Below, piece after piece: positions 1 to 64,000 of a stretch of DNA of 64,000 nucleotides. Numbering within the stretch: the stretch's first letter is position 1; each line of letters starts with the position of its first letter. Position numbers and translations under genes: made by a program. The notes under the pieces were generated by a model that worked only from the letters and a program-made list of their open reading frames with translations, was not told the DNA's origin and did no database searches. The stretch lies in contig NC_057737.1 of NCBI RefSeq assembly GCF_004010195.1, positions 48,909,173 to 48,973,172 of the forward strand. Reading direction: 5' to 3'. This DNA is from Chiloscyllium plagiosum. Its lineage: Eukaryota.

Positions 1-545
1 CTTTCCCTTCTGAGCCTCAGAGTCGGACCTCGTGCCAGAGACCCGGTCACTGCAGCTTACCCCTGCTAGGCCGTCCCCCCCAACAGTATCCAAAGCGTTA
101 TACTTATTGTTGAGGGGAACGACCACAGGGGATCCCTGCACTGCCTGCTTCCTCCCCTTCCCACCTCTAACTGTTACCCAGCTACCTCTGTTCTCTGGCA
201 TAACTATGTCCCTGTAGCTTCCATCTATCACCCTCTCAGCCTCTCGAATAATTCTCAGTTCATCCAACTCCAGCTCCAGTTCCCTAACGCAGTCTGTGAG
301 GAGCTGGAACTGGCTGCACTTCCTGCAGATGAAGTCAGCATCGGTGGTCACCCCTACCTCGAACATCCTGCAGGAGGCACATTCCACTGTCTGCGCTGCC
401 ATAACTCTACACTTAGTCTCCAAAACAAGAACACCAAGTACACGTGTAGTGTCTCGGGTTCCTTCTCCACTTAAGTAACAATTACTTACCTTCCCGACCG
501 GCTTTGTTTTCCGACTTCACTTCCGCCCAGCTGCCGCCGCTCTCT
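1..545 (-). mobile_element. 5' end of a CR1/HER1-type LINE: 5'UTR plus uninterrupted ORF1 N-terminus (ATG at 402, open to the window edge)
   Basis: Minus-strand translation from 402: MAAQTVECASCRMFEVGVTTDADFICRKCSQFQLLTDCVRELELELDELRIIREAERVIDGSYRDIV...PLNNKYNALDTV. It has a CxxC...CxxC finger plus a leucine-rich coil typical of CR1 ORF1. No stop in 134 codons, so the ORF track missed it. Confidence 0.75.
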
Positions 546-719
546 GTTATAAAACTATAGCATAACAGGGTAGGGGAATGGATCTTGGTGGGTTACTGTT
601 CGGAGGGTCGGTGTGGACTTGTTGGGCCGAAGGGCTTGTTTGCACACTGTGATTCTATGAGTGTTAGTGTGTGGGAGAGAGTCAGTGTAAATGTGTGATT
701 GTCTGTGTGGGAGTACTTA

Positions 720-1020
720 GTGATGGGGTTCATGGTGTGACCTGAATCCAAGATCACAGTTGAGGCTGTTTCATGGATATGGAACTTAGCTATCAGCCTC
801 TGCTCATAGCTATGCGTTGTTGCATATTTCAGAGTCCACTTTGGAGGATGCTCACCTGAAGATTGGAGGCTGAATGCCCTGGACCGTCAAACCACTCCCC
901 CACCGGGGTGTTGATTATTTTGTGGTGTCCATTCATCTGTTGTCATTGTGTCTACACAGTCTCGCCAATGTACCATCCTCGGGTCACCCTTGTCTAGATT
1001 GTACAAGATAGGCGACATTG
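720..1020 (-). mobile_element. Degenerate Penelope-like GIY-YIG endonuclease fragment
   Basis: Reverse complement contains a decayed W-Y-I-G-E-T region (tggtacattggcgagact) and downstream HF-like motif, resembling the PLE endonuclease. Confidence 0.5.
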
Positions 1021-1035
1021 ACTGAGTCACATGAG

Positions 1036-1238
1036 GAGAAATTGAGGATTGCAGATGCTGGTGATCAGAGTCAAGAGTGTGGTGCTGGGAAAGCACAGCA
1101 GGTCAGGCAGCATCCGAGGAGCAGGAGAAGCAACGTTTTGGGCAAAGGCCCTTCATCAGGAAGAAAGGCCTTTGCCTGAAATATCAATTCTCCTGCTCCT
1201 CGAATGCTGCCTGTCCTGCTGTGGTTTTCCAACACCAT
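1036..1238. mobile_element. Short PLE-terminus fold-back insertion (family A) with 13-bp TSD
   Basis: Inverted copies of the PLE terminus; tgagtcacatgag at 1023-1035 and 1239-1251. Confidence 0.8.
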
Positions 1239-1359
1239 TGAGTCACATGAGTACTTTAACTGTATAGGTACTCAGGAACAGGGGGAGGCAATTCAATTCA
1301 CAGGCTGACCTGTGACCTAACTCCATAAAACTGCCTTGGGCCCATGTGACAGAGGTCAG

Positions 1360-1650
1360 TGTGGGGGCGGGGCCGGTGGCTGTGGGCGGGGCACTGGTCT
1401 GGAGGCGGGGGCAATGGCTGAGGGCGTGGCCNNNNNNNNNNNNNNNNNNNNNNNNNNNNNNNNNNNNNNNNNNNNNNNNNNNNNNNNNNNNNNNNNNNNN
1501 NNNNNNNNNNNNNNNNNNNNNNNNNNNNNNNNNNNACTGGGCTGGGGGCGGGGGCAGTGGCTGGGGGCAGGGTTACTGTTTGGGGCGGAGTCGGTGTCAT
1601 GACATCGATGAGGTGTTGTGGGTGGGGTCAGTAGCTGGGGGCGGGGTCTT
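1360..1650 (+). promoter_or_regulatory. GC-box-rich degenerate tandem array upstream of IFT22 (contains assembly gap 1432-1535)
   Basis: Repeated ~20-bp units containing GGGGCGGGG (Sp/KLF-type sites) immediately upstream of exon 1. Confidence 0.6.
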
Positions 1651-1671
1651 CATTCACGGCGGCGTGAGGCC

Positions 1672-1685
1672 ATTACCATGGTAAC
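1672..1685. promoter_or_regulatory. RFX X-box in the IFT22 promoter/5'UTR
   Basis: ATTACCATGGTAAC, 13/14 match to the palindrome GTTACCATGGTAAC, 28 bp before the ATG of a ciliary gene; followed by CGGAAG (ETS core). Confidence 0.8.
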
Positions 1686-1713
1686 GGAAGCGGTGGTCAC
1701 CTGACCAGCCGCC

Positions 1714-1752
1714 ATGTTTAACATCAAATTATTGCTGCTCGGACCGCGAGAG
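1714..1752 (+). CDS. IFT22: Intraflagellar transport protein 22 (RABL5), coding exon 1
   Basis: Kozak gccgccATG; MFNIKLLLLGPRE matches the IFT22 N-terminus; GT donor at 1753. Confidence 0.9.
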
Positions 1753-2721
1753 GTATCTTAGAGCGGGGCAAGGAAAGGGGAAATGGCGGGGTGGGGTGGT
1801 GAATGAGGGAGGGTGACAGAGTGTGTGTGAGGGAGAGGGAGAGAGAAGGCGATGGGGTTGTCGAGAACATAGAACAGGCCCTTTCGGCCCACGATGCTGT
1901 GTCAAAGATGACGCCAAACTAAAGGAATCACTTCTTTCTGCCCTTGGTCCATATCCCTCCAGCCCCATAAATGGAGAAGGTAAAGAGCCTGTCAGTCAGG
2001 GTTAGCGCTGTAGAAAGCACTGCCTGGGAATGTGGTGAAGACAAGTTGAGTTGAGGCATTCAAGAGGGCACTGAATGGTTATTTAAATAGCGAGGGGATG
2101 GCCTAGTGGTATTATCACTACTTCGTCCAGAGACCCTGGTAGTGTTCTGGGGAGTCAGTTCAAACCTGCCTTAGCAGGTGGTGGAATTTGAATTCAATAA
2201 ACATCGCGAATTAGGAGCAATTCGGGATGGGTAATAAATGCTGGCCTGGAGCGACACCCATCCCTCACCCACGTGTGAATAAATAAAAACAGGATGTTCG
2301 GTGGATATGGGAAAGGCCGGAGATTGACACTAGGTAATAGACTCAGTGGATGCATGATGGATCAAATGGCCTCCTTCTGCACATAACATTTCTGTGATAG
2401 ATTCTAGATAGTTCCTGGAAATTCAGAGCTATCTGCCCCTCATTCCCTCTCTCTGTCAGTATGTGGGTCTCTGCACGAGGTGATGATTTGTCTGATTTTA
2501 GTTGAAAACTATAGAGCACTTTTTAAAACAAAAATCAGTCATTGGATATGGGCACTCCAGGCTGGCCAGCAATTATTACCTGTCCCCATTTGCCCTTGAA
2601 AGGGTGGTGGTGAGCTACTTTCTTCAATCATTGCTGTAGGTCAGTGTGCTGTAAGTCAACTTGCACTGCTCTTAGGGAATTCCAGGATTTTGACCCAGTG
2701 ACACTGAAGGAAGAGAGATAT

Positions 2722-3143
2722 ACGCCTCATCTTCCTCCTCGGAACACTTCAACCCCAGGGCATCAATGTGGACTTCAACAGTTTCCTCATTTCCCCTTCC
2801 CCCACCTCACCCCAGTTCCAAACTTCCAGCTCAGCACTGTCCCCATGACTTGTCCTACCTGCCTATCTTCTTTTCCACCTATCCACTCCTCCCCCCTCCT
2901 CCACTCACCCCCTCCCCCCGCCTCCTCCACTCACCTATTGTACTCTATGCTACTTTCTCCCCACCTCCACCCTCCTCTCACTTATCTCTCCACCCTTCAG
3001 GCTCCCTGCCTGTATTCCTGATGAAGGGCTTTTGCCCGAAACGTCGATTTTACTGCTCCTCGGATGCTGCCTGAACTGCTGTGCTCTTCCAGCACCACTA
3101 ATCCAGAATCTGGTTTCCAGCATCTGCAGTCATTGTTTTTACC
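2722..3143 (+). mobile_element. PLE 3' fragment (end of GIY-YIG plus terminus with hammerhead core) inserted in a minus-strand L2-like LINE (about 2520-3360)
   Basis: cgcctcatcttc...cttcaaccccagggcatcaatgtggacttc matches the other PLE copies; agatata on both flanks. Confidence 0.75.
3013..3050 (+). ncRNA. Minimal hammerhead ribozyme-like motif (PLE family A)
   Basis: CTGATGA(3018-3024) A GGGC-TTTT-GCCC GAAA CG TC: conserved core, 4-bp stem II, palindromic ACGT stem III; stem I weak. Confidence 0.65.
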
Positions 3144-3965
3144 TAGATATATTTCCAAGTCAGGATAGAAAGTAGCTTGGGGGGATGTGAGAGTTTGCTG
3201 GGGATGGTATTCCCGTGTATCTACTGCACTTGTCCTTTTAGATGGAAGTGGTTATGAGTTTGGAAGGTGCTGTCTAAGGATCTTTGAATTTCTGCAGTGC
3301 ATCATTTAGGTAGTATCCACTGCTGCTATTGTGTGATGGTGAGAGTCGATGCTTGTGGGTGTGATGTCACTCAAGAAAATATCATAATAAATACGCTGAT
3401 GAGACGTCAATGGGTAAACTGGGGAATACAGCTGGAATTGAAGTGTGGAATTTTCTCAATGAATCTACTGTTGTCAAATATGTCAAATGATACACACTGG
3501 TAGAGAAAGCATGGTTTACAGCACGTTCCTATATTTGTGACACGTGATTTCAGCACTCTGATAGGCACAGGAAATCTGTTTGGAGGATTTCAAATATTGA
3601 GTTCTAGGAAAGATGGGAACAGAATTGAGAAGTGACAACATAGTAAATGGAACACCTGTATGCAAGAAAGGAGAGATATGGAAAGCCAGAAACTGTAGGT
3701 CAGTAAGTCAAACATCTGTCGTATTGATGTTGCTAGAATAACTTGTTGAGATTATAGCAGGATAGTTAGAAAATCACAATTTCATCATGGCTTTGTGAAA
3801 GGGGAAATCTGTTTAACTAATGGAAGTTTTTCTGACAAAGTAGCTTCCATGGTGCACAGAGATGAGCCAATAGAGGTGGTGTTCTATTGTATTCTTGATC
3901 ATATCTCCACTAGATGACATCATAACATGTGACAGTGATGGAAAAATCTCCATCTTTTTGTCTGT

Positions 3966-4298
3966 CTGAGCATTGGTGGTGGAGTGAATGCAGAAGTTGG
4001 GTGTCAGTCAAGTGGGCTGCTTTGACCTGGTCAATGTTTATTCTCAGCATATTGATAGTGGGGGAATTCATTAGCAGTTCATCTGCTAGTAGTTAGTCAG
4101 TTCTGTGTGGTAGAATTTGTGGGTTTGGAACGTGCTGTTGAAGAAACCTTGGTGATTTGCTGTATTCCATCTTCAAGATATTGTGTACTGCTGCTACTGA
4201 GCATTGGTGGTGGAGTGAATGCAGAAGTTGGGTGTCAGTCAAGTGGGCTGCTTTGACCTGGTCAATGTTTATTCTCAGCATATTGATAGTGGGGGAAT
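3966..4298 (+). repeat. Exact 102-bp direct duplication (3966-4067 and 4197-4298)
   Basis: ctgagcattggtggtggagtg...gatagtgggggaat is present twice, identical, 129 bp apart. Confidence 0.9.
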
Positions 4299-5932
4299 CA
4301 CAGAGGTTTTATTGTGCAGAAAGAGGCCAGCTGGCCCATCATGTTTGCACCAGTTTTCTAAATAAGCATCATGACTTACTATCATTCTTCTCGTTTCCGA
4401 ATAACCTTACACATTATCTCTATTTGAATACTCAACTAACACCCTCTTAAATGGCTCAGTTGAACCTGTATCCACTATACTTCCAAGGAATGTATTCAAG
4501 ACCCACACAACCCATTGTGTGTTAAAGATTTTATTTTTCCCTCATCTTTATTTACTTATTTTGCCAAATACTTTAAATCTGTGTCCCATCATTCTTGATC
4601 CTTTTACGAGCTGGAGTAAATTCTCCCTACCTACTCTATCCAGCCCTCTCATGTTTTGAAAACTTCTATGCACTCTCCACCCTCTCCAATCTCTCCTCAT
4701 AACTGAAGTTCCTCATACATGGAAGCATTCTTCTGCACGCTCTCTAATGAGTTCACATCCTTCCTGTAATGTGCCACCCAAAACTGTACACAGTACTCCA
4801 GCTGAGATAAAACCGAGTCTTATACTCTATACCCCTATTAGTAAAGCCCAGGATACTGTATGCTTTATTAACTGCTCACTCCAGCTGTCACTCTTAAATG
4901 ATCTGTGCTGATATATAGGAGAAAGTAAGGACTGCAGATGTTGGAGATCAGAGCCAAGAGTGTGGTGCTGGAAAAGCACAGCAGGTCAAGCAGCATCCAA
5001 GGAGAGGGAGAATCGATATTTTGGGCATAAACCTTTCCTCAGCCTTCATTCGTGTCCTTTTCTCTGTATTCTTTTGGAGTTCTATGTTTTCTTCATAGAT
5101 TAGATGCTTCCAAGTTTAATATCGTCTGAAAAATTTAAAATTGTCACCTGCACAGAAAGCGTTTATAGCAATAGTAATGCCATTGCATATCAAGTTGAAA
5201 TGATTACATTCTGACTTCTTGGAGATGGTCATTACCTGACATTTGTGTGGCACAAATGTTACTTGCCACTTATCAGTCCAAGCCTTGAAATTGTCCATAC
5301 ATGACATCTACTAGTTCCCCTTTTTGTTACATATTTAAGGAATTCTACTGAATTAATAAAACAATTTCCCTTTGACAAACCATGTTGACTTGATTGTATT
5401 CTAATTTTCTAAATGGCAAACTTGCATAAGTGAGTGTGAGGTAGTAAATTAATAGCTGTAAAAATGTGGTCAGTGGAGGATCCCCAAAGGCTAAATTGTT
5501 GGTGATTTAAAAGACCAAAGTAAGTGATTTGGGGGCTAGTTCTTTTGCAAGGTAGTGACAGAGATTCAATGCAGAAACTATGGAAGAAAGCAGTGAACCT
5601 ATATCCATGAGAAGATATTTCTCGTATTTGGGAGGATTTTAATTGGGAGGTGAGAGAAGTGGAGCAAGGTGAGATGCTCAAAGAGAAATGTGCCAGAGGA
5701 TTAGGGACTCTGCCTAGGGCATTTGGTGATGAGAACTAGACTGTTATTGCGATGGCCTTAATCGACAAACAGTTAAAGATGTAGCCAGGAAGTGGGGGTT
5801 CATTAAGCAGAAAAGTATAGTCAGCCCTAGGCTAGATTTCTGTTAACACTGTGTTGCTACTGCAGTCATCCACAATTACTTCCAGTCAGGTTGCTGCACA
5901 CTTGTACAAACTCTTGAATTTCTCACTTGCAG

Positions 5933-6015
5933 AGTGGAAAAACTGTTCTGGCCAATTTTCTGTCAGATGCAACTGAAGCCATTGGTGGTGATTACAGTCC
6001 AACACAAGGTGTCAG
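5933..6015 (+). CDS. IFT22: IFT22 coding exon 2 (P-loop SGKT)
   Basis: ttgcag|AGT GGA AAA ACT...; SGKTVLANFLSDATEAIGGDYSPTQGV(R); AG/GT boundaries in phase. Confidence 0.93.
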
Positions 6016-6193
6016 GTCTGTGAGTAATTTTGTTTAAAATGGCACTTCCTGTCTGACCATCTTCTATAAATCCAGATTGCTGCGTTGACAGCAGATATTT
6101 ACCATCTTATTACACATTCTGTTCGGCAAAGTCCACTGAGCCACAGCACCTTAGACTGTTGAAGTTTGCAGTTTATAGCACAGGTGGCAAACA

Positions 6194-6504
6194 GATTGAT
6201 TTAGATTACTTACAGTGTGGAAACAAGCCCTTCGGCCCAACAAGTCCACACCGACCCTCCGAAGAGCAGCCCATCCAGACCCATTCCCCTACATTTACCC
6301 CTTCACCTAACACTACCGGCAATTTAGCATGGCCAATTCACCTGACCTGCACATTTTGGGATTGTGGGAGGAAACCAGAGCACCCAGAGGAAACCCACGC
6401 AGACACGGGGAGAACGTGCAAACTCCACACAGACAGTTGCCTGAGGTAGGAATTGAACCCGGGTCACTGACGTCGTGAGGCAGTAGTGCTAACCACTGTG
6501 CCAC
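6194..6504 (-). mobile_element. HE1-type V-SINE
   Basis: tRNA-like head, V-domain (tgtgtggagtttgcacgttctccccgtgtctgcgtgggtttcctc), CR1-like tail with (taatc)n. Confidence 0.85.
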
Positions 6505-6774
6505 TCGTTGGTTACTGAGATCAGGGGCGGTGAGGAACAGACAATCTCCTGCTCCAAGCTGCCATCTAATGGTCATTGTGAAACAGGTCTCTGACAAACA
6601 TAGATTAGACATTCCTGTGATGATTATAAGACCGTAAAGCAAAGAAATAGTAATGAGATCATAGCAGATCTGATAACCCTTAACTACTTTTCTTCATAAC
6701 TCTTGATACCCCTCACTGTTCAAAAATCTGTCTATCTCAGCTTCCAGTATACTTAACAACCCAGCCTTCAGAGC

Positions 6775-8750
6775 CTGCTCCTTTAAAGAATTGGATAGGG
6801 AGGAATTTTTTAAAGTGTTTACATAAAACTCTCTTATTCAATATGTCAATGTACCTACTAGAGAAGGAGCAATACTTGACTTTCTGTTCGTAAATAAGAC
6901 AGGGCAAGTGACTGTGGTGTCAGTGGGGGAGCACTTTGGGACGTGTGCTCATAATTTTATTAATTTTAAAAGGATAGAACTGATCAAAAAGCTAAAGTTC
7001 AAAATTGAAGAAAGGCGGTATTAGCCAGGAACTTTCAAGAGTTGATTCCAGGAGGCTAGACACAGGAAAAAGGACATTTGGGAATTGGAAGGCCTTTAAA
7101 AATGAGATAAGGAGAGTTCAGAGATAGTATGTTCCCATTAGTGTGAAGGGCATGGCTGGTAGGTGTAGGAGAATGCTGGATGACTGGAGAAATTGAGGCT
7201 CTGGTCAAGAAGAAAGAGGCGGGCATATGTCAGCTATAGACAACTGGGATCAAGTGAATACCTCGAGGAGTATAATGGCAGTCAGAGTATACATAAGAGA
7301 GAAATCAGGAGGGCTAAAAGGAGTCATGAGATTGCCTTGGCAAGTGGAGTTATAGAGTCATACAGTCCTACAGCATGGAGACAGGGCCTTTGGCCCAAAT
7401 TGGTCCATGCCGACCAAAATGTCTACCGGCTCTAACACAATTCCCTGCACTTGGTCCATATCCTTCTAAACCCTTCCTAAACATGTATTTGTCCAAATGC
7501 TGTTTAATTGTTGTTAATGTACCGGCCTCAACCACTTCCTGGCAGCTCATTCCATATGCGTACCACTCTCTGTGTAAAAACATTGTGCCCCTCAGGTTCC
7601 CTTTTGTTCTTTCCTTTCTAACCTTAAACTGATGCCCTCTAGTCCTTGATTCCCCAACCCTGGGAAAAAGACTGAGTGCATTCACCCTATCTATGCCACT
7701 CATAATCTTATACACTTAGGTATTATCCCCCTCAGTTTCCTATGCTGTAAGAAAAAAAAGTCCTTGCTTGTCCAGCCTCTCCTATAACTCAGACCCTTGG
7801 GTCCTGGGAACATCCTTGTAAATTTCTTCTGCATTCTTTCCAGTTTAATAACATCCTTCCTGTACTAAGGTGACCAAACTGAACACAATACTCCAAGTAC
7901 AGCCTCACCAACATCCTGTACAACTGCAACCTTAAGGAGAATGTAAAGAGATTCTATAAGTACAATTAAGGACAAAAGAGTAACTAGGGAGAGAATAGGG
8001 CCCCTTCAAAATCCATGTGATAATCTGTGCAGATCCACAGGAGATGGTTCAGATACGAAACAAATATTTTGCATCAGTATTCACTGTGGGGAAGGATGCA
8101 GAAGGGAACTTGTGGAAATCAATATTGATGTCTTGACAAGAACACTGTGGGGAGTTAGGGAAGGGATTGCTGGGCCCCTAGCAGAGATATTTGTATCACT
8201 AACAGCTGCAGGTAAGGTGCCAGGACTGAAGGTTGGCTAATTTGGTGCCATTATTTAAGAAGGATGTTGTGAAATCTGAGAGGGTACAAAAAAGATTTAC
8301 AGAGATGTTGCTGGGCCTGGAGGCTTTGAGTTATAGGCAGAGGCTGAACACGCTGGGGCTTTTTTCCCCCTGGAGCATTGAGGGCTGAGCGGTGACCTTA
8401 TAGAGGTTTATGAAATCATGAGGGGCATAGATAGGATGGGTAGTCAAGGTCTTTTCCCAGGGTAGGGAAGTCTAAAACTAGAGGGCATAGGTTTAAGGCA
8501 AGAAGGGAAAATTTTAAAAAGGACCTGTGGTAACCTTTGCATGCAGAGGATAATGTGTGTAAGGAAGGAGCTGGCAGAGAATGTGGTGGAAGTGGATACA
8601 ATTACAATATTTAAAAAGCATCTGGATGGATATATGAACGGGCTTAGCGGGATATGGGCCAAATGTTGGCAAATGGGACTAGGTCAGATTGGAATATCTG
8701 GTCAGTGTGATGAATTGGATCAAAGGGTCTGTTTTCGTACTGTATGACTC
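6775..8750 (+). mobile_element. Degenerate CR1/HER1 LINE ORF2 with a nested opposite-strand CR1 3' fragment (about 7348-7930)
   Basis: CR1 ORF2 motifs and 3' tail (ctgtatgactc); ORF 7368..7715 gives YKIMSGIDRV...SRTRGH. Confidence 0.8.
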
Positions 8751-8817
8751 CAATTCCAGAAATCCACTACCCTCTGAGACAAGAAATTGCTTCTCATCTC
8801 TTTCCTAACTGGGCAGA

Positions 8818-9105
8818 ACTAACTGTCAGACGACTGTCTGTGTGGAATTTGCACAGTCTCCCCATGTCTACATGGGTTTCCTCCGGGTGCTCCAGTTTCC
8901 TCTCTCAATCCAAAGATGTGCAGGTTAGGTGAATTAACCATGCAAAAATTACCCATAGTGTTCTGGGATGTGTAGGTTAGGTGAATTAGCCAGGGGTAAA
9001 TGTAGAATAATAGGGGAATGGGTCTTATTGTGTTACTGTATAGAGAGTTGGTGTGAATTTGTTGGGCATAATGGCCTGTTTCCACACTGTAGGGACTCTA
9101 TGATT
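8818..9105 (+). mobile_element. HE1-type V-SINE (5' truncated)
   Basis: V-domain and tail similarity to the other copies. Confidence 0.75.
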
Positions 9106-10164
9106 CTGTGTATCAACAAACAACCTGATGAGCCTCCACTTTCCCCAAAACAACACAGGAGAGACAAACAGCAATCATGATGCATATTCATATTCATGGT
9201 GCATACACATTTTCAGTTGATTGAGCAATTTAAAGCTTTGTACATATTGCACTTTCTGGTGAAACTATGGTAGGCACAGCAGCTTTGCAATTTTTAATTT
9301 TTGCATGCCTGTCTTGGCCAGTCAGTTCTAGCTGTTTTTGATTCTATGCTTTCCCTATTGGTGCACTTTACATGGTTATGCTCCCAGTCTTAAGAGACAA
9401 ATTCTCCTCCTCCTCCCTAATTTAGGTTAGGTGCTGTTTCCTCAGATTTGAGGCAAAGTGTCTCCTTAATTTAGATTCCCTTTTCCCTGGAAATAAGTCA
9501 ATCATCTTCCCACCTGTTCTTTCACATCCTGTTACAAGAACTAAACCCAGGTAATGTCATTGAAAGTAATTTTAATGTGTTCAAGGTATGTATTTATTCC
9601 ATTCCGTATGTGCTGACAGTAGGTCCTTGACTCATTGGCTGCCGATGATTCACCCTGAACTGTTTTGTTAGTAGTAGTTTGCTATTGCTTTGTACTCAAT
9701 TTGTGGAGCAGGAGTGGAGAGGTCCAACGTCTACTTCAGCAGGAACAGGAATTGAATATGTGCTGTTGGCATTAATCTGAACCAGCCAACTGTGCTAACC
9801 TCCCAACCTGTATTTAGATTGCGCCTTTAATGTAGTGTAGCACCTTAAGGTTCAACAAAGCGCTTTTAGTCCTACAGTAACTGAGTTTCTTGCCTTTATT
9901 GGTTTCAAGCATTACTGTGGGCTACATTAGGGATGGGCTACAAATGTTGGCACCGCCAGCGTTACATGAAAGAATGAAAAGAAAGAAATAATTAAGGTTT
10001 GCAATAAAACAGAATAAATGAGGAAATATTTGTTCTGATGAATGTGTTACATGTACTTTCAACTGGACATGTCAGCCTGAGGTAATTTTGAATATCATTT
10101 TATATATTTTAAATTGTATGTAAATTGACTTTATTAATGCTAAGCAAACAATCTCATCTTCTAG

Positions 10165-10254
10165 GATTCTAGAGTATGAATGTCCAAATGTGATTGCCAA
10201 TGGGAAAAATATTGGTTGTGAAGTGGAACTCTGGGACTGCTCTGGTGATCAGAA
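10165..10254 (+). CDS. IFT22: IFT22 coding exon 3 (G3 motif WDCSG)
   Basis: tctag|G ATT CTA GAG...; ILEYECPNVIANGKNIGCEVELWDCSGDQ(K); donor gtaagt. Confidence 0.94.
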
Positions 10255-11690
10255 GTAAGTAGTATGTTCATCAAATGAGTGTCCACAGGCTTCAGAGCAT
10301 TCAAAATTTCAAACATTCAGAAGATTTTGTGTAAAGAAGTTTTTCAGTCCCAAGTGATCGTCCCCATATCCTCAGACCATGTTCTCGATTCTCCAGCCTG
10401 GGGGGGGGATTCAACCGCACCATGTCCACCCTATATAATCTCTTCACAATCTGGTACAATTAATGAGATCACCTCTCATCTTCCTAAGTTGCAGTTAAAC
10501 CAGTATGAGAGAGAGAGTTCCTGGGGGGGGTGAAAATGGAACTTGTTTCCATTGGGAGAGTTTTATGAATGAAGGCATTAACCTGCTTTCAGTTAGAAAC
10601 AGGAATTGATGTTTTATTTCATTAGGGAAAATCACTATAGCTTGCAAAGTATTTATATTTCAGTTTGCAGAAGTCCTGTTTGAAGTAAGGTGTATGAAGA
10701 GTTTCTCCTAGAGAAAGCAGTTAGTTTAGAAGAGTTAGGAAATAAGTTACCTCACTGTTAGTTCCAGACGAAACGTTTAGTTAGAACCTTGAAAGGGGTA
10801 TTTTAAGCTGGGAGCATCTAAACTCTGTTATATGAATATTTGAAGAAGGGGCTTATAGACTACCAAGCCCAGGAATTGAAAGGAAAATTCATGTCCAACC
10901 TATAGATATGATTGGAAAGGAAATTCTCTTTGGTGTTTGAGGACCAAAGAAGGGTGCTGTTGTTAAGTGGAATTTTTACTGTTTCAAAATCTTTCAAATT
11001 GTGTTTCATGAAAATAACTTGGTTTCTTCAATTTTGTCTTTTTCTTTTACGTAATATACATATGTTTTGTTGTTAAAACCAGATCTGCATCATTTCATGC
11101 TTGTGTTTCAGTGAAAAATCGCCTTGTTAAATTAAAACCATAGAATCTTTCAAGCCATATTTCAGTCTGTGATCTAACTAGTCCATTAATAACATCAGTT
11201 GTAACTCTCTACAATATATAGAATTACAGAGAAGTTACAGCACAGGCACAGTGGTTCAGCTGAACAGCCCATGCTAGTATTTATGTTCCATTAGAGATTC
11301 CTTCTATCCTTTCTCATCTGACGATTTGCATAGCCCTTCTTTCTTTGTCTTTCAATGATTATCCAGTCTCAACTTAGATAAGCACTCACCTTTGTGGAGG
11401 TAAATGCCAGCACAGACTTGACAGGGTGAATGGCCTGTTTGTGTCTGTATATTTCATGTAATTCACCAAACAGATATGAGGCAATGAGAATGTGAATCAA
11501 ACTCCATAACAGCTTCTTCAACTATTCTGAAAATGAAATTGCTAATTGATTAATCTGTAACTGGAGATATACTTGAATATGTAGTAGATCTGACACATTG
11601 ATGGTTTATAATCTGTGTGCATGCATTTCCTCTCTTATTTACTATAAGAATTAAGCTAAGTTTGTGAAGTTGTTTGTTTCCTCTCTGAAG

Positions 11691-11893
11691 ATTTGAGACT
11701 TGCTGGCCAGCTTTAGTGAAGGATTCCAATGGAGTTGTCATTGTGTTTAATGTTGATGTACCCAGCCACCTGAAGGAAATCGAGATGTTCTATTCTTCCT
11801 TTGTGCAGCAGCCACGGTTGCATGATTCTCAATGTCTTCTAGTTGCTCACCATAAACCCAACTCAGCAGCTGGCAAAGGGCGGCCTAATCTTG
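11691..11893 (+). CDS. IFT22: IFT22 coding exon 4
   Basis: FETCWPALVKDSNGVVIVFNVDVPSHLKEIEMFYSSFVQQPRLHDSQCLLVAHHKP...; ag/gtaag boundaries, phases match neighbouring exons. Confidence 0.95.
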
Positions 11894-13199
11894 GTAAGTG
11901 TGAAGGAATGACATTACTCTTGACAACAGCTAAATGACACATTGCTCTCCAATCAACAATCAAACACCTTTGATATCAATTAGAACTTGTAGAGGAATGA
12001 TTCTATGACTCTTGACACCATTGCTAAAACTTTAACATTGAAAAAAAAACACATCATTTCTAGTTTCCCTTAAAAAAAGGGGTGTCAGATTATCTGAGGC
12101 ATGATTGCTACTCTGCTCCTATATTTTTGTATTAGGACACAACTCTATATTTCTCACTAACAACTCCAATCCCTAATCCTTTAGCAGCATTCTGGCTGCG
12201 GTGGTGTGTGAGGACTCAGGGCACCTAGGTGTTTGTTTGCAGACTGGATGGACTTGATGGCTTTGTATTTCTGATGGTGAGAACTTATGATGGAGGTGGG
12301 GGAGTGATCAGGATGTTTCTTTTTCTTTTACCTGTTCCTTTTATTTCTGTTTTGGTTTTTAATCCTGTCTTTTGTATACTAAGATGGTGCCGGAGAATGG
12401 CAATTTTGTAGTTTTCAGTGTACTCCTGTACTCTTTACTTGAGTACACATGACAATAAAATCTAAATCTAGTATATCTGAAATCTTGCTGTTTCCATGAA
12501 GTTCAGGACAGTCAGGGTATAACAAACCTTTGTCACAGTAGTAGTTGCTGTATTCTATGATATTAAACCACTTTGGGCACTTCAGTTTCTGTGCAAGGGT
12601 GAACATATAGGTAAGTGTGGGATATGTGACAGTTGTTTAAGGGGTTAGGATGCCAGGCAATGAGTGAGTGCTTAGGGAGGTTGAGGAGGGTTTGGCAGAC
12701 TTAATGGAAGTAGAGGTGGCATTGAGTCCAGTGGGAGTGATGGAGACCACTCAAGGTTTTGTCCTTGCAACTTTCTTGAAGGTAAACAATCTCAACTTCT
12801 CCAGTGTGTACANNNNNNNNNNNNNNNNNNNNNNNNNNNNNNNNNNNNNNNNNNNNNNNNNNNNNNNNNNNNNNNNNNNNNNNNNNNNNNNNNNNNNNNN
12901 NNNNNNNNNNNNNNNNNNNNNNNNNNNNNNNNNNNNNNNNNNNNNNNNNNNNNNNNNNNNNNNNNCTAAATCAGAGTTTTATGCAAGATTAAAGTACTTT
13001 CAGGGTTGTGCTCTGAGCAGACAGGAAATCCACTGGGTTTGAAAGGTAGAGCTGGCAGAATCCGCAAGAGACCCATGGAAGTGTTACTAACTGCTGTCAG
13101 TATATTGGCTGGGATTTCAGATTTTGACCTAATTTGGAAGAACCCGCTGAATCTATAATTGTGAGCCCATAGCAACAGGACTGAGAGTGCACAGTGAGC

Positions 13200-13412
13200 A
13201 GGCTGGTGCATGTATGGAATGAGCTGCCAGAGGAAGTAGTGGACGCTGGTACAATTACAACATTTAAAAGGCATCTGGACGGGTATATGAATATAAAGGG
13301 TTTAGAGGGATATGAGCCAAGTGCTGGCAAATGGGACTAGATTAGGATATCTGGTCAGCATGGATGAGGTGGACCGAAGGGTCTGTTTCCGTGTTGTATA
13401 TTTCTGTGACTC
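13200..13412 (+). mobile_element. CR1/HER1 LINE 3' end
   Basis: WNELPEEVV...TFKRHLDGYM frame and HER1-type tail. Confidence 0.8.
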
Positions 13413-13669
13413 TAAACAAAATTACTGTCTGTTTCTTTGACTATTTCTGCTGACTATACAAATCTAGGTGGGAATACAAGTTGTGAAGAGGACATAGGCT
13501 GCAAAGAGATATGGAAAGGTTAAGTGAATCGAAAACAATGTGGCAAATTGGGAACATTTTGGGAAAGTGTGATGTTATTCACTTTGATAGTAATAATAAC
13601 ATAGTATTTTTGAAATTGTGTAAGACCTGTAAGTGTGTATAAGTGTACAAGGGACACAGTTTGAAAAGA

Positions 13670-13855
13670 AAGTGAGGGCTGCAATTGCTGGAGATCAGAG
13701 CTGAAAATGTGTTTTTGGAAAAGCACAGCAGGTCCGGCAGCATCCAAGGAACAGGAGAATCGACGTTTCGGGCATAAGCCCTTCTTCAGGAACGTCGATT
13801 CTCTGTTCCTTGGATGCTGCCTGACCTGCTGCGCTTTTCCAGCAACACATTTTCA
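13670..13855. mobile_element. PLE-terminus fold-back insertion (family A) with ~16-bp TSD
   Basis: Inverted arms; acacagtttgaaaaga on both flanks (about 13654-13669 and 13857-13871); hammerhead core on the minus strand at about 13761-13790. Confidence 0.85.
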
Positions 13856-14289
13856 ACACAGTTTGAAAAGACAACAAGCTAACTCTGTGCCCTTGTACAC
13901 TTATACATCTACAATCATTAAGCAAGGCAAGTTGCAGTTTGGTGTTCATCGTAAAGGTATTGATGTTGTCATTGGCTGTAAATTTGAGGATGATGTCCGC
14001 TCAACGATAAGTGTTTTGTCGTGGATTTTCATGTGACTGTCTACAGGCCAATTCTCACCCCACAGATCTATGGACACATTGGTCAGGAAGGTTCCACTTC
14101 CATGAGGAAGTGGAATCTAGGGTAGGATTCTCTTTCCTTTGCTTCTCTGTCCCTGCTCTGCCTCATCATGAGGACTTCTGGACTCAGGGTGATGCAGCTT
14201 CATGAGTAATTGAGTGATTAATGACTTTTGAGTAATTGAAAACAAACTGTGATAATTGAATAATGTTCAGTATCAGTCACAATTTCTCA

Positions 14290-14900
14290 GACACTGAAGC
14301 AGACCGCATTCAAAAGACCTGAAAGATATCCAGATTTGGGCTTATGAGTAGCAAGTGACAATCACACTATATGAATGCCAGCAACGACCATCTCCGACAA
14401 GACAGAATCAAATCTTCAGCCCTTCAAACCTTCACATTCAATGGCATTTCCATTGTTGTATCCCCAACATCCATTGACCATAGATGTAACTATACCATCA
14501 CTACAAGAGTAGGTCAGAGGCTAGGAATACTGTGGTGAGGAATTCACCTCCTGACTCCCCAAAGACTATCCACTAGGTACAAGGTGCAAATCAGAAATGT
14601 GATAGAGTAGACCCTATTTGCCTGAATGAGTGTAGCTCCAACAACACTCAAAGTTTGACACCATCCAGTATAAGCAGCCTGCTGCATTGGCACCACATCT
14701 ACAAGCATCCATTCCCTCCTCCACTAACGCTCAGTAGCAGCAGCATATACTATTACACAATGCAGAGCAGAAAGTCACCAAGGCTTCTTTGACAGCACCC
14801 TTCAAATCCATGAATACTCCCATCCAGAAGAACAGAGGCAGCAGATACATGAGAACACCACCACCTACAACTTGCCCTCCAAGTCACTCACATTCCTGAT
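14290..14900 (+). mobile_element. L2-like LINE ORF2 C-terminal fragment
   Basis: Degenerate 'aggtcagaggctaggaat...ccaacaacactcaaag...gacaccatccag...aagcagcc' segment, also seen at 20660-22260 on the minus strand. Confidence 0.6.
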
Positions 14901-14914
14901 TTACATGAAAAAAT

Positions 14915-16790
14915 AGAATCAGGAGGAGGTCATTCAGCCCTTTGAATCTGGCTTTCCATTCAATATGATCATGGCTAATCATCCAACTCAATACCCTGTT
15001 CCTGTTTTCTCCCCATACTCTTTGACCCCTTTCGCCCTAACTTCTCCTTGAATAGTTAGATATAGCTCTTATGGTGAAAGAAGTCAAAGGATATGGGGAG
15101 AAAATGGGAAGATAGTGCTGAGTTGGATGATCAATCATGATCATATTGAATGTTGGAGCAGGTTCAAAGGACTGAATGGCCTACTCCTGCTCCTATTTCC
15201 ATGCTTTTGTTTCTCGAACATTCAATGTTTTGACCTCAACCACTTCCTGTGGCAGAGAATTCAACAGGTTTATCATTCTGTGGTGAAAATATTTCTCCTC
15301 ATCTCAGTCCTTAGTGGCCATTCCCAATTCTTAACATGTATTCCCTGGTTCTGGACTCGCTGGTCATTGCAAATATCCTTCCTGTGTTTATTCGATCTAG
15401 TCCTGTTAAAGATTTATAGGTTTCTATGAGATTTCTTCACCTCATTCATCTAAGCTCCAGTGAATATAGTCTAGTCTGTCTCCATATATTAAGCTAACCA
15501 TCCCAGGAATTGGTCTGGTAAAGGACACCATAACTGCGTCCAGTACTTCAGGTGTGGTTTCGCCACGATCCTATATAATTGTACGAAAACATTCCTGCTC
15601 CTGTACTTGAATCTTCTCACTATGAAGGCCAACATGCCATTTGCCTTCGTAAAAGATCATAGAATTCCTACAATGTGGAAACAGGCCATTTGGCCCAACA
15701 AGTCCACATTGACCCTGCGAAGAGTAACCCACGCAGATCCATTCCTGACCCTATTACTCTACGTGACTAATGCACTTAGCTTACTTATCCCTGAACACTA
15801 TGTGCAATTTAGCATGGCCAATTCACCTAACCTGCACGTTTTTACATTGTGGAAGAAACCGGAGCACCTGGAGGAAACCCATGCAGACATGGGGAGGATG
15901 TGTAAACTCCACACAGACAGTTGCCCGAGGCTGGACTCAAACCTGGGTCCCTGGCGCTGTGAGGCAGCAGTGCTAACCACTGAGCCCACTACTTGCTGAA
16001 CCTTGCAGCAAGTGGTATACAAGGACTCCCAGGTTTCATTGCACCTCCCCCTTTTTCCAATCTATTGTCATTAAGATAATTATCTGCCTTCCTGTTTTTG
16101 CTACCTTGGTATCTGCAAAAAGCATATTACACTTCATCTGCCATACATATACCTGTTCTCTCAACTTCTCCGAATCACATTGAAGCACCTCTGCATCTTC
16201 CCCACAGTACATCCTTCCAATGAACTTTTTGCCATCTGCAAACCTTTAATTCCCTCATGTAAATCATTAATAAATATTGTGAATATCTGAGGTCTAAGCA
16301 CTGATCTCTTTGATACCCCACTGATCACTGGCAGCCACTGGGATAACAAAACAAATTATTCCTTCACTTTGTTTTCTGTCTGCTAACTAGTTCTCTATCC
16401 ATGTCAGTACACCATCCCCAGTCTCAGGCGCTTTAATTTTATATGCGAATCTCTTATGTGGGACCTTATCAAAAGCATTTTGAAAGTCCAAGTGAACAAG
16501 ATACACAATACACCCCTTATTAACTCTACTATGTATATCTTCAAAATTACAGTGGATTTGTCAAGCAGGGGATTTCCCTTTTGGAAGTCCATGCTGACTC
16601 TGTTGGATCTTGTTACTGTATTTTAATTTCTGTCCTATTAAATCTTTTATAATGGACTCTAGCATTTTACCCATTACCAATGTTTGGCTAACTGGTCTGT
16701 AATTCCATATTTTCTCTCTACCTCCTTCTTCAAACATTAGCTCCCTCCAATCCATAAGAACTGTTCCAGAGTCAACAGAATCTCAGAAGT
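14915..16790 (-). mobile_element. Degenerate CR1 LINE with a nested inverted CR1 tail (15073-15205) and an HE1 SINE (15657-15990)
   Basis: ORFs 16161..16349 and 16561..16755 give RT fragments (NYRPVSQT, IFINDL). Confidence 0.75.
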
Positions 16791-19321
16791 ATGTAGCTAT
16801 TCCTTCAGTGTCGCTGGGCCAAAAACTGGTTAACATCCTCACTAACAGCATTGTGGGGACACAAAGCACATGGACTGTAGTGGTTGCAGAAGGTAGCTCA
16901 CAGCCACCTTCTCAAGTGCAACTAAATACTGGCCCGGGGTGATGCCTTTATCCTGTGAATGAGTAAGAAAGGACAATTCAGTAGTTCTACTTTTGACTTG
17001 CAGAGATGTTTGTCGTCAATGCTGTCTTCTCCAGTTTGTAAAAGGCTGAAATGGCACAACTGGGTTCTTTTCATCAAAGAGTCTTGAGAGATGTGGCTGA
17101 GAAGATACTCCAGGGAATTTCCCCTTAACATTTATGTGAATGGAATATTGGTCTGACATTTTATTTTGGCAACATTCAAGTACAGCCCAAGTCCCTTTTC
17201 TGCAGAATTGAAGAGATGTCAACAACACAGGAGGGTTCCAGATACTGTAGGTCACGTATGACTATGGTGGTCAATTTAGTTTCAGTAAGGTATGACCAAG
17301 TTTTTTAAAAGTTCTATTTAGATTGTGTTTAATAATCTCACTAGAAGGCACATGATGTCAGGAATATTGTAAATAGTATGCAGGCTACCACACAGACATT
17401 TCTGACACCAGTGCAGATTTTAAAGATGTCTGTTTCAGATTTTCTCAAGACAGTTGCAGTCATATTTAGAATTGAGATGAACTTTCTTGTTCACCAAAAT
17501 CTTTGGAGTACAATTCACAGAGCCTTGTAATTTGCTGAGTCAAATGCTTTGGTCAGGTCAATGAATGTTGTGTTCTTGTTATATTTATTTTGATATGTCT
17601 GACAAGAAAGACCATGTCAGGGGTTCCTCTGGAAAGTTGAAAGTCACACTCTGACCCTGGGAGGGTGTCCTCCGACACAGGAATTGGTGTTTCAGGAGAA
17701 TGTAGGTGAGGACCTTCCCTGCTATGGACAACAGGGAAATATCTGTTTCCACAGCATGATTAATCTCTCTTCATGAAGACAGAAAAGTAGATTATTTTTA
17801 GAAAGTGTGAAACTTAAATGTTGTTCAAAGAGATGTGTGCGTAGTTGTACAAAGACATGAATTAACATGCAGGCAATTGGGAAGGCAAATGACGTGGTCA
17901 CCTTTACTTCAAAGGAACGGCAGTACAAGAATCAGAAATGAATACTTCCACTTGCAAGAAGGATTCAAATGAGGGAACAATGCTTAAAAATAAGTTATTG
18001 ACCATTTAAGATGACGATGAAAATTCTGCTTTCTTTAGGAGGGCAGTGGATTTTCGGAATTCTGTTCTCCAGAGGGTTCGAGGTGAGTCATGGAATACTT
18101 TTCAAAGTTAGTTGGATTCTTGACTAACAAAGAAGCCAAAGGTTATCAAAGGCAGGCCAGGATGTGGTGTAGTGGTCACAATCAGATTACCTCTGATCGT
18201 ACTGATTGGCAGAGCAGGTTCAAGGGACTGAATGGCCTATTTCTGCCTCTAAGTCACGTTCGTTTGTCTTCTTACAATTGACTTTTGCGACCTTTGTGAT
18301 TCTTTGTCTGTCTACTTTGCTTTGAAAAACCGTCTTAAAACAACATTTTCACTCAGGCTTCGATCACCTCCCCTAATGTCTCTTCCGTAGTTTGGGATTT
18401 CTGTTCTTTCCAATAACCTTGTGTGCCTTAAAGTGTTTTGAATGTGAAAGTTATTGTATTGCTGAAAGTTTTTGTTGCCTGGGGAAAAAATACTTAAGCA
18501 GAAAACAGTGTGATAAATCTTGATTTAAGCTCTTTGATACGCATGCTTCTTCATATCAAAAAGGGTTCTGATCCAGGACTTTACTAGTCTAAAATATCAC
18601 ACTGCCCACCACCTCTCTAGCGAAGGGAGGATAATAATCTGAAACCTATGCCTGAGTCTCACTGGTGTCCTACTGCAGCTGAATTTCTCAATCTAAAACA
18701 TTTTGGGAAATTTTCCAAGAATTTGCATTCTCGCACAAACTCCTACTCCAATGCTTTGCAGACCCCAGTGAACAGAAAAAATGCAATTGCTCCTTTAACA
18801 ATTGTTTCTGGTAAGATTATTGTCATCTCTCAGAACTATGCTTCTGAGAAAATCTTAATCTACCACTCTTTATGAGTAAAGAGAGCTCTGTGTTTCTGAA
18901 AGGCGACTCCAATTAAGGTTCTTTCAGAAATGTAGAGTTGTATTTCCATTCCAACAATTCTTTCATTGTGCATAACTGTCAGGGAAAGGCAAATCATGGC
19001 CCCTCTTCACAACAGTTCGCTACTATTTCCTAAAATTTAAAGGTCCTCACAGCCACCTTGATAGCTGCTGTGGAATGGTAAATACATAGAACATAGAACA
19101 GTACATCACAGTGTAGGCCCTTCAGCCCTTGATGACCTTTTATCCTAGTCGGGAATGTGGTGTTGGAAAAGCACAGCAGGTCAGGCATTCCTGATGAAGG
19201 ACTTATGCCTGAAATGTCAATTCTTCTGCTCCTCAGATGCTGCCTGACCTGCTGTGCTTTTACAGCACCAAACTCTCGACTCTGATTTCCAGCATCTGCA
19301 GACCTCACTTTATCTTAGACC

Positions 19322-19635
19322 TGGGCGGCACGGTGGCACAGTGGTTAGCACTGCTGCCTCACAGCGCCAGAGACCCGGGTTCAATTCCCGCCTCAGGCGA
19401 CTGACTGTGTGGAGTTTGCACGTTCTCCCCGTGTCTGTGTGGGTTTCCTCCGGGTGCTCCGGTTTCCTTCCACAGACCAAAGATGTGCAGAGTCAGGTGA
19501 ATTGGCCATACTAAATTGCCCGTAGTGTTAGGTAAGGGGTAAATGTAGGGATATGGGTGGGTTTCGCTTCGGCGGGTCGGTGTGGACTTGTTGGGCCGAA
19601 GGGCCTGTTTCCACACTGTAATATAATCTAATCTA
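19322..19635 (+). mobile_element. Full-length young HE1-type V-SINE
   Basis: Head ggcggcacggtggcacagtggttagc (A box), gggttcaattccc (B box), V-domain, tail ...ccacactgta(atcta)n. Confidence 0.9.
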
Positions 19636-20500
19636 AACCTTTTATCCTACTCTTAAGATCAAACTAATCTACATACCCTTCATTTCACTGTCATTCATGT
19701 AAATGTCCCTCGTGTATCTGACTATGCTCCCATTGCCGGCAGTGCATTCCATGCACCCACCACTCTCTGTAAAGAACCTACCTCTGACATCTCTCCTAAA
19801 CGTTCCTCCAATCACATTAAAATTATGCCCCCTCATGATAGCCATTTCCAACCTGGGAAAAAGTCTCTGGCTATCCACTCTACCAATGCGTCACATCTTT
19901 TTGTACACCTCTATCAAGCCATCTCTCATACTTCTTCACTCCAATGAGAAAAGCCCTAGCTCCTTCAACGTTTCTTCATAATTCCTGCCCTCCAGTCTAG
20001 ACAGCATCTTGGTAAATCTCCTCTGCACCCACTCTAAAGCTTCCACATCCTTCCAGGTGACCAGGACTGAACACAATGTGGGCGGCACGGTGGCACAGTG
20101 GTTAGCACTGCTGCCTCACAGTGCTAGAGACCCGGGTTCAATTCCCGCCTCAGGCGACTGACTGTGTGGAGTTTGCATGTTCTCCCCGTGTCTGCGTGGG
20201 TTTCCTCCGGGTGCTCCGGTTTCCTCTCACAGTCNGGTGTGGACTTGTTGGGCCGAAGGGCCTGTTTCCACACTGTAAGTAATCTAAAAAAAAAACAATA
20301 TTTCAAGTGTGGTCTAACCAGGGCTTTATAAAGCTGCAGCATAACCTCGCAGCTCTTAAACTCAGTCTCTCTGCTAATTAAAGCCAACACCATACGCCTT
20401 CTTAGCAACCCTATCGACTTGGGTGGCAACTTTGAGGGATCAATGGACATGGAACCCAAGATCCCTGTCGCTCCACACCGCCAAAATACATATGATGTTA
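19636..20500 (-). mobile_element. CR1 LINE 3' region with a nested HE1 SINE (20078-20287, +)
   Basis: ORFs 19669..19878 and 20124..20552 contain CR1 motifs (LYKALVRPHL, RGHNF). Confidence 0.8.
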
Positions 20501-21118
20501 GGGAATTGGGATGGTAGAATGCCAAGGGGTAGGGGTAGGGGTAGGATGCCAAATACGTTGGTTGCCAAATGGGAATGGGTTGGGTGCCGGAATGCAGGCA
20601 AATAATGCGGGTACATGTGAGAATTTATTTTTTGTTTTGTGTACAAGACTTATCCAGGCAATTTTCCATGTTCATGGAAAGAACTTGACAGGGGAGCAGC
20701 AAGTTCTGGAGCACAAGTCTTCAGTGCTATTGCCAGAATGCTATCAGGGCCCATATCCAGTGCCTTCAACCTTGATATCATGTGTAGTTAATCAAATTGA
20801 GTAAAGATTGGAATCTAAGAAAGGGGACCATTGGAGGAGGCTGAGATGGATCATCCAGTTGGCACTTCTGGCTGAAGATTGTTGCAAATGCTTCAGCCTT
20901 ATCTTTTGCACTTATGTGTTGGGCTCTTCCATCATTGAGGATGGGGATATTTGTGGAGCCACCTTCTCAGCTGAGATGTTTAATTGTCAGCGAGCTCTGT
21001 CTGTGTTGTTTTGGCATGTAAGTAGTCCTGTTTGGTAACTTCATCAGGTTGGCACCTCATTTTTAGATATGGCTGGTGTTGCACTCTTCATTGAACCAGA
21101 GTTGAGTGAGAGATATGC

Positions 21119-21297
21119 GAATCGACGTTTCGGGCATAAGCCCTTCTTCAGGAAATGAAGAGTGAAGATTTCCTGAAGAAGGGCTTATGCCCGAAACGTC
21201 GATTCCCCTGTTCCTTGGATGCTGCCTGACCTGCTGCGCTTTTCCAGGAACACATTTTCAGCTATGATCTCCAGCATCTGCAGTCCTCACTTTTTCC
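21119..21297. mobile_element. PLE-terminus fold-back insertion (family A) with 17-bp TSD, inside a minus-strand L2-like LINE (about 20660-22260)
   Basis: ttgagtgagagatatgc at 21102-21118 and 21298-21314; two hammerhead cores back to back (about 21122-21150 minus, 21173-21200 plus). Confidence 0.85.
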
Positions 21298-22329
21298 TTG
21301 AGTGAGAGATATGCCAGGCCATGAAGTTGCAGATGGTGCTAGATTGTGCCCAATCTTGAGTTGCTAGATCTGTTCCAAAATCTGTCCCATTTAGCAAGGT
21401 GATAGCACCACAAAACAAGATGGAGGGTATTCTCAACATGAGGGCAGAGCTTCGTCTCCACATCGACTGTGCAATGGTCTCTCTCATAGATAATGTCATA
21501 TACAAATTGGTAGGGATGGGGCCAAGTATGTTTTTCCATTATTGTTGGTCACCACGTGCCACAGATCGAGTTTAGTTGCTACATCCATTAGGACCCGACC
21601 AGCTTGATCAGTAGTGCTGCTGCCGAGCCACTCTTGATGGTGGACATAGAAACAACCCACTTATAGCACAATTTGCACCCTTGCCACCTTCAATGCTTCC
21701 TCCAAGTGTTGTTCAATGGAGGAGTACTGATTCATCAGCCAAGCGAGAACAGTGCATGGTAACCACCAGGAGGTTTCCTTGCCCATGTTTAACCTGAAGC
21801 CATGAGACCTCATGGAGTCCAGAGTCAATGTTGTGGACTCCCAGGGCAATTTCCTCCTGACTGAATACCACTGTGCTGCCACTTCTGCTTGATCTGCCCA
21901 GTCAGTGAGAAAAGTCTGAAGTGTATCTGGGACATTGTCACAAAATCATACCTTACAGACAATGTCAGATTGTTGCTTGACTAGTGTGTGAGATAGCTCT
22001 TACAATTTTGGAACTATCCCCCAGATGTTAGTAAGAATGACTTTGCAGGATCAAAGGGCTGTTTCTGCAATATCTTCTCTGGTGCCTAGGTCAATACCAG
22101 TTTCATTTCTTTGTTGACTTCGTAATAACTGATTCAACTGAGTGACTTGTTAGGTCATTTCAGAGGGCAGTTTGAGAGTCAACCACACTGCTGTGGGTCT
22201 GGAGTCGCATCTAGACCAGACCAGATGAGGAAGGCAGATTTCCTTCCCCGAAGGACATTAATGAGCTCTCTAGGGATCGCAACAGCAGCAGCCAGATCAG
22301 TGGCACCACGATTACTCTGTCATACAGCA

Positions 22330-25100
22330 AGGACGATTGAAGTATAGTAGCAGTGGTAGTGATAGCGGACCCTATATCAGGTACTGATGGGCATTTCTAT
22401 GGTTGTGTGTAAGACTCCAGATTTATATGTTATCTCCTTGATGCCAGGGTCAAGGATGTCTCTGAGCGAGTACAGAATATTCTGAAAGGGGAGAGTGAGC
22501 AGCCAAACGTGGTCTAATTGGTACTAATGACATAGAAAGAGAGATGAGGTCCTGAGGGAAAGTTGAAAAACAGGAACTCCAGGATTGCAATCTCAGGATT
22601 ACTCCCTGTGCTGCATGCTAGTGTTGCCAGAAATAGGAAGGTAACACTAGTTGGATACCAACTTGCGGAATGTTTCAGAGAACATCTCTGGGATACATGC
22701 ACTAAACAGCCCCATTGCCCTGTGGCCGAACACTTTAACTCCCCCTCCCAATCTGCCAAGGACGTGTAAGTCCTGGGCCGCCTCCACCACCAAACTAGAG
22801 CCACCCGACACCTAGAGGAAGAACGCCTCATCTTCTGCCTTGGGACCCTCCAAATACACGAAATCAATGTTGATTTCACCAGTGGCCACCCCCTCATTCC
22901 TGATGAAGAGCTCATGCTCAAAACATCGACTCCCCTGCTCCTATGATGCTGCCTGATCTACTGTGCTTTTCCAGCACACACTTTTCGACTCTGATCTTCA
23001 GCATCTGCAGTGCTCACTTTCTTGTGATAGGCTAAGGAACGTGGTGGGACTAGCAGTTTGAAGTGTATTTATTTGCATTCAAGGAGTATATTTGATAAAG
23101 TAGATGAGCTTAGAACTTGGATTAGTACATGGGATTACGATGTGGTAATTATATATTAATCAGGAACTTGGTTGCGAGAGGGGCAAGACTGGCAGCTCAT
23201 CATTCCACAGTTTAGATGTTTCAGTAGCGAGGCCATATGGATACAACCTGGGAATGAGAAAAGTCCAATCGCTATGGTGCGATTATACATCAGGTCTCCC
23301 AATAGCCAGCGAGAGGTAGAGTAAGAGATGTGTGAGCAGATCATGGAAAGATGCAAAAACAACAATTGTTGTACTGGATGTTTATAACTTCCTCAATATT
23401 GATTGGGACTGCCATAGTGCCAGATGCTTAGATGGAGTAGAATTTGTTAGGAGAGTTTCTGGAAACAATATGTTGGTAGTTCAACTCAGGAAGGGGCCAT
23501 ATTCGACCTTGTACTGGGGCACAAGCTTGGTGAGGTGATCAGAGTTTCATAATCCCATAAATTTAAGGTAGTTATGGATAAGTATACAACTGGTCTTCAG
23601 CTGAATGTACTAAATTAGCAGAAGGTAAATTACAACATTATTAGGCAAGACCTGAAATTAGATTGGAAGCAGCTGTTTGAGGTTAATTCCACATCTGATA
23701 TATAGAGTCACAGAGATATACAGCACGGAAACAGTATGGGAATCTTTTAAAGGCCAGTTGATCAGAGCTCGGGTTCAGCTATTTCTTTGATGATAAAAGA
23801 TAAGGATGGCAAAATTCAGGAACCTTGAATGACAAGAGAGGTTGAAAGTTTAGTCAAAAAGATAAAGGAAACATATGTAAGATTTAGTAAACTGAAATCA
23901 GACAAGGCCCTTGTGTATAAAGGAAGCAAGAAAGAACTTAAACAGGAAATTAGGAGAGCTAGAAGGGGTCATTAAAATATCCATAGCAAGTAGGATTAAG
24001 CACAAGGCATTTAACACATATATGAGGAGCAAGAGAGTAACTAGGAAAAGGGTAGATCCATTCCAGGACAAAGGAGGGAATTTATACCTGGAGCCAGAGG
24101 AGGTGCATTAAAGAGTACTCACCATCAGTATTCACCAAGGAGAAGGACATAAATGACGGTAAGTTTAGAGACGGGTATGTTGACTCTGGCCACGTCGATA
24201 TTAAGGAAGAGGAGCTGTTGAGTGTTTTGAAAAACATTAATGTCGATGAGTCCCTTGGGCCTGATAGGACCTATCCTCTATCCTAGGATACTGAAGAAAG
24301 CAAGGGAGGAGATTGCTGGGACCTTGACAGAGATCTTTGTATCCTCTTTAGCCACAGGCGAGGTCACAGAAGACTAGGGAATAGCCAGTTGTTTCTTTGT
24401 TTAAGGGCAACAGGATTCATCCTGAAATTATTAATCAGTGGTAGGGAAGTTATTGGAGAAGATTCTTAGGGACAGGATTTGTTTGTATTTGGAGAATGTT
24501 CATATTGGAGAGAATCAGTCTCTCAAATTTGATTGACCTTTTTTAATAAAATGACAATGATGATTGAGGGTAGGACAGTGGATGTTGTCTACATTGACTT
24601 TACTAAAGCATGGGAAACGTCCCTCATGGTCAGCTGGTCCAGAAGATTGAATTGCATGGAATTTGTGGTGAATTAGTAAGTTGTATAACAAAATTGGTTT
24701 GGTCATAGAAAACTGAGGGTAGTTGTGGATGGGTGTTTTTCTGACTGGAGTTCTGTGACCACAAGGATCAGTGCTAGGTCCTCTGTTGTTTGAAATATAT
24801 AGATTTGGATTAAAATATAAATGGTCTGATCAATAATTTTGTAAGCAACACGAAATTAGATGGAGTTGTGAATAGTAAGCAAAGTTATTGGAGGATACAG
24901 CATGATCACTTGGCGAAAGCTGGGCGGAGAAATGGCAGATAGAGTTTAATATGGATGAGTGAGGTGATCCATTTTGGGAAGTCAAATGCAAGAGGAAAGC
25001 AGGACCCTTAGGAGCATTGATATACAGAGGGATCTTGTAAGTCCATCGCTGACAAGATAGTAAATAAGGCATATGGTATCCTAGCCTTCATCAGTCAGAG
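22330..25100 (+). mobile_element. Long degenerate CR1 LINE (ORF1 esterase region, APE endonuclease, RT) interrupted by a PLE fragment (about 22645-23025)
   Basis: Decayed esterase, endonuclease and RT motifs; ORF 22563..22769 joins CR1 ORF1 to PLE 'FREHLWDT..QPHCPVAEHFNSPS'. Confidence 0.75.
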
Positions 25101-25104
25101 TTAG

Positions 25105-25323
25105 AAATCACACAACACCAGGTTATAGTCCAACAGGTTTAATTGGAAGCACACTAGCTTTTGGAGCGACGCTCCTTCATCAGGTGATAGTGGAGGGCTC
25201 GATCGTAACAGAATTTATAGCAAAAATTTACAGTGTGATGTAACTGAAATTATACATTGAAAAATTGTTTGTCTGTTAAGCCTTTCATCTGTTAGAATAC
25301 AGTGATAGTTTCACTTCTTTCAT
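25105..25323 (-). mobile_element. PLE terminus, family B (hammerhead core near 25152-25187)
   Basis: aaatcacacaacaccaggttatagtccaacagg...ctagctt.ggagcgacgctccttcatcaggtga; same family as 43360-43800 and 47872-48597. Confidence 0.75.
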
Positions 25324-25811
25324 GAGCTGCATTGTCCAAATTATCATTCTTGGATTTTTTTTACTAAAAGCGCCCATGTCAGATTAAACGACTAGACTGC
25401 AGTTTTATACCTTTTTAATTTGAACCAGGATGTAGCATTCACAATTTTCCATTCCTCTTGCACCACCCTTCCATTTGAAGAGAAAAATTGGCCACTGCCT
25501 CTTCAGTTTCCAGACTTGCTCCTTCTGCATTCTCTCCCCAATTTTAAAACTGACAATTCTGATTTTCAAATCTCTCCATGTCTTCACCCTTCCCTACCAC
25601 TGCATTTTCTTTCTGCCCCATAATCCTTTGAGATACTTGCACTCCTCTAACTCCAACCTTGAACATCCCAGATCTAGATGTTCCACCATTGGTGGCTGTT
25701 CCACAGAATATTAATGGTCAGAAAGGTGCTGTGGTGAGAATGGCAGGATGAAAAAGTAACCAAATACAGGAATTTTGTTTCTATTCCTAATGATATTGCA
25801 TTTCTTGTTAG

Positions 25812-25960
25812 CCCAGCACCTGAACAAATTGACTTTGATCCATTCAAACCTAGAGGATGATCCAGAACAAGTGCGCACAGCTTTTCGGCAGTTCTTGGGG
25901 GCAGTCGTCAGTTCTCTATCCGAGAGCAGAGACAAAGAAGAGATGTCAATCATCACCTAA
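25812..25960 (+). CDS. IFT22: IFT22 coding exon 5 (terminal)
   Basis: gttag|CC CAG CAC...; HLNKLTLIHSNLEDDPEQVR...SESRDKEEMSIIT-stop; joined CDS 564 nt = 187 aa plus stop. Confidence 0.95.
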
Positions 25961-26625
25961 GAACACCACTAAATCCTAAAGGATTTCAAATTTTTTGTTT
26001 GCTGTAATCACAATCAGACTCCTAAATCATATTCACTGCAGTTTTTTAGTCACTCAGCCTTTATTCCATTCAAAATAATTTGAATTCTGCTTCCTATTAC
26101 AGGTGGACTTTTCATCAGATCAGTATTCAACTTGTTTGCACACCAATCCTAAAAGACAGAAAAGTGCTTGTAAAAGTATACACAAATTAGGAAATATTTT
26201 TGGTGAAAACCAGTCAGCAACAAATTGGTGATTTGCATATTATCCATAATATTGATTCCACACAATGATATTATTGGATTTATTTAGGTTGAAGTTTCTA
26301 CAGGTTGGTGTTTAAACAATACATTATTGAGCAGTGCCATACTTTTTACAGAATACACTGGTCAGTGGCAGCATGCCATCATTGTTTCTGCGAGTTGCAG
26401 GTGATGCTTACCAAAGCAATATCTCTCTGGCTGTTAAGTATTTATAATATCAACTTTGCAATGTAAGACGAATTGGCAATTAGTTAGGCACATTCAGATA
26501 CCCAAACTAAACATTATCTTTGTGTATAACTCTGAATAAGCAATGCAAATTCTAAATTCCCTGTACCTTAATTGATGTATTAAAATATATATTTTGTAAA
26601 AAAAATTGTCTGATTTCTCCTGTGT

Positions 26626-26631
26626 AATAAA
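26626..26631 (+). terminator. Candidate IFT22 polyadenylation signal
   Basis: AATAAA about 670 nt after the stop in an AT-rich, repeat-free 3'UTR; further AATAAA near 26679 and 26793. Confidence 0.5.
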
Positions 26632-27219
26632 CATGAAGATTTAAACATGAGTCTGGTTCCTTAATTAGTTAATGAAATAATAAAACTGACTCTTAAATGT
26701 GATTCATTTATTCCATGTATTTGCCATTGATATGGCATACCTAGCATTGGCAATTGAAGGATGGTGAGTGAATTAATTTTTTGATTGTTATAAATAAATG
26801 CCCATTTTCACTGCTTCTGATATTTTTTGTTTTGTTCATCAGAGGAAAAAGATTTAAGTATTCAGCCTTTTATGCTTCGTAGAATTATTTGATTGGATAC
26901 CTGGTGAATTCTGATCAGATTTGCAGATCTTTTTTGAATTTTGACATCATATTTTAGTCAATTGTTCAGAAAGATGGTGCTAGATTTTCTCATTGAATGA
27001 TTATGGTAATGGGTGAAAATATTCTTGCCTGGTTACATTCTTATTTACCCAGTCACAAATAGCTTAGAAAATATTTGCTTCCCACTCCTACCCTATGAAA
27101 ACTCTGAAGCATTTATACTTTATCCAAAATCATACCACATGGGATGCATATGCTAATGACATCATTTTCTAATTCTCTCTCTTGCAAGTACTCCACTGTT
27201 TCCAGTTTGTGGTACTGCT

Positions 27220-28020
27220 TAGAGTCATAGAGATGTACAGCATGGAACCAGAACCTTCAGTCCAAATATCCACGCTGACCAGATATGGGCCAGCAGTTGG
27301 CCCATATTCTTCTAAACCCTTCAGATAATCATCCATATGCCTTTTAATTGTTGTAATTGTACCAGCCTCCACTATTTCCTCTGGCAGCACATTCCATACA
27401 CGCGTGAAAAGGTTGCCCTTTAGGTCGTATTTCAGATTTTTCCCTTCTCACCTTAAACTTATGCTCTCTAGTTTTGGACTCCCTCACCCCAAGGAAAGGA
27501 CCTTGTCTGTTTACCTTATTCATGCCCCTCATGATTTTATAAATCTCTATAAGATCACCCCTCAGCCTTCGATGCTCCAGGGAAAATAGCCCCAGCTTAT
27601 TCAGCCTCTCCCTATACCTCAAACCGAGCGTGTGGTACTGGAAAAACACAGCAGGTCAGGCAGCATCTGAGGAGGAGGAGAATCGACGTTTTGGGCATAA
27701 GCCCTTCATTAGGAATGGCCTACTGATGAAGGGCTTTTGCCCAAAACATCGATTCCCCTGCTCCTCAGGTGCTGCCTGACCTGCTGTGCTTTTCCAGCAC
27801 CACACTCTTGACTCTGATCTCTAGCATCTGCACTCCTCATTTCCTATACCTCAAACCATCCAACCCTGGCAACATTCTTATAAATCCTTTCTGACCTTCA
27901 AGTCTCACAATATCCTTCATATTGCAAGGAGACTAAAACTGCATGCAGTATTCCAAAAGTGGCCTAACCAATGTCCTGTACAGCTGCAACATGACCTCAC
28001 AAATCCTACATTCAATGCAC
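27220..28020 (-). mobile_element. CR1/HER1 3' fragment with a nested PLE fold-back (27626-27842, 15-bp TSD)
   Basis: CR1 'LGLFSLEHRRLRGDLIEIYKIMRG'; cctatacctcaaacc at 27611-27625 and 27843-27857. Confidence 0.85.
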
Positions 28021-28166
28021 ATTGGATGAACAGACATTTTCTCTTACTAAATATTGAGATGACTTGAAGCCTTCTGCCCAAGTCCTTCCTTCCTGGCAAC
28101 TGTGAGGCTGAGTCAATGTTTGGAATTTCAGTATCATTTGGCTCAAAATGAACTTTCAACCACTTA

Positions 28167-29206
28167 TGTTATGGACCAGATCAAACTCCCTCAAAATATA
28201 TAAAGAGTGTAGACGATGACGTTTTCTTATTTTAAAGGCAAGTGTAAGGGATTGTGTTCTGGTTGCAATTCAGTTGATCAAAGTACCAGGTTTGAAACAA
28301 AACACACTTTATTCATACGCTGTAATTAAAATGCAGATAAAATAAAAATTGGCTTAACTCTATGAAAATGCTTAAAGTAATATATATATTAACTACTAAT
28401 TGACTGTCCCAATATAGTAACATCCCATAAACACAAACCCACCCTTGTTAAAGGCAAATTCAATACAGTAAATTAGATTGTCTCACATGCATTTCTAGCA
28501 GCCCAGGAGGAAAGACATCAAAATAAAACTCAAGAATAGAAGGGAGAGATGCACTGTAGCTTCCAAACCCTGCTTCAAGACCCCAGCAACAAATGCTGCT
28601 GAAAAGTAAAACTAGAAAAAATTCTGGTTCTGCAGGATCTCGACTCCAACCATTCAAGCTGCTTCTAGATTAGATTAGATTACAGTGTGGAAACAGGCCC
28701 TTCGGCCCAACAAGTCCACACCGACCCGCCGAAGCGCAACCCACCCATACATTTACCTGATGAAGGGCTTATGCCCGAAACGTCGATTCTCCTGTTCCTT
28801 GGATGCTGCCTGACCTGCTGTGCTTTACCAGCAGCACATTTTCAGCCCTACATTTACCCCTTATCTAACACTGGGCAATTTAGCATGGCCAATTCACCTG
28901 GCCTGCACATCTTTGGACTGTGCGAGGAAACTGGAGCACCCGGAGGAAACCCACACAGACACGGGGAGAACATGCAAACTCCACACAGTCAGTCGCCTGA
29001 GACAGGAATTGAACCCAGGACTCTGGCGCTGTGAGGCAGCAGTGCTAACCACTGGGCCACCGTGCCAACCATTTCTATTGTAACAACTTAAAAACCCAAA
29101 GCTTCACAAGCTGTTTACTTTATTGGATTCAAATAGTCAGCTCAGTCTTAAAACATTTTTTCAAAAAAGAACAAAATACACCTCTTAAAGCCACTGTATC
29201 ATCACA
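28167..29206. mobile_element. Possible solo LTR (TG...CA) interrupted by an HE1 SINE (28666-29066, -) that itself carries a PLE terminus (28757-28845)
   Basis: Begins TGTTATGG, ends CATCACA; flanks ctta/ttta resemble a 4-bp TSD; the nested SINE and PLE are clear, the LTR call is tentative. Confidence 0.4.
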
Positions 29207-30624
29207 TTTATTCATACCATTATAACAATTTTGTATTCCACTTAGAACCATAGAATGGTTAGCACAAAGGAAGTGCCAGTCAGTCTGTCAAGTCTGTGCT
29301 GGCTCTCTCAGTGACTATTCACCTGAGCATTGCAAAGTTTCCCCTTTCAGATAGTTATCTGAAAACCTTTTAAATACCTTCCTCTACCACAGCCTCAGGC
29401 AATGAATTCCAAATCCTAACCACTCACTGCAGAAAAATGTTTATTTCTTCATTGCTTCTTTTGTCAAATAGCTTAAATCTGCCCTCTTGTTCAGAATCCT
29501 TCAACTAATGAAAACAGTTTCTCTGTCCAGCCCCCTCATGATTTTAAAAATTGCAAGTCATCTCCAACAGTTTAGTTAATACTTCTTCAATCTTCCTGCA
29601 TAACTGAAGTTCCTTCTCACAGAGTATTCATTTGAATTTTTTCTGCGCTATCTCTAATACCTTCTCAGCATTCTTAAGAGTGTGGTGTCCAGAACTGGAT
29701 GCAATATTCCAGCTGGAACTGAACCAGCATTTTAGACACAAGTTTAACATAACTTCCCTACATTTGTACGCTATGACCATATAATTTTTCACTTTTGCCA
29801 GTAATGCTTTGAAACTCACTGAAGTCTTTTTAATCTTTGAATGCAGTCTGTAAAGAGACAGGACAAAAGTACATTAGCATCCATACCTTAAGAACTGAAA
29901 TTTGCAATACAATATCTCCAAGTCTGTTCCATTTCAGGTTCACTAAAGCTGCAAACTGAATTCCAGGCTGTCAACTTTATGACCTGTAGAAAGTCCAGCT
30001 CTTTGTGTGAATCTGGAGAATGATTCTAGCACAAGACTTCAGTTGTTGAATTCATCCAAATTTTACTTTAGGAGAAAATACATCTTTTCTTCAAACTAGG
30101 AACACATTTTCCAGAACATGATGAGAACTGTGAACTGCTCCTTTTGGTTATAAATAATCAATCAACTTTCATTATTTAATCCCATGAAGCACACCATTAG
30201 TTATTCAGATTCAAACCCATGCACATCTTTTACTCAAAACTAAAGTGAGAACAGTTAAGAGGAACTCCAGCTGTTTCCCTTCAACTTGTCCACAAAACTA
30301 CTTTATTTTTTCTTTCTTTAAAAGCAGCCCATCGTTCTGTTACAGCTGTACCGTTAATCATTGATTCCAATTTCTCTGGGTCAGATCCATTCTCACCCCA
30401 TTGAAGTTGGCTTTACCCCAGTTAATTATTTTTACTCTGGAATACCAATTGTCCTTTTCCCATCGTCAACATAAAAATTAGATTGCAATGATTTGTATCA
30501 TTGTGATGGAAAAGAGGACTGAGTGTCATTATGTACACCTTTCCAGCTTCTGCCTTCCTTTCCGGACCAGCCCGACAACTTCAGGTCTCACCCACATCAT
30601 GTAGTGCAGTTGTAGTGTCCTACA

Positions 30625-32190
30625 TACAGTCCTACAGCCCTCTGGTCCATGCTGACCAAAATGTCCATGCAAACTCCATTTCCCTGCACTTAGCCCATAT
30701 CCTTCTAAACCTTTCCTATCCATGTATTTGTTCAAATGCCTTTTAAATGTTGTTAATGCCTTATACTCTTCCGCTGACAGCTCATTCCATATGCGTCCCA
30801 TCCTGTGTAAAATAAGTTGTCCCTCAGATTCCCTTTTATTCTTTCCCCTTTAACTTCAAACTGATGCCCTAAAGTCATTGATTTTTCGTATGAAAACCAA
30901 CCATATGAAAAACATTGAGTGCATTAAACGTGCTTCTTATGATCTTACAACCCTCTGTAAGGTCCCCCCCCTCTGTCTCCTACACTCTAAAGAAAAAAGT
31001 CCTCGCTTGTCCAACACTCCCTATAACTCAGGCCATTCAGTCCGGGCAACATCCTTATAAATCTTGTCTGCACTCTTTCCAGTTTAATAACATCCTTCCT
31101 ATAACAAGGTGACCAAAATCGAACATAGACTCCAGGTGCAGCCTCACCAATGTCCTGTAAAATTGTAACACAAGTTCCCAACTTCTATACTCAAACTCTT
31201 GACTGATGAAGGCCAATGTGCCAAAAGCCGACTTCACTGCCTTGCCTATCTGTGACTCCACTTTCAGAGAAACGTGCACCTGAATGCCAAGATCCCTCTG
31301 TTTCACTACACTCAAGGCCCTAGCATTCACCATGAAACCCCTACCTTGATTTGACTTTCCAAAATGCATGACCTCACACTTGTGTATTTGCCATTTTTTG
31401 GCCCACTGTACCAAATGATCAAGGTCCTGCTGCAATTTCTGATAACTTTCCTCACTGTCCATGATACCTCCTATTTTAGTGTTATCTGCAAACTTACAAA
31501 TCATGCCTTGTACATTCTCATCTAAATCATTGATATAGATAACAAATAGTAAAGGGCCCAGCACCAATCCCTGAGGCACTCCACTAGTCACAGACCTCCA
31601 TTCTGACAAGCGTCCTTCCACTATTACCCTCTGCTTCCTACCATCAAGCCAATTTTGTATCCAATTGGCCAGCTTACCCTGGATTCCATGTGATCTAACC
31701 TTCCAGAGCAGCCTATCATGTGGAACCATATCCAAGGTCTTACTGAAATCCATACAGACTACAAGAAAGTAAGGATTGCAGATGTTGGAGATCAGAGTCA
31801 AAACGTGTGGTGTACAGCCAGCCAGGCAGCATCCGAGGAGCAGGAGAGTAGATGTTTTGAACATAAGCTTTTCATCAGGTCTACATCTATTGCCCTGCCC
31901 TCTTCAATCTTCCTGGTCACTTCATTAAAGAAGTCTTAACAAATTTATGAGGCATGATCTCCCACTCATAAAGCGATGATGACTACTCCTAATCAAACCC
32001 TCTCTTTTCAAATGGATGTTATTTGTCAGAATGTTCTCACGTAACTTACCTACCACAGATTGTTAGGCTTACTGGTCTATGGTTCCCAGGCTTTTCTTTG
32101 CAGCCCATCTTCAATAATGGCACAACATTCGCTATCCTCCAGTCTTCCAGGATCTCACCGTGGCTAAGAATAATGCAAAAATATCAACCA
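30625..32190 (-). mobile_element. CR1/HER1 LINE reverse transcriptase region with a small PLE insertion (about 31762-31878)
   Basis: ORF 31055..31864: MDFSKTLDMVPHDRLL...SGVPQGLVLGPLLFVIYINDLD...KFADNTK. Confidence 0.9.
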
Positions 32191-32209
32191 GGGTCTTATC
32201 AGCCTAGTG

Positions 32210-32410
32210 CTGAAAATGTGTTGCTGGAACAGCGCAGCAGGTCAGGCAGCATCCAGGGAACAGAAGAATCGACTTTTCAGGCATAAGCCCTTCTTCAGGA
32301 ATCCCGAAACGTTGATTCTCCTGATCCCTGGATGCTGCCTGACCTGCTGCGCTGTTCCAGCAACACATTTTCAGCTCTGATCTCCAGGATCTGCAGACCT
32401 CACTTTCTCC
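32210..32410. mobile_element. PLE-terminus fold-back insertion (family A) with 16-bp TSD (1 mismatch)
   Basis: tcttat(c/g)agcctagtg at 32194-32209 and 32411-32426; inverted arms. Confidence 0.8.
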
Positions 32411-32750
32411 TCTTATGAGCCTAGTGTCCTGACTCTGAGCCAGAAGGCCCACCTGCCCAGCCATAGCATGCTTACATGTCTGCCCATCCAATCCAGCCTT
32501 GAATCAGATCAGATTTAAGCATTTAAAATGGGCACATATTTAACTTAGCAATCAGTCACTAAGCAGCAGACAGCCTGAAGTGAATTAGTTGAAAGATTGT
32601 AGCAGAGAAAATCAGCATTAACAATGTTTTAAATCACAATTAGTTTGATAAAAGATCAACGTAAGAAAAATCAAGATATAAAACTATGATATTGCAACTG
32701 ACAGAAAGCCTAGCTCAGTTAAGCACAAAAATAAACATAACAAATAGTGT

Positions 32751-35028
32751 AAAAAGGGAAGAAGTGAGGACTGCAGATGCTGGAGTACCAGAGTTGAAAA
32801 ATGTGGTGCTGGAAAAACACAGCAGGCCAGACAGCATCCAAGGAGCAGGAGAATCGACGTTTCAGGAATGAGGTTGGTGTGCCAAGCAGGCTGAGATAAA
32901 GGGTAGGGGGGGAAGGGCACTGGGAATACGATAGGAATGCAGGGGTTGGGACTGAGATAAGGTGGGGGGAGGGGAAATGAGGAAGCTGGAGAAATCTACA
33001 TTCATCCCGTGTGGTTGGAGGGTTCTTAGGCGGAAGATGAGGCGCTCTTCCTCCAGGTGTCGTGTGGTTCAAGGGCGGAGGTGCGGGAAGTGGAGGAAAT
33101 GCGGTGGAGAGTATCGTCGACCACGTCGGAGGGGAAATTGCGGTCTTTGAAGAAGGAGGCCATTTGGGTTGTTCGGTATTGGAACTGGTCCTCTTGGGAG
33201 CAGATGCAGTGGAGGCGAAGGAATTGGGAATATAGGATGGCATTTTTACAGGGGGCAGGGTGTGTAATCTAGGTAGCTGTGGGAGTCGGTCGGTTTATAG
33301 TAAATGTCTGTGTTGAGTCGGTCGCCCGAGATAGAAATGGAGAGGTCTAGGAAGGGAGGGAGGAGTCTGAGATGGTCCAGGTAAATTTGAGGTCGGGTTG
33401 GAAGGTGTTAGTAAAGTGGATGAACTGTTCAACCTCCTCGTGGGAGCACGAGGTAGTACCAATACAATCATCGATGTAGCGGAGGAAAAGGTGGGGGGTG
33501 GTGCCAGTGTAGCTGTGGAAGATGGACTGTTCCACATATCCGACGAAGAGGCAGGCATAGCTGGGGCCCATGGCTACTCCTTTGGTTTGGAGGAGGTGGG
33601 AGGATTGGAAGGAGTTGTTAAGAGTGAGGACCAGTTCAGTCATTCGAAGGAGGGTGTCAGTGGAAGGGTACTGGTTGGGTCGGCGGGAGAGGAAGACGCG
33701 GAGGGCTTGGAGGCCTTTGTGATGGGGGATGGAAGTATACAGGGACTGGATGTCCATCGTGAAGATAAGGAATTGGGGGGCGGGGAAGTGAAAATCATGG
33801 AGGAGGTGGAGGGCGTGGGTGGTGTCCCCAACTCAGGGGGACAGGACAGTGTCAAGGAAAGCTGAGACGGGTTCGGTGGGGCAGGAGCAGGCTGAGACAA
33901 TGGGTCGGCCGGGGCAGTCGGGTTTGTGGATTTCGGGCAGGAGGTAGAAATGGGCGGTGCGGGGTTGTGGGACTATGAGGTTGGAGGCGGTGGATGGGAG
34001 ATCCCCTGAGGTGATGAGGTTATGGATGGTCTGGGAGATGATGGTTTGGTGGCGGGAGGTGGGGTCATGGTCAAGGGGGCAGTAGGAGGAGGTGTCTGTG
34101 AGTTGGCGTCTAGCTGCAGCGGTGTAAAGATCGGTGCGCCAAACTACCACTGCGCCTTCCTTGTCTGCCGGTTTGATGGTGAGATTGGGGTTGGAGCTGA
34201 GGGAGTGGAGGGCTGCGTGTTGCGAGGGTGAGAGGTTGGAGTGGGTGAGAGGGGTGGACAGGTTGAGGCAATGTCGCGGCGGCAGTTGAATATGAAGAGA
34301 TCGCGGGCGGGTAAGAGGCCAACACGGGGTGTCCAGGTAGATGGGGTGTGTTGAAGGCGGGAGTTGGGGTTGCCAGAGGGTGGGCGGGAGTCCTGGTTGA
34401 AGAAGTAGGCGCGGAGGCGAAGGCGGCGGAAGAAATGCTCGATGTCTAGCCGCGTGTCGAATTCATTGATCCGGGAGCGTAGGGGATGAAGGTGAGGCCT
34501 CTGCTGAGGCACCTTCCCCTGCAACCATAAGAAGTGCTAAACTTGCACCCACACCTCCCCCCTCCAAGGCCCCAATGGATCCTTCCATATCCATTACAAA
34601 TTCACCTGCACCGCCAAATACATCATTTACTGTATCCGTTGCACCCGCTGTGGTCTCCTCTACATTGGGGAGACAGGCCTCATCTTCCGCCTAGGAACCC
34701 TCCAACCACACGGGATGAACGTAGATTTCTCCAGCTTCCTCATTTCCCCATCCCCCACCTTATCTCAGTCCCAACCCCCGGATTCAGCACCGCCCTCTTG
34801 ACCTGCAATCTTTTTCCCGACCTCTCCGCTTCCACCCCCTCTCCGGCCTATCACCCTCACCTCCTTCCACCTATTGTATTCCCAGCACCCCTCCCCCTAC
34901 CCTTTATCTCAGCCTGCTTGGCACACCAACCTCATTCCTGAAGAAGGGCTTATGCCCGAAATGTCGATTCTCCTGCTCCTCAGATGCTGCCTGGCCTGCT
35001 GTGCTTTACCAGCACCACATTTTTCAAT
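32751..35028 (-). mobile_element. Penelope-like retroelement (Neptune-like) with inverted architecture: minus-strand RT arm plus plus-strand GIY-YIG/terminus arm, 13-bp TSD
   Basis: RT motifs GRPIVS, MDIQSLYTSIP, QTKGVAMG, RYIDD in ORFs 33833..34150 and 33347..33757; Cys linker and YCIRCTRCGLLYIGETG at about 34510-34680 (+); taacaaatagtgt at 32738-32750 and 35029-35041; frameshifted. Confidence 0.9.
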
Positions 35029-35090
35029 TAACAAATAGTGTGTAAATACCAAGAAAACTAAAGACGACAGTCGAAGTAGCTGTATCAATT

Positions 35091-35096
35091 TTTATT
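35091..35096 (-). terminator. Candidate MIS12 polyadenylation signal
   Basis: tttatt (AATAAA on minus strand) about 410 nt past the MIS12 stop. Confidence 0.6.
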
Positions 35097-35503
35097 TATA
35101 TAAATGTTCAGTTCACAGAGGAAAGATGTCTGCACAGGATTTGGAAATTTTCTCTGTTCACACTCTTGCTTACACCATCAGACTCTGTTTCATACCAGGA
35201 TGGCACACCGTACAGAGTTGATACAGGATATCATTTCTACTACCAATCCAAACATATCTCATCACTTCCCCGAAATATAAATTGCCCATAAATATTGTTG
35301 CCCAGTTTCAAATGGAAGGCTATCCTTCAAATAGGACCATAAAATGCCAAATTCTAATCATTTCTCGACCATTGGTTGCCTTACATCAGGAATGTGAAGA
35401 GTTCTCAACTCACTTTCCCAACCAGAGATCTTGGAGCCACTCAGATTGAGGTGGGAATGACAAGCAGTGTTCAAATGCATTATACCAACCAGTCCCAATG
35501 CCT

Positions 35504-36190
35504 TTATAGTTTAAGTCGCTTCCTTCTTGTTTCCTTTCCCTCCTCCTGTTCGCTTCCACTGGGTGCTCTTGATTGATTTTGCTCATCCTTGTATTTCTCT
35601 TGGATTTTCTGAAGCATAGCTGGGACCTCACAGGTCAATCCCCGAACAAAAGCCAGGCTCTCACGAACATTGCTGACTGCATTACTCTTCCAAGTGTTAT
35701 CCAAATTGCTGAACCAGTGAATTCTCTGCTCTAGTTTCAGCTCAATCAACTTTTGGTCTTCTAATTCAGTAAGGAGTGCATGTTTGGCAATAATTTCACA
35801 TCGGTAGCAGTGCTCCAGTTCAGCTATTTCTGATTGCAAGTCTTTGAACTGTTCCTCAGTGTATGGGTACTTTTCCTGGACATGGTCTTCAGGAAGCAGG
35901 ATATTTTCAGGAATGTAGAAGATATGTTGCAGAATTCCTTGTTCGACTCTCTCAAAGATCATATCAAACCGTTCTTTCATTAATTGAAGGAAGCTCTCTG
36001 TACAGGTACGGATCTGAGATGGAGTCACACTGCTATCTGACATTTCCTTCAGTTTCTTGAAAATGACTCGCTCCACAACCAGCATGACATCAAGGAGAGA
36101 ATCTTGGATTCCACTGGACACTCTCAGAACACAGGTTTGGGGGGAGAACCCAAAAAATTGGGTCTCATATGTCATCAACCTGTCCGCCAT
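35504..36190 (-). CDS. MIS12: MIS12 kinetochore complex component (single coding exon, 228 aa)
   Basis: MADRLMTYETQFFGFSPQTCVLR...IPENILLPED...LLTELEDQK matches vertebrate MIS12; ATG context aaaATGG; splice acceptor (ctgtttag) 8 nt upstream. Confidence 0.95.
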   Translation of the reverse strand: MADRLMTYETQFFGFSPQTCVLRVSSGIQDSLLDVMLVVERVIFKKLKEMSDSSVTPSQIRTCTESFLQLMKERFDMIFERVEQGILQHIFYIPENILLPEDHVQEKYPYTEEQFKDLQSEIAELEHCYRCEIIAKHALLTELEDQKLIELKLEQRIHWFSNLDNTWKSNAVSNVRESLAFVRGLTCEVPAMLQKIQEKYKDEQNQSRAPSGSEQEEGKETRRKRLKL

Positions 36191-36883
36191 TTTAAAACCT
36201 AAACAGATAGTGAATGGGGAAAGCAATGTTTTAAAAAAAATCAAATACAGCGAATAACTAAATAAATGTGGCCTAAGAAAGAAAGCTCAAAGTGTCTCAT
36301 AATCCAAGCAGCAGAAAATATTTCCTTCTTTTTATTTTTAAAGGTAAGGGCACTTATAGTGCAGTGATAATACTATGGTCCAGAAAGTCCTGATTCAAGT
36401 CTCACCTATTCTAGAGGTGTGTAAAACATCCAAGTGGCAGTCTGTGACTAGTGGGGCACTGCAGGGATGAGTGCTTGGACCTTAGCTATATACAGTAATA
36501 TATTAATGACTTACATGGAGGAACAAAATATATTACCTCAAAGTTTGTAGGCAACACAAAGCTGGGGGTAGTGTGAACTGTAAGGAAAATGCAGAGCTGC
36601 TTCAGTCTAATTTCAACAAGTTGAGTTGGCAGGCAAACGCATGGCATATTATGTATGATCTGGATAAATGTGAGGTTATCCAGTGGAAGGCAATTGCACA
36701 GAGATTTGGATAAACCACATCTAGAGTATTATGTGCAATTTTGATATCATTAACTGAGTCAGAAATTTATGGGCAAAACTAGAAATTGCTGAATAAACAG
36801 GTCTGGCAGCATCTGTGAAAAGAAATCAGAGTAAATGTTTAGGGTCAAAGTGACCCTTCCTTTAGAATAGTTTAAGGATATCG

Positions 36884-37195
36884 TAGAATCCCTACAGTGT
36901 AGAAACAGGCCCTTCAGCCCAATCAGTCCACACCGACCCTCTGAAGATTAACAGACCTACCTTAGATTCCCCTACATTTACCCCTAAATTATGAACCTAA
37001 TCCCTGAACACTGCAGGCAATTTCCCACGGCCAATTCACCTGAGCTGCACATCTTTGTGACTGTGGGAGGAAACCGGAGCACCCGGAGGAAACCCACACA
37101 GACACGGGGAGAACGTGCAAACTCCACACAGTCAGTCGCCTGAGGTGGGAACTGAACCGGGGTCCCTGGCGCTGAGCCAACCACTGAGCCACCAT
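36884..37195 (-). mobile_element. HE1-type V-SINE in MIS12 intron 1
   Basis: V-domain and tail. Confidence 0.85.
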
Positions 37196-37535
37196 CTAGG
37201 ACTGAACCGAGATGGCGAGAAACTTCTCCATCTGGCAAGTGGGGAATTTTGTGGAATTCACTGCCACAAAAAATGGCTGAAGTCGTCAAAACATTGAATG
37301 TTTTCAAGAAATTAGAGCAAAGGCGATCAAAGATCAAGGAGAGAAGGTATTGAGTTGGATGGTCAGCCGGGATCACATTGAAAGGCGCAGCCGGTTCAAA
37401 GGGCCAAAGGGCCTACTCCTGCTATCTTTATGTGTGTCCCACTACCTTCCCCCAGCACACACCCCCTCCCTCCCTCCACCACCTCCCCCTCCCGGACCCA
37501 CCATTCACTCACTCACTGCCAATCTACCCCCTCAC

Positions 37536-37620
37536 CTTTCCGCGCTCCCTCTCTCTGTTTTCTTTTAGCGCTTGTTGTTTTTCAGTCTCGAGCTTCCCGC
37601 CCAACGAACCACCTTCCTCG
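37536..37620 (-). other. MIS12: Putative non-coding first exon of MIS12
   Basis: Consensus donor AAG|GTGAG on the minus strand (ctcacctt at 37531-37538) next to the promoter; pairs with the acceptor at 36199-36200; TSS not determinable. Confidence 0.6.
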
Positions 37621-37715
37621 CCGCGCATGCGCTGACCGGACCGCAGGTGGGGGGGCGGTGTCCGTTTCCGGAAGTGACGTCAGGACCGGAAGCTGCCCCC
37701 GCGGTCGGGCTGAAG
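37600..37715. promoter_or_regulatory. Bidirectional MIS12/DERL2 CpG promoter
   Basis: NRF1 palindrome GCGCATGCGC 37623-37632; GC box about 37650-37659; ETS-CRE composite CCGGAAGTGACGTCA 37668-37682; second CCGGAAG 37686-37692; YY1-like AAGATGGCG over the ATG. Confidence 0.85.
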
Positions 37716-37808
37716 ATGGCGTATCAGAGCCTGCAGCAGGAGTACTTGCAGATCCCCCTAGTAACGCGGGCCTACACCACCGCCTGTGTGCTCACTACCG
37801 CCGCTGTG
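37716..37808 (+). CDS. DERL2: Derlin-2 exon 1
   Basis: [31 protein letters not shown]; donor gtaggt. Confidence 0.96.
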
Positions 37809-37820
37809 GTAGGTGCCTCG

Positions 37821-37862
37821 CCTGGGCCTGGGCCTGGGCCTGGGCCTGGGCCTGGGCCTGGG
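37821..37862 (+). repeat. (CCTGGG)7 hexanucleotide repeat at the start of DERL2 intron 1
   Basis: Seven perfect units followed by further G-runs. Confidence 0.95.
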
Positions 37863-38457
37863 CCGGGGGGGGTAGGGGATTGGCTGGCGACCCGAACACA
37901 GAAGGGGCAGCCATGGCTGATTGGACTATTTTGGGAGAGAGAGAGTGAGTGTGTGTGTCCGTTTGTTTCCCCATCCCCGGGGACGAGGTCTGGGAGTTCC
38001 TCTTTCTGGGGAGGAGGTGTCTGATCGCCTTTCCATCACCACCCCTCTCTACCAGGAAAAGGTGTCGGATCAGCACTTTGGAATGAAATATAATGCAAAA
38101 TAAATCAGCGATGTGATACATGTGCAGTACAAATTAAATACTACTGTTTAAATGGGAGTCCTGGAGGTGCTCAGCCGCCAATGTTTGAAGGTGACCAAAT
38201 AAGTTTTTTTTATCATGATTTGGAGGTGCAGGTGTTGGACTAGGTTGTACAAAATTAAAAATCACACAACGCCAGGTTATAGTCAAACAGGGAAGCACTA
38301 GCTTTCGGAGTGCTGCTCCAGTGCCCCGAAAGCTAATGCTTCCAAATAAACCTGTTGGACTATAATCTGGTGTTGTGTGATTTTGTCAGAATAGTCATTG
38401 ACATATGAATCTTTACTTGCTCAGTAGGTGCAGTGAGTAAATAGCTAAAAAAAATTA

Positions 38458-38790
38458 TCATAGAATCCCTACATTGTGGAAACAGGCCATTCAGCCCAAC
38501 AAATCCACACCAACCTTCCAAAGAGTAAAACTGCCCCTAAGGGTCATTCCACTAACCTATAACTCTACATCTACCCTCTGACTAACATCTAACCTACTCA
38601 TCCCTGAACACTATTAGAAATGTAGCTTGGCCCTGCACATCTTTGGATCATGGGAGGAAAGCGAAGCACCTGGAGGAAACTTGCACAGGGAGAATGTGCA
38701 CACTCCACACAGTCAGTTACCCAAGGCTGGAATCAAACCTGGGTCCCTGGCGCTATGAGGCAGCAGTGCTCACCACTAAGACACCATGTT
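38458..38790 (-). mobile_element. Older HE1-type SINE, flanked by short family-B PLE fold-backs (about 38215-38385 and 38845-38975)
   Basis: Diverged V-domain; the flanking elements have ttatagtc.aacagg...cctgttggactataa-type inverted arms. Confidence 0.7.
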
Positions 38791-39992
38791 GCCCTTATGC
38801 TGAAATGTGGCCCTTGCTGGAGTGTGACACCATTTCTGGGCAAAGTTAAAAATCATATAACATCAGATTATAGTCCAACAGGTTTATTTGGAAGCACTAG
38901 CTTTCCAAGCAGGTTTACTTGGAAAGCTACTGCTTCCAAATAAACCTGGTCCCAATACCGCATCTCCAAATCATGACCATTTCTGGGGATCACTATTCAA
39001 GAAGTAAGTGAAGATTTTGGAAAGGGTTCAGAACAGATTTTTTGAAATAGTTCCAAAGAAGGGAATTGCGTCTCCGGACAACCTGCAGTTTACTGTAGAA
39101 AAGGGGGAATAGCAAACCTAAAATCCAGGGGAAATTAATAGTGGATCAAAGACGGGAACTGTACTTTTTTTTTACACAGAATGTGGCTTGTGTGTAGAAT
39201 GAAATTTCAGAAGTAGTGGTGAATGTGAAAACAGTTACAATGTTTAAAAGACAGTAGAGGTGGCAGATCGCGTGTGAGCCTCCAGCCCCCCCCCCCCCGC
39301 CACCTTTCTATACTAGATAGGAAAGGATTAGAAGGATATGGGCCAAGTGCAGGGAAATGAGGTCAGCGTTGATAGACATTTTGGTCGCATGGACCAGTTT
39401 GGGCCAAAGTGCATGTCTCTGTGCTGTAGTACCCTATATGTACATGAATAAGAAATGTTTGGAGGGATATGGCCAAGCGCAGACAGGTGGGGCTAATTTA
39501 GTTTGAGGTTATGGTGTACTGTCTGTACTTCGCGGGCTAAATTATGAGGAGAGATTATTACAAGTAAAGCCTGTTTTCTCTACAACATAGAAGGTACTAA
39601 CAGGAAAGTCCCATCATGTAACTGGTGAAAATACTGCCACATTAAAAATAAACTAGATTACACACCTTGGTATAATAGTTGTAGCCTTTGATTCAGACAG
39701 CTTTCACATTTAGCAAAAATTCTGCATTTCGATCTGTTTGAGACCAAATAATTTTTGAATTGTAGTTTTAAATAGAAGGTCAATAAGAGCTACTCATTCC
39801 AATTCCTCTTCCCTGTATCCTTCTCGATTCTGTTTTCAAATTCTGCAGCCACTACTAATCGAGCAGTCTGTATTACAGTAACCCCATGTTAATACACCCA
39901 TTTACCCTTCATTGTTCAGAACAAAGAACAATACAGCGCAGAAACAGGTCCTTCAGCCCTCCAAGCCTGCACCAACACATTTTGCCCTTCTA

Positions 39993-40305
39993 TGGTGGTT
40001 AGCACTGCTGCCTTACAGCGCCAGAGACCCGGGTTCAATTCCCACCCCAGGCGACTGACTGTGTGGAGTTTGCACAATCTCCCCGTGTCTGCGTGGGTTT
40101 CCTCCGGGTGCTCCGGTTTCCTCCCACAGTCCAAAGATGTGCAGGTTAGGTGAATTGGCCATGCTAAATTGCCCGTAGTGTTATGTGAAGGGGTAAATGT
40201 AGGGGTATGGGTGGGTTGTGCTTCGGCGGGTCGGTGTGGACTTGTTGGGCCGAAGGGCCTGTTTCCACACTGTTAGTAATCTAAAATCTAAAAAAAATCT
40301 AATCT
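39993..40305 (+). mobile_element. Young HE1-type V-SINE
   Basis: Near-identical to the 19322-19635 copy. Confidence 0.9.
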
Positions 40306-40356
40306 ATACTAAGACTGTCTTCACTTACATGATCTGTATTCCTCTACTCCCTTCCT

Positions 40357-40640
40357 ATTCGTGTATTCATCCAGGTGCTCCTTGAGTGCTGCTATTGTGT
40401 CTGCTTCCACCGCCTCCTGTGGCACTTACCACCTTTTGTGTTCTTTTTTCTTCTTCGTCTGATCTACCCTTCTTACCACTTTTCCAGCCATTGCACAGTT
40501 TAATTCGTGTATTCATCCAGGTGCTCCTTGAGTGCTGCTTCCACCGCCTCCTGTGGCACTTACCACCTTTTGTGTTCTTTTTTCTTCTTCATCTGATCTA
40601 CCCTTCTTACCACTTTTCTAGCCATTGCACAGTTTAATTC
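40357..40640 (+). repeat. Tandem duplication of about 140 bp
   Basis: attcgtgtattcatccaggtgctcc...gccattgcacagtttaattc occurs twice; the second copy lacks about 10-12 bp. Confidence 0.85.
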
Positions 40641-41358
40641 AGAGTTCATGGGTGATTAGAAAGTAACAAAATAACTGTCCCACAACATTGTATCAGTGGT
40701 TGTACAGTTGAAACTCAGTTGAAATGAGTTTGTCATTGTGAATGTCACACTACAACTGGGGAGCTAAATTGACATGACTGCTAAGGATTGTGTATGACAC
40801 CCCGCATAGCTAGTCTCACCCCCATTTAATGTACCTAGTAAGGACCAAGGTTTTACATATGTCCAGGTAATTCACTAGAGCAGCTAAAATTAACTGTCTG
40901 GAGCAAATTCTAGGTATACCCCATATAATCTCTGTTACTGAGTTCAATCGAAACTGTTTCCCAGTATAACTTGGATGTGCCCAAAAATCTACAGGACACG
41001 ACTGCATGTTTGGATTTAGAGAGATTTGTATCATGCTATCTATTTGTGCTTATCATTGCAATTTAAATGTCTTTTTGCTAGCTTACCATTACTGGTCAAA
41101 TCTAATAATGTCATGAATGTCTTATTTGTTAGATTCAAGCCATTCCTCAGAGGCTTAAAACCATAATCTAGGCTTATTTCAAAATTGAGGTCATGCTTCG
41201 CTCTCCAAAGTGCCATCTTAAGGGTGAAGTTTTAAACTGAGTCACCATGTGCCTTCTCAGTTAGATGTGAGAGATCCCATTCCTTCATCTAAAGAGTGTT
41301 TTCCAGGACCTGATTCATCTTCAATCAACATCACCAAACCAGATTAATGGTTTCTGTT

Positions 41359-41674
41359 GATTAGATTAGATTAGATTACTTACAGTGAGGAAACAGGCCC
41401 TTCGGCCCAACAAGTCCACACCGACCCGCCGAAGCGCAACCCACCCATACCCCTAGATGTACCCCTTTTTACCTAACACTACGGGCAATTTAGCGTGGCC
41501 AATTCACCTAACCTGCATATCTTTGGACTGTGGGAGGAAACTGGAGCACCCGGAGGAAACCCACGCAGACACGGGGAGATTGTGCAAACTCCACACAGTC
41601 AGTCGCCTGAGTTGGGAATTGAACCCGGGTCTCTGACGCTGTGAGGCAGCAGCGCTTGCCACCGTGCCGCCCAC
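41359..41674 (-). mobile_element. Young full-length HE1-type V-SINE
   Basis: (ttaga)n tail, V-domain, head ...ccgtgccgccc. Confidence 0.9.
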
Positions 41675-43357
41675 ACTTATTGACACTTCAAAGCCATTCA
41701 TGATTTTGAATACAAGTATCAAATCTTTTCTTGCCTTTCTCAGCTGTAAGAATTACCTGAGTTACCCTAGTTTTCCCAAACTGAAGATCTTCATCTCTAG
41801 TGTAACTCCCAAGAATCCTACTTTAACCACATCCAGAATTCAACACACTCCTTGGGCTTAGATCCAGCCAATGCTTTTTGAAGGTTGAACAAGACATCCT
41901 TGTTTTTGTACCAATACTGTGAATATTGGAAAAGTGAAGTAAAATCAATTAGTGCTGGAATTCACAGCAGGCCAGGCAATGTCAGCAAAGGGAGAAACAG
42001 TGTTAGCATTTGAGGTTGAATACCTTTAATCAGAAAGATAGAAACATATTAGCTTTTGAACCAGTGAAAGGGGAAAGAGGCAGGAAGAAGAAAAGGGTAC
42101 CTCTCTGATTGGGTGGAAGGCAGGAGAAATTAACTAAGTCCTTTCATTATGTAAAAGCCGTGGTCACAGACCAGACCGTCAACTTTTGACCAGACCGTTT
42201 GATCCCAGACTAAATAGTTAAGTTATGATGTAATCTGGTTAGGAACAAGTAGCTTTTATTTTTATAATAGCTGAAAGGTAAGATGCAAGGGTCTTACCAG
42301 GAAAGTGAAGACACAAACATTTGTGGATTTGAACAAAGCAATAAATTTTCCAATATTAATGCAGAAATGCAGACTACAGTGTATGTACACCTTATATTGT
42401 CATCCAGAATTAGACATGCTGAGTAGTTAAACATCTAATTAGTTCTAGGTATGAATAACAATCTGATTAAGCACCTTATGGCGTCCATCAAATAAAAAAT
42501 GTCATCATGAAAAACACCACAGCACCTCACCCCCTCCCCAGATATCAATGCAAATTAAGCCATCAAATCTCAAAATTTCACAAGGGATTCCCATATCTTC
42601 ACTTTCTTTTTGTTCTTCACAATCTGGCTCGTAAGTGTTTCTTCCATATGGACTGTTTCACAGACTTTTCCTGTTCTCGTCAATCACCCACCTATCCTCT
42701 AGCATCATTCCCATTTTGAAGGAGACTTGGGAGATTGGAACCAGTTCCTGTACGATTTCCATCCTTGTTTCCTTTAGTCACCCAGGATGCATCAGATCAA
42801 AACCTCAGGATTTTCCTGTTTTGAGAATTGGCTTTCTTTTATTTTCCTTTTCTTCACTGATTTCAATCTTATCCAGTTTTTTTCCACCCCTCTTCATTTG
42901 CAGTTGTTCTGGTAACATCTTTCTCTTGTGAGGCCAGACTAAAAATGCTCATTTAATGCCTCCACCAGGCCCACTGCTTCCAGATGAAATTCTGGAAGGC
43001 TCTGATTGAATGGCAGCACATTCCAGATCCTACCCGCTTATTTAAAATGTTTTTTATTATGTCACCAATGTTTTGTTTTGTCAGTATTGTTAAGTCCATC
43101 AGTTCCTGACTTACCACCCATGAGAGCAATTTCTTTCCATTTTGTCCGTTGGCTTCATGATTTTGAATACTGATGCCAAACATTATCTCAAACTTAAGGA
43201 GAACAGCTTCTCCAGTCTATCCACATAATGAAGCTCCCTCATCCCTGGAAGCACATTCATAAGTATTGGCTGCACTGTCTTTCTGTGTATTTTGTTTATC
43301 CTCTACTTGTGCACACCTGCCGCTAAATTAGTTGAAACGCTGCCTCAAGGATATTAA

Positions 43358-43800
43358 GTTAAAAATCACACAACACCAGGTTATAGTTCAACAGGTTTAA
43401 TTGGAAGTACCTTAGCTTTCGGAGCGACACTCCTTCATCAGGTGATAGTGGAGGGTCAATCCTCACACACAATTTATAGCAAAAAATTTACAGTGTGATG
43501 TAACTGAATTATACATTGAAAAATTGATTGTCTGTTAAATCTTTCATCTGTTTGAATACCATGATAGTTTCACTTCTTTCATGTGTAAATCACAAAGCTT
43601 TTTTTTAAAAAGTTGCATTCTCAGGTTAGCTGTTAACAATGGTGATAGCTAGACAATATGTTGAAGGTGTTAGCCCCCTGTGTTCTCTGTCTGTGCCATG
43701 ATGTTTAGATTGATTCTAATCTAAAAAGTGAGATAACAGAGTTCTACATGAATGCATGCAGTTTTTGAGCAAAGTACAATATTACCCTGCAAGTCCAAAT
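43358..43800 (-). mobile_element. PLE terminus, family B (hammerhead core about 43412-43445)
   Basis: High similarity to 47905-48270. Confidence 0.8.
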
Positions 43801-44677
43801 CAAGGATATTACAACTTACCTCCACCAACAATCTCTCATTCCTCCCATTGACCAACCATGTCGTACCCTCTATCTTTCCTCACCTATCCTCACTTCACCA
43901 CTCAGCTCCTGCCACCCCTTTTATTTGCAGCTCCCCCTTCACCCACTCCCAGTCCCGAAGAAGGGTTACACCAGAAGCGTCAACTTCTCCACCACCTGAT
44001 GCTGCTGGCTTGCTGTGTTCTTCCAGCCTCTTGCCTGTTTACTTTGGATTCCAGTATCTGTAGTTTTTTTGTCTCTAATCAAAGATATTGTTAGCAGCAT
44101 TGTTCAAGTGCAACTTATTTACCTCCTGAACCCACTGCCTGAGGAATTTGAAGTCCTTCATTCTGCACCATTTCTGCAACTGCATGTTAACCTCTTTTAA
44201 TTTACTATTCCTATAAACAAACTTGTGTGTAGCGCTGGGAATGATTCCAAGATTATCTGTGAAATCCTACTCTTTAATTTCCTTCAGAACTAATCAAACT
44301 TGGCAGATCTCAAACCTTTTGTCCCCTACCTTCCTGGTTCCCAAATGGGCTTCTGTAGTCCTCCCTCAAAATGTTCTGAATGTTGTTAGCCCTTTACTGT
44401 GGAATGAGAGGAGCAACAGACAATGCAGGTTTCATGTCAGCAGTTGCAGAAACAATTGTATGTCATAACTATGGAGTCTCCTATAGCTATTGTGTCTTGC
44501 AGTTCCTTCTACCATCATTTATCCCATTGTATTGTGGGTGGGCTTTAAGACCACATTTCAAAAGTACATCATTTGCTATAAATTGTTTTAGGATAATGTA
44601 GGAAAGGTGCTATGAGGTGCAGTTTTCATCCTTGTTTTGTAAAGTAAATGTCTAATGTCTTGTTTACTTTCTTTCAG

Positions 44678-44743
44678 CAATTAGAAATAATCACACCATT
44701 CCAGCTATACTTCAATCCCGAGCTTATATTTAAACACTACCAA
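44678..44743 (+). CDS. DERL2: Derlin-2 exon 2
   Basis: ttcag|[22 protein letters not shown]|gtaagt. Confidence 0.96.
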
Positions 44744-44933
44744 GTAAGTGTGTTTATTAGATTAATGCATAACACTGCATGGATTGTATATACTCACTAT
44801 TCCTAATATTTCCAGTTCAGCCACAATTATTCCCCTGATAATGTTCTGATAATGTCAGAAAATGCTGAATTACACAGGCTGTCATGGCTTTGTGAATTGT
44901 AAGTTGAACAGTAGAAATCTAAAATGGCTATGT

Positions 44934-45560
44934 GAATTGAATTTATTGTCACGTGTACCGAGGCACAGCGAAAAGCTTTGTCTTACGAGCAATACAGGCA
45001 GATCACATAGTTAAATAGCATAGATAAGTAAATAATAGGTAAATAGCAGCAAAATCAAAAACACAGGTAAAGGCGAATGTTAAGTGTTTGTGAGTCCATT
45101 CAGTATTCTAACAACAGTAGGATAGAAACCGTTGCGAAACGGGCTGGTGCGTGTGATCAGGCTTCTGTACCTTCTCTCCGATGGTAGAGGTTGTGGAAAA
45201 ACATTGCCAGGGTGGGATGGATCTTTAAGAATGCTGGTGGCCTTTCTTTGACAGTGGGCCTGGTAGATGGATTCTATTGATGGGACGTTGGCCTTTATGA
45301 TTGTCCAGGCAGAGTTCACACTCTCTGTAACTGTCTTCGATCTTGAATGGCACAGTTGCCATACCAGATAGTGATACATCCAGACAGAATGCTTGTGATG
45401 GTGCACCTTTAAAAGTTGGCAAGGGTATTCTCCGTCATGCCAAATTTCCTCAGCTGCCTGAGGAAGAAGAGACGTTGTTGGGCCTTTGTAACCAGTGCGT
45501 TCACATGAAGAGTCAAAGAAAGCTTGTTGTGGATGACCACTCCCAGGAGCTTGACACGCT
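44934..45560 (-). mobile_element. Rex1/Babar-like LINE 3' end
   Basis: ORF 45080..45406: ILKDPSHPGN..PLPSERRYRSLITRT..FRNGFYPTVVRILN; tail gtacacgtgacaataaattcaattc. Confidence 0.7.
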
Positions 45561-46167
45561 CCAAGAGCTGATTTTTATCAATTGCTATGGTATCTTTACT
45601 AAGTTATTTGTTCATTTCTCACCCTGTCCCCTGTAATGTGTATCATCGCTCGCCTGCCTGCAGTAGTATCTCAGTGCTGGGATACATCATTGGCCGCAGG
45701 TGACTGATTCCCCAACCTGCATTCAGCAGCTGCCGAAACATCACAGGAAACATCATCAGGAACTCTGTCCTTTGAGATAGTTATTGTGAACCTGAAAACG
45801 TAGTGCTCACACACAATTATGTCCTTCAGATGTCCTCCTTCGTCTGTTTGGTTTCTCATGTCATTTTTATTGACAATTGTTGGTGACACCCAGTCCTTGC
45901 TTTCTCTGCCCCATCCAAAGTTTCTGGTGTTCACTCCTTATTAGTTGATGTTACTAGGATGTTGACTGGCATTATGACAGTGATGTTGACATTTCCAAAG
46001 AACCTTCACAGTTCCAATTTCCTCCTTCCTCAATTCACTGAGTGTCAGTGCTGTGATTTAGCTGAGTACTGTCGAGAGGAGCGAGGAATGTTTAAAAAAA
46101 TGACGTGTAAAGGAATTGAAATGGATTTCCAGACTGTAACATTAACCCGTGTTTTCTTTTCTTGTAG

Positions 46168-46241
46168 GTTTGGAGATTAATTACAAATTTCCTGTTTTTT
46201 GGTACAGTGGGATTTAATTTTTTGTTTAATATGATATTCCT
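46168..46241 (+). CDS. DERL2: Derlin-2 exon 3 (WR motif)
   Basis: tgtag|[24 protein letters not shown](L)|gtatccttt. Confidence 0.96.
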
Positions 46242-46477
46242 GTATCCTTTTGACAGCTGTTGAAATTACATGTAGAAATTTTTAAAAACTGCTTTTTGTG
46301 TAAGAATCAAACTGATTGATGATTGTTAATGACAGAAAAGATGTCTGTTTACAAATTGCATTTGCAACAGGTAAAGAAATCAGGATTAAGGAGAGTGTTT
46401 ATTCCCTCCAAAAACATTTTTTTGCTTTCATAATTTTTACTTTGATACACCTTGTGTTTTCTTAACCATTACTGCAG
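46242..46477 (+). other. U12-type (minor spliceosome) GT-AG intron 3 of DERL2
   Basis: Donor GTATCCTTT; branch TTCTTAAC at 46459-46466 close to the AG; no polypyrimidine tract after the branch. Confidence 0.92.
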
Positions 46478-46571
46478 ATATCGATATTGCCGGATGCTTG
46501 AAGAAGGGTCATTCAGGGGTCGAACTGCAGACTTTGTCTTTATGTTTCTCTTTGGTGGATTTTTGATGACT
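46478..46571 (+). CDS. DERL2: Derlin-2 exon 4
   Basis: [31 protein letters not shown]. Confidence 0.96.
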
Positions 46572-47588
46572 GTATCCTTCAGCTTTTTCTTTAGTATATA
46601 TGTTATCAAACTATTTTCAAAGATCAGTAAATTAATTAATTATATTTTAACAAGCATATAGCTATCACTCAATAACATCAACACTTTGCCACAGAACTCA
46701 CTGGCTTCCACTGTCACTAATACCCTTATCCCATCCAATGATAGCTTCCCACATGCTCCTGGTGAAGATCAATGAATTCAACACAAACTTGAATCACACT
46801 GAGGACTTTCACACCTCTTTACATCCATTGTTCATTGATCTTAATAACTGGCCTTGGTCTGCTGTGCTTTTATTTTTAATCCATTATTCTCCTCATGCAG
46901 GCAATCTCCAGGTTGTGAACTGGTTCCATTCTTGAGTCCATTCAGAAGTGGACTTGTATGCAAGTCAAAACACAAAGCAGCACACTGTAAAATGGTCATT
47001 CATAAGTACTGTGAAGTATATGTCATATCTTTAAAGTTATATCCCATATGGGATTCCATTAATCAGTTTTGTAAGTTGGATGTTCATAAATCATGTATCC
47101 CTGTAATATGTTTCTCAGGTGTTGCAGGTTTTCTATAGTTCTCATGGCTTCCACCTTGCCCCATGGCACTGTCACATCTGGCAGTGACTGATGTATATGT
47201 CTTCATCATTTGCTTCAGTGCTTAAAATATTCCATTGTTACTTTTTCTGGTGGAGTTGCCTCATTGAGCATTTTGATCCAAACAGGACAGCTTGAACACA
47301 GGGGAAAATCGCAAGCAGTCAAAGAGCACAGTAAATTATTAAACCGAAGCTTTATTTACATCGGCTAGATCATGGTGCCTTACTGAAATAGGTAATGAGG
47401 GGCAGCCTCTCCCTGTTCTCTCCCTGCTCTGATTTTCCCCTAATTGTCATCCATGCACCTGTTCTCTTGTTCTTCTTCTTCTCAGTCCACCCCTTTTATT
47501 CACCCCACCTTACTTTCTTTGACACAGGCAGAAATCTGCTAATCCTGTTGAAAATGTTTGACTTTTTTCCTCCTTAACTTTATGTCAG
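46572..47588 (+). other. U12-type GT-AG intron 4 of DERL2
   Basis: Donor GTATCCTTC; branch TCCTTAAC at 47571-47578, ending 10 nt before the exon. Confidence 0.92.
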
Positions 47589-47784
47589 ATCTTTGGCTTG
47601 TTTGTCAATCTAGTGTTCCTGGGTCAGGCCTTTACTATAATGCTCGTCTATATATGGAGCAGGCGAAATCCTTACGTCAGGATGAACTTCTTTGGGCTCC
47701 TTAATTTTCAGGCTCCATTCCTGCCCTGGGTACTAATGGGCTTCTCATTGTTGCTTGGGAATTCAATCATAGTGGATTTGTTAG
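47589..47784 (+). CDS. DERL2: Derlin-2 exon 5
   Basis: [65 protein letters not shown](G)|gtaagg. Confidence 0.96.
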
Positions 47785-47871
47785 GTAAGGAAGCAATGTT
47801 GTGTCAAGGAAAAGCATTAAACAGTGTGTAAGTGGTATTTTTTGAATGTCACTGTATCTGAATGTACATGT

Positions 47872-48597
47872 TTTGGAGATGCCGGTGTTGGACTGGGGTG
47901 TACAAAGTTAAAAATCACACAACTCCAAGTTATAGTCCAACAGGTTTAATTGGAAGCGCTCTAGCTTTCGGAGCGACGCTCCTTCATCAGGTGATTGTGA
48001 AGGGCTCGATCGTAACACAGAATTTATAGCAAAAATTTGCAGTGTGATGTAACTGAAATTATACATTGAAAAATTGATTGTCTGTTAAGCCTTTCATCTG
48101 TTAGAATACAGTGATAGTTTCACTTCTTTCATGTATAAATCACAAAACCTTTTTTTTAAAAAGTTGCATTCTCGGGTTAGCTGTTAACAATGGTGATAGC
48201 TAGACAATGTGTTGAAGGTGTTAGCCCCCTGTGTTCTCTTGTCTATGACCTGATGTTTAGATTGATTCTAAACATCATGGCACAGACAGAGAACACAGGG
48301 GGACAACACCTTCAACATATTGTCTAGCTATCACCATTGTTAACAGCTAACCCGAGAATGCAACTTTTTAAAAAAAAAGGTTTTGAGATTTATAAATGAA
48401 AGAAGTGAAACTATCACTGTATTCTAACAGATGAAAGGCTTAACAGACAATCAATTTTTCAATGTATAATTTCAGTTACATCACACTGCAAATTTTTGCT
48501 ATAAATTCTGTGTTACGATCAAGTCGTCCACAATCACCTGATGAAGGAGCGTCGCTCCGAAAGCTAGTGTGCTTCCTATTAAACCTGTTGGACTATA
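47872..48597. mobile_element. Family-B PLE fold-back: about 670-bp palindrome with 16-bp TSD
   Basis: Arms about 47930-48260 and 48268-48598 around a 7-nt loop (attgatt); atctgaatgtacatgt at 47856-47871 and 48598-48613. Confidence 0.9.
48535..48569 (+). ncRNA. Minimal hammerhead ribozyme-like motif (PLE family B)
   Basis: CAC CTGATGA A GGAGC-GTC-GCTCC GAAA GC TA GTG: stem I CAC/GTG, 5-bp stem II, palindromic AGCT stem III. Confidence 0.7.
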
Positions 48598-50210
48598 ATC
48601 TGAATGTACATGTGATATGGTCTGATCATTTCATGGTATTATTTGTAAAGGAAACTGGAAATTTGGTGTGGTTAACTGTTGGTGCGATTCTGCACTCAAA
48701 TCAATTCTGAATTGTATCCTGCTCACATACTTCCTATTGTTTAGAAATTACAGTGACCTGTAAATCTGCTTACAATTATCTTTCTTTTAAGTAGCCTATT
48801 AATCATTTGACCATCATCTGCTGTCTTTAATATTGTTGGAAGATAATATATCCCTGGACATTAACTATTAGTAGGCTGACTAGAAACACAAATAGCATAA
48901 CAAGAATAAAAATCCCTTACAAGCAAAAGTCTCAAACCTTACAGATCCACTTCCTTTACTTTCTGTTTTATCAGTTCATTTATATTTCCAGCATATCTTT
49001 AGTTATTCAGATAGGAAAATGATGGCAGTCTTGTGCAGATCCATCCAGTACAGGTCACCTGTGCCCAGTCTGATTGTCTAATCATGTTTCCAGTGTCCCA
49101 GCAATGCAAATCCTTTCCTACACCAGCATCTTTCTAGCTACATATTTTCCTGTCTTGTACTGACTTGGGAACACAATCCCCGGAGATCATGCTTCTGATC
49201 TCACATTTAATTTGCACAGCCACTCCGACATTCTGCGCACCATGATCGGTTTGTCCACATTGACTTCCTGTTTTGAAAGTCACTACACACATGGATCTGA
49301 CAGCCTTGCACAGCAGAATTAGTAATACTAATTACTAATACTAGTTATGATCCCAACTGATGGTAATACAAGTCAGATCCTAGAATTAAACCTAGCTTGA
49401 TGGATCATATTTTGCTACTTCAACACATCACCATGTCCCCTTGCCAACATCTCTTGCTGAAGCTTACTACAGTGCTCAAGTAAAGCTGAGCACAAACTGA
49501 AAGATCAGCATCTCATTTTCTTTTTGGGAACTCTGTAGCCTTTTGGATTCAATGGCGAGTTCAACTATTTTAGAGCTTGAGGACATGTCCTTACCCAAAC
49601 CCGCACACACCCAGTCTTGTCTTCATGTGGACTGCTACCACACACAGCTACCAATAGCCCCCATTAGCAGCTATTCATTTTCATGATTGACTTTTAACTG
49701 TTCATTTGTCTGTTTTTCTCTCTTTGGGCTCAATCTTCACTTATTGTTTATTCTGTACCCTCTCCCCACACCATCTTCTGTGTAAGTATTAATATTTTCT
49801 GAGCTACCATCAGTTCTGAAGAAGAGTCACTAGGATCTGAAAATTGACTTTGATTTCTGTCCACAGATAATGTCAGACCTGCTGAGCTTTTCCAGCAATT
49901 TCTGTTTTTGTTTCTGATTTCCAGCATCTGCAGTACTTTGGTATTTTGTGTATGTGTTGACGAAATATGTTTTTATCTGTTTGGTTAATGAACTTGGTGG
50001 TTAGTCACAGAGACATATCCTCTTGAGGTTTAGACTTTCTTTCACAGCACAATAGAATGTTGTTACATAAAAGAATAATTAAAAATACAAACTATCTAAA
50101 TGTAGATGACAATTAGTAAGTTCCAGCTAGAATCATAGAATCCCTATGGTGTGGAAGCAGGCCATTCTGGGTGTCCAGGTCCATTGTTCCCTGAAGTTGG
50201 CAATGCAGGT

Positions 50211-50898
50211 GGGCAATGCGCCCACACCTCCCCCCTCACCTCCCTCCAAGGCCCCAAAGGAAACTTCCATATCCGCCACAAATTCACCTGCACCTCCACA
50301 CACATCGTCTATTGCATCCTCTGCACCCGATGTGGCCTCCTCTATATTGGGGAGACAGGCCGGCTACTTGCGGAGCGTTTCAGAGAACACCTCTGGGACA
50401 CCCGGACCAACCAGCCCAACCACCCTGTGGCTCAACACTTCAACTCCCCCTCCCACTCTACCAAGGATATGCAGGTCTTTGGACTCCTCCATCGCGAGAC
50501 CACAACAACACGACGGTTGGAGGAAGAGCGCCTCATCTTCCGCCTAGAAACCCTCCAACTACAAGGGATGAACTCGGATTTCACCAGTTTCCTCATTTCC
50601 CCTCCCCCCACTTGTCTCAGTCAAATCCATCGAACTCAGCACCGCCTTCTTAACCTGCAATCTTCTTCCTGTCCTCTCCGCCCCCACCCCAGTCTGACCT
50701 ATCACCCTCACCTTGACCTCTTTCCACCTATCGCATTTCCGATGCCCCTCCCCCAAGTCCCTCCTCCCTACCTTTTATCTTAGCCTGCAGGACACACTTT
50801 CCTCATTCCTGAAGAAGGGCTTATGCCCGAAACGTAGATTCTCCTGTTCCCTGGATGCTGCCTGACCTGCTGCGCTTTTCCAGCAACACATTTTCAGT
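50211..50898 (+). mobile_element. PLE GIY-YIG endonuclease plus terminus (hammerhead core 50809-50836) inserted in a CR1 3' fragment (about 50165-51527)
   Basis: ORF 50151..50783: FTCTSTHIVYCILCTRCGLLYIGETGRLLAERFREHL...HFNSPSH; aatgcaggt duplicated at 50202-50210 and 50899-50907. Confidence 0.9.
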
Positions 50899-51527
50899 AA
50901 TGCAGGTAGATCGAGTGGTCAAGAAAGCATACGGCATGCTTTCCTTCATCGGACGGGGTATTGAGTTGGCAGGTCATGTTATAGTTGTACTTTGGTTCGG
51001 CCACATGTGCAATACTGTGTTCAGTTCTGGTCATCACATGCTCAAAAGGATGTGGATGCTTTGGAGGGGGTGCAGAGGAGGTTCACCAGGATGTTGCCTG
51101 GTGTGGAGAATGCGAGCTATGAAGAGAGTTCGAGTAGATTAGGATTATTTTCATCGGAAAGACAAAGATTGGAGGGGGCACCTGATTGAGGTCTACAAAA
51201 TCACGAGATGTACAGACAGGATGGATAGCTGTTTCCCAGAGTGAGGGACTCCATTACCAGGGATCACGAGTTCAAAGTGAGGGGGGGAAGTTTAAGGGAG
51301 ATATGCGTGGAAAGTTCTTTATGTAAAGGGTGGTGGATGCCTGGAACGTGTTGCCAGCGGAGGTGGTAGAGGCGGGCACAATAGGGTCAGAGACAAATAT
51401 ATGAATGGGCAGGGAACAGAGGGATACAGATCCTTAGAAAATAGGCGACAGGTTTAGATAGGGGATCTGGATCGGTGCAGCCTTGGAAGGCCAAAGGACC
51501 TGTTCCTATGCTGTAATTTCTTTGTTC

Positions 51528-51829
51528 ATTCGGCCCATCAAGTCCACACCAACCCTCCCAAGACCATCCTGCCATACCCACCCCCTGTAATCCTGTTTCC
51601 CAAGGCTAACTCACCTAGCTAGCACATCCATGGACACCATGGTCAATATAGCATGGCCAATCCATCTAACCTGCACATCTGTAGACTGAGAGAGGAAACC
51701 AGAGCACTCGGCAGAAACCCACACAGACACATGGAGAATATGCAAGCTCCTCACAGACAATTGCCTGAAGGTGGAATCAAATCTGGTTCCCTGGTGCTGT
51801 AAGGCAGCACTGCTAACCACTGAGCCACT
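51528..51829 (-). mobile_element. Older HE1-type SINE
   Basis: Diverged V-domain and head. Confidence 0.75.
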
Positions 51830-52074
51830 AAGAACACAGCACAGCTAAATTTCAATCTTTTTCCCAATACTACTGTCCATTGTAGACACTTTAAAGTCCA
51901 GAGAAATTACACCATTACCTCAGCTCTTTAAGTTTCTATTTATTGACATAAATGTTTCACATATCTGAGAATTGAAATTATTTTAGTTCTAAGAACGTGC
52001 AGATTTCTAACCAAATTCTCCTGATTTGGAAGTTTCATGAACTAAAATTTAGGATAAAATTTCGGTATGAATTA

Positions 52075-52790
52075 TACTGTAAACCCTTAGGAACATTACC
52101 ATACAGACGGATCTGGGCATGCAGGTCCACAGTTCCCTAAAAGTGGTAACCCAGGTGGCCAAGTTGATTAAGAAGGCATATGGCATGCTTGCCTTCATCA
52201 GCCTGGGCATGGAGGACAAAAGATTGGCAAACCATGTTGCAGCCCCTGTTAGGCCTGGAGTATTGTGTGCAGTTTTGGTAACTGCACTACCAGGAGGACA
52301 TGGAGGCTCTGGAGAGAGTGCAGAGAAGGTTCATCAGGATGTTGCCTGGTCTTCAGAGCATCGGCTATGAGGAAAGGTTAAAAAGACTGAGATTGTTTTC
52401 ACTGGAAAGACGGCGGCTGAGAGGAGACCTGATAGAGGTCTACACAATTATGAGAGGCATAGACAGGGTGGATAGTCAGAGGCTTTTTCCCAGGGTTGGA
52501 GTTTCAATTCTTCGGGGACACCGGTTCAAGGTGAGAGGGGGTAAGTTGAAGGGAAACGTGCGAGGGAAGTTTCTCATGCAGAGATTGGGAAGAGCCTGGA
52601 ATGCACTGTCAGAAAAGGTGATGGAAGCAGGCAAGATTTAAGAGGCATCTGGATGGTTACATGATTAGAGGGATATGGACCGAAGAAGGGCAGAAGGTTT
52701 GTTTTTTAGTTTATTTAGGGCACAATGATCAGCACAAGCTTGGAGGGCTAAAGGCCCTCTTCCTGTGCCGTACTTTTCTTTGTTCTATAA
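52075..52790 (+). mobile_element. CR1 LINE 3' fragment
   Basis: ORF 52300..52641: LERVQRRFIRMLPGL...RRLRGDLIEVY. Confidence 0.85.
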
Positions 52791-52905
52791 ACTCTTCTGC
52801 AGAATGATTTATCACAAGGAACTCCTTCTAGGAAAGAAACTAAACTTGCATCTGCATTCAAGTTTGGCATTTTCTGAATTAAATTTTTTTTAAACTTGCT
52901 TGATT

Positions 52906-54037
52906 CTAGCAAGGTTAGATCTCACGGAATACAGGGAGAACTAGCCATTTGGATACAGAACTGGCTCAAAGGTAGAAGACAGAGCGTGGTGGTGGAGAGT
53001 TGTTTTTCAGACTGGAGGCCTGTGACCAGTGGATTGCCACAAGGATCGATGCTGGGCCCTCTACCTTTTGTCCTTTACATAAATGATTTGGATGCGAACA
53101 TAAGAGGTACAGTTAGTAAGTTTGCAGATGACAGCAAAATTGGAGGTGTAGTGGACAGTGAAGAAGGTTACCTCAGATTACAACAGGATCTTGATCAGAG
53201 GGGCCAGTGGGCTGAGAAGTGGCAGATGGAGTTTAATTTAGATAAATGCGAGGTGATACATTTTGGGAAAGCAAATCTTAGCAGGACTTATACACTTAAT
53301 GGTAAGATCCTAGGGAGTATTGCTGAACAAAGAGACCTTGGAGTGCAGGTTCATAGCTCCTTGAAAGTGGAGTCGGAGGTAGATAGGATAGTGAAGAAGG
53401 TGTTTGGTATGCTTTCCTTTATTGGTCAGAGTATTGAGTACAGGAGTTGGGAGGTCATGCTGCGGCTGTACAGGACATTGGTTAGGCCACTGTTGGAATA
53501 TTGCGTGCAATTCTGGTCTCCTTCCTATTGGAAAGATGTTGTGAAACTTGAAAGGGTGCAGAAAAGATTTACAAGGATGTTGCCAAAGTTGGAGGATCTG
53601 AGCTATATGGAGAGGCTGAACAAGCTGGGGCTGTTTTTCCTGGAGCATCGGTGGCTGAGGGATGACCTTATAGAGGTCTACACAATTATGAGGGGCATGG
53701 ATAGGGTAAATAGACAATATCTTTTCCCTGGGGTGGGGGATTCCAGGACTAGAGGGCATAGCTTTAGGGTGAGAGGGGAAAAGATATAAAAGAGACCTAA
53801 GGGGCAACGTTTTCACACAGAGGGTGGTACATGTATGGAATGAGCTGCAGGAGGAAGTGGTGGAGGCTGGTACAATTGCAACATTTAAAAGGCATCTAGA
53901 TGGGTATATGAATAGGAAGGGTTTGGAGGGATATGGCCCGGGTGCTGGCAGGTGGGACTAGATTGGGTTGGGATATCTGGGCGGCATGGACGGGTTGGAC
54001 CGAAGGGTCTGTTTCCATGCTGTACATCTCTGACTAC
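52906..54037 (+). mobile_element. Young 5'-truncated CR1/HER1 LINE (RT C-terminal half and 3' tail)
   Basis: ORF 52896..53789: SGLPQGSMLGP...YINDLD...KFADDSK...LVRPLLEYCVQFWSP; tail ctgtacatctctgactactct. Confidence 0.92.
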
Positions 54038-55167
54038 TCTTCTGAACTCAAAGCAATGACATTAAGTGTTTACCCTACTTGCCATAAACCCAACAGTATT
54101 AGCGTATTTCAAATAACACCACCGAGGTGTACAGTCAGCTGCTTTTTGACAAATGCTGGGTTTAGCTCACTCCCATAATAACTCACTGACCTTTCTCATT
54201 ATAAATAAAACATTTCACAAAAGTAACCAACACCCATCTGCTTCTATTTTGAAGTACAAATTCAAAAATTATATTAATATGGATATAGACCACATCCTTT
54301 TTTACCATAGAGTTCCTTCCTTCTCTAACACCTGTTGTACAGTGTTGATGATACACTTAGCCTGAGGATTTGAGAGAATTTTTACTTTTCCATGAAGACT
54401 TTTGACACCAAAAGGAAATTGCACTCTCAAAGCAATATTTCTAACAAGCATTTCATTTAAGTGAACAATCCCTTTGAGGTCCATAAAAGGTGTCAGACCA
54501 CATTTCAGGGATTGAGAGCGCTGATTTGGGCAGCACATTTTAGGAAGGGAATATTGACCTGAGGGAAAATGTTGTGTAGATTCACCATGGTGATACCTGG
54601 ACACCAAAAGTTAAATTACAATGTGAGAATAAAAATGGGGCAGTGTTTCCTGGAACTTAGAAGGCAGCAGGGACGATTTGGTAGTTAAATAGGATAGATA
54701 GAAACTATTTCTTTTCGTCGGACATCTAGGACAAGTAATCATCATCTAATCACTTGAACCAGATCTATTAGGAATTAATCCAGGAAACACTGCATGTGTG
54801 TACAAGTTTGGAATTCTCATCCACAACCAATAATTGCTGGATCAATTATTAATTTTAAATCTGAGATTAGTTTTGTTAATGAATGGTATTTGGGAAATAT
54901 GGGGTAAGGTGGTAATATGAAGTTAAGTCATTGAATAGCTTGAATATAATGAATGGCTGAACACACTTGAGGGACCAAATAGCCCTACTCCTGTTTCTAG
55001 ATGCTGGCACCATATTCTCAGTCCTGCCAAAACTTGAGCCTTCTTTCTAATGCCCCAAGAACCCCCTGTTGACAGTCCTGTTGACAGTGTACTTCATTGT
55101 GCATTTAAGGTCGTGCTGTGCAGCTATTTTGTCTTTCTAGCTCTACCTAGTTGTTGTTTGATTTTAG

Positions 55168-55258
55168 GAATCGCTGTTGGTCATATCTATTATTTCTTGG
55201 AAGACGTATTTCCAAACCAACCTGGTGGGGGTCGGCTGCTCAGAACACCAAACATTTT
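55168..55258 (+). CDS. DERL2: Derlin-2 exon 6 (GxxxG motif)
   Basis: tttag|(G)[29 protein letters not shown](L)|gtaagt. Confidence 0.96.
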
Positions 55259-56166
55259 GTAAGTTGTTTTTTATTGAAGTGATCTTTGTTTGGGATAAAT
55301 GATAGAATCTCTAAAATGTGGAAGTAGGCCATTCAGCCCATCAAGTTCACAGCACCCTCCGAAGAGCATCCCACACAGACCACCCCCCCAACACCCCACC
55401 CTATCCCTGCAACCCTGCATTTCCCATATCTAATCCATCTACTCTGCTCATCCCAATTTGCTATGGGCAATTTAACATGGCCAATCCATCTAACCTGCAC
55501 ATCTTTGTACTGTAGGAGGAAACCAGGGCACCAAGAGGTCTTCTAGAGTTACTGTAATCCCCCTTTCAGAAATATTATCACTGCCCATCTCCCTTCAAGA
55601 CTTTCCTGAGCTGAGTTAACAAAGAGGCTGAATGTGACTGCAACATGCCTCTCCTTGTTCTCATTACAGTCAATCACTCCAGGCTCCTCTAGTTCTCCCC
55701 TGTATTAATGATATGCAGGTAGCATGGGGAAGCAGGGCCCAAAGGTTGAGGTTTGGATGGTGAGCGATTGATGCATGTTGTGGGTGAAACCTTTGAAGGT
55801 GTTTAGGTTTTCAGAGGCATTCTTGTGGTTGCCATTTTGCTTGCTGGGTGTATAACAGCAGGTGCCTGTTATTACCCCAGAACTACCTCACAATATTTGT
55901 GTAACACAGTGTGTAAGCATTGATGCAGAGACAGAGCTGGGGTTTACAACATAACTCTCTTCTAGCAAATCCATTGACCATCCATCACCTACTTTGGCCT
56001 ACTTTGCCAGCTTGGAGACAAGAGTCCACTGTTGCCTTGTTGGCACCCTGAGCTAATCCAATTGGTATGGCCACCTTTATTCATCTTGAGTGGTACAGTG
56101 TATCATACTGCTGCGTTTATTCCAGAAACAAAGACTGATTTTGTGCTTTGTTCCTGTTGTGAACCA

Positions 56167-56350
56167 CAGTAGTCCCTCCGTACCTGTGGGGGATGTGTTC
56201 CAAGACCTACAAAACCATGGATAGGTGTGAACCCATTCATTTAAATGGGAAATGTACCTTCCCAGCAGCCCCTAATCCCTGGTTCCAGAAGGTAAACTGC
56301 AGGTAACTGTAACCGTGGAAACTGGACCCGTGGATATGGGGATCACCCTG
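56167..56350. mobile_element. Tigger/pogo-like MITE remnant
   Basis: Starts CAGTAGTCCCTCCGTACCTGTGGG, ends CCCGTGGATATGGGGATCACCCTG (imperfect TIRs). Confidence 0.5.
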
Positions 56351-56473
56351 CACTGTGTAGATTGTGACCTGATCTGATAATTCACACCCAGCCTGATATG
56401 CAAGTTTTGCTATTGACTATTGCATGTTGTTTCCATAACTAATCCCAGGAATGGGGTCTGTTTTCTCTGGCAG

Positions 56474-56579
56474 GAAAGTTGTTTTTGATATTCCGGAAGA
56501 AGACCCCAACTATAATCCATTGCCTGAGGACCGGCCTGGGGGTTTCAACTGGGGTGAAGGACAACGACTTGGGGGCTAG
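56474..56579 (+). CDS. DERL2: Derlin-2 exon 7 (terminal; SHP-box-like F.WGEGQRLG)
   Basis: [34 protein letters not shown]-stop; joined CDS 720 nt = 239 aa plus stop. Confidence 0.96.
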
Positions 56580-56678
56580 ATGCAAATCAGCTGTAAGCAG
56601 CAAACACTCTGCAGGATCTCAAAGGATGTATTTGTTCTCTTTTGCCTCCCTATGTTCCCTGTCACTCTGGTTCAGTTC

Positions 56679-56684
56679 AATAAA
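56679..56684 (+). terminator. Candidate proximal DERL2 poly(A) signal
   Basis: AATAAA 100 nt after the stop; repeat-free sequence continues to an ATTAAA near 57605, a possible distal site. Confidence 0.4.
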
Positions 56685-59169
56685 TGCCACCTTGCAGACT
56701 GCCAACGAGCCACCCATCAGCAAGCACTTTCTGTATGATGGATACCTGTCAAATCTCGAAGGCAAATTATAATTGGCCAATAGTGCCTGCAGCATTGTTT
56801 GTTTTACTGGAATCACTGACATTTCGATGAGATTTATTCCATCAAACTGAAGATCTGAGTGCTCACATTACTTGTCTCTTAGAAGATCAAATCTCTGAAG
56901 TCACATTCACCTCAATTGAATGTGTAGCCATAATTTTTATATAACTGATTGTTTTTATGAGAAATTGCTGACTGCTGTAAGAATTCTTTTACAATGAAAA
57001 CAGAACTCAACCCATCAAACATCACTGTGATCAGAGAGATCAAATTTCTGAGCAAAAAGACAGCAGATGGAGTCTTTGATCTATTCTCAGCGGGATTAAT
57101 GCAAGAATATGTTACCTAAGCACAGTCAACCTCCACAGTCTTTCCATTGATCTATTTTGTCAGTCACACATGTGGACAGCTAAGCCCAGTAGATGTCAGT
57201 TTAGCCTGTAGCTAACCACTATTGGTTAAACAGACTAACCAGTTGGTATTACACATTCTTTCCCTGTTACAGGCTGGTGTCAGATGTGTAACCTGTTCAA
57301 ACACAGAAAACTTTAGACAATTAGCTACCAATAATCTGAGAATACCTTCGGAACTTTATCAGTGTTGCAATGCCTGGCAACTAGGTAACGTAAACCTGCA
57401 GCTAGAAATGTGTTTGCTTGTGATATGTTAATTCTGAGATTCACAGTCCCACACAACACAACCCAATATAAGCTGCCCGAGTAATGGAGTGGGTATGTAA
57501 TCTTACTGTCAGAAATTATTTGATAGCAGAAGGCAAACGTTTCTGAGTGTTTCAGATGCATGCAATGGGAGGGTAAGATATTGTTTTCTGTAAACTAATC
57601 CTCTATTAAATTCTTAATTAATTAATTAGCAACACCCAATTGTAAAGAGATATCTCAAACAAATTGCCTACAAATCCAAATATTAAGAATGTCTGGTCTA
57701 TATTACAACTGCCAACTTGGATAAATTCCATTAAATGAAGCATGTATAACACGATTCTCGTGTTCACAATGTCCCACATGAATCTTAGCTGGGCTGGTGT
57801 CCTTGCTGAGAGAAGTTGATTGCAGGCTGGAATTACTAGCTTTTGATTACAACGTTAAAAATCACACAACACCAGGTTGTCCAACAGGTTTAATTGGATT
57901 ACAATTAAACAGGTTTAATTTTGATTACAAAGCAGTGTTTAATTTCAAGGTCCAAGAACCAGAGGAAATGATGTGAGCACAACGGGACTAACAGCAGATC
58001 AACCAAAGAACTGTGAACCAAGAGCAACTCTGTAATCGTGCAGGGAGATTGACAAGCTAAAAACTGTTCTTCTCATATAAAAGAGAAAACATCACAGATG
58101 TTGGAAATCTGAAATGTGAAGATGCCGGAAATACTCAGCAGGTCAGGCAAAATTTCTGAAGAGAGAAGGCTAACATAAAATGGTTTGGACACTGGGGAGA
58201 ACTCCCCTGCTCCTCTTCAGAATGGTGTGTGGATATTTTATGTTGGTGTGAAAACCTGTACTGCAGTAAACCACAGCCTTGTACTGCAAAGTTTGAAACA
58301 TTTTAATCAATTCACACTTGTGCCAAATCTGAAGTACTTTGGATGATTCTAATCATAAAATTTGATTTGCTAATTGTGAAGTTGTTGAGTATAATCTGTG
58401 CTTACAGCAGCTTATTGAGTGTTCTAACAGAGCTACATTCTTAACTGGTTTCTTAACTATTTCAGCATATTTGATAGAGTGAACAGGAGTCTCATGTTTT
58501 TATCCTCTCTAGTTATTTTCATCAAAACCTTTTGACAGAAATTAAATTATTTCAGTTAAAATATTTATCTCAAGATTCCTCTTTATACATGTTCCACCCC
58601 AAATCCTGCAGTGAAGGGTAGTAGGGGTAATGAGAGAAACTATTCAGTGTCTAAAAATATTCCTGACCGATAGATACTGAGATACAGCAGTCAAGATACA
58701 GATATCTTCGTGAGACGAGACTGCAAAATGCCAGTTGGTGTCCAGATATGTCTCTGAGGGATATGGATTAAGATACAATAAACAGTGTGCAGAAATCTCC
58801 CTGAGAGTCTGGAGATTAAGGGGTCTGAGTCATAGAGATGCACAGAAATCACTGAGGGAGAGAAAATGAGAGACTGTAGTCTCCAAACAGACACCTCCTT
58901 GAAAGAAAGGCTACAGAGACCAGATGAAAAAATGGCAGTTGTGACAGTGCTCAAGAGTCTTGCACTTAAATAGTGCTTTTCATGACCTCAGAATGTTCCA
59001 ACTATTGAAGGACTTTTGCAGGACTCTCACTATTGTGATGTCAAAAATTCTGATTTGTGCACAGCAATATCCCACTCTCAACAATGCAGTAGTGACCAGA
59101 TAATTTATTTTTAATTATGCTGATAGGGGATGAATATTGATCAGAACACCAAGTAGATGTAATGGACAG

Positions 59170-59374
59170 GAGAAAGTGAGGACTGCAGATGCTGGAGATC
59201 AGAGCTGAAAATGTGTTGCTGGAAAAGCGCAGCAGGTCAGGCAGCATCCAAGAAGCAGGAGAATCGACGTTTCGGGCATAAGTCATTCCTGAAGAAGGGC
59301 TCATGCCCGAAACGTCGATTCTCCTGCTCCTTGGATGCTGCCTGACCTGCTGCGCTTTTCCAGCAACACATTTT
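59170..59374. mobile_element. PLE-terminus fold-back insertion (family A) with perfect 16-bp TSD
   Basis: tagatgtaatggacag at 59154-59169 and 59375-59390; about 75-bp inverted arms; hammerhead core about 59288-59315 (+). Confidence 0.9.
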
Positions 59375-60986
59375 TAGATGTAATGGACAGACAAGTGATA
59401 AGTGAAATTTAATGCAGAAAACTATGAAGCAATTTATTTTGATAGGAAGAGCAAGGAGAGAATATTCTAGGGGAAGTGCAGGAATAAATAGCTAGGGTAT
59501 AGGTGGAAGAATCTTGACAGTTTTGAAAAGGGTTAAGGAGGCTGGGTTGTAAAAATGAGGTGAAGGCTATAAAGACAAGGACATTATGGTGAACCTTTCT
59601 AAAATACTGGTTAACCTCAAATGAAATATTGTTCAGTTTTGGGTACCGCACTTAGGAATGGGAAGGATTTGGAGAGGGTACAGAAAAGATTCATAGTTAT
59701 GTGGATAGATTGGACAAGTTAGTTACCGGAAAAATACCGTAGCTGCTGTAAATATGAAACAAATGCAGAGAACACTGGAGAAACTCTGCAAATCTGGCAG
59801 CATCCGTGGAGAGGGAAACAAAGTTAACATTTCAAGTCCACTGGCACATCAGGACTGAAGAAGATTCACAGAAGACTTCTCTTTTCACAGATGCTGCCAG
59901 GCATGCTGAGTTTCTCCAGCATTCTGTGTTTGTTTGGATAAATTGGGATTGATCTCCTTGGAAGGGAGAAGGTTGAGAGGAAAAGAATAGGAATAAACCA
60001 TTCCCATTGGTGAAAGGATCTAGAGCAATGTGGCACAGGTATGTTGGAATTGGGGAGAAGGAATAGCAGGAGTAACAATAAATGCATAGAGACATGCTCT
60101 ATGACAGCGTGTGGTTCAAATCTGGAATATGCTGTTTTGAGTATTATGGTGGAGGTAGATTCAATTGGGACTTTCAAAAGGGAGTTAGAGAATTACTTGA
60201 AATGGGAGAATATGCAGGCAATGGGATAAAGGCAGGGCAGTGGCTGTAGGTGAATTACTCCTTCATAGAGTAATTATTCAGTAGTCTGAATGACCTCACT
60301 CTGGGTGGTAAACTTTCTGTGACTCATTTATGAGAATGGATCCAGAGATGAGGGACTTAATTACAAGGAAAGATTAGAGAAACTTGTTCGATTCTGCTTT
60401 AGAAAGGGTTGGAGGGAATTTTGATGTGACATTTAAAATCATGAGGGATCTGGACAGTCATTGAGACAAATTATTCCTAAAAGTGAGGTTCAATAACCTG
60501 AGAGCATAGATTTAGAGTGATTGGCAAAAGAATCAATGGCTAAAAGAAGAAAAAACACTTAAATGCAGTATGTTACCTGAGAATGTGTGGAGCCAAATTC
60601 AAAAAGGGTTTTCAAAAAGAAATTGGATCAGTATCTGAAATGAATATACTTGTGGGTTTGTGGGAAAAGGGCAGGGTTGTGGGACCAGTTGAGTGCCTCA
60701 TGCAGAGCTTCAACAGACCAAATGGTCTCCTTTGCTGTAACTATTCCACAATTCTTTTAAAAACTACAGCATACTGGAAGATTATAACCAGTGCATCACA
60801 ATCTCTACAATTACTTCTTTCACATAAGGATGCCGATCATGATGTATAGGTTGCCACTTAATTCCATTGATTTCACCAGGGCTACTACTAATGCTGGTTT
60901 TAAAGTTCCTCGTGCCTGCTACACCCTTGGTTCCTCATGATTCTAGGATTATTTTTGTGTCTTGTGAGAACAGATAAAGTTCATAT

Positions 60987-62255
60987 CTGCTGTCATTCCT
61001 CTATGTGCTGTCTGACCAGGGCTTTTTGTTGCTTCAATCTGATTTCACCTCTTTGTTTCTAGTCCTCAAAATATCAAGGCCGACATTCCATTAGCTCTAT
61101 TGATTATTTTCTGAACTAAGTTTTCATTTATGTCTTTAGGATTTGCACCAAAGTTTTGCACTATTTACAAATCTCCTTAATCCCTCCTTATGTCCAAAGT
61201 TGCGTACACTGAAAACAATTTACTCTGGTTTAAAGTCTCTGCCAATTTAATTCCACCTGTCTTAGCCTCTAACAATTTCATATTTACTTTCACCAGTGCA
61301 TTCCTATTTACAAAGCTATTAACATGTTCACAATTTGCTTTTGTATCTCTTTCGAGATACTTTTACACTCATGTGCTTGTCAAGTTCTTGGTTGTCCTTT
61401 GCCAAATTCTAAAATCTTCAGACTTACTAAATCTTTTGGCAGCAGTATAAGGTTTTTGTTATGATCTGATACCATCCTTAATTCCTGTTATTAACTGTAG
61501 TCATCCATTATCATATCTTCTAATGTAGTTTCCAAATCTATCTTAACCAAGTTGCCCCTCATATATTGTATTGTTTAGATTTGAGACCCTAGCTAAATCA
61601 CTTTTAAGCTCATCATGAAATTCCATCATGTTCTGGTCATCCCTTTCCATAGATTATGAATTCTTCTTTTCTCCTTGCCACCTAGCTCATTCTCCAGTTG
61701 GGTCTTTATTGTACTGCTCTAGAAAACTAACTCGAATTTATTGCATGAACTAATCTTCCACAATATAACTGCAAATTTGTTTGGCCGGTCTTAAAGAAGA
61801 TTTATGATACCATGATTACAGTATTATCATTATTAAATGTACATTTATTTTCCTGATTTATACTCGTTCATACACAGCAACCACTTAAAGCCCAAAAGCA
61901 ATGCAATCCTAGTTTGTGGAATCTGCCCTTATAATTTAGCCTTTGAAATGCAGGTATAAATTTGGTAAACTCATGCTGCTCTCTCACCAAAGCCTTTTTT
62001 TATCCTTTTTACAGAACTGCTGTCATTCTTCTATGTGCTGTCTGACCAGGGCTTTGTGCTGCTTCAATCTGATTTCACCTTTTTGTTTCTAATCCTGTAC
62101 AGTTAAAGGCCATATTCCATTAACTCTGTTGATTATTTTCTGAACTTCATTTTCATTTATGACTCTGGGATTTGCACCAAAGTTTTGTACCATTTACAAA
62201 TCTTCTTAATCTCTCCTTTTTAGGTGCAAAGGTGCCTACACTGAAAACCATTTAC
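60987..62255 (+). repeat. Dispersed diverged duplication of about 240 bp (60987-61223 and 62017-62255)
   Basis: ctgctgtcattc.tctatgtgctgtctgaccagggcttt...tacactgaaaac.atttac occurs twice; the minus strand resembles decayed CR1 (KALVR.H.E). Confidence 0.8.
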
Positions 62256-62477
62256 CACCGTTTTGGCTATTAATCTATTAGTATCATTGTAAATTTTACA
62301 CTTCCATCTAATTTGTTTATAATTTCATTTATCTTTGTTCATCAGGAAATTTGGATATGTCGTTATCTATCAAGTGGAAGATGATTGCATAGTGGTAATG
62401 TCACTAGTAATCAATCACCCCAGATTAAACATTTGCAAAATATGAATTTCAATCCCACCATGATAGAGAATGAAATT

Positions 62478-62870
62478 TAGAGTCATAGAGATGTACAGCA
62501 TGGAAACAGACCCTTTGGTCCAATCCATTCATGCCGACCAGATATCCCAACCCAATCTAGTCCCACCTGCCAGCACCCGGCCCATATCCCTCCAAACCCT
62601 TCCTATTCATATACCCATCCAAATGCCTCTTAAATGTTGCAATTGTATCAGCCTCTACCACTTCCTCTGGCAGCTCATTCCATATACGTACCACCCTCTG
62701 CGTGAAAACGTTGCCCCAGAAGTCTCTTTTATATGTTTCCCCTCTCACCCTAAACCTATGCTCTCCAATTCTGGACTCCCCAACCCCAGGGAAAAGACTT
62801 CGTCTATTTACCCTATCCATGCCCCTCATAATTTTGTAAACCTCTATAAGGTCACCCCTCAGCCTCCGAC
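62478..62870 (-). mobile_element. Young CR1/HER1 3' end
   Basis: ORF 62557..62892: RRLRGDLIEVYKIMRGMDRV...FKRHLDGYM. Confidence 0.9.
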
Positions 62871-62959
62871 AAGCTAGTCTAGTGGTGACCATTTAACTTT
62901 TGTTGATTATTGTAAAAGCCCATCTGGATTGATAATATCCATTAGAGAAGGAAATCTAT

Positions 62960-64000
62960 CATCCTCATATTGTAACAAGGTAGGATTAATCTCATTGTGA
63001 AGGCATTCCCTCGGTGTCAGCGACCATAATATGATTACATTTTACATTCAGTGTGAGAGAGAAGAGGGAGGTCTAAATTTCTAACTTCAAATAAGGGCAG
63101 TTATGAAGGTATGAAAGCAAAAATGGCTAAAGTGACTTGGCAAATGAAATAGGTCAGCAGAGACACAGTGGGATATTTCAGAATAGACACATTCCAACAA
63201 GTAAGCAAAATTCCTACAGATCCACCAACTGTGGTTAATTGGAGATGTTAAAGATGGTATCAAATCAAAAGAAAAAAAGAATATTTGTGCAAAGACAAGT
63301 GGCAGGTCAGAAGATGGGACAGAATATAAAAACAGCAAGAATGACCAAACTATAAGTAAGGAGGGAAAAATTGATAGTCAGAAATATAAAAACAAGTAAG
63401 TGTTTCTCTAAATATTTAGAGAGTTAACAAGGTGAGTGATTGCCAAAGTCAGATTGGAAAGTTAATAATAGAAAAGAAATGGCAGATTAATTGATAAGAT
63501 GTTTTGTATCAGTCTTCACTATCAAGGAGCTGAAAAGTGCAGCACTGGAAAAGCACAGCATGTCAGGCAGCAACCAAGGAGCAGGAGAATCGATGTTTCA
63601 GGCATAAGCCCTTCATCACTAGAGAGAATACAAGTAACATCCCAGAAGCAGCAATAAATCAGGAAATGGAGAGGAGGGAGGAACTATGGAAAATCTCAAT
63701 TGCCAGTGAAATAATACTACGTAAATTGTAGGAACTGACAAAAACTCAGATCCTACTGGACTTTATCCTAGAGTTTTAAAAGAAGTGCCTGATGAGCTAG
63801 TATCAGTTAAAACCAATGCATTGCTTTTAATTTTCCAAGATTCGTTGGTTCATGGATTGTTCCGTTAAATTGGAGGATAGTTAATAAACCAAAGGAACAT
63901 ATATTAAATGGTAGGACCCTAGGGAGTATACCCTTGAAGGTAGGTAAGGTGGCTAACGAGGTATTAGGATACTTGCCTTTATTAGTCAAGACGTTGAATA
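62960..64000 (+). mobile_element. Degenerate CR1 ORF2 with a PLE terminus insertion (about 63525-63620)
   Basis: Decayed SDHN, PWL and GLYPRVLKEV motifs. Confidence 0.65.

Follow-up and report, generated by a model that had tools for sequence, protein, structure and literature searches.

Minimal hammerhead motifs in the terminal repeats of Penelope-like elements of Chiloscyllium plagiosum, and short copies that probably derive from uncut RNA

Minimal hammerhead ribozymes (min-HHR) have been described in the pLTRs of metazoan Penelope-like elements (PLEs) (Cervera and De la Pena 2014, PMC4209133). In an element of the green anole, cleavage is protein-assisted and is dispensable for insertion in vitro (PMC11167929), and putative TATA and Inr sequences have been noted in a rotifer pLTR (PMC8557442, PMC3846280). 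The motifs found in a 64,000-nucleotide stretch of the Chiloscyllium plagiosum genome (the window) are further members of the kind described in 2014, as a preliminary description of this DNA had proposed. They share with the min-HHR of PMC4209133 a type I core without loop 3, an extra base between positions 9 and 10.1 (A in families A, B and C, U in family D), a G10.1-C11.1 pair with which stem II begins and a palindromic 15.2-16.2 (CG in families A and D, GC in B). As in the truncated elements covered there, copies are mostly single or on opposite strands. They differ in stem II, which has 4–5 pairs here and 7–8 in the Schistosoma min-HHR, and in a U-U mismatch that leaves stem I of family A with three of four pairs, stem I of family B having three pairs. 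The term shark was absent from the PMC4209133 supplementary files searched. The hammerhead motif itself is ordinary. In the explanation that we consider probable, the end repeats of Neptune-type PLEs carry these minimal type I hammerhead motifs, and the short 5'-truncated copies are likely reverse transcripts of RNA that was not cut and, in their present positions, likely inert.

All 19 sites in the preliminary description were present, within 1–3 bases of the places given and on the same strands, and the family palindromes (ACGU in A, AGCU in B) and the extra A after A9 were as it gave them. A stringent descriptor (CUGANGA, at least 4 pairs in stem II, GAAA, NN, UH) matched 12 times in the window, compared with a mean of 0.05 and a maximum of 1 in 200 dinucleotide shuffles. 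No hammerhead family was among the 20 matches to Rfam covariance models with E up to 1. The whole catalytic core was kept in 14 of the 22 near-complete motifs tabulated, 13 of them with UH, and was incomplete in eight, seven through loss of G12 at a CpG. Only five motifs combine the core with a cleavable triplet, a full stem II, the palindrome and the stem I of their family. Four are family A motifs, at 3018–3045(+), with 3' UTR upstream to about -270, 13762–13789(-), whose head-to-head partner is a partial arm from 13791(+), 50809–50836(+), with a GUA triplet, and 59289–59316(+), head-to-head with a partial arm at 59205–59296(-); the fifth is the family B motif at 48538–48566(+), which has a CAC/GUG stem I, five pairs in stem II and a CUA triplet.

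The core is also intact in the family A motifs at 21124–21151(-) and 21173–21200(+), the two arms of an inverted pair, and at 28757–28784(+), where the 5' junction leaves stem I only one pair. Stem I is damaged in two family B motifs with intact cores, being lost at 43413–43441(-) and carrying one mismatch at 47962–47990(-). The core is kept in family A at 19191–19218(+), where palindrome and stem II are damaged, and at 32271–32298(-), where the palindrome is broken and a partial partner arm starts at 32303(+). G12 is lost at 1132–1159(-), with an inverted partner arm from about 1160(+), at 22900–22927(+), and at 27685–27712(-), which has also lost G5 and is paired with 27723–27750(+), again lacking G12; C3 is missing at the 5' junction of 63592–63619(-). 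The motif at 25155–25183(-), previously listed at 25152 as plain family B, does belong to that family but has lost G12. The earlier family A list was made up of real sites but was incomplete, with the decayed motifs at 5015–5042(-), 27723–27750(+) and 31851–31878(-) left out and several partial inverted arms overlooked. The motif at 49816–49846(+), correctly seen as a decayed third version, represents an older third family (C), with G at position 17 and downstream sequence related to family A. No same-strand tandem of intact motifs was found in the window, where copies are solos or inverted pairs.

That the motifs lie in PLE termini was supported by GIY-YIG and reverse transcriptase (RT) pieces found upstream. 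A 5'-truncated family A element at 50215–50897(+) (5' boundary approximate) consists of a GIY-YIG domain (Pfam E 2.7e-4, below the curated cut-off), the 3' UTR and the motif at 50809–50836. A broken family A element at 32767–34507(-) contains an RT piece (33350–33832, Pfam E 2e-5, likewise below the cut-off), a 3' end with a motif lacking stem II, and a tail; its inverted 5'-truncated partner (34508–35027(+)) has a CX4CxxC-type linker with a stop, a GIY-YIG piece, the 3' UTR and a motif at 34938–34965. The family B motifs at 47962–47990 and 48538–48566 belong to a single insertion of two head-to-head arms in a DERL2 intron (47872–48597), bounded by a 16-base target-site duplication (47856–47871 and 48598–48613). 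Family B copies in the window match, at 90–96% identity, the 3' UTR of a copy that carries RT (E 1.9e-8) and GIY-YIG; in the one B copy read, the linker is CxxC with the first Cys changed. RT followed by a C-terminal GIY-YIG, with the motif in the terminal repeat, was thus found on pieces of broken copies. Long element bodies in the examined stretches are often N, and the copies read included no intact full-length element. The two families, with motifs in pLTRs, are classed as putative Neptune-type PLEs; Nematis also has a linker.

The reading frame starts 121 bases downstream of the core in family B and about 165 bases downstream in A. The motif directly precedes two preferred 3' ends, a short end and a 'tail', and, among inverted pairs, 51 of 60 in family A and all 12 in family B had the tail on exactly one arm, which matches the two RT start sites reported for the anole element (PMC11167929).

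A loose core pattern gave 188,193 matches in 3,556 Mb, or about 53 per Mb. The very high genome-wide motif load predicted earlier is therefore real, but the window is denser than the genome average by about threefold (11 matches in 64 kb, about 170 per Mb). This is roughly twentyfold the largest number in the 2014 survey, which gave about 9,000 for Xenopus and about 4,000 for coelacanth (PMC4209133) with descriptors that differ from ours. A genome with such a load supplies very large samples of insertion junctions, and these bear on PLE replication and on the purpose of the hammerhead: they argue for an uncut template and point to exact positions for the RNA 5' end and the poly(A) site, both directly testable.

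Breakpoints were scored in 1.46 Mb, made up of seven 200-kb blocks and the window. Among the copies at risk, 115 of 183 in family A and 24 of 43 in family B ended at +6 to -12 of the first core base, an end rate 11 times (A) and 10 times (B) that further upstream. This front-edge pile-up was also found among non-inverted copies (A 48/106, B 10/20). At the cut site, copy 5' ends in the same 1.46 Mb (A 6/226, B 2/59) were not above neighbouring positions. Exact target-site duplications were found for eight of 48 non-inverted edge copies in A and one of 10 in B (controls 1/48 and 0/10), and, as these are few, some edge 'ends' may represent unrecognised subfamilies. That copies mostly stop at the front edge of the motif suggests that the copied RNA likely starts there and is uncut.

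Other accounts of these junctions were considered and set aside. One was a cap-derived G at the 5' junction. G precedes ATTC 5,136 times genome-wide, compared with 2,752 for A, but in 30 loci inspected by eye about 18 of the G's could be put down to the inverted arm or to a target-site duplication of the host, which left about 12 unexplained, and this signal is not counted as evidence. Template switching between two ATTC words would leave 32-base tandems, of which only 19 were found genome-wide. For spliced templates, a candidate acceptor near -18 showed no peak and edge copies had no common upstream exon. A type III register with a cut upstream of the core had no suitable triplet and stem by eye.

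In family B, the edge mode (-8/-7) lies about 30 bases past a candidate TATA box; directly after the ribozyme comes a poly(A) signal. In the pLTR at 48538 these are TATAAAT (48500–48506(+)), a candidate TATA box 38 bases before the core, and ATTAAA (48578–48583(+)), 11 bases past the predicted cut. Family A had no clear TATA box or poly(A) signal, with a TTATCT-like word at -33 to -35 in 32 of 42 copies and AWTAAA in 19 of 239. RNA reads were taken from one sample (run X19, about two hundredths of the run read), which is only a presumed match to this genome, by its species label. Sense depth was 764–847 over the family B motif, with reads spanning the cut site, and 660 family B reads carried poly(A) 12–15 bases past ATTAAA. 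Molecule ends in X19 showed no pile-up at the cut site in either family, and RNA starts showed none at the front edge of the motif. Short reads of poly(A)-selected RNA would capture neither the 30-base 3' piece nor the non-adenylated 5' piece, so the lack of ends is weak evidence. Both lines of evidence, genomic and RNA, speak for uncut RNA.

The 3' ends of family B genomic copies cluster at +80–90 and +115–124, past the poly(A) site. Priming at the poly(A) end was rejected, with only one of 87 B copies (the window copy at 48538) ending near +60, and that without an A run. This arrangement suggests an LTR-like layout in which the short copies may be run-off products of the RNA 5' end. It is conceivable, and we put it forward tentatively, that the Neptune pLTR works like an LTR with its U3-R-U5, with a start about 30 bases past the TATA box at the front of the hammerhead, a poly(A) site after the ribozyme and RT starts further on. 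With RT start sites beyond the poly(A) site, a polyadenylated element RNA would contain them only close to its 5' end. Target-primed reverse transcription from there would yield strong-stop DNA of 90–130 bases, which might integrate as a short hammerhead-headed copy or jump to the 3' repeat and copy the body. If true, this would account for the roughly 190,000 motifs, the 5'-end cliff and the tandem structure without cleavage, and B copies would spread working poly(A) signals genome-wide. Among the matches listed in the openly searchable literature, there was no report of a 5'-end pile-up or an LTR-like pLTR.

The strongest competing account accepts the same elements and attributes the front-edge pile-up to junction chemistry or RT stalling rather than to an RNA 5' end: ATT-type ends left by the endonuclease would anneal to the ATTC at -3 of the element, and the cDNA would fold back once the self-complementary motif had been copied. 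The anole enzyme prefers ATT, target-site duplications of family A solos often end in GAT or GATT and overlap the element's ATT (about seven of 30 loci, by eye), and the edge rate is higher in inverted copies (67/77) than in solos (48/106). However, GATT at the cut site (+29) is an equally good match and has no peak, and family B shows the same cliff with a different sequence. In family B, moreover, none of 10 non-inverted copies ends in the AT-rich 88 bases upstream, and the mode falls about 30 bases past TATAAAT. We regard this account as a serious but rather unlikely one.

A second and distinctly less likely alternative is efficient in vivo cleavage by ribozyme dimers, with unit RNAs or circles driving the copying and dispersed copies cutting host transcripts. 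Conservation across lineages covers the core, stem II, the extra base and the palindrome, published minimal hammerheads have low dimer activity, and tandem units of 248–300 bases with a motif in each, found at other loci in the genome, could dimerise in cis. Against this, copy ends do not peak at the cut site, RNA across it is abundant, and of nine frog dimers tried in vitro eight failed to cleave. Seven inverted pairs in the window fold to hairpins with 70–94% of bases paired, and the competing fold outscores the double hammerhead in both families when secondary structure only is considered (-33.1 and -17.7 kcal/mol, respectively, in B; -24.1 and -10.5 kcal/mol in A). A third, improbable reading leaves the motif no present role beyond that of a protein-binding or promoter-proximal structure, non-catalytic even in master elements. 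It would fit the mismatched stem I of family A and the normal in vitro insertion of anole cleavage mutants. Against it, the anole motif cleaves with protein, and families A, B and D retain all catalytic bases and a cleavable triplet while their stems change by compensation.

The differences between families A and B had been read as structural covariation; these are not aligned homologues, and compensatory stem I pairs in related families give better support, with the outer pair G-C, C-G or U-A in family D and four pairs in some C copies. In the proposed comparison of core and flanks, the core was better kept with subfamilies pooled (25 departures, 38.7 expected, p 0.007) but no better within subfamily A1 (14, 14.2 expected); in A2 there were none (2.4 expected, p 0.08). 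Such a comparison among copies gauges mostly neutral decay following insertion. G12 was lost in 30 of 132 A copies, and other CpG sites were similar (33 and 24). Copies decay neutrally, and constraint is seen only between lineages.

In the favoured explanation, based on uncut RNA, selection would keep the motif only in a few master elements, where it may fold as a dimer or aided by the element's protein, its activity being late or rare. Reverse transcription would begin at the tail sites, go through the uncut ribozyme and mostly stop at the RNA 5' end just ahead of it, which would account for the huge copy number. For family B, this RNA 5' end would lie about 30 bases past the TATA box, with a working poly(A) signal after the ribozyme.

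Of the described systems, Poseidon of the green anole (Frangieh et al. 2024, PMC11167929) shares the pLTR hammerhead, two internal RT start sites that define a tail, an uncut RNA template and the lack of RNA-seq ends at the cut site. It differs in that its reading frame starts in stem II, not downstream of the core as here, and the parts of PMC11167929 available make no mention of a 5'-end pile-up, TATA box or poly(A) signal. Non-LTR retrozymes derived from PLE pLTRs (bioRxiv 10.64898/2026.07.22.740005) share pLTR-derived repeats with type I hammerheads; their tandem arrangement was not found within the window and is present elsewhere in the genome. A used poly(A) signal adjoining the ribozyme, found here in family B, is not mentioned in the available parts of the Neptune clade reports (Craig et al. 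2021, PMC8557442; Arkhipova et al. 2013, PMC3846280). Elements of that clade of endonuclease-bearing PLEs share with the families described here the RT and the C-terminal GIY-YIG domain, as well as the inverted 5'-truncated partner, the 30–40 base tail and the target-site duplications, and their CX2-5CxxC linker has a probable counterpart here.

All 19 hammerhead sites listed in the preliminary description were found in the window, on the strands reported. A strict minimal-hammerhead descriptor returned 12 motifs, against a mean of 0.05 in 200 shuffles, and an Rfam search of the window gave no hammerhead match. The catalytic core was kept in 14 of 22 near-complete motifs, and seven of the eight with a damaged core had lost G12, which is part of a CpG. 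Five motifs retained all family features (3018, 13789, 50809 and 59289 in family A, and 48538 in family B). By sequence, the window motifs show every feature that PMC4209133 uses to define minimal hammerheads, and they are putative ribozymes of that kind. No same-strand tandem of two intact motifs from one family was found in the window. Further decayed remnants of an old family (C) lie at 36774–36867 (− strand) and at 59731–59935, with one pair of them head-to-head.

The motifs belong to Penelope-like elements (PLEs). A GIY-YIG domain precedes the motif at 50809, a broken element at 32767–35027 has a reverse transcriptase (RT) piece and an inverted partner, and the family B window copies share 90–96% identity with the 3′ UTR in another genomic copy that carries RT and GIY-YIG. 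The reading frame starts 121 bases 3′ of the core in family B and about 165 bases 3′ of it in family A. A CX4CxxC-type linker may point to the Neptune clade under the criterion given in PMC8557442. Two 3′ ends, separated by about 37 bases, are preferred among the copies. Where copies form head-to-head pairs, the tail, the extra stretch at the longer end, is on a single arm in 51 of 60 (A) and 12 of 12 (B) cases. Such one-tailed inverted pairs are a known Penelope signature, which PMC11167929 attributes to two RT start sites. Seven inverted pairs in the window are predicted to fold as long hairpins, and nearest-neighbour energies favour competing folds over a double hammerhead.

The very high genome-wide load proposed from the window was borne out: a loose core pattern matched 188,193 times in the 3.56 Gb genome, probably shark-like judging from its repeats, against 41 for a reversed control, and exact patterns matched 45,146 (A) and 5,931 (B) times. 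Among 48 loose matches in 800 kb, stem II had at least 4 pairs in 39, and 29 had the palindrome as well. Motif density in the window is about three times the genome average. A 2014 survey with another descriptor counted about 9,000 motifs in Xenopus (PMC4209133).

Conservation of the core relative to the rest was tested with base-matched columns, excluding CpG and subfamily-split columns. G12 was lost in 30 of 132 gap-free family A copies, similar to other CpG sites (33 and 24 losses). The core was better kept in family A with subfamilies pooled (25 departures against 38.7 expected, p 0.007) but not within subfamily A1 (49 copies; 14 against 14.2); subfamily A2 (28 copies) had none against 2.4, and family B, examined in groups of 17 and 19 copies, gave no difference. 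Constraint is therefore visible when master lineages are compared, and is not clear in copies once inserted. Selection on the motif would act in master elements only, dispersed copies being presumably inert. True compensation is present in related families in the genome sample: the outer stem I pair of family D varies (G-C, C-G, U-A), and in certain copies of family C four pairs form where the family A stem contains a U-U mismatch.

The 5′ ends of 239 A and 63 B copies, from 1.46 Mb comprising seven 200-kb blocks and the window, were located by anchoring 3′ of the cut site and extending upstream against natural long-UTR copies. Of copies still at risk, 115 of 183 (A) and 24 of 43 (B) end within +6 to −12, counted from the first core base. 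That rate is 11-fold (A, p 4e-35) and 10-fold (B, p 5e-8) that of the adjoining 88 bases upstream. The pile-up was also present in young and in non-inverted copies. At the cut site there was no excess, with 6 of 226 (A) and 2 of 59 (B) ending there, a rate equal to neighbouring positions. Thus RT read through the scissile bond and the templates were mostly uncut. Exact target-site duplications flank 8 of 48 non-inverted family A ends, against 1 of 48 controls. Separately, solo family A copies (loci L171–L183) have duplications of 7–14 bases, often ending GAT or GATT, possibly an endonuclease preference. An extra G at the 5′ junction, considered as evidence of a cap, did not hold up.

Of 16 family B copies long enough to show it, 12 carry TATAAAT between −35 and −39, or 14 if a single mismatch is allowed. 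Breakpoints in this family fall most often at −8 and −7 (13 of 128, which include 65 pattern-picked copies). A hexamer follows the ribozyme in 56 of 63 copies (AATAAA 32, ATTAAA 24), the anchor pattern itself fixing part of the word. In one RNA sequencing run, X19, uncut family B RNA is polyadenylated: reads are largely from one strand, depth across the motif is 764–847, and 660 reads carry poly(A) 12–15 bases past the hexamer. Genomic copies end at +80–90 or +115–124, past the poly(A) site. In family A a poly(A) signal is lacking, and the sole promoter-like candidate is a word resembling TTATCT between −33 and −35 (32 of 42); its X19 reads come from both strands, and 97 in 100 continue into unlike sequence. 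No pile-up of read starts or ends was reported for family B, nor one at the cut site for family A, in reads that come from one sample, may be host transcripts and cannot detect cleaved products. The RNA 5′ end would lie at the motif's front. It is conceivable, though we consider it rather unlikely, that the terminal repeat (pLTR) has a U3-R-U5-type arrangement, with short copies arising as strong-stop products, and literature searches did not find this LTR-like poly(A)/TATA reading. Its main rival attributes the same 5′ pile-up to junction microhomology or a stall.

A single-exon MIS12 reading frame (35504–36286, − strand) lies head-to-head with exons (37716 to about 56590, + strand) of a gene that we take, from protein motifs, to be DERL2. 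Motifs between 43413 and 50836 are within its introns, where a family B copy brings a sense ATTAAA signal, its arm stopping at the poly(A) position (48578–48597, + strand). This could cause early polyadenylation, and a 340-base hairpin might perhaps mask the signal. A long inverted repeat at 14962–15147 gave weak microRNA-family matches, under those families' cut-offs. RT pieces of another non-LTR retrotransposon, presumably CR1-like, lie at 31055–31903 (− strand) and 52878–53789 (+ strand).

Family D, in the genome sample (e.g. blocks C5, C8 and C12) and absent from the window by descriptor search, has a stem II of 6 pairs and its extra base is U; a TATA-like word lies some 50 bases upstream, and most observed copies reach beyond the motif's front edge. 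Stem II opens with an ATG, as it does in the anole Poseidon element. Tandem units of 248–300 bases at L156, L162 and L164, and also at L149, L150, L161 and L163, each contain a family A motif, tail and reading-frame start; several loci share an identical deletion junction and differ in unit number. These units resemble retrozymes. Minimal hammerheads in PLEs are already known, and the window motifs belong to that kind.
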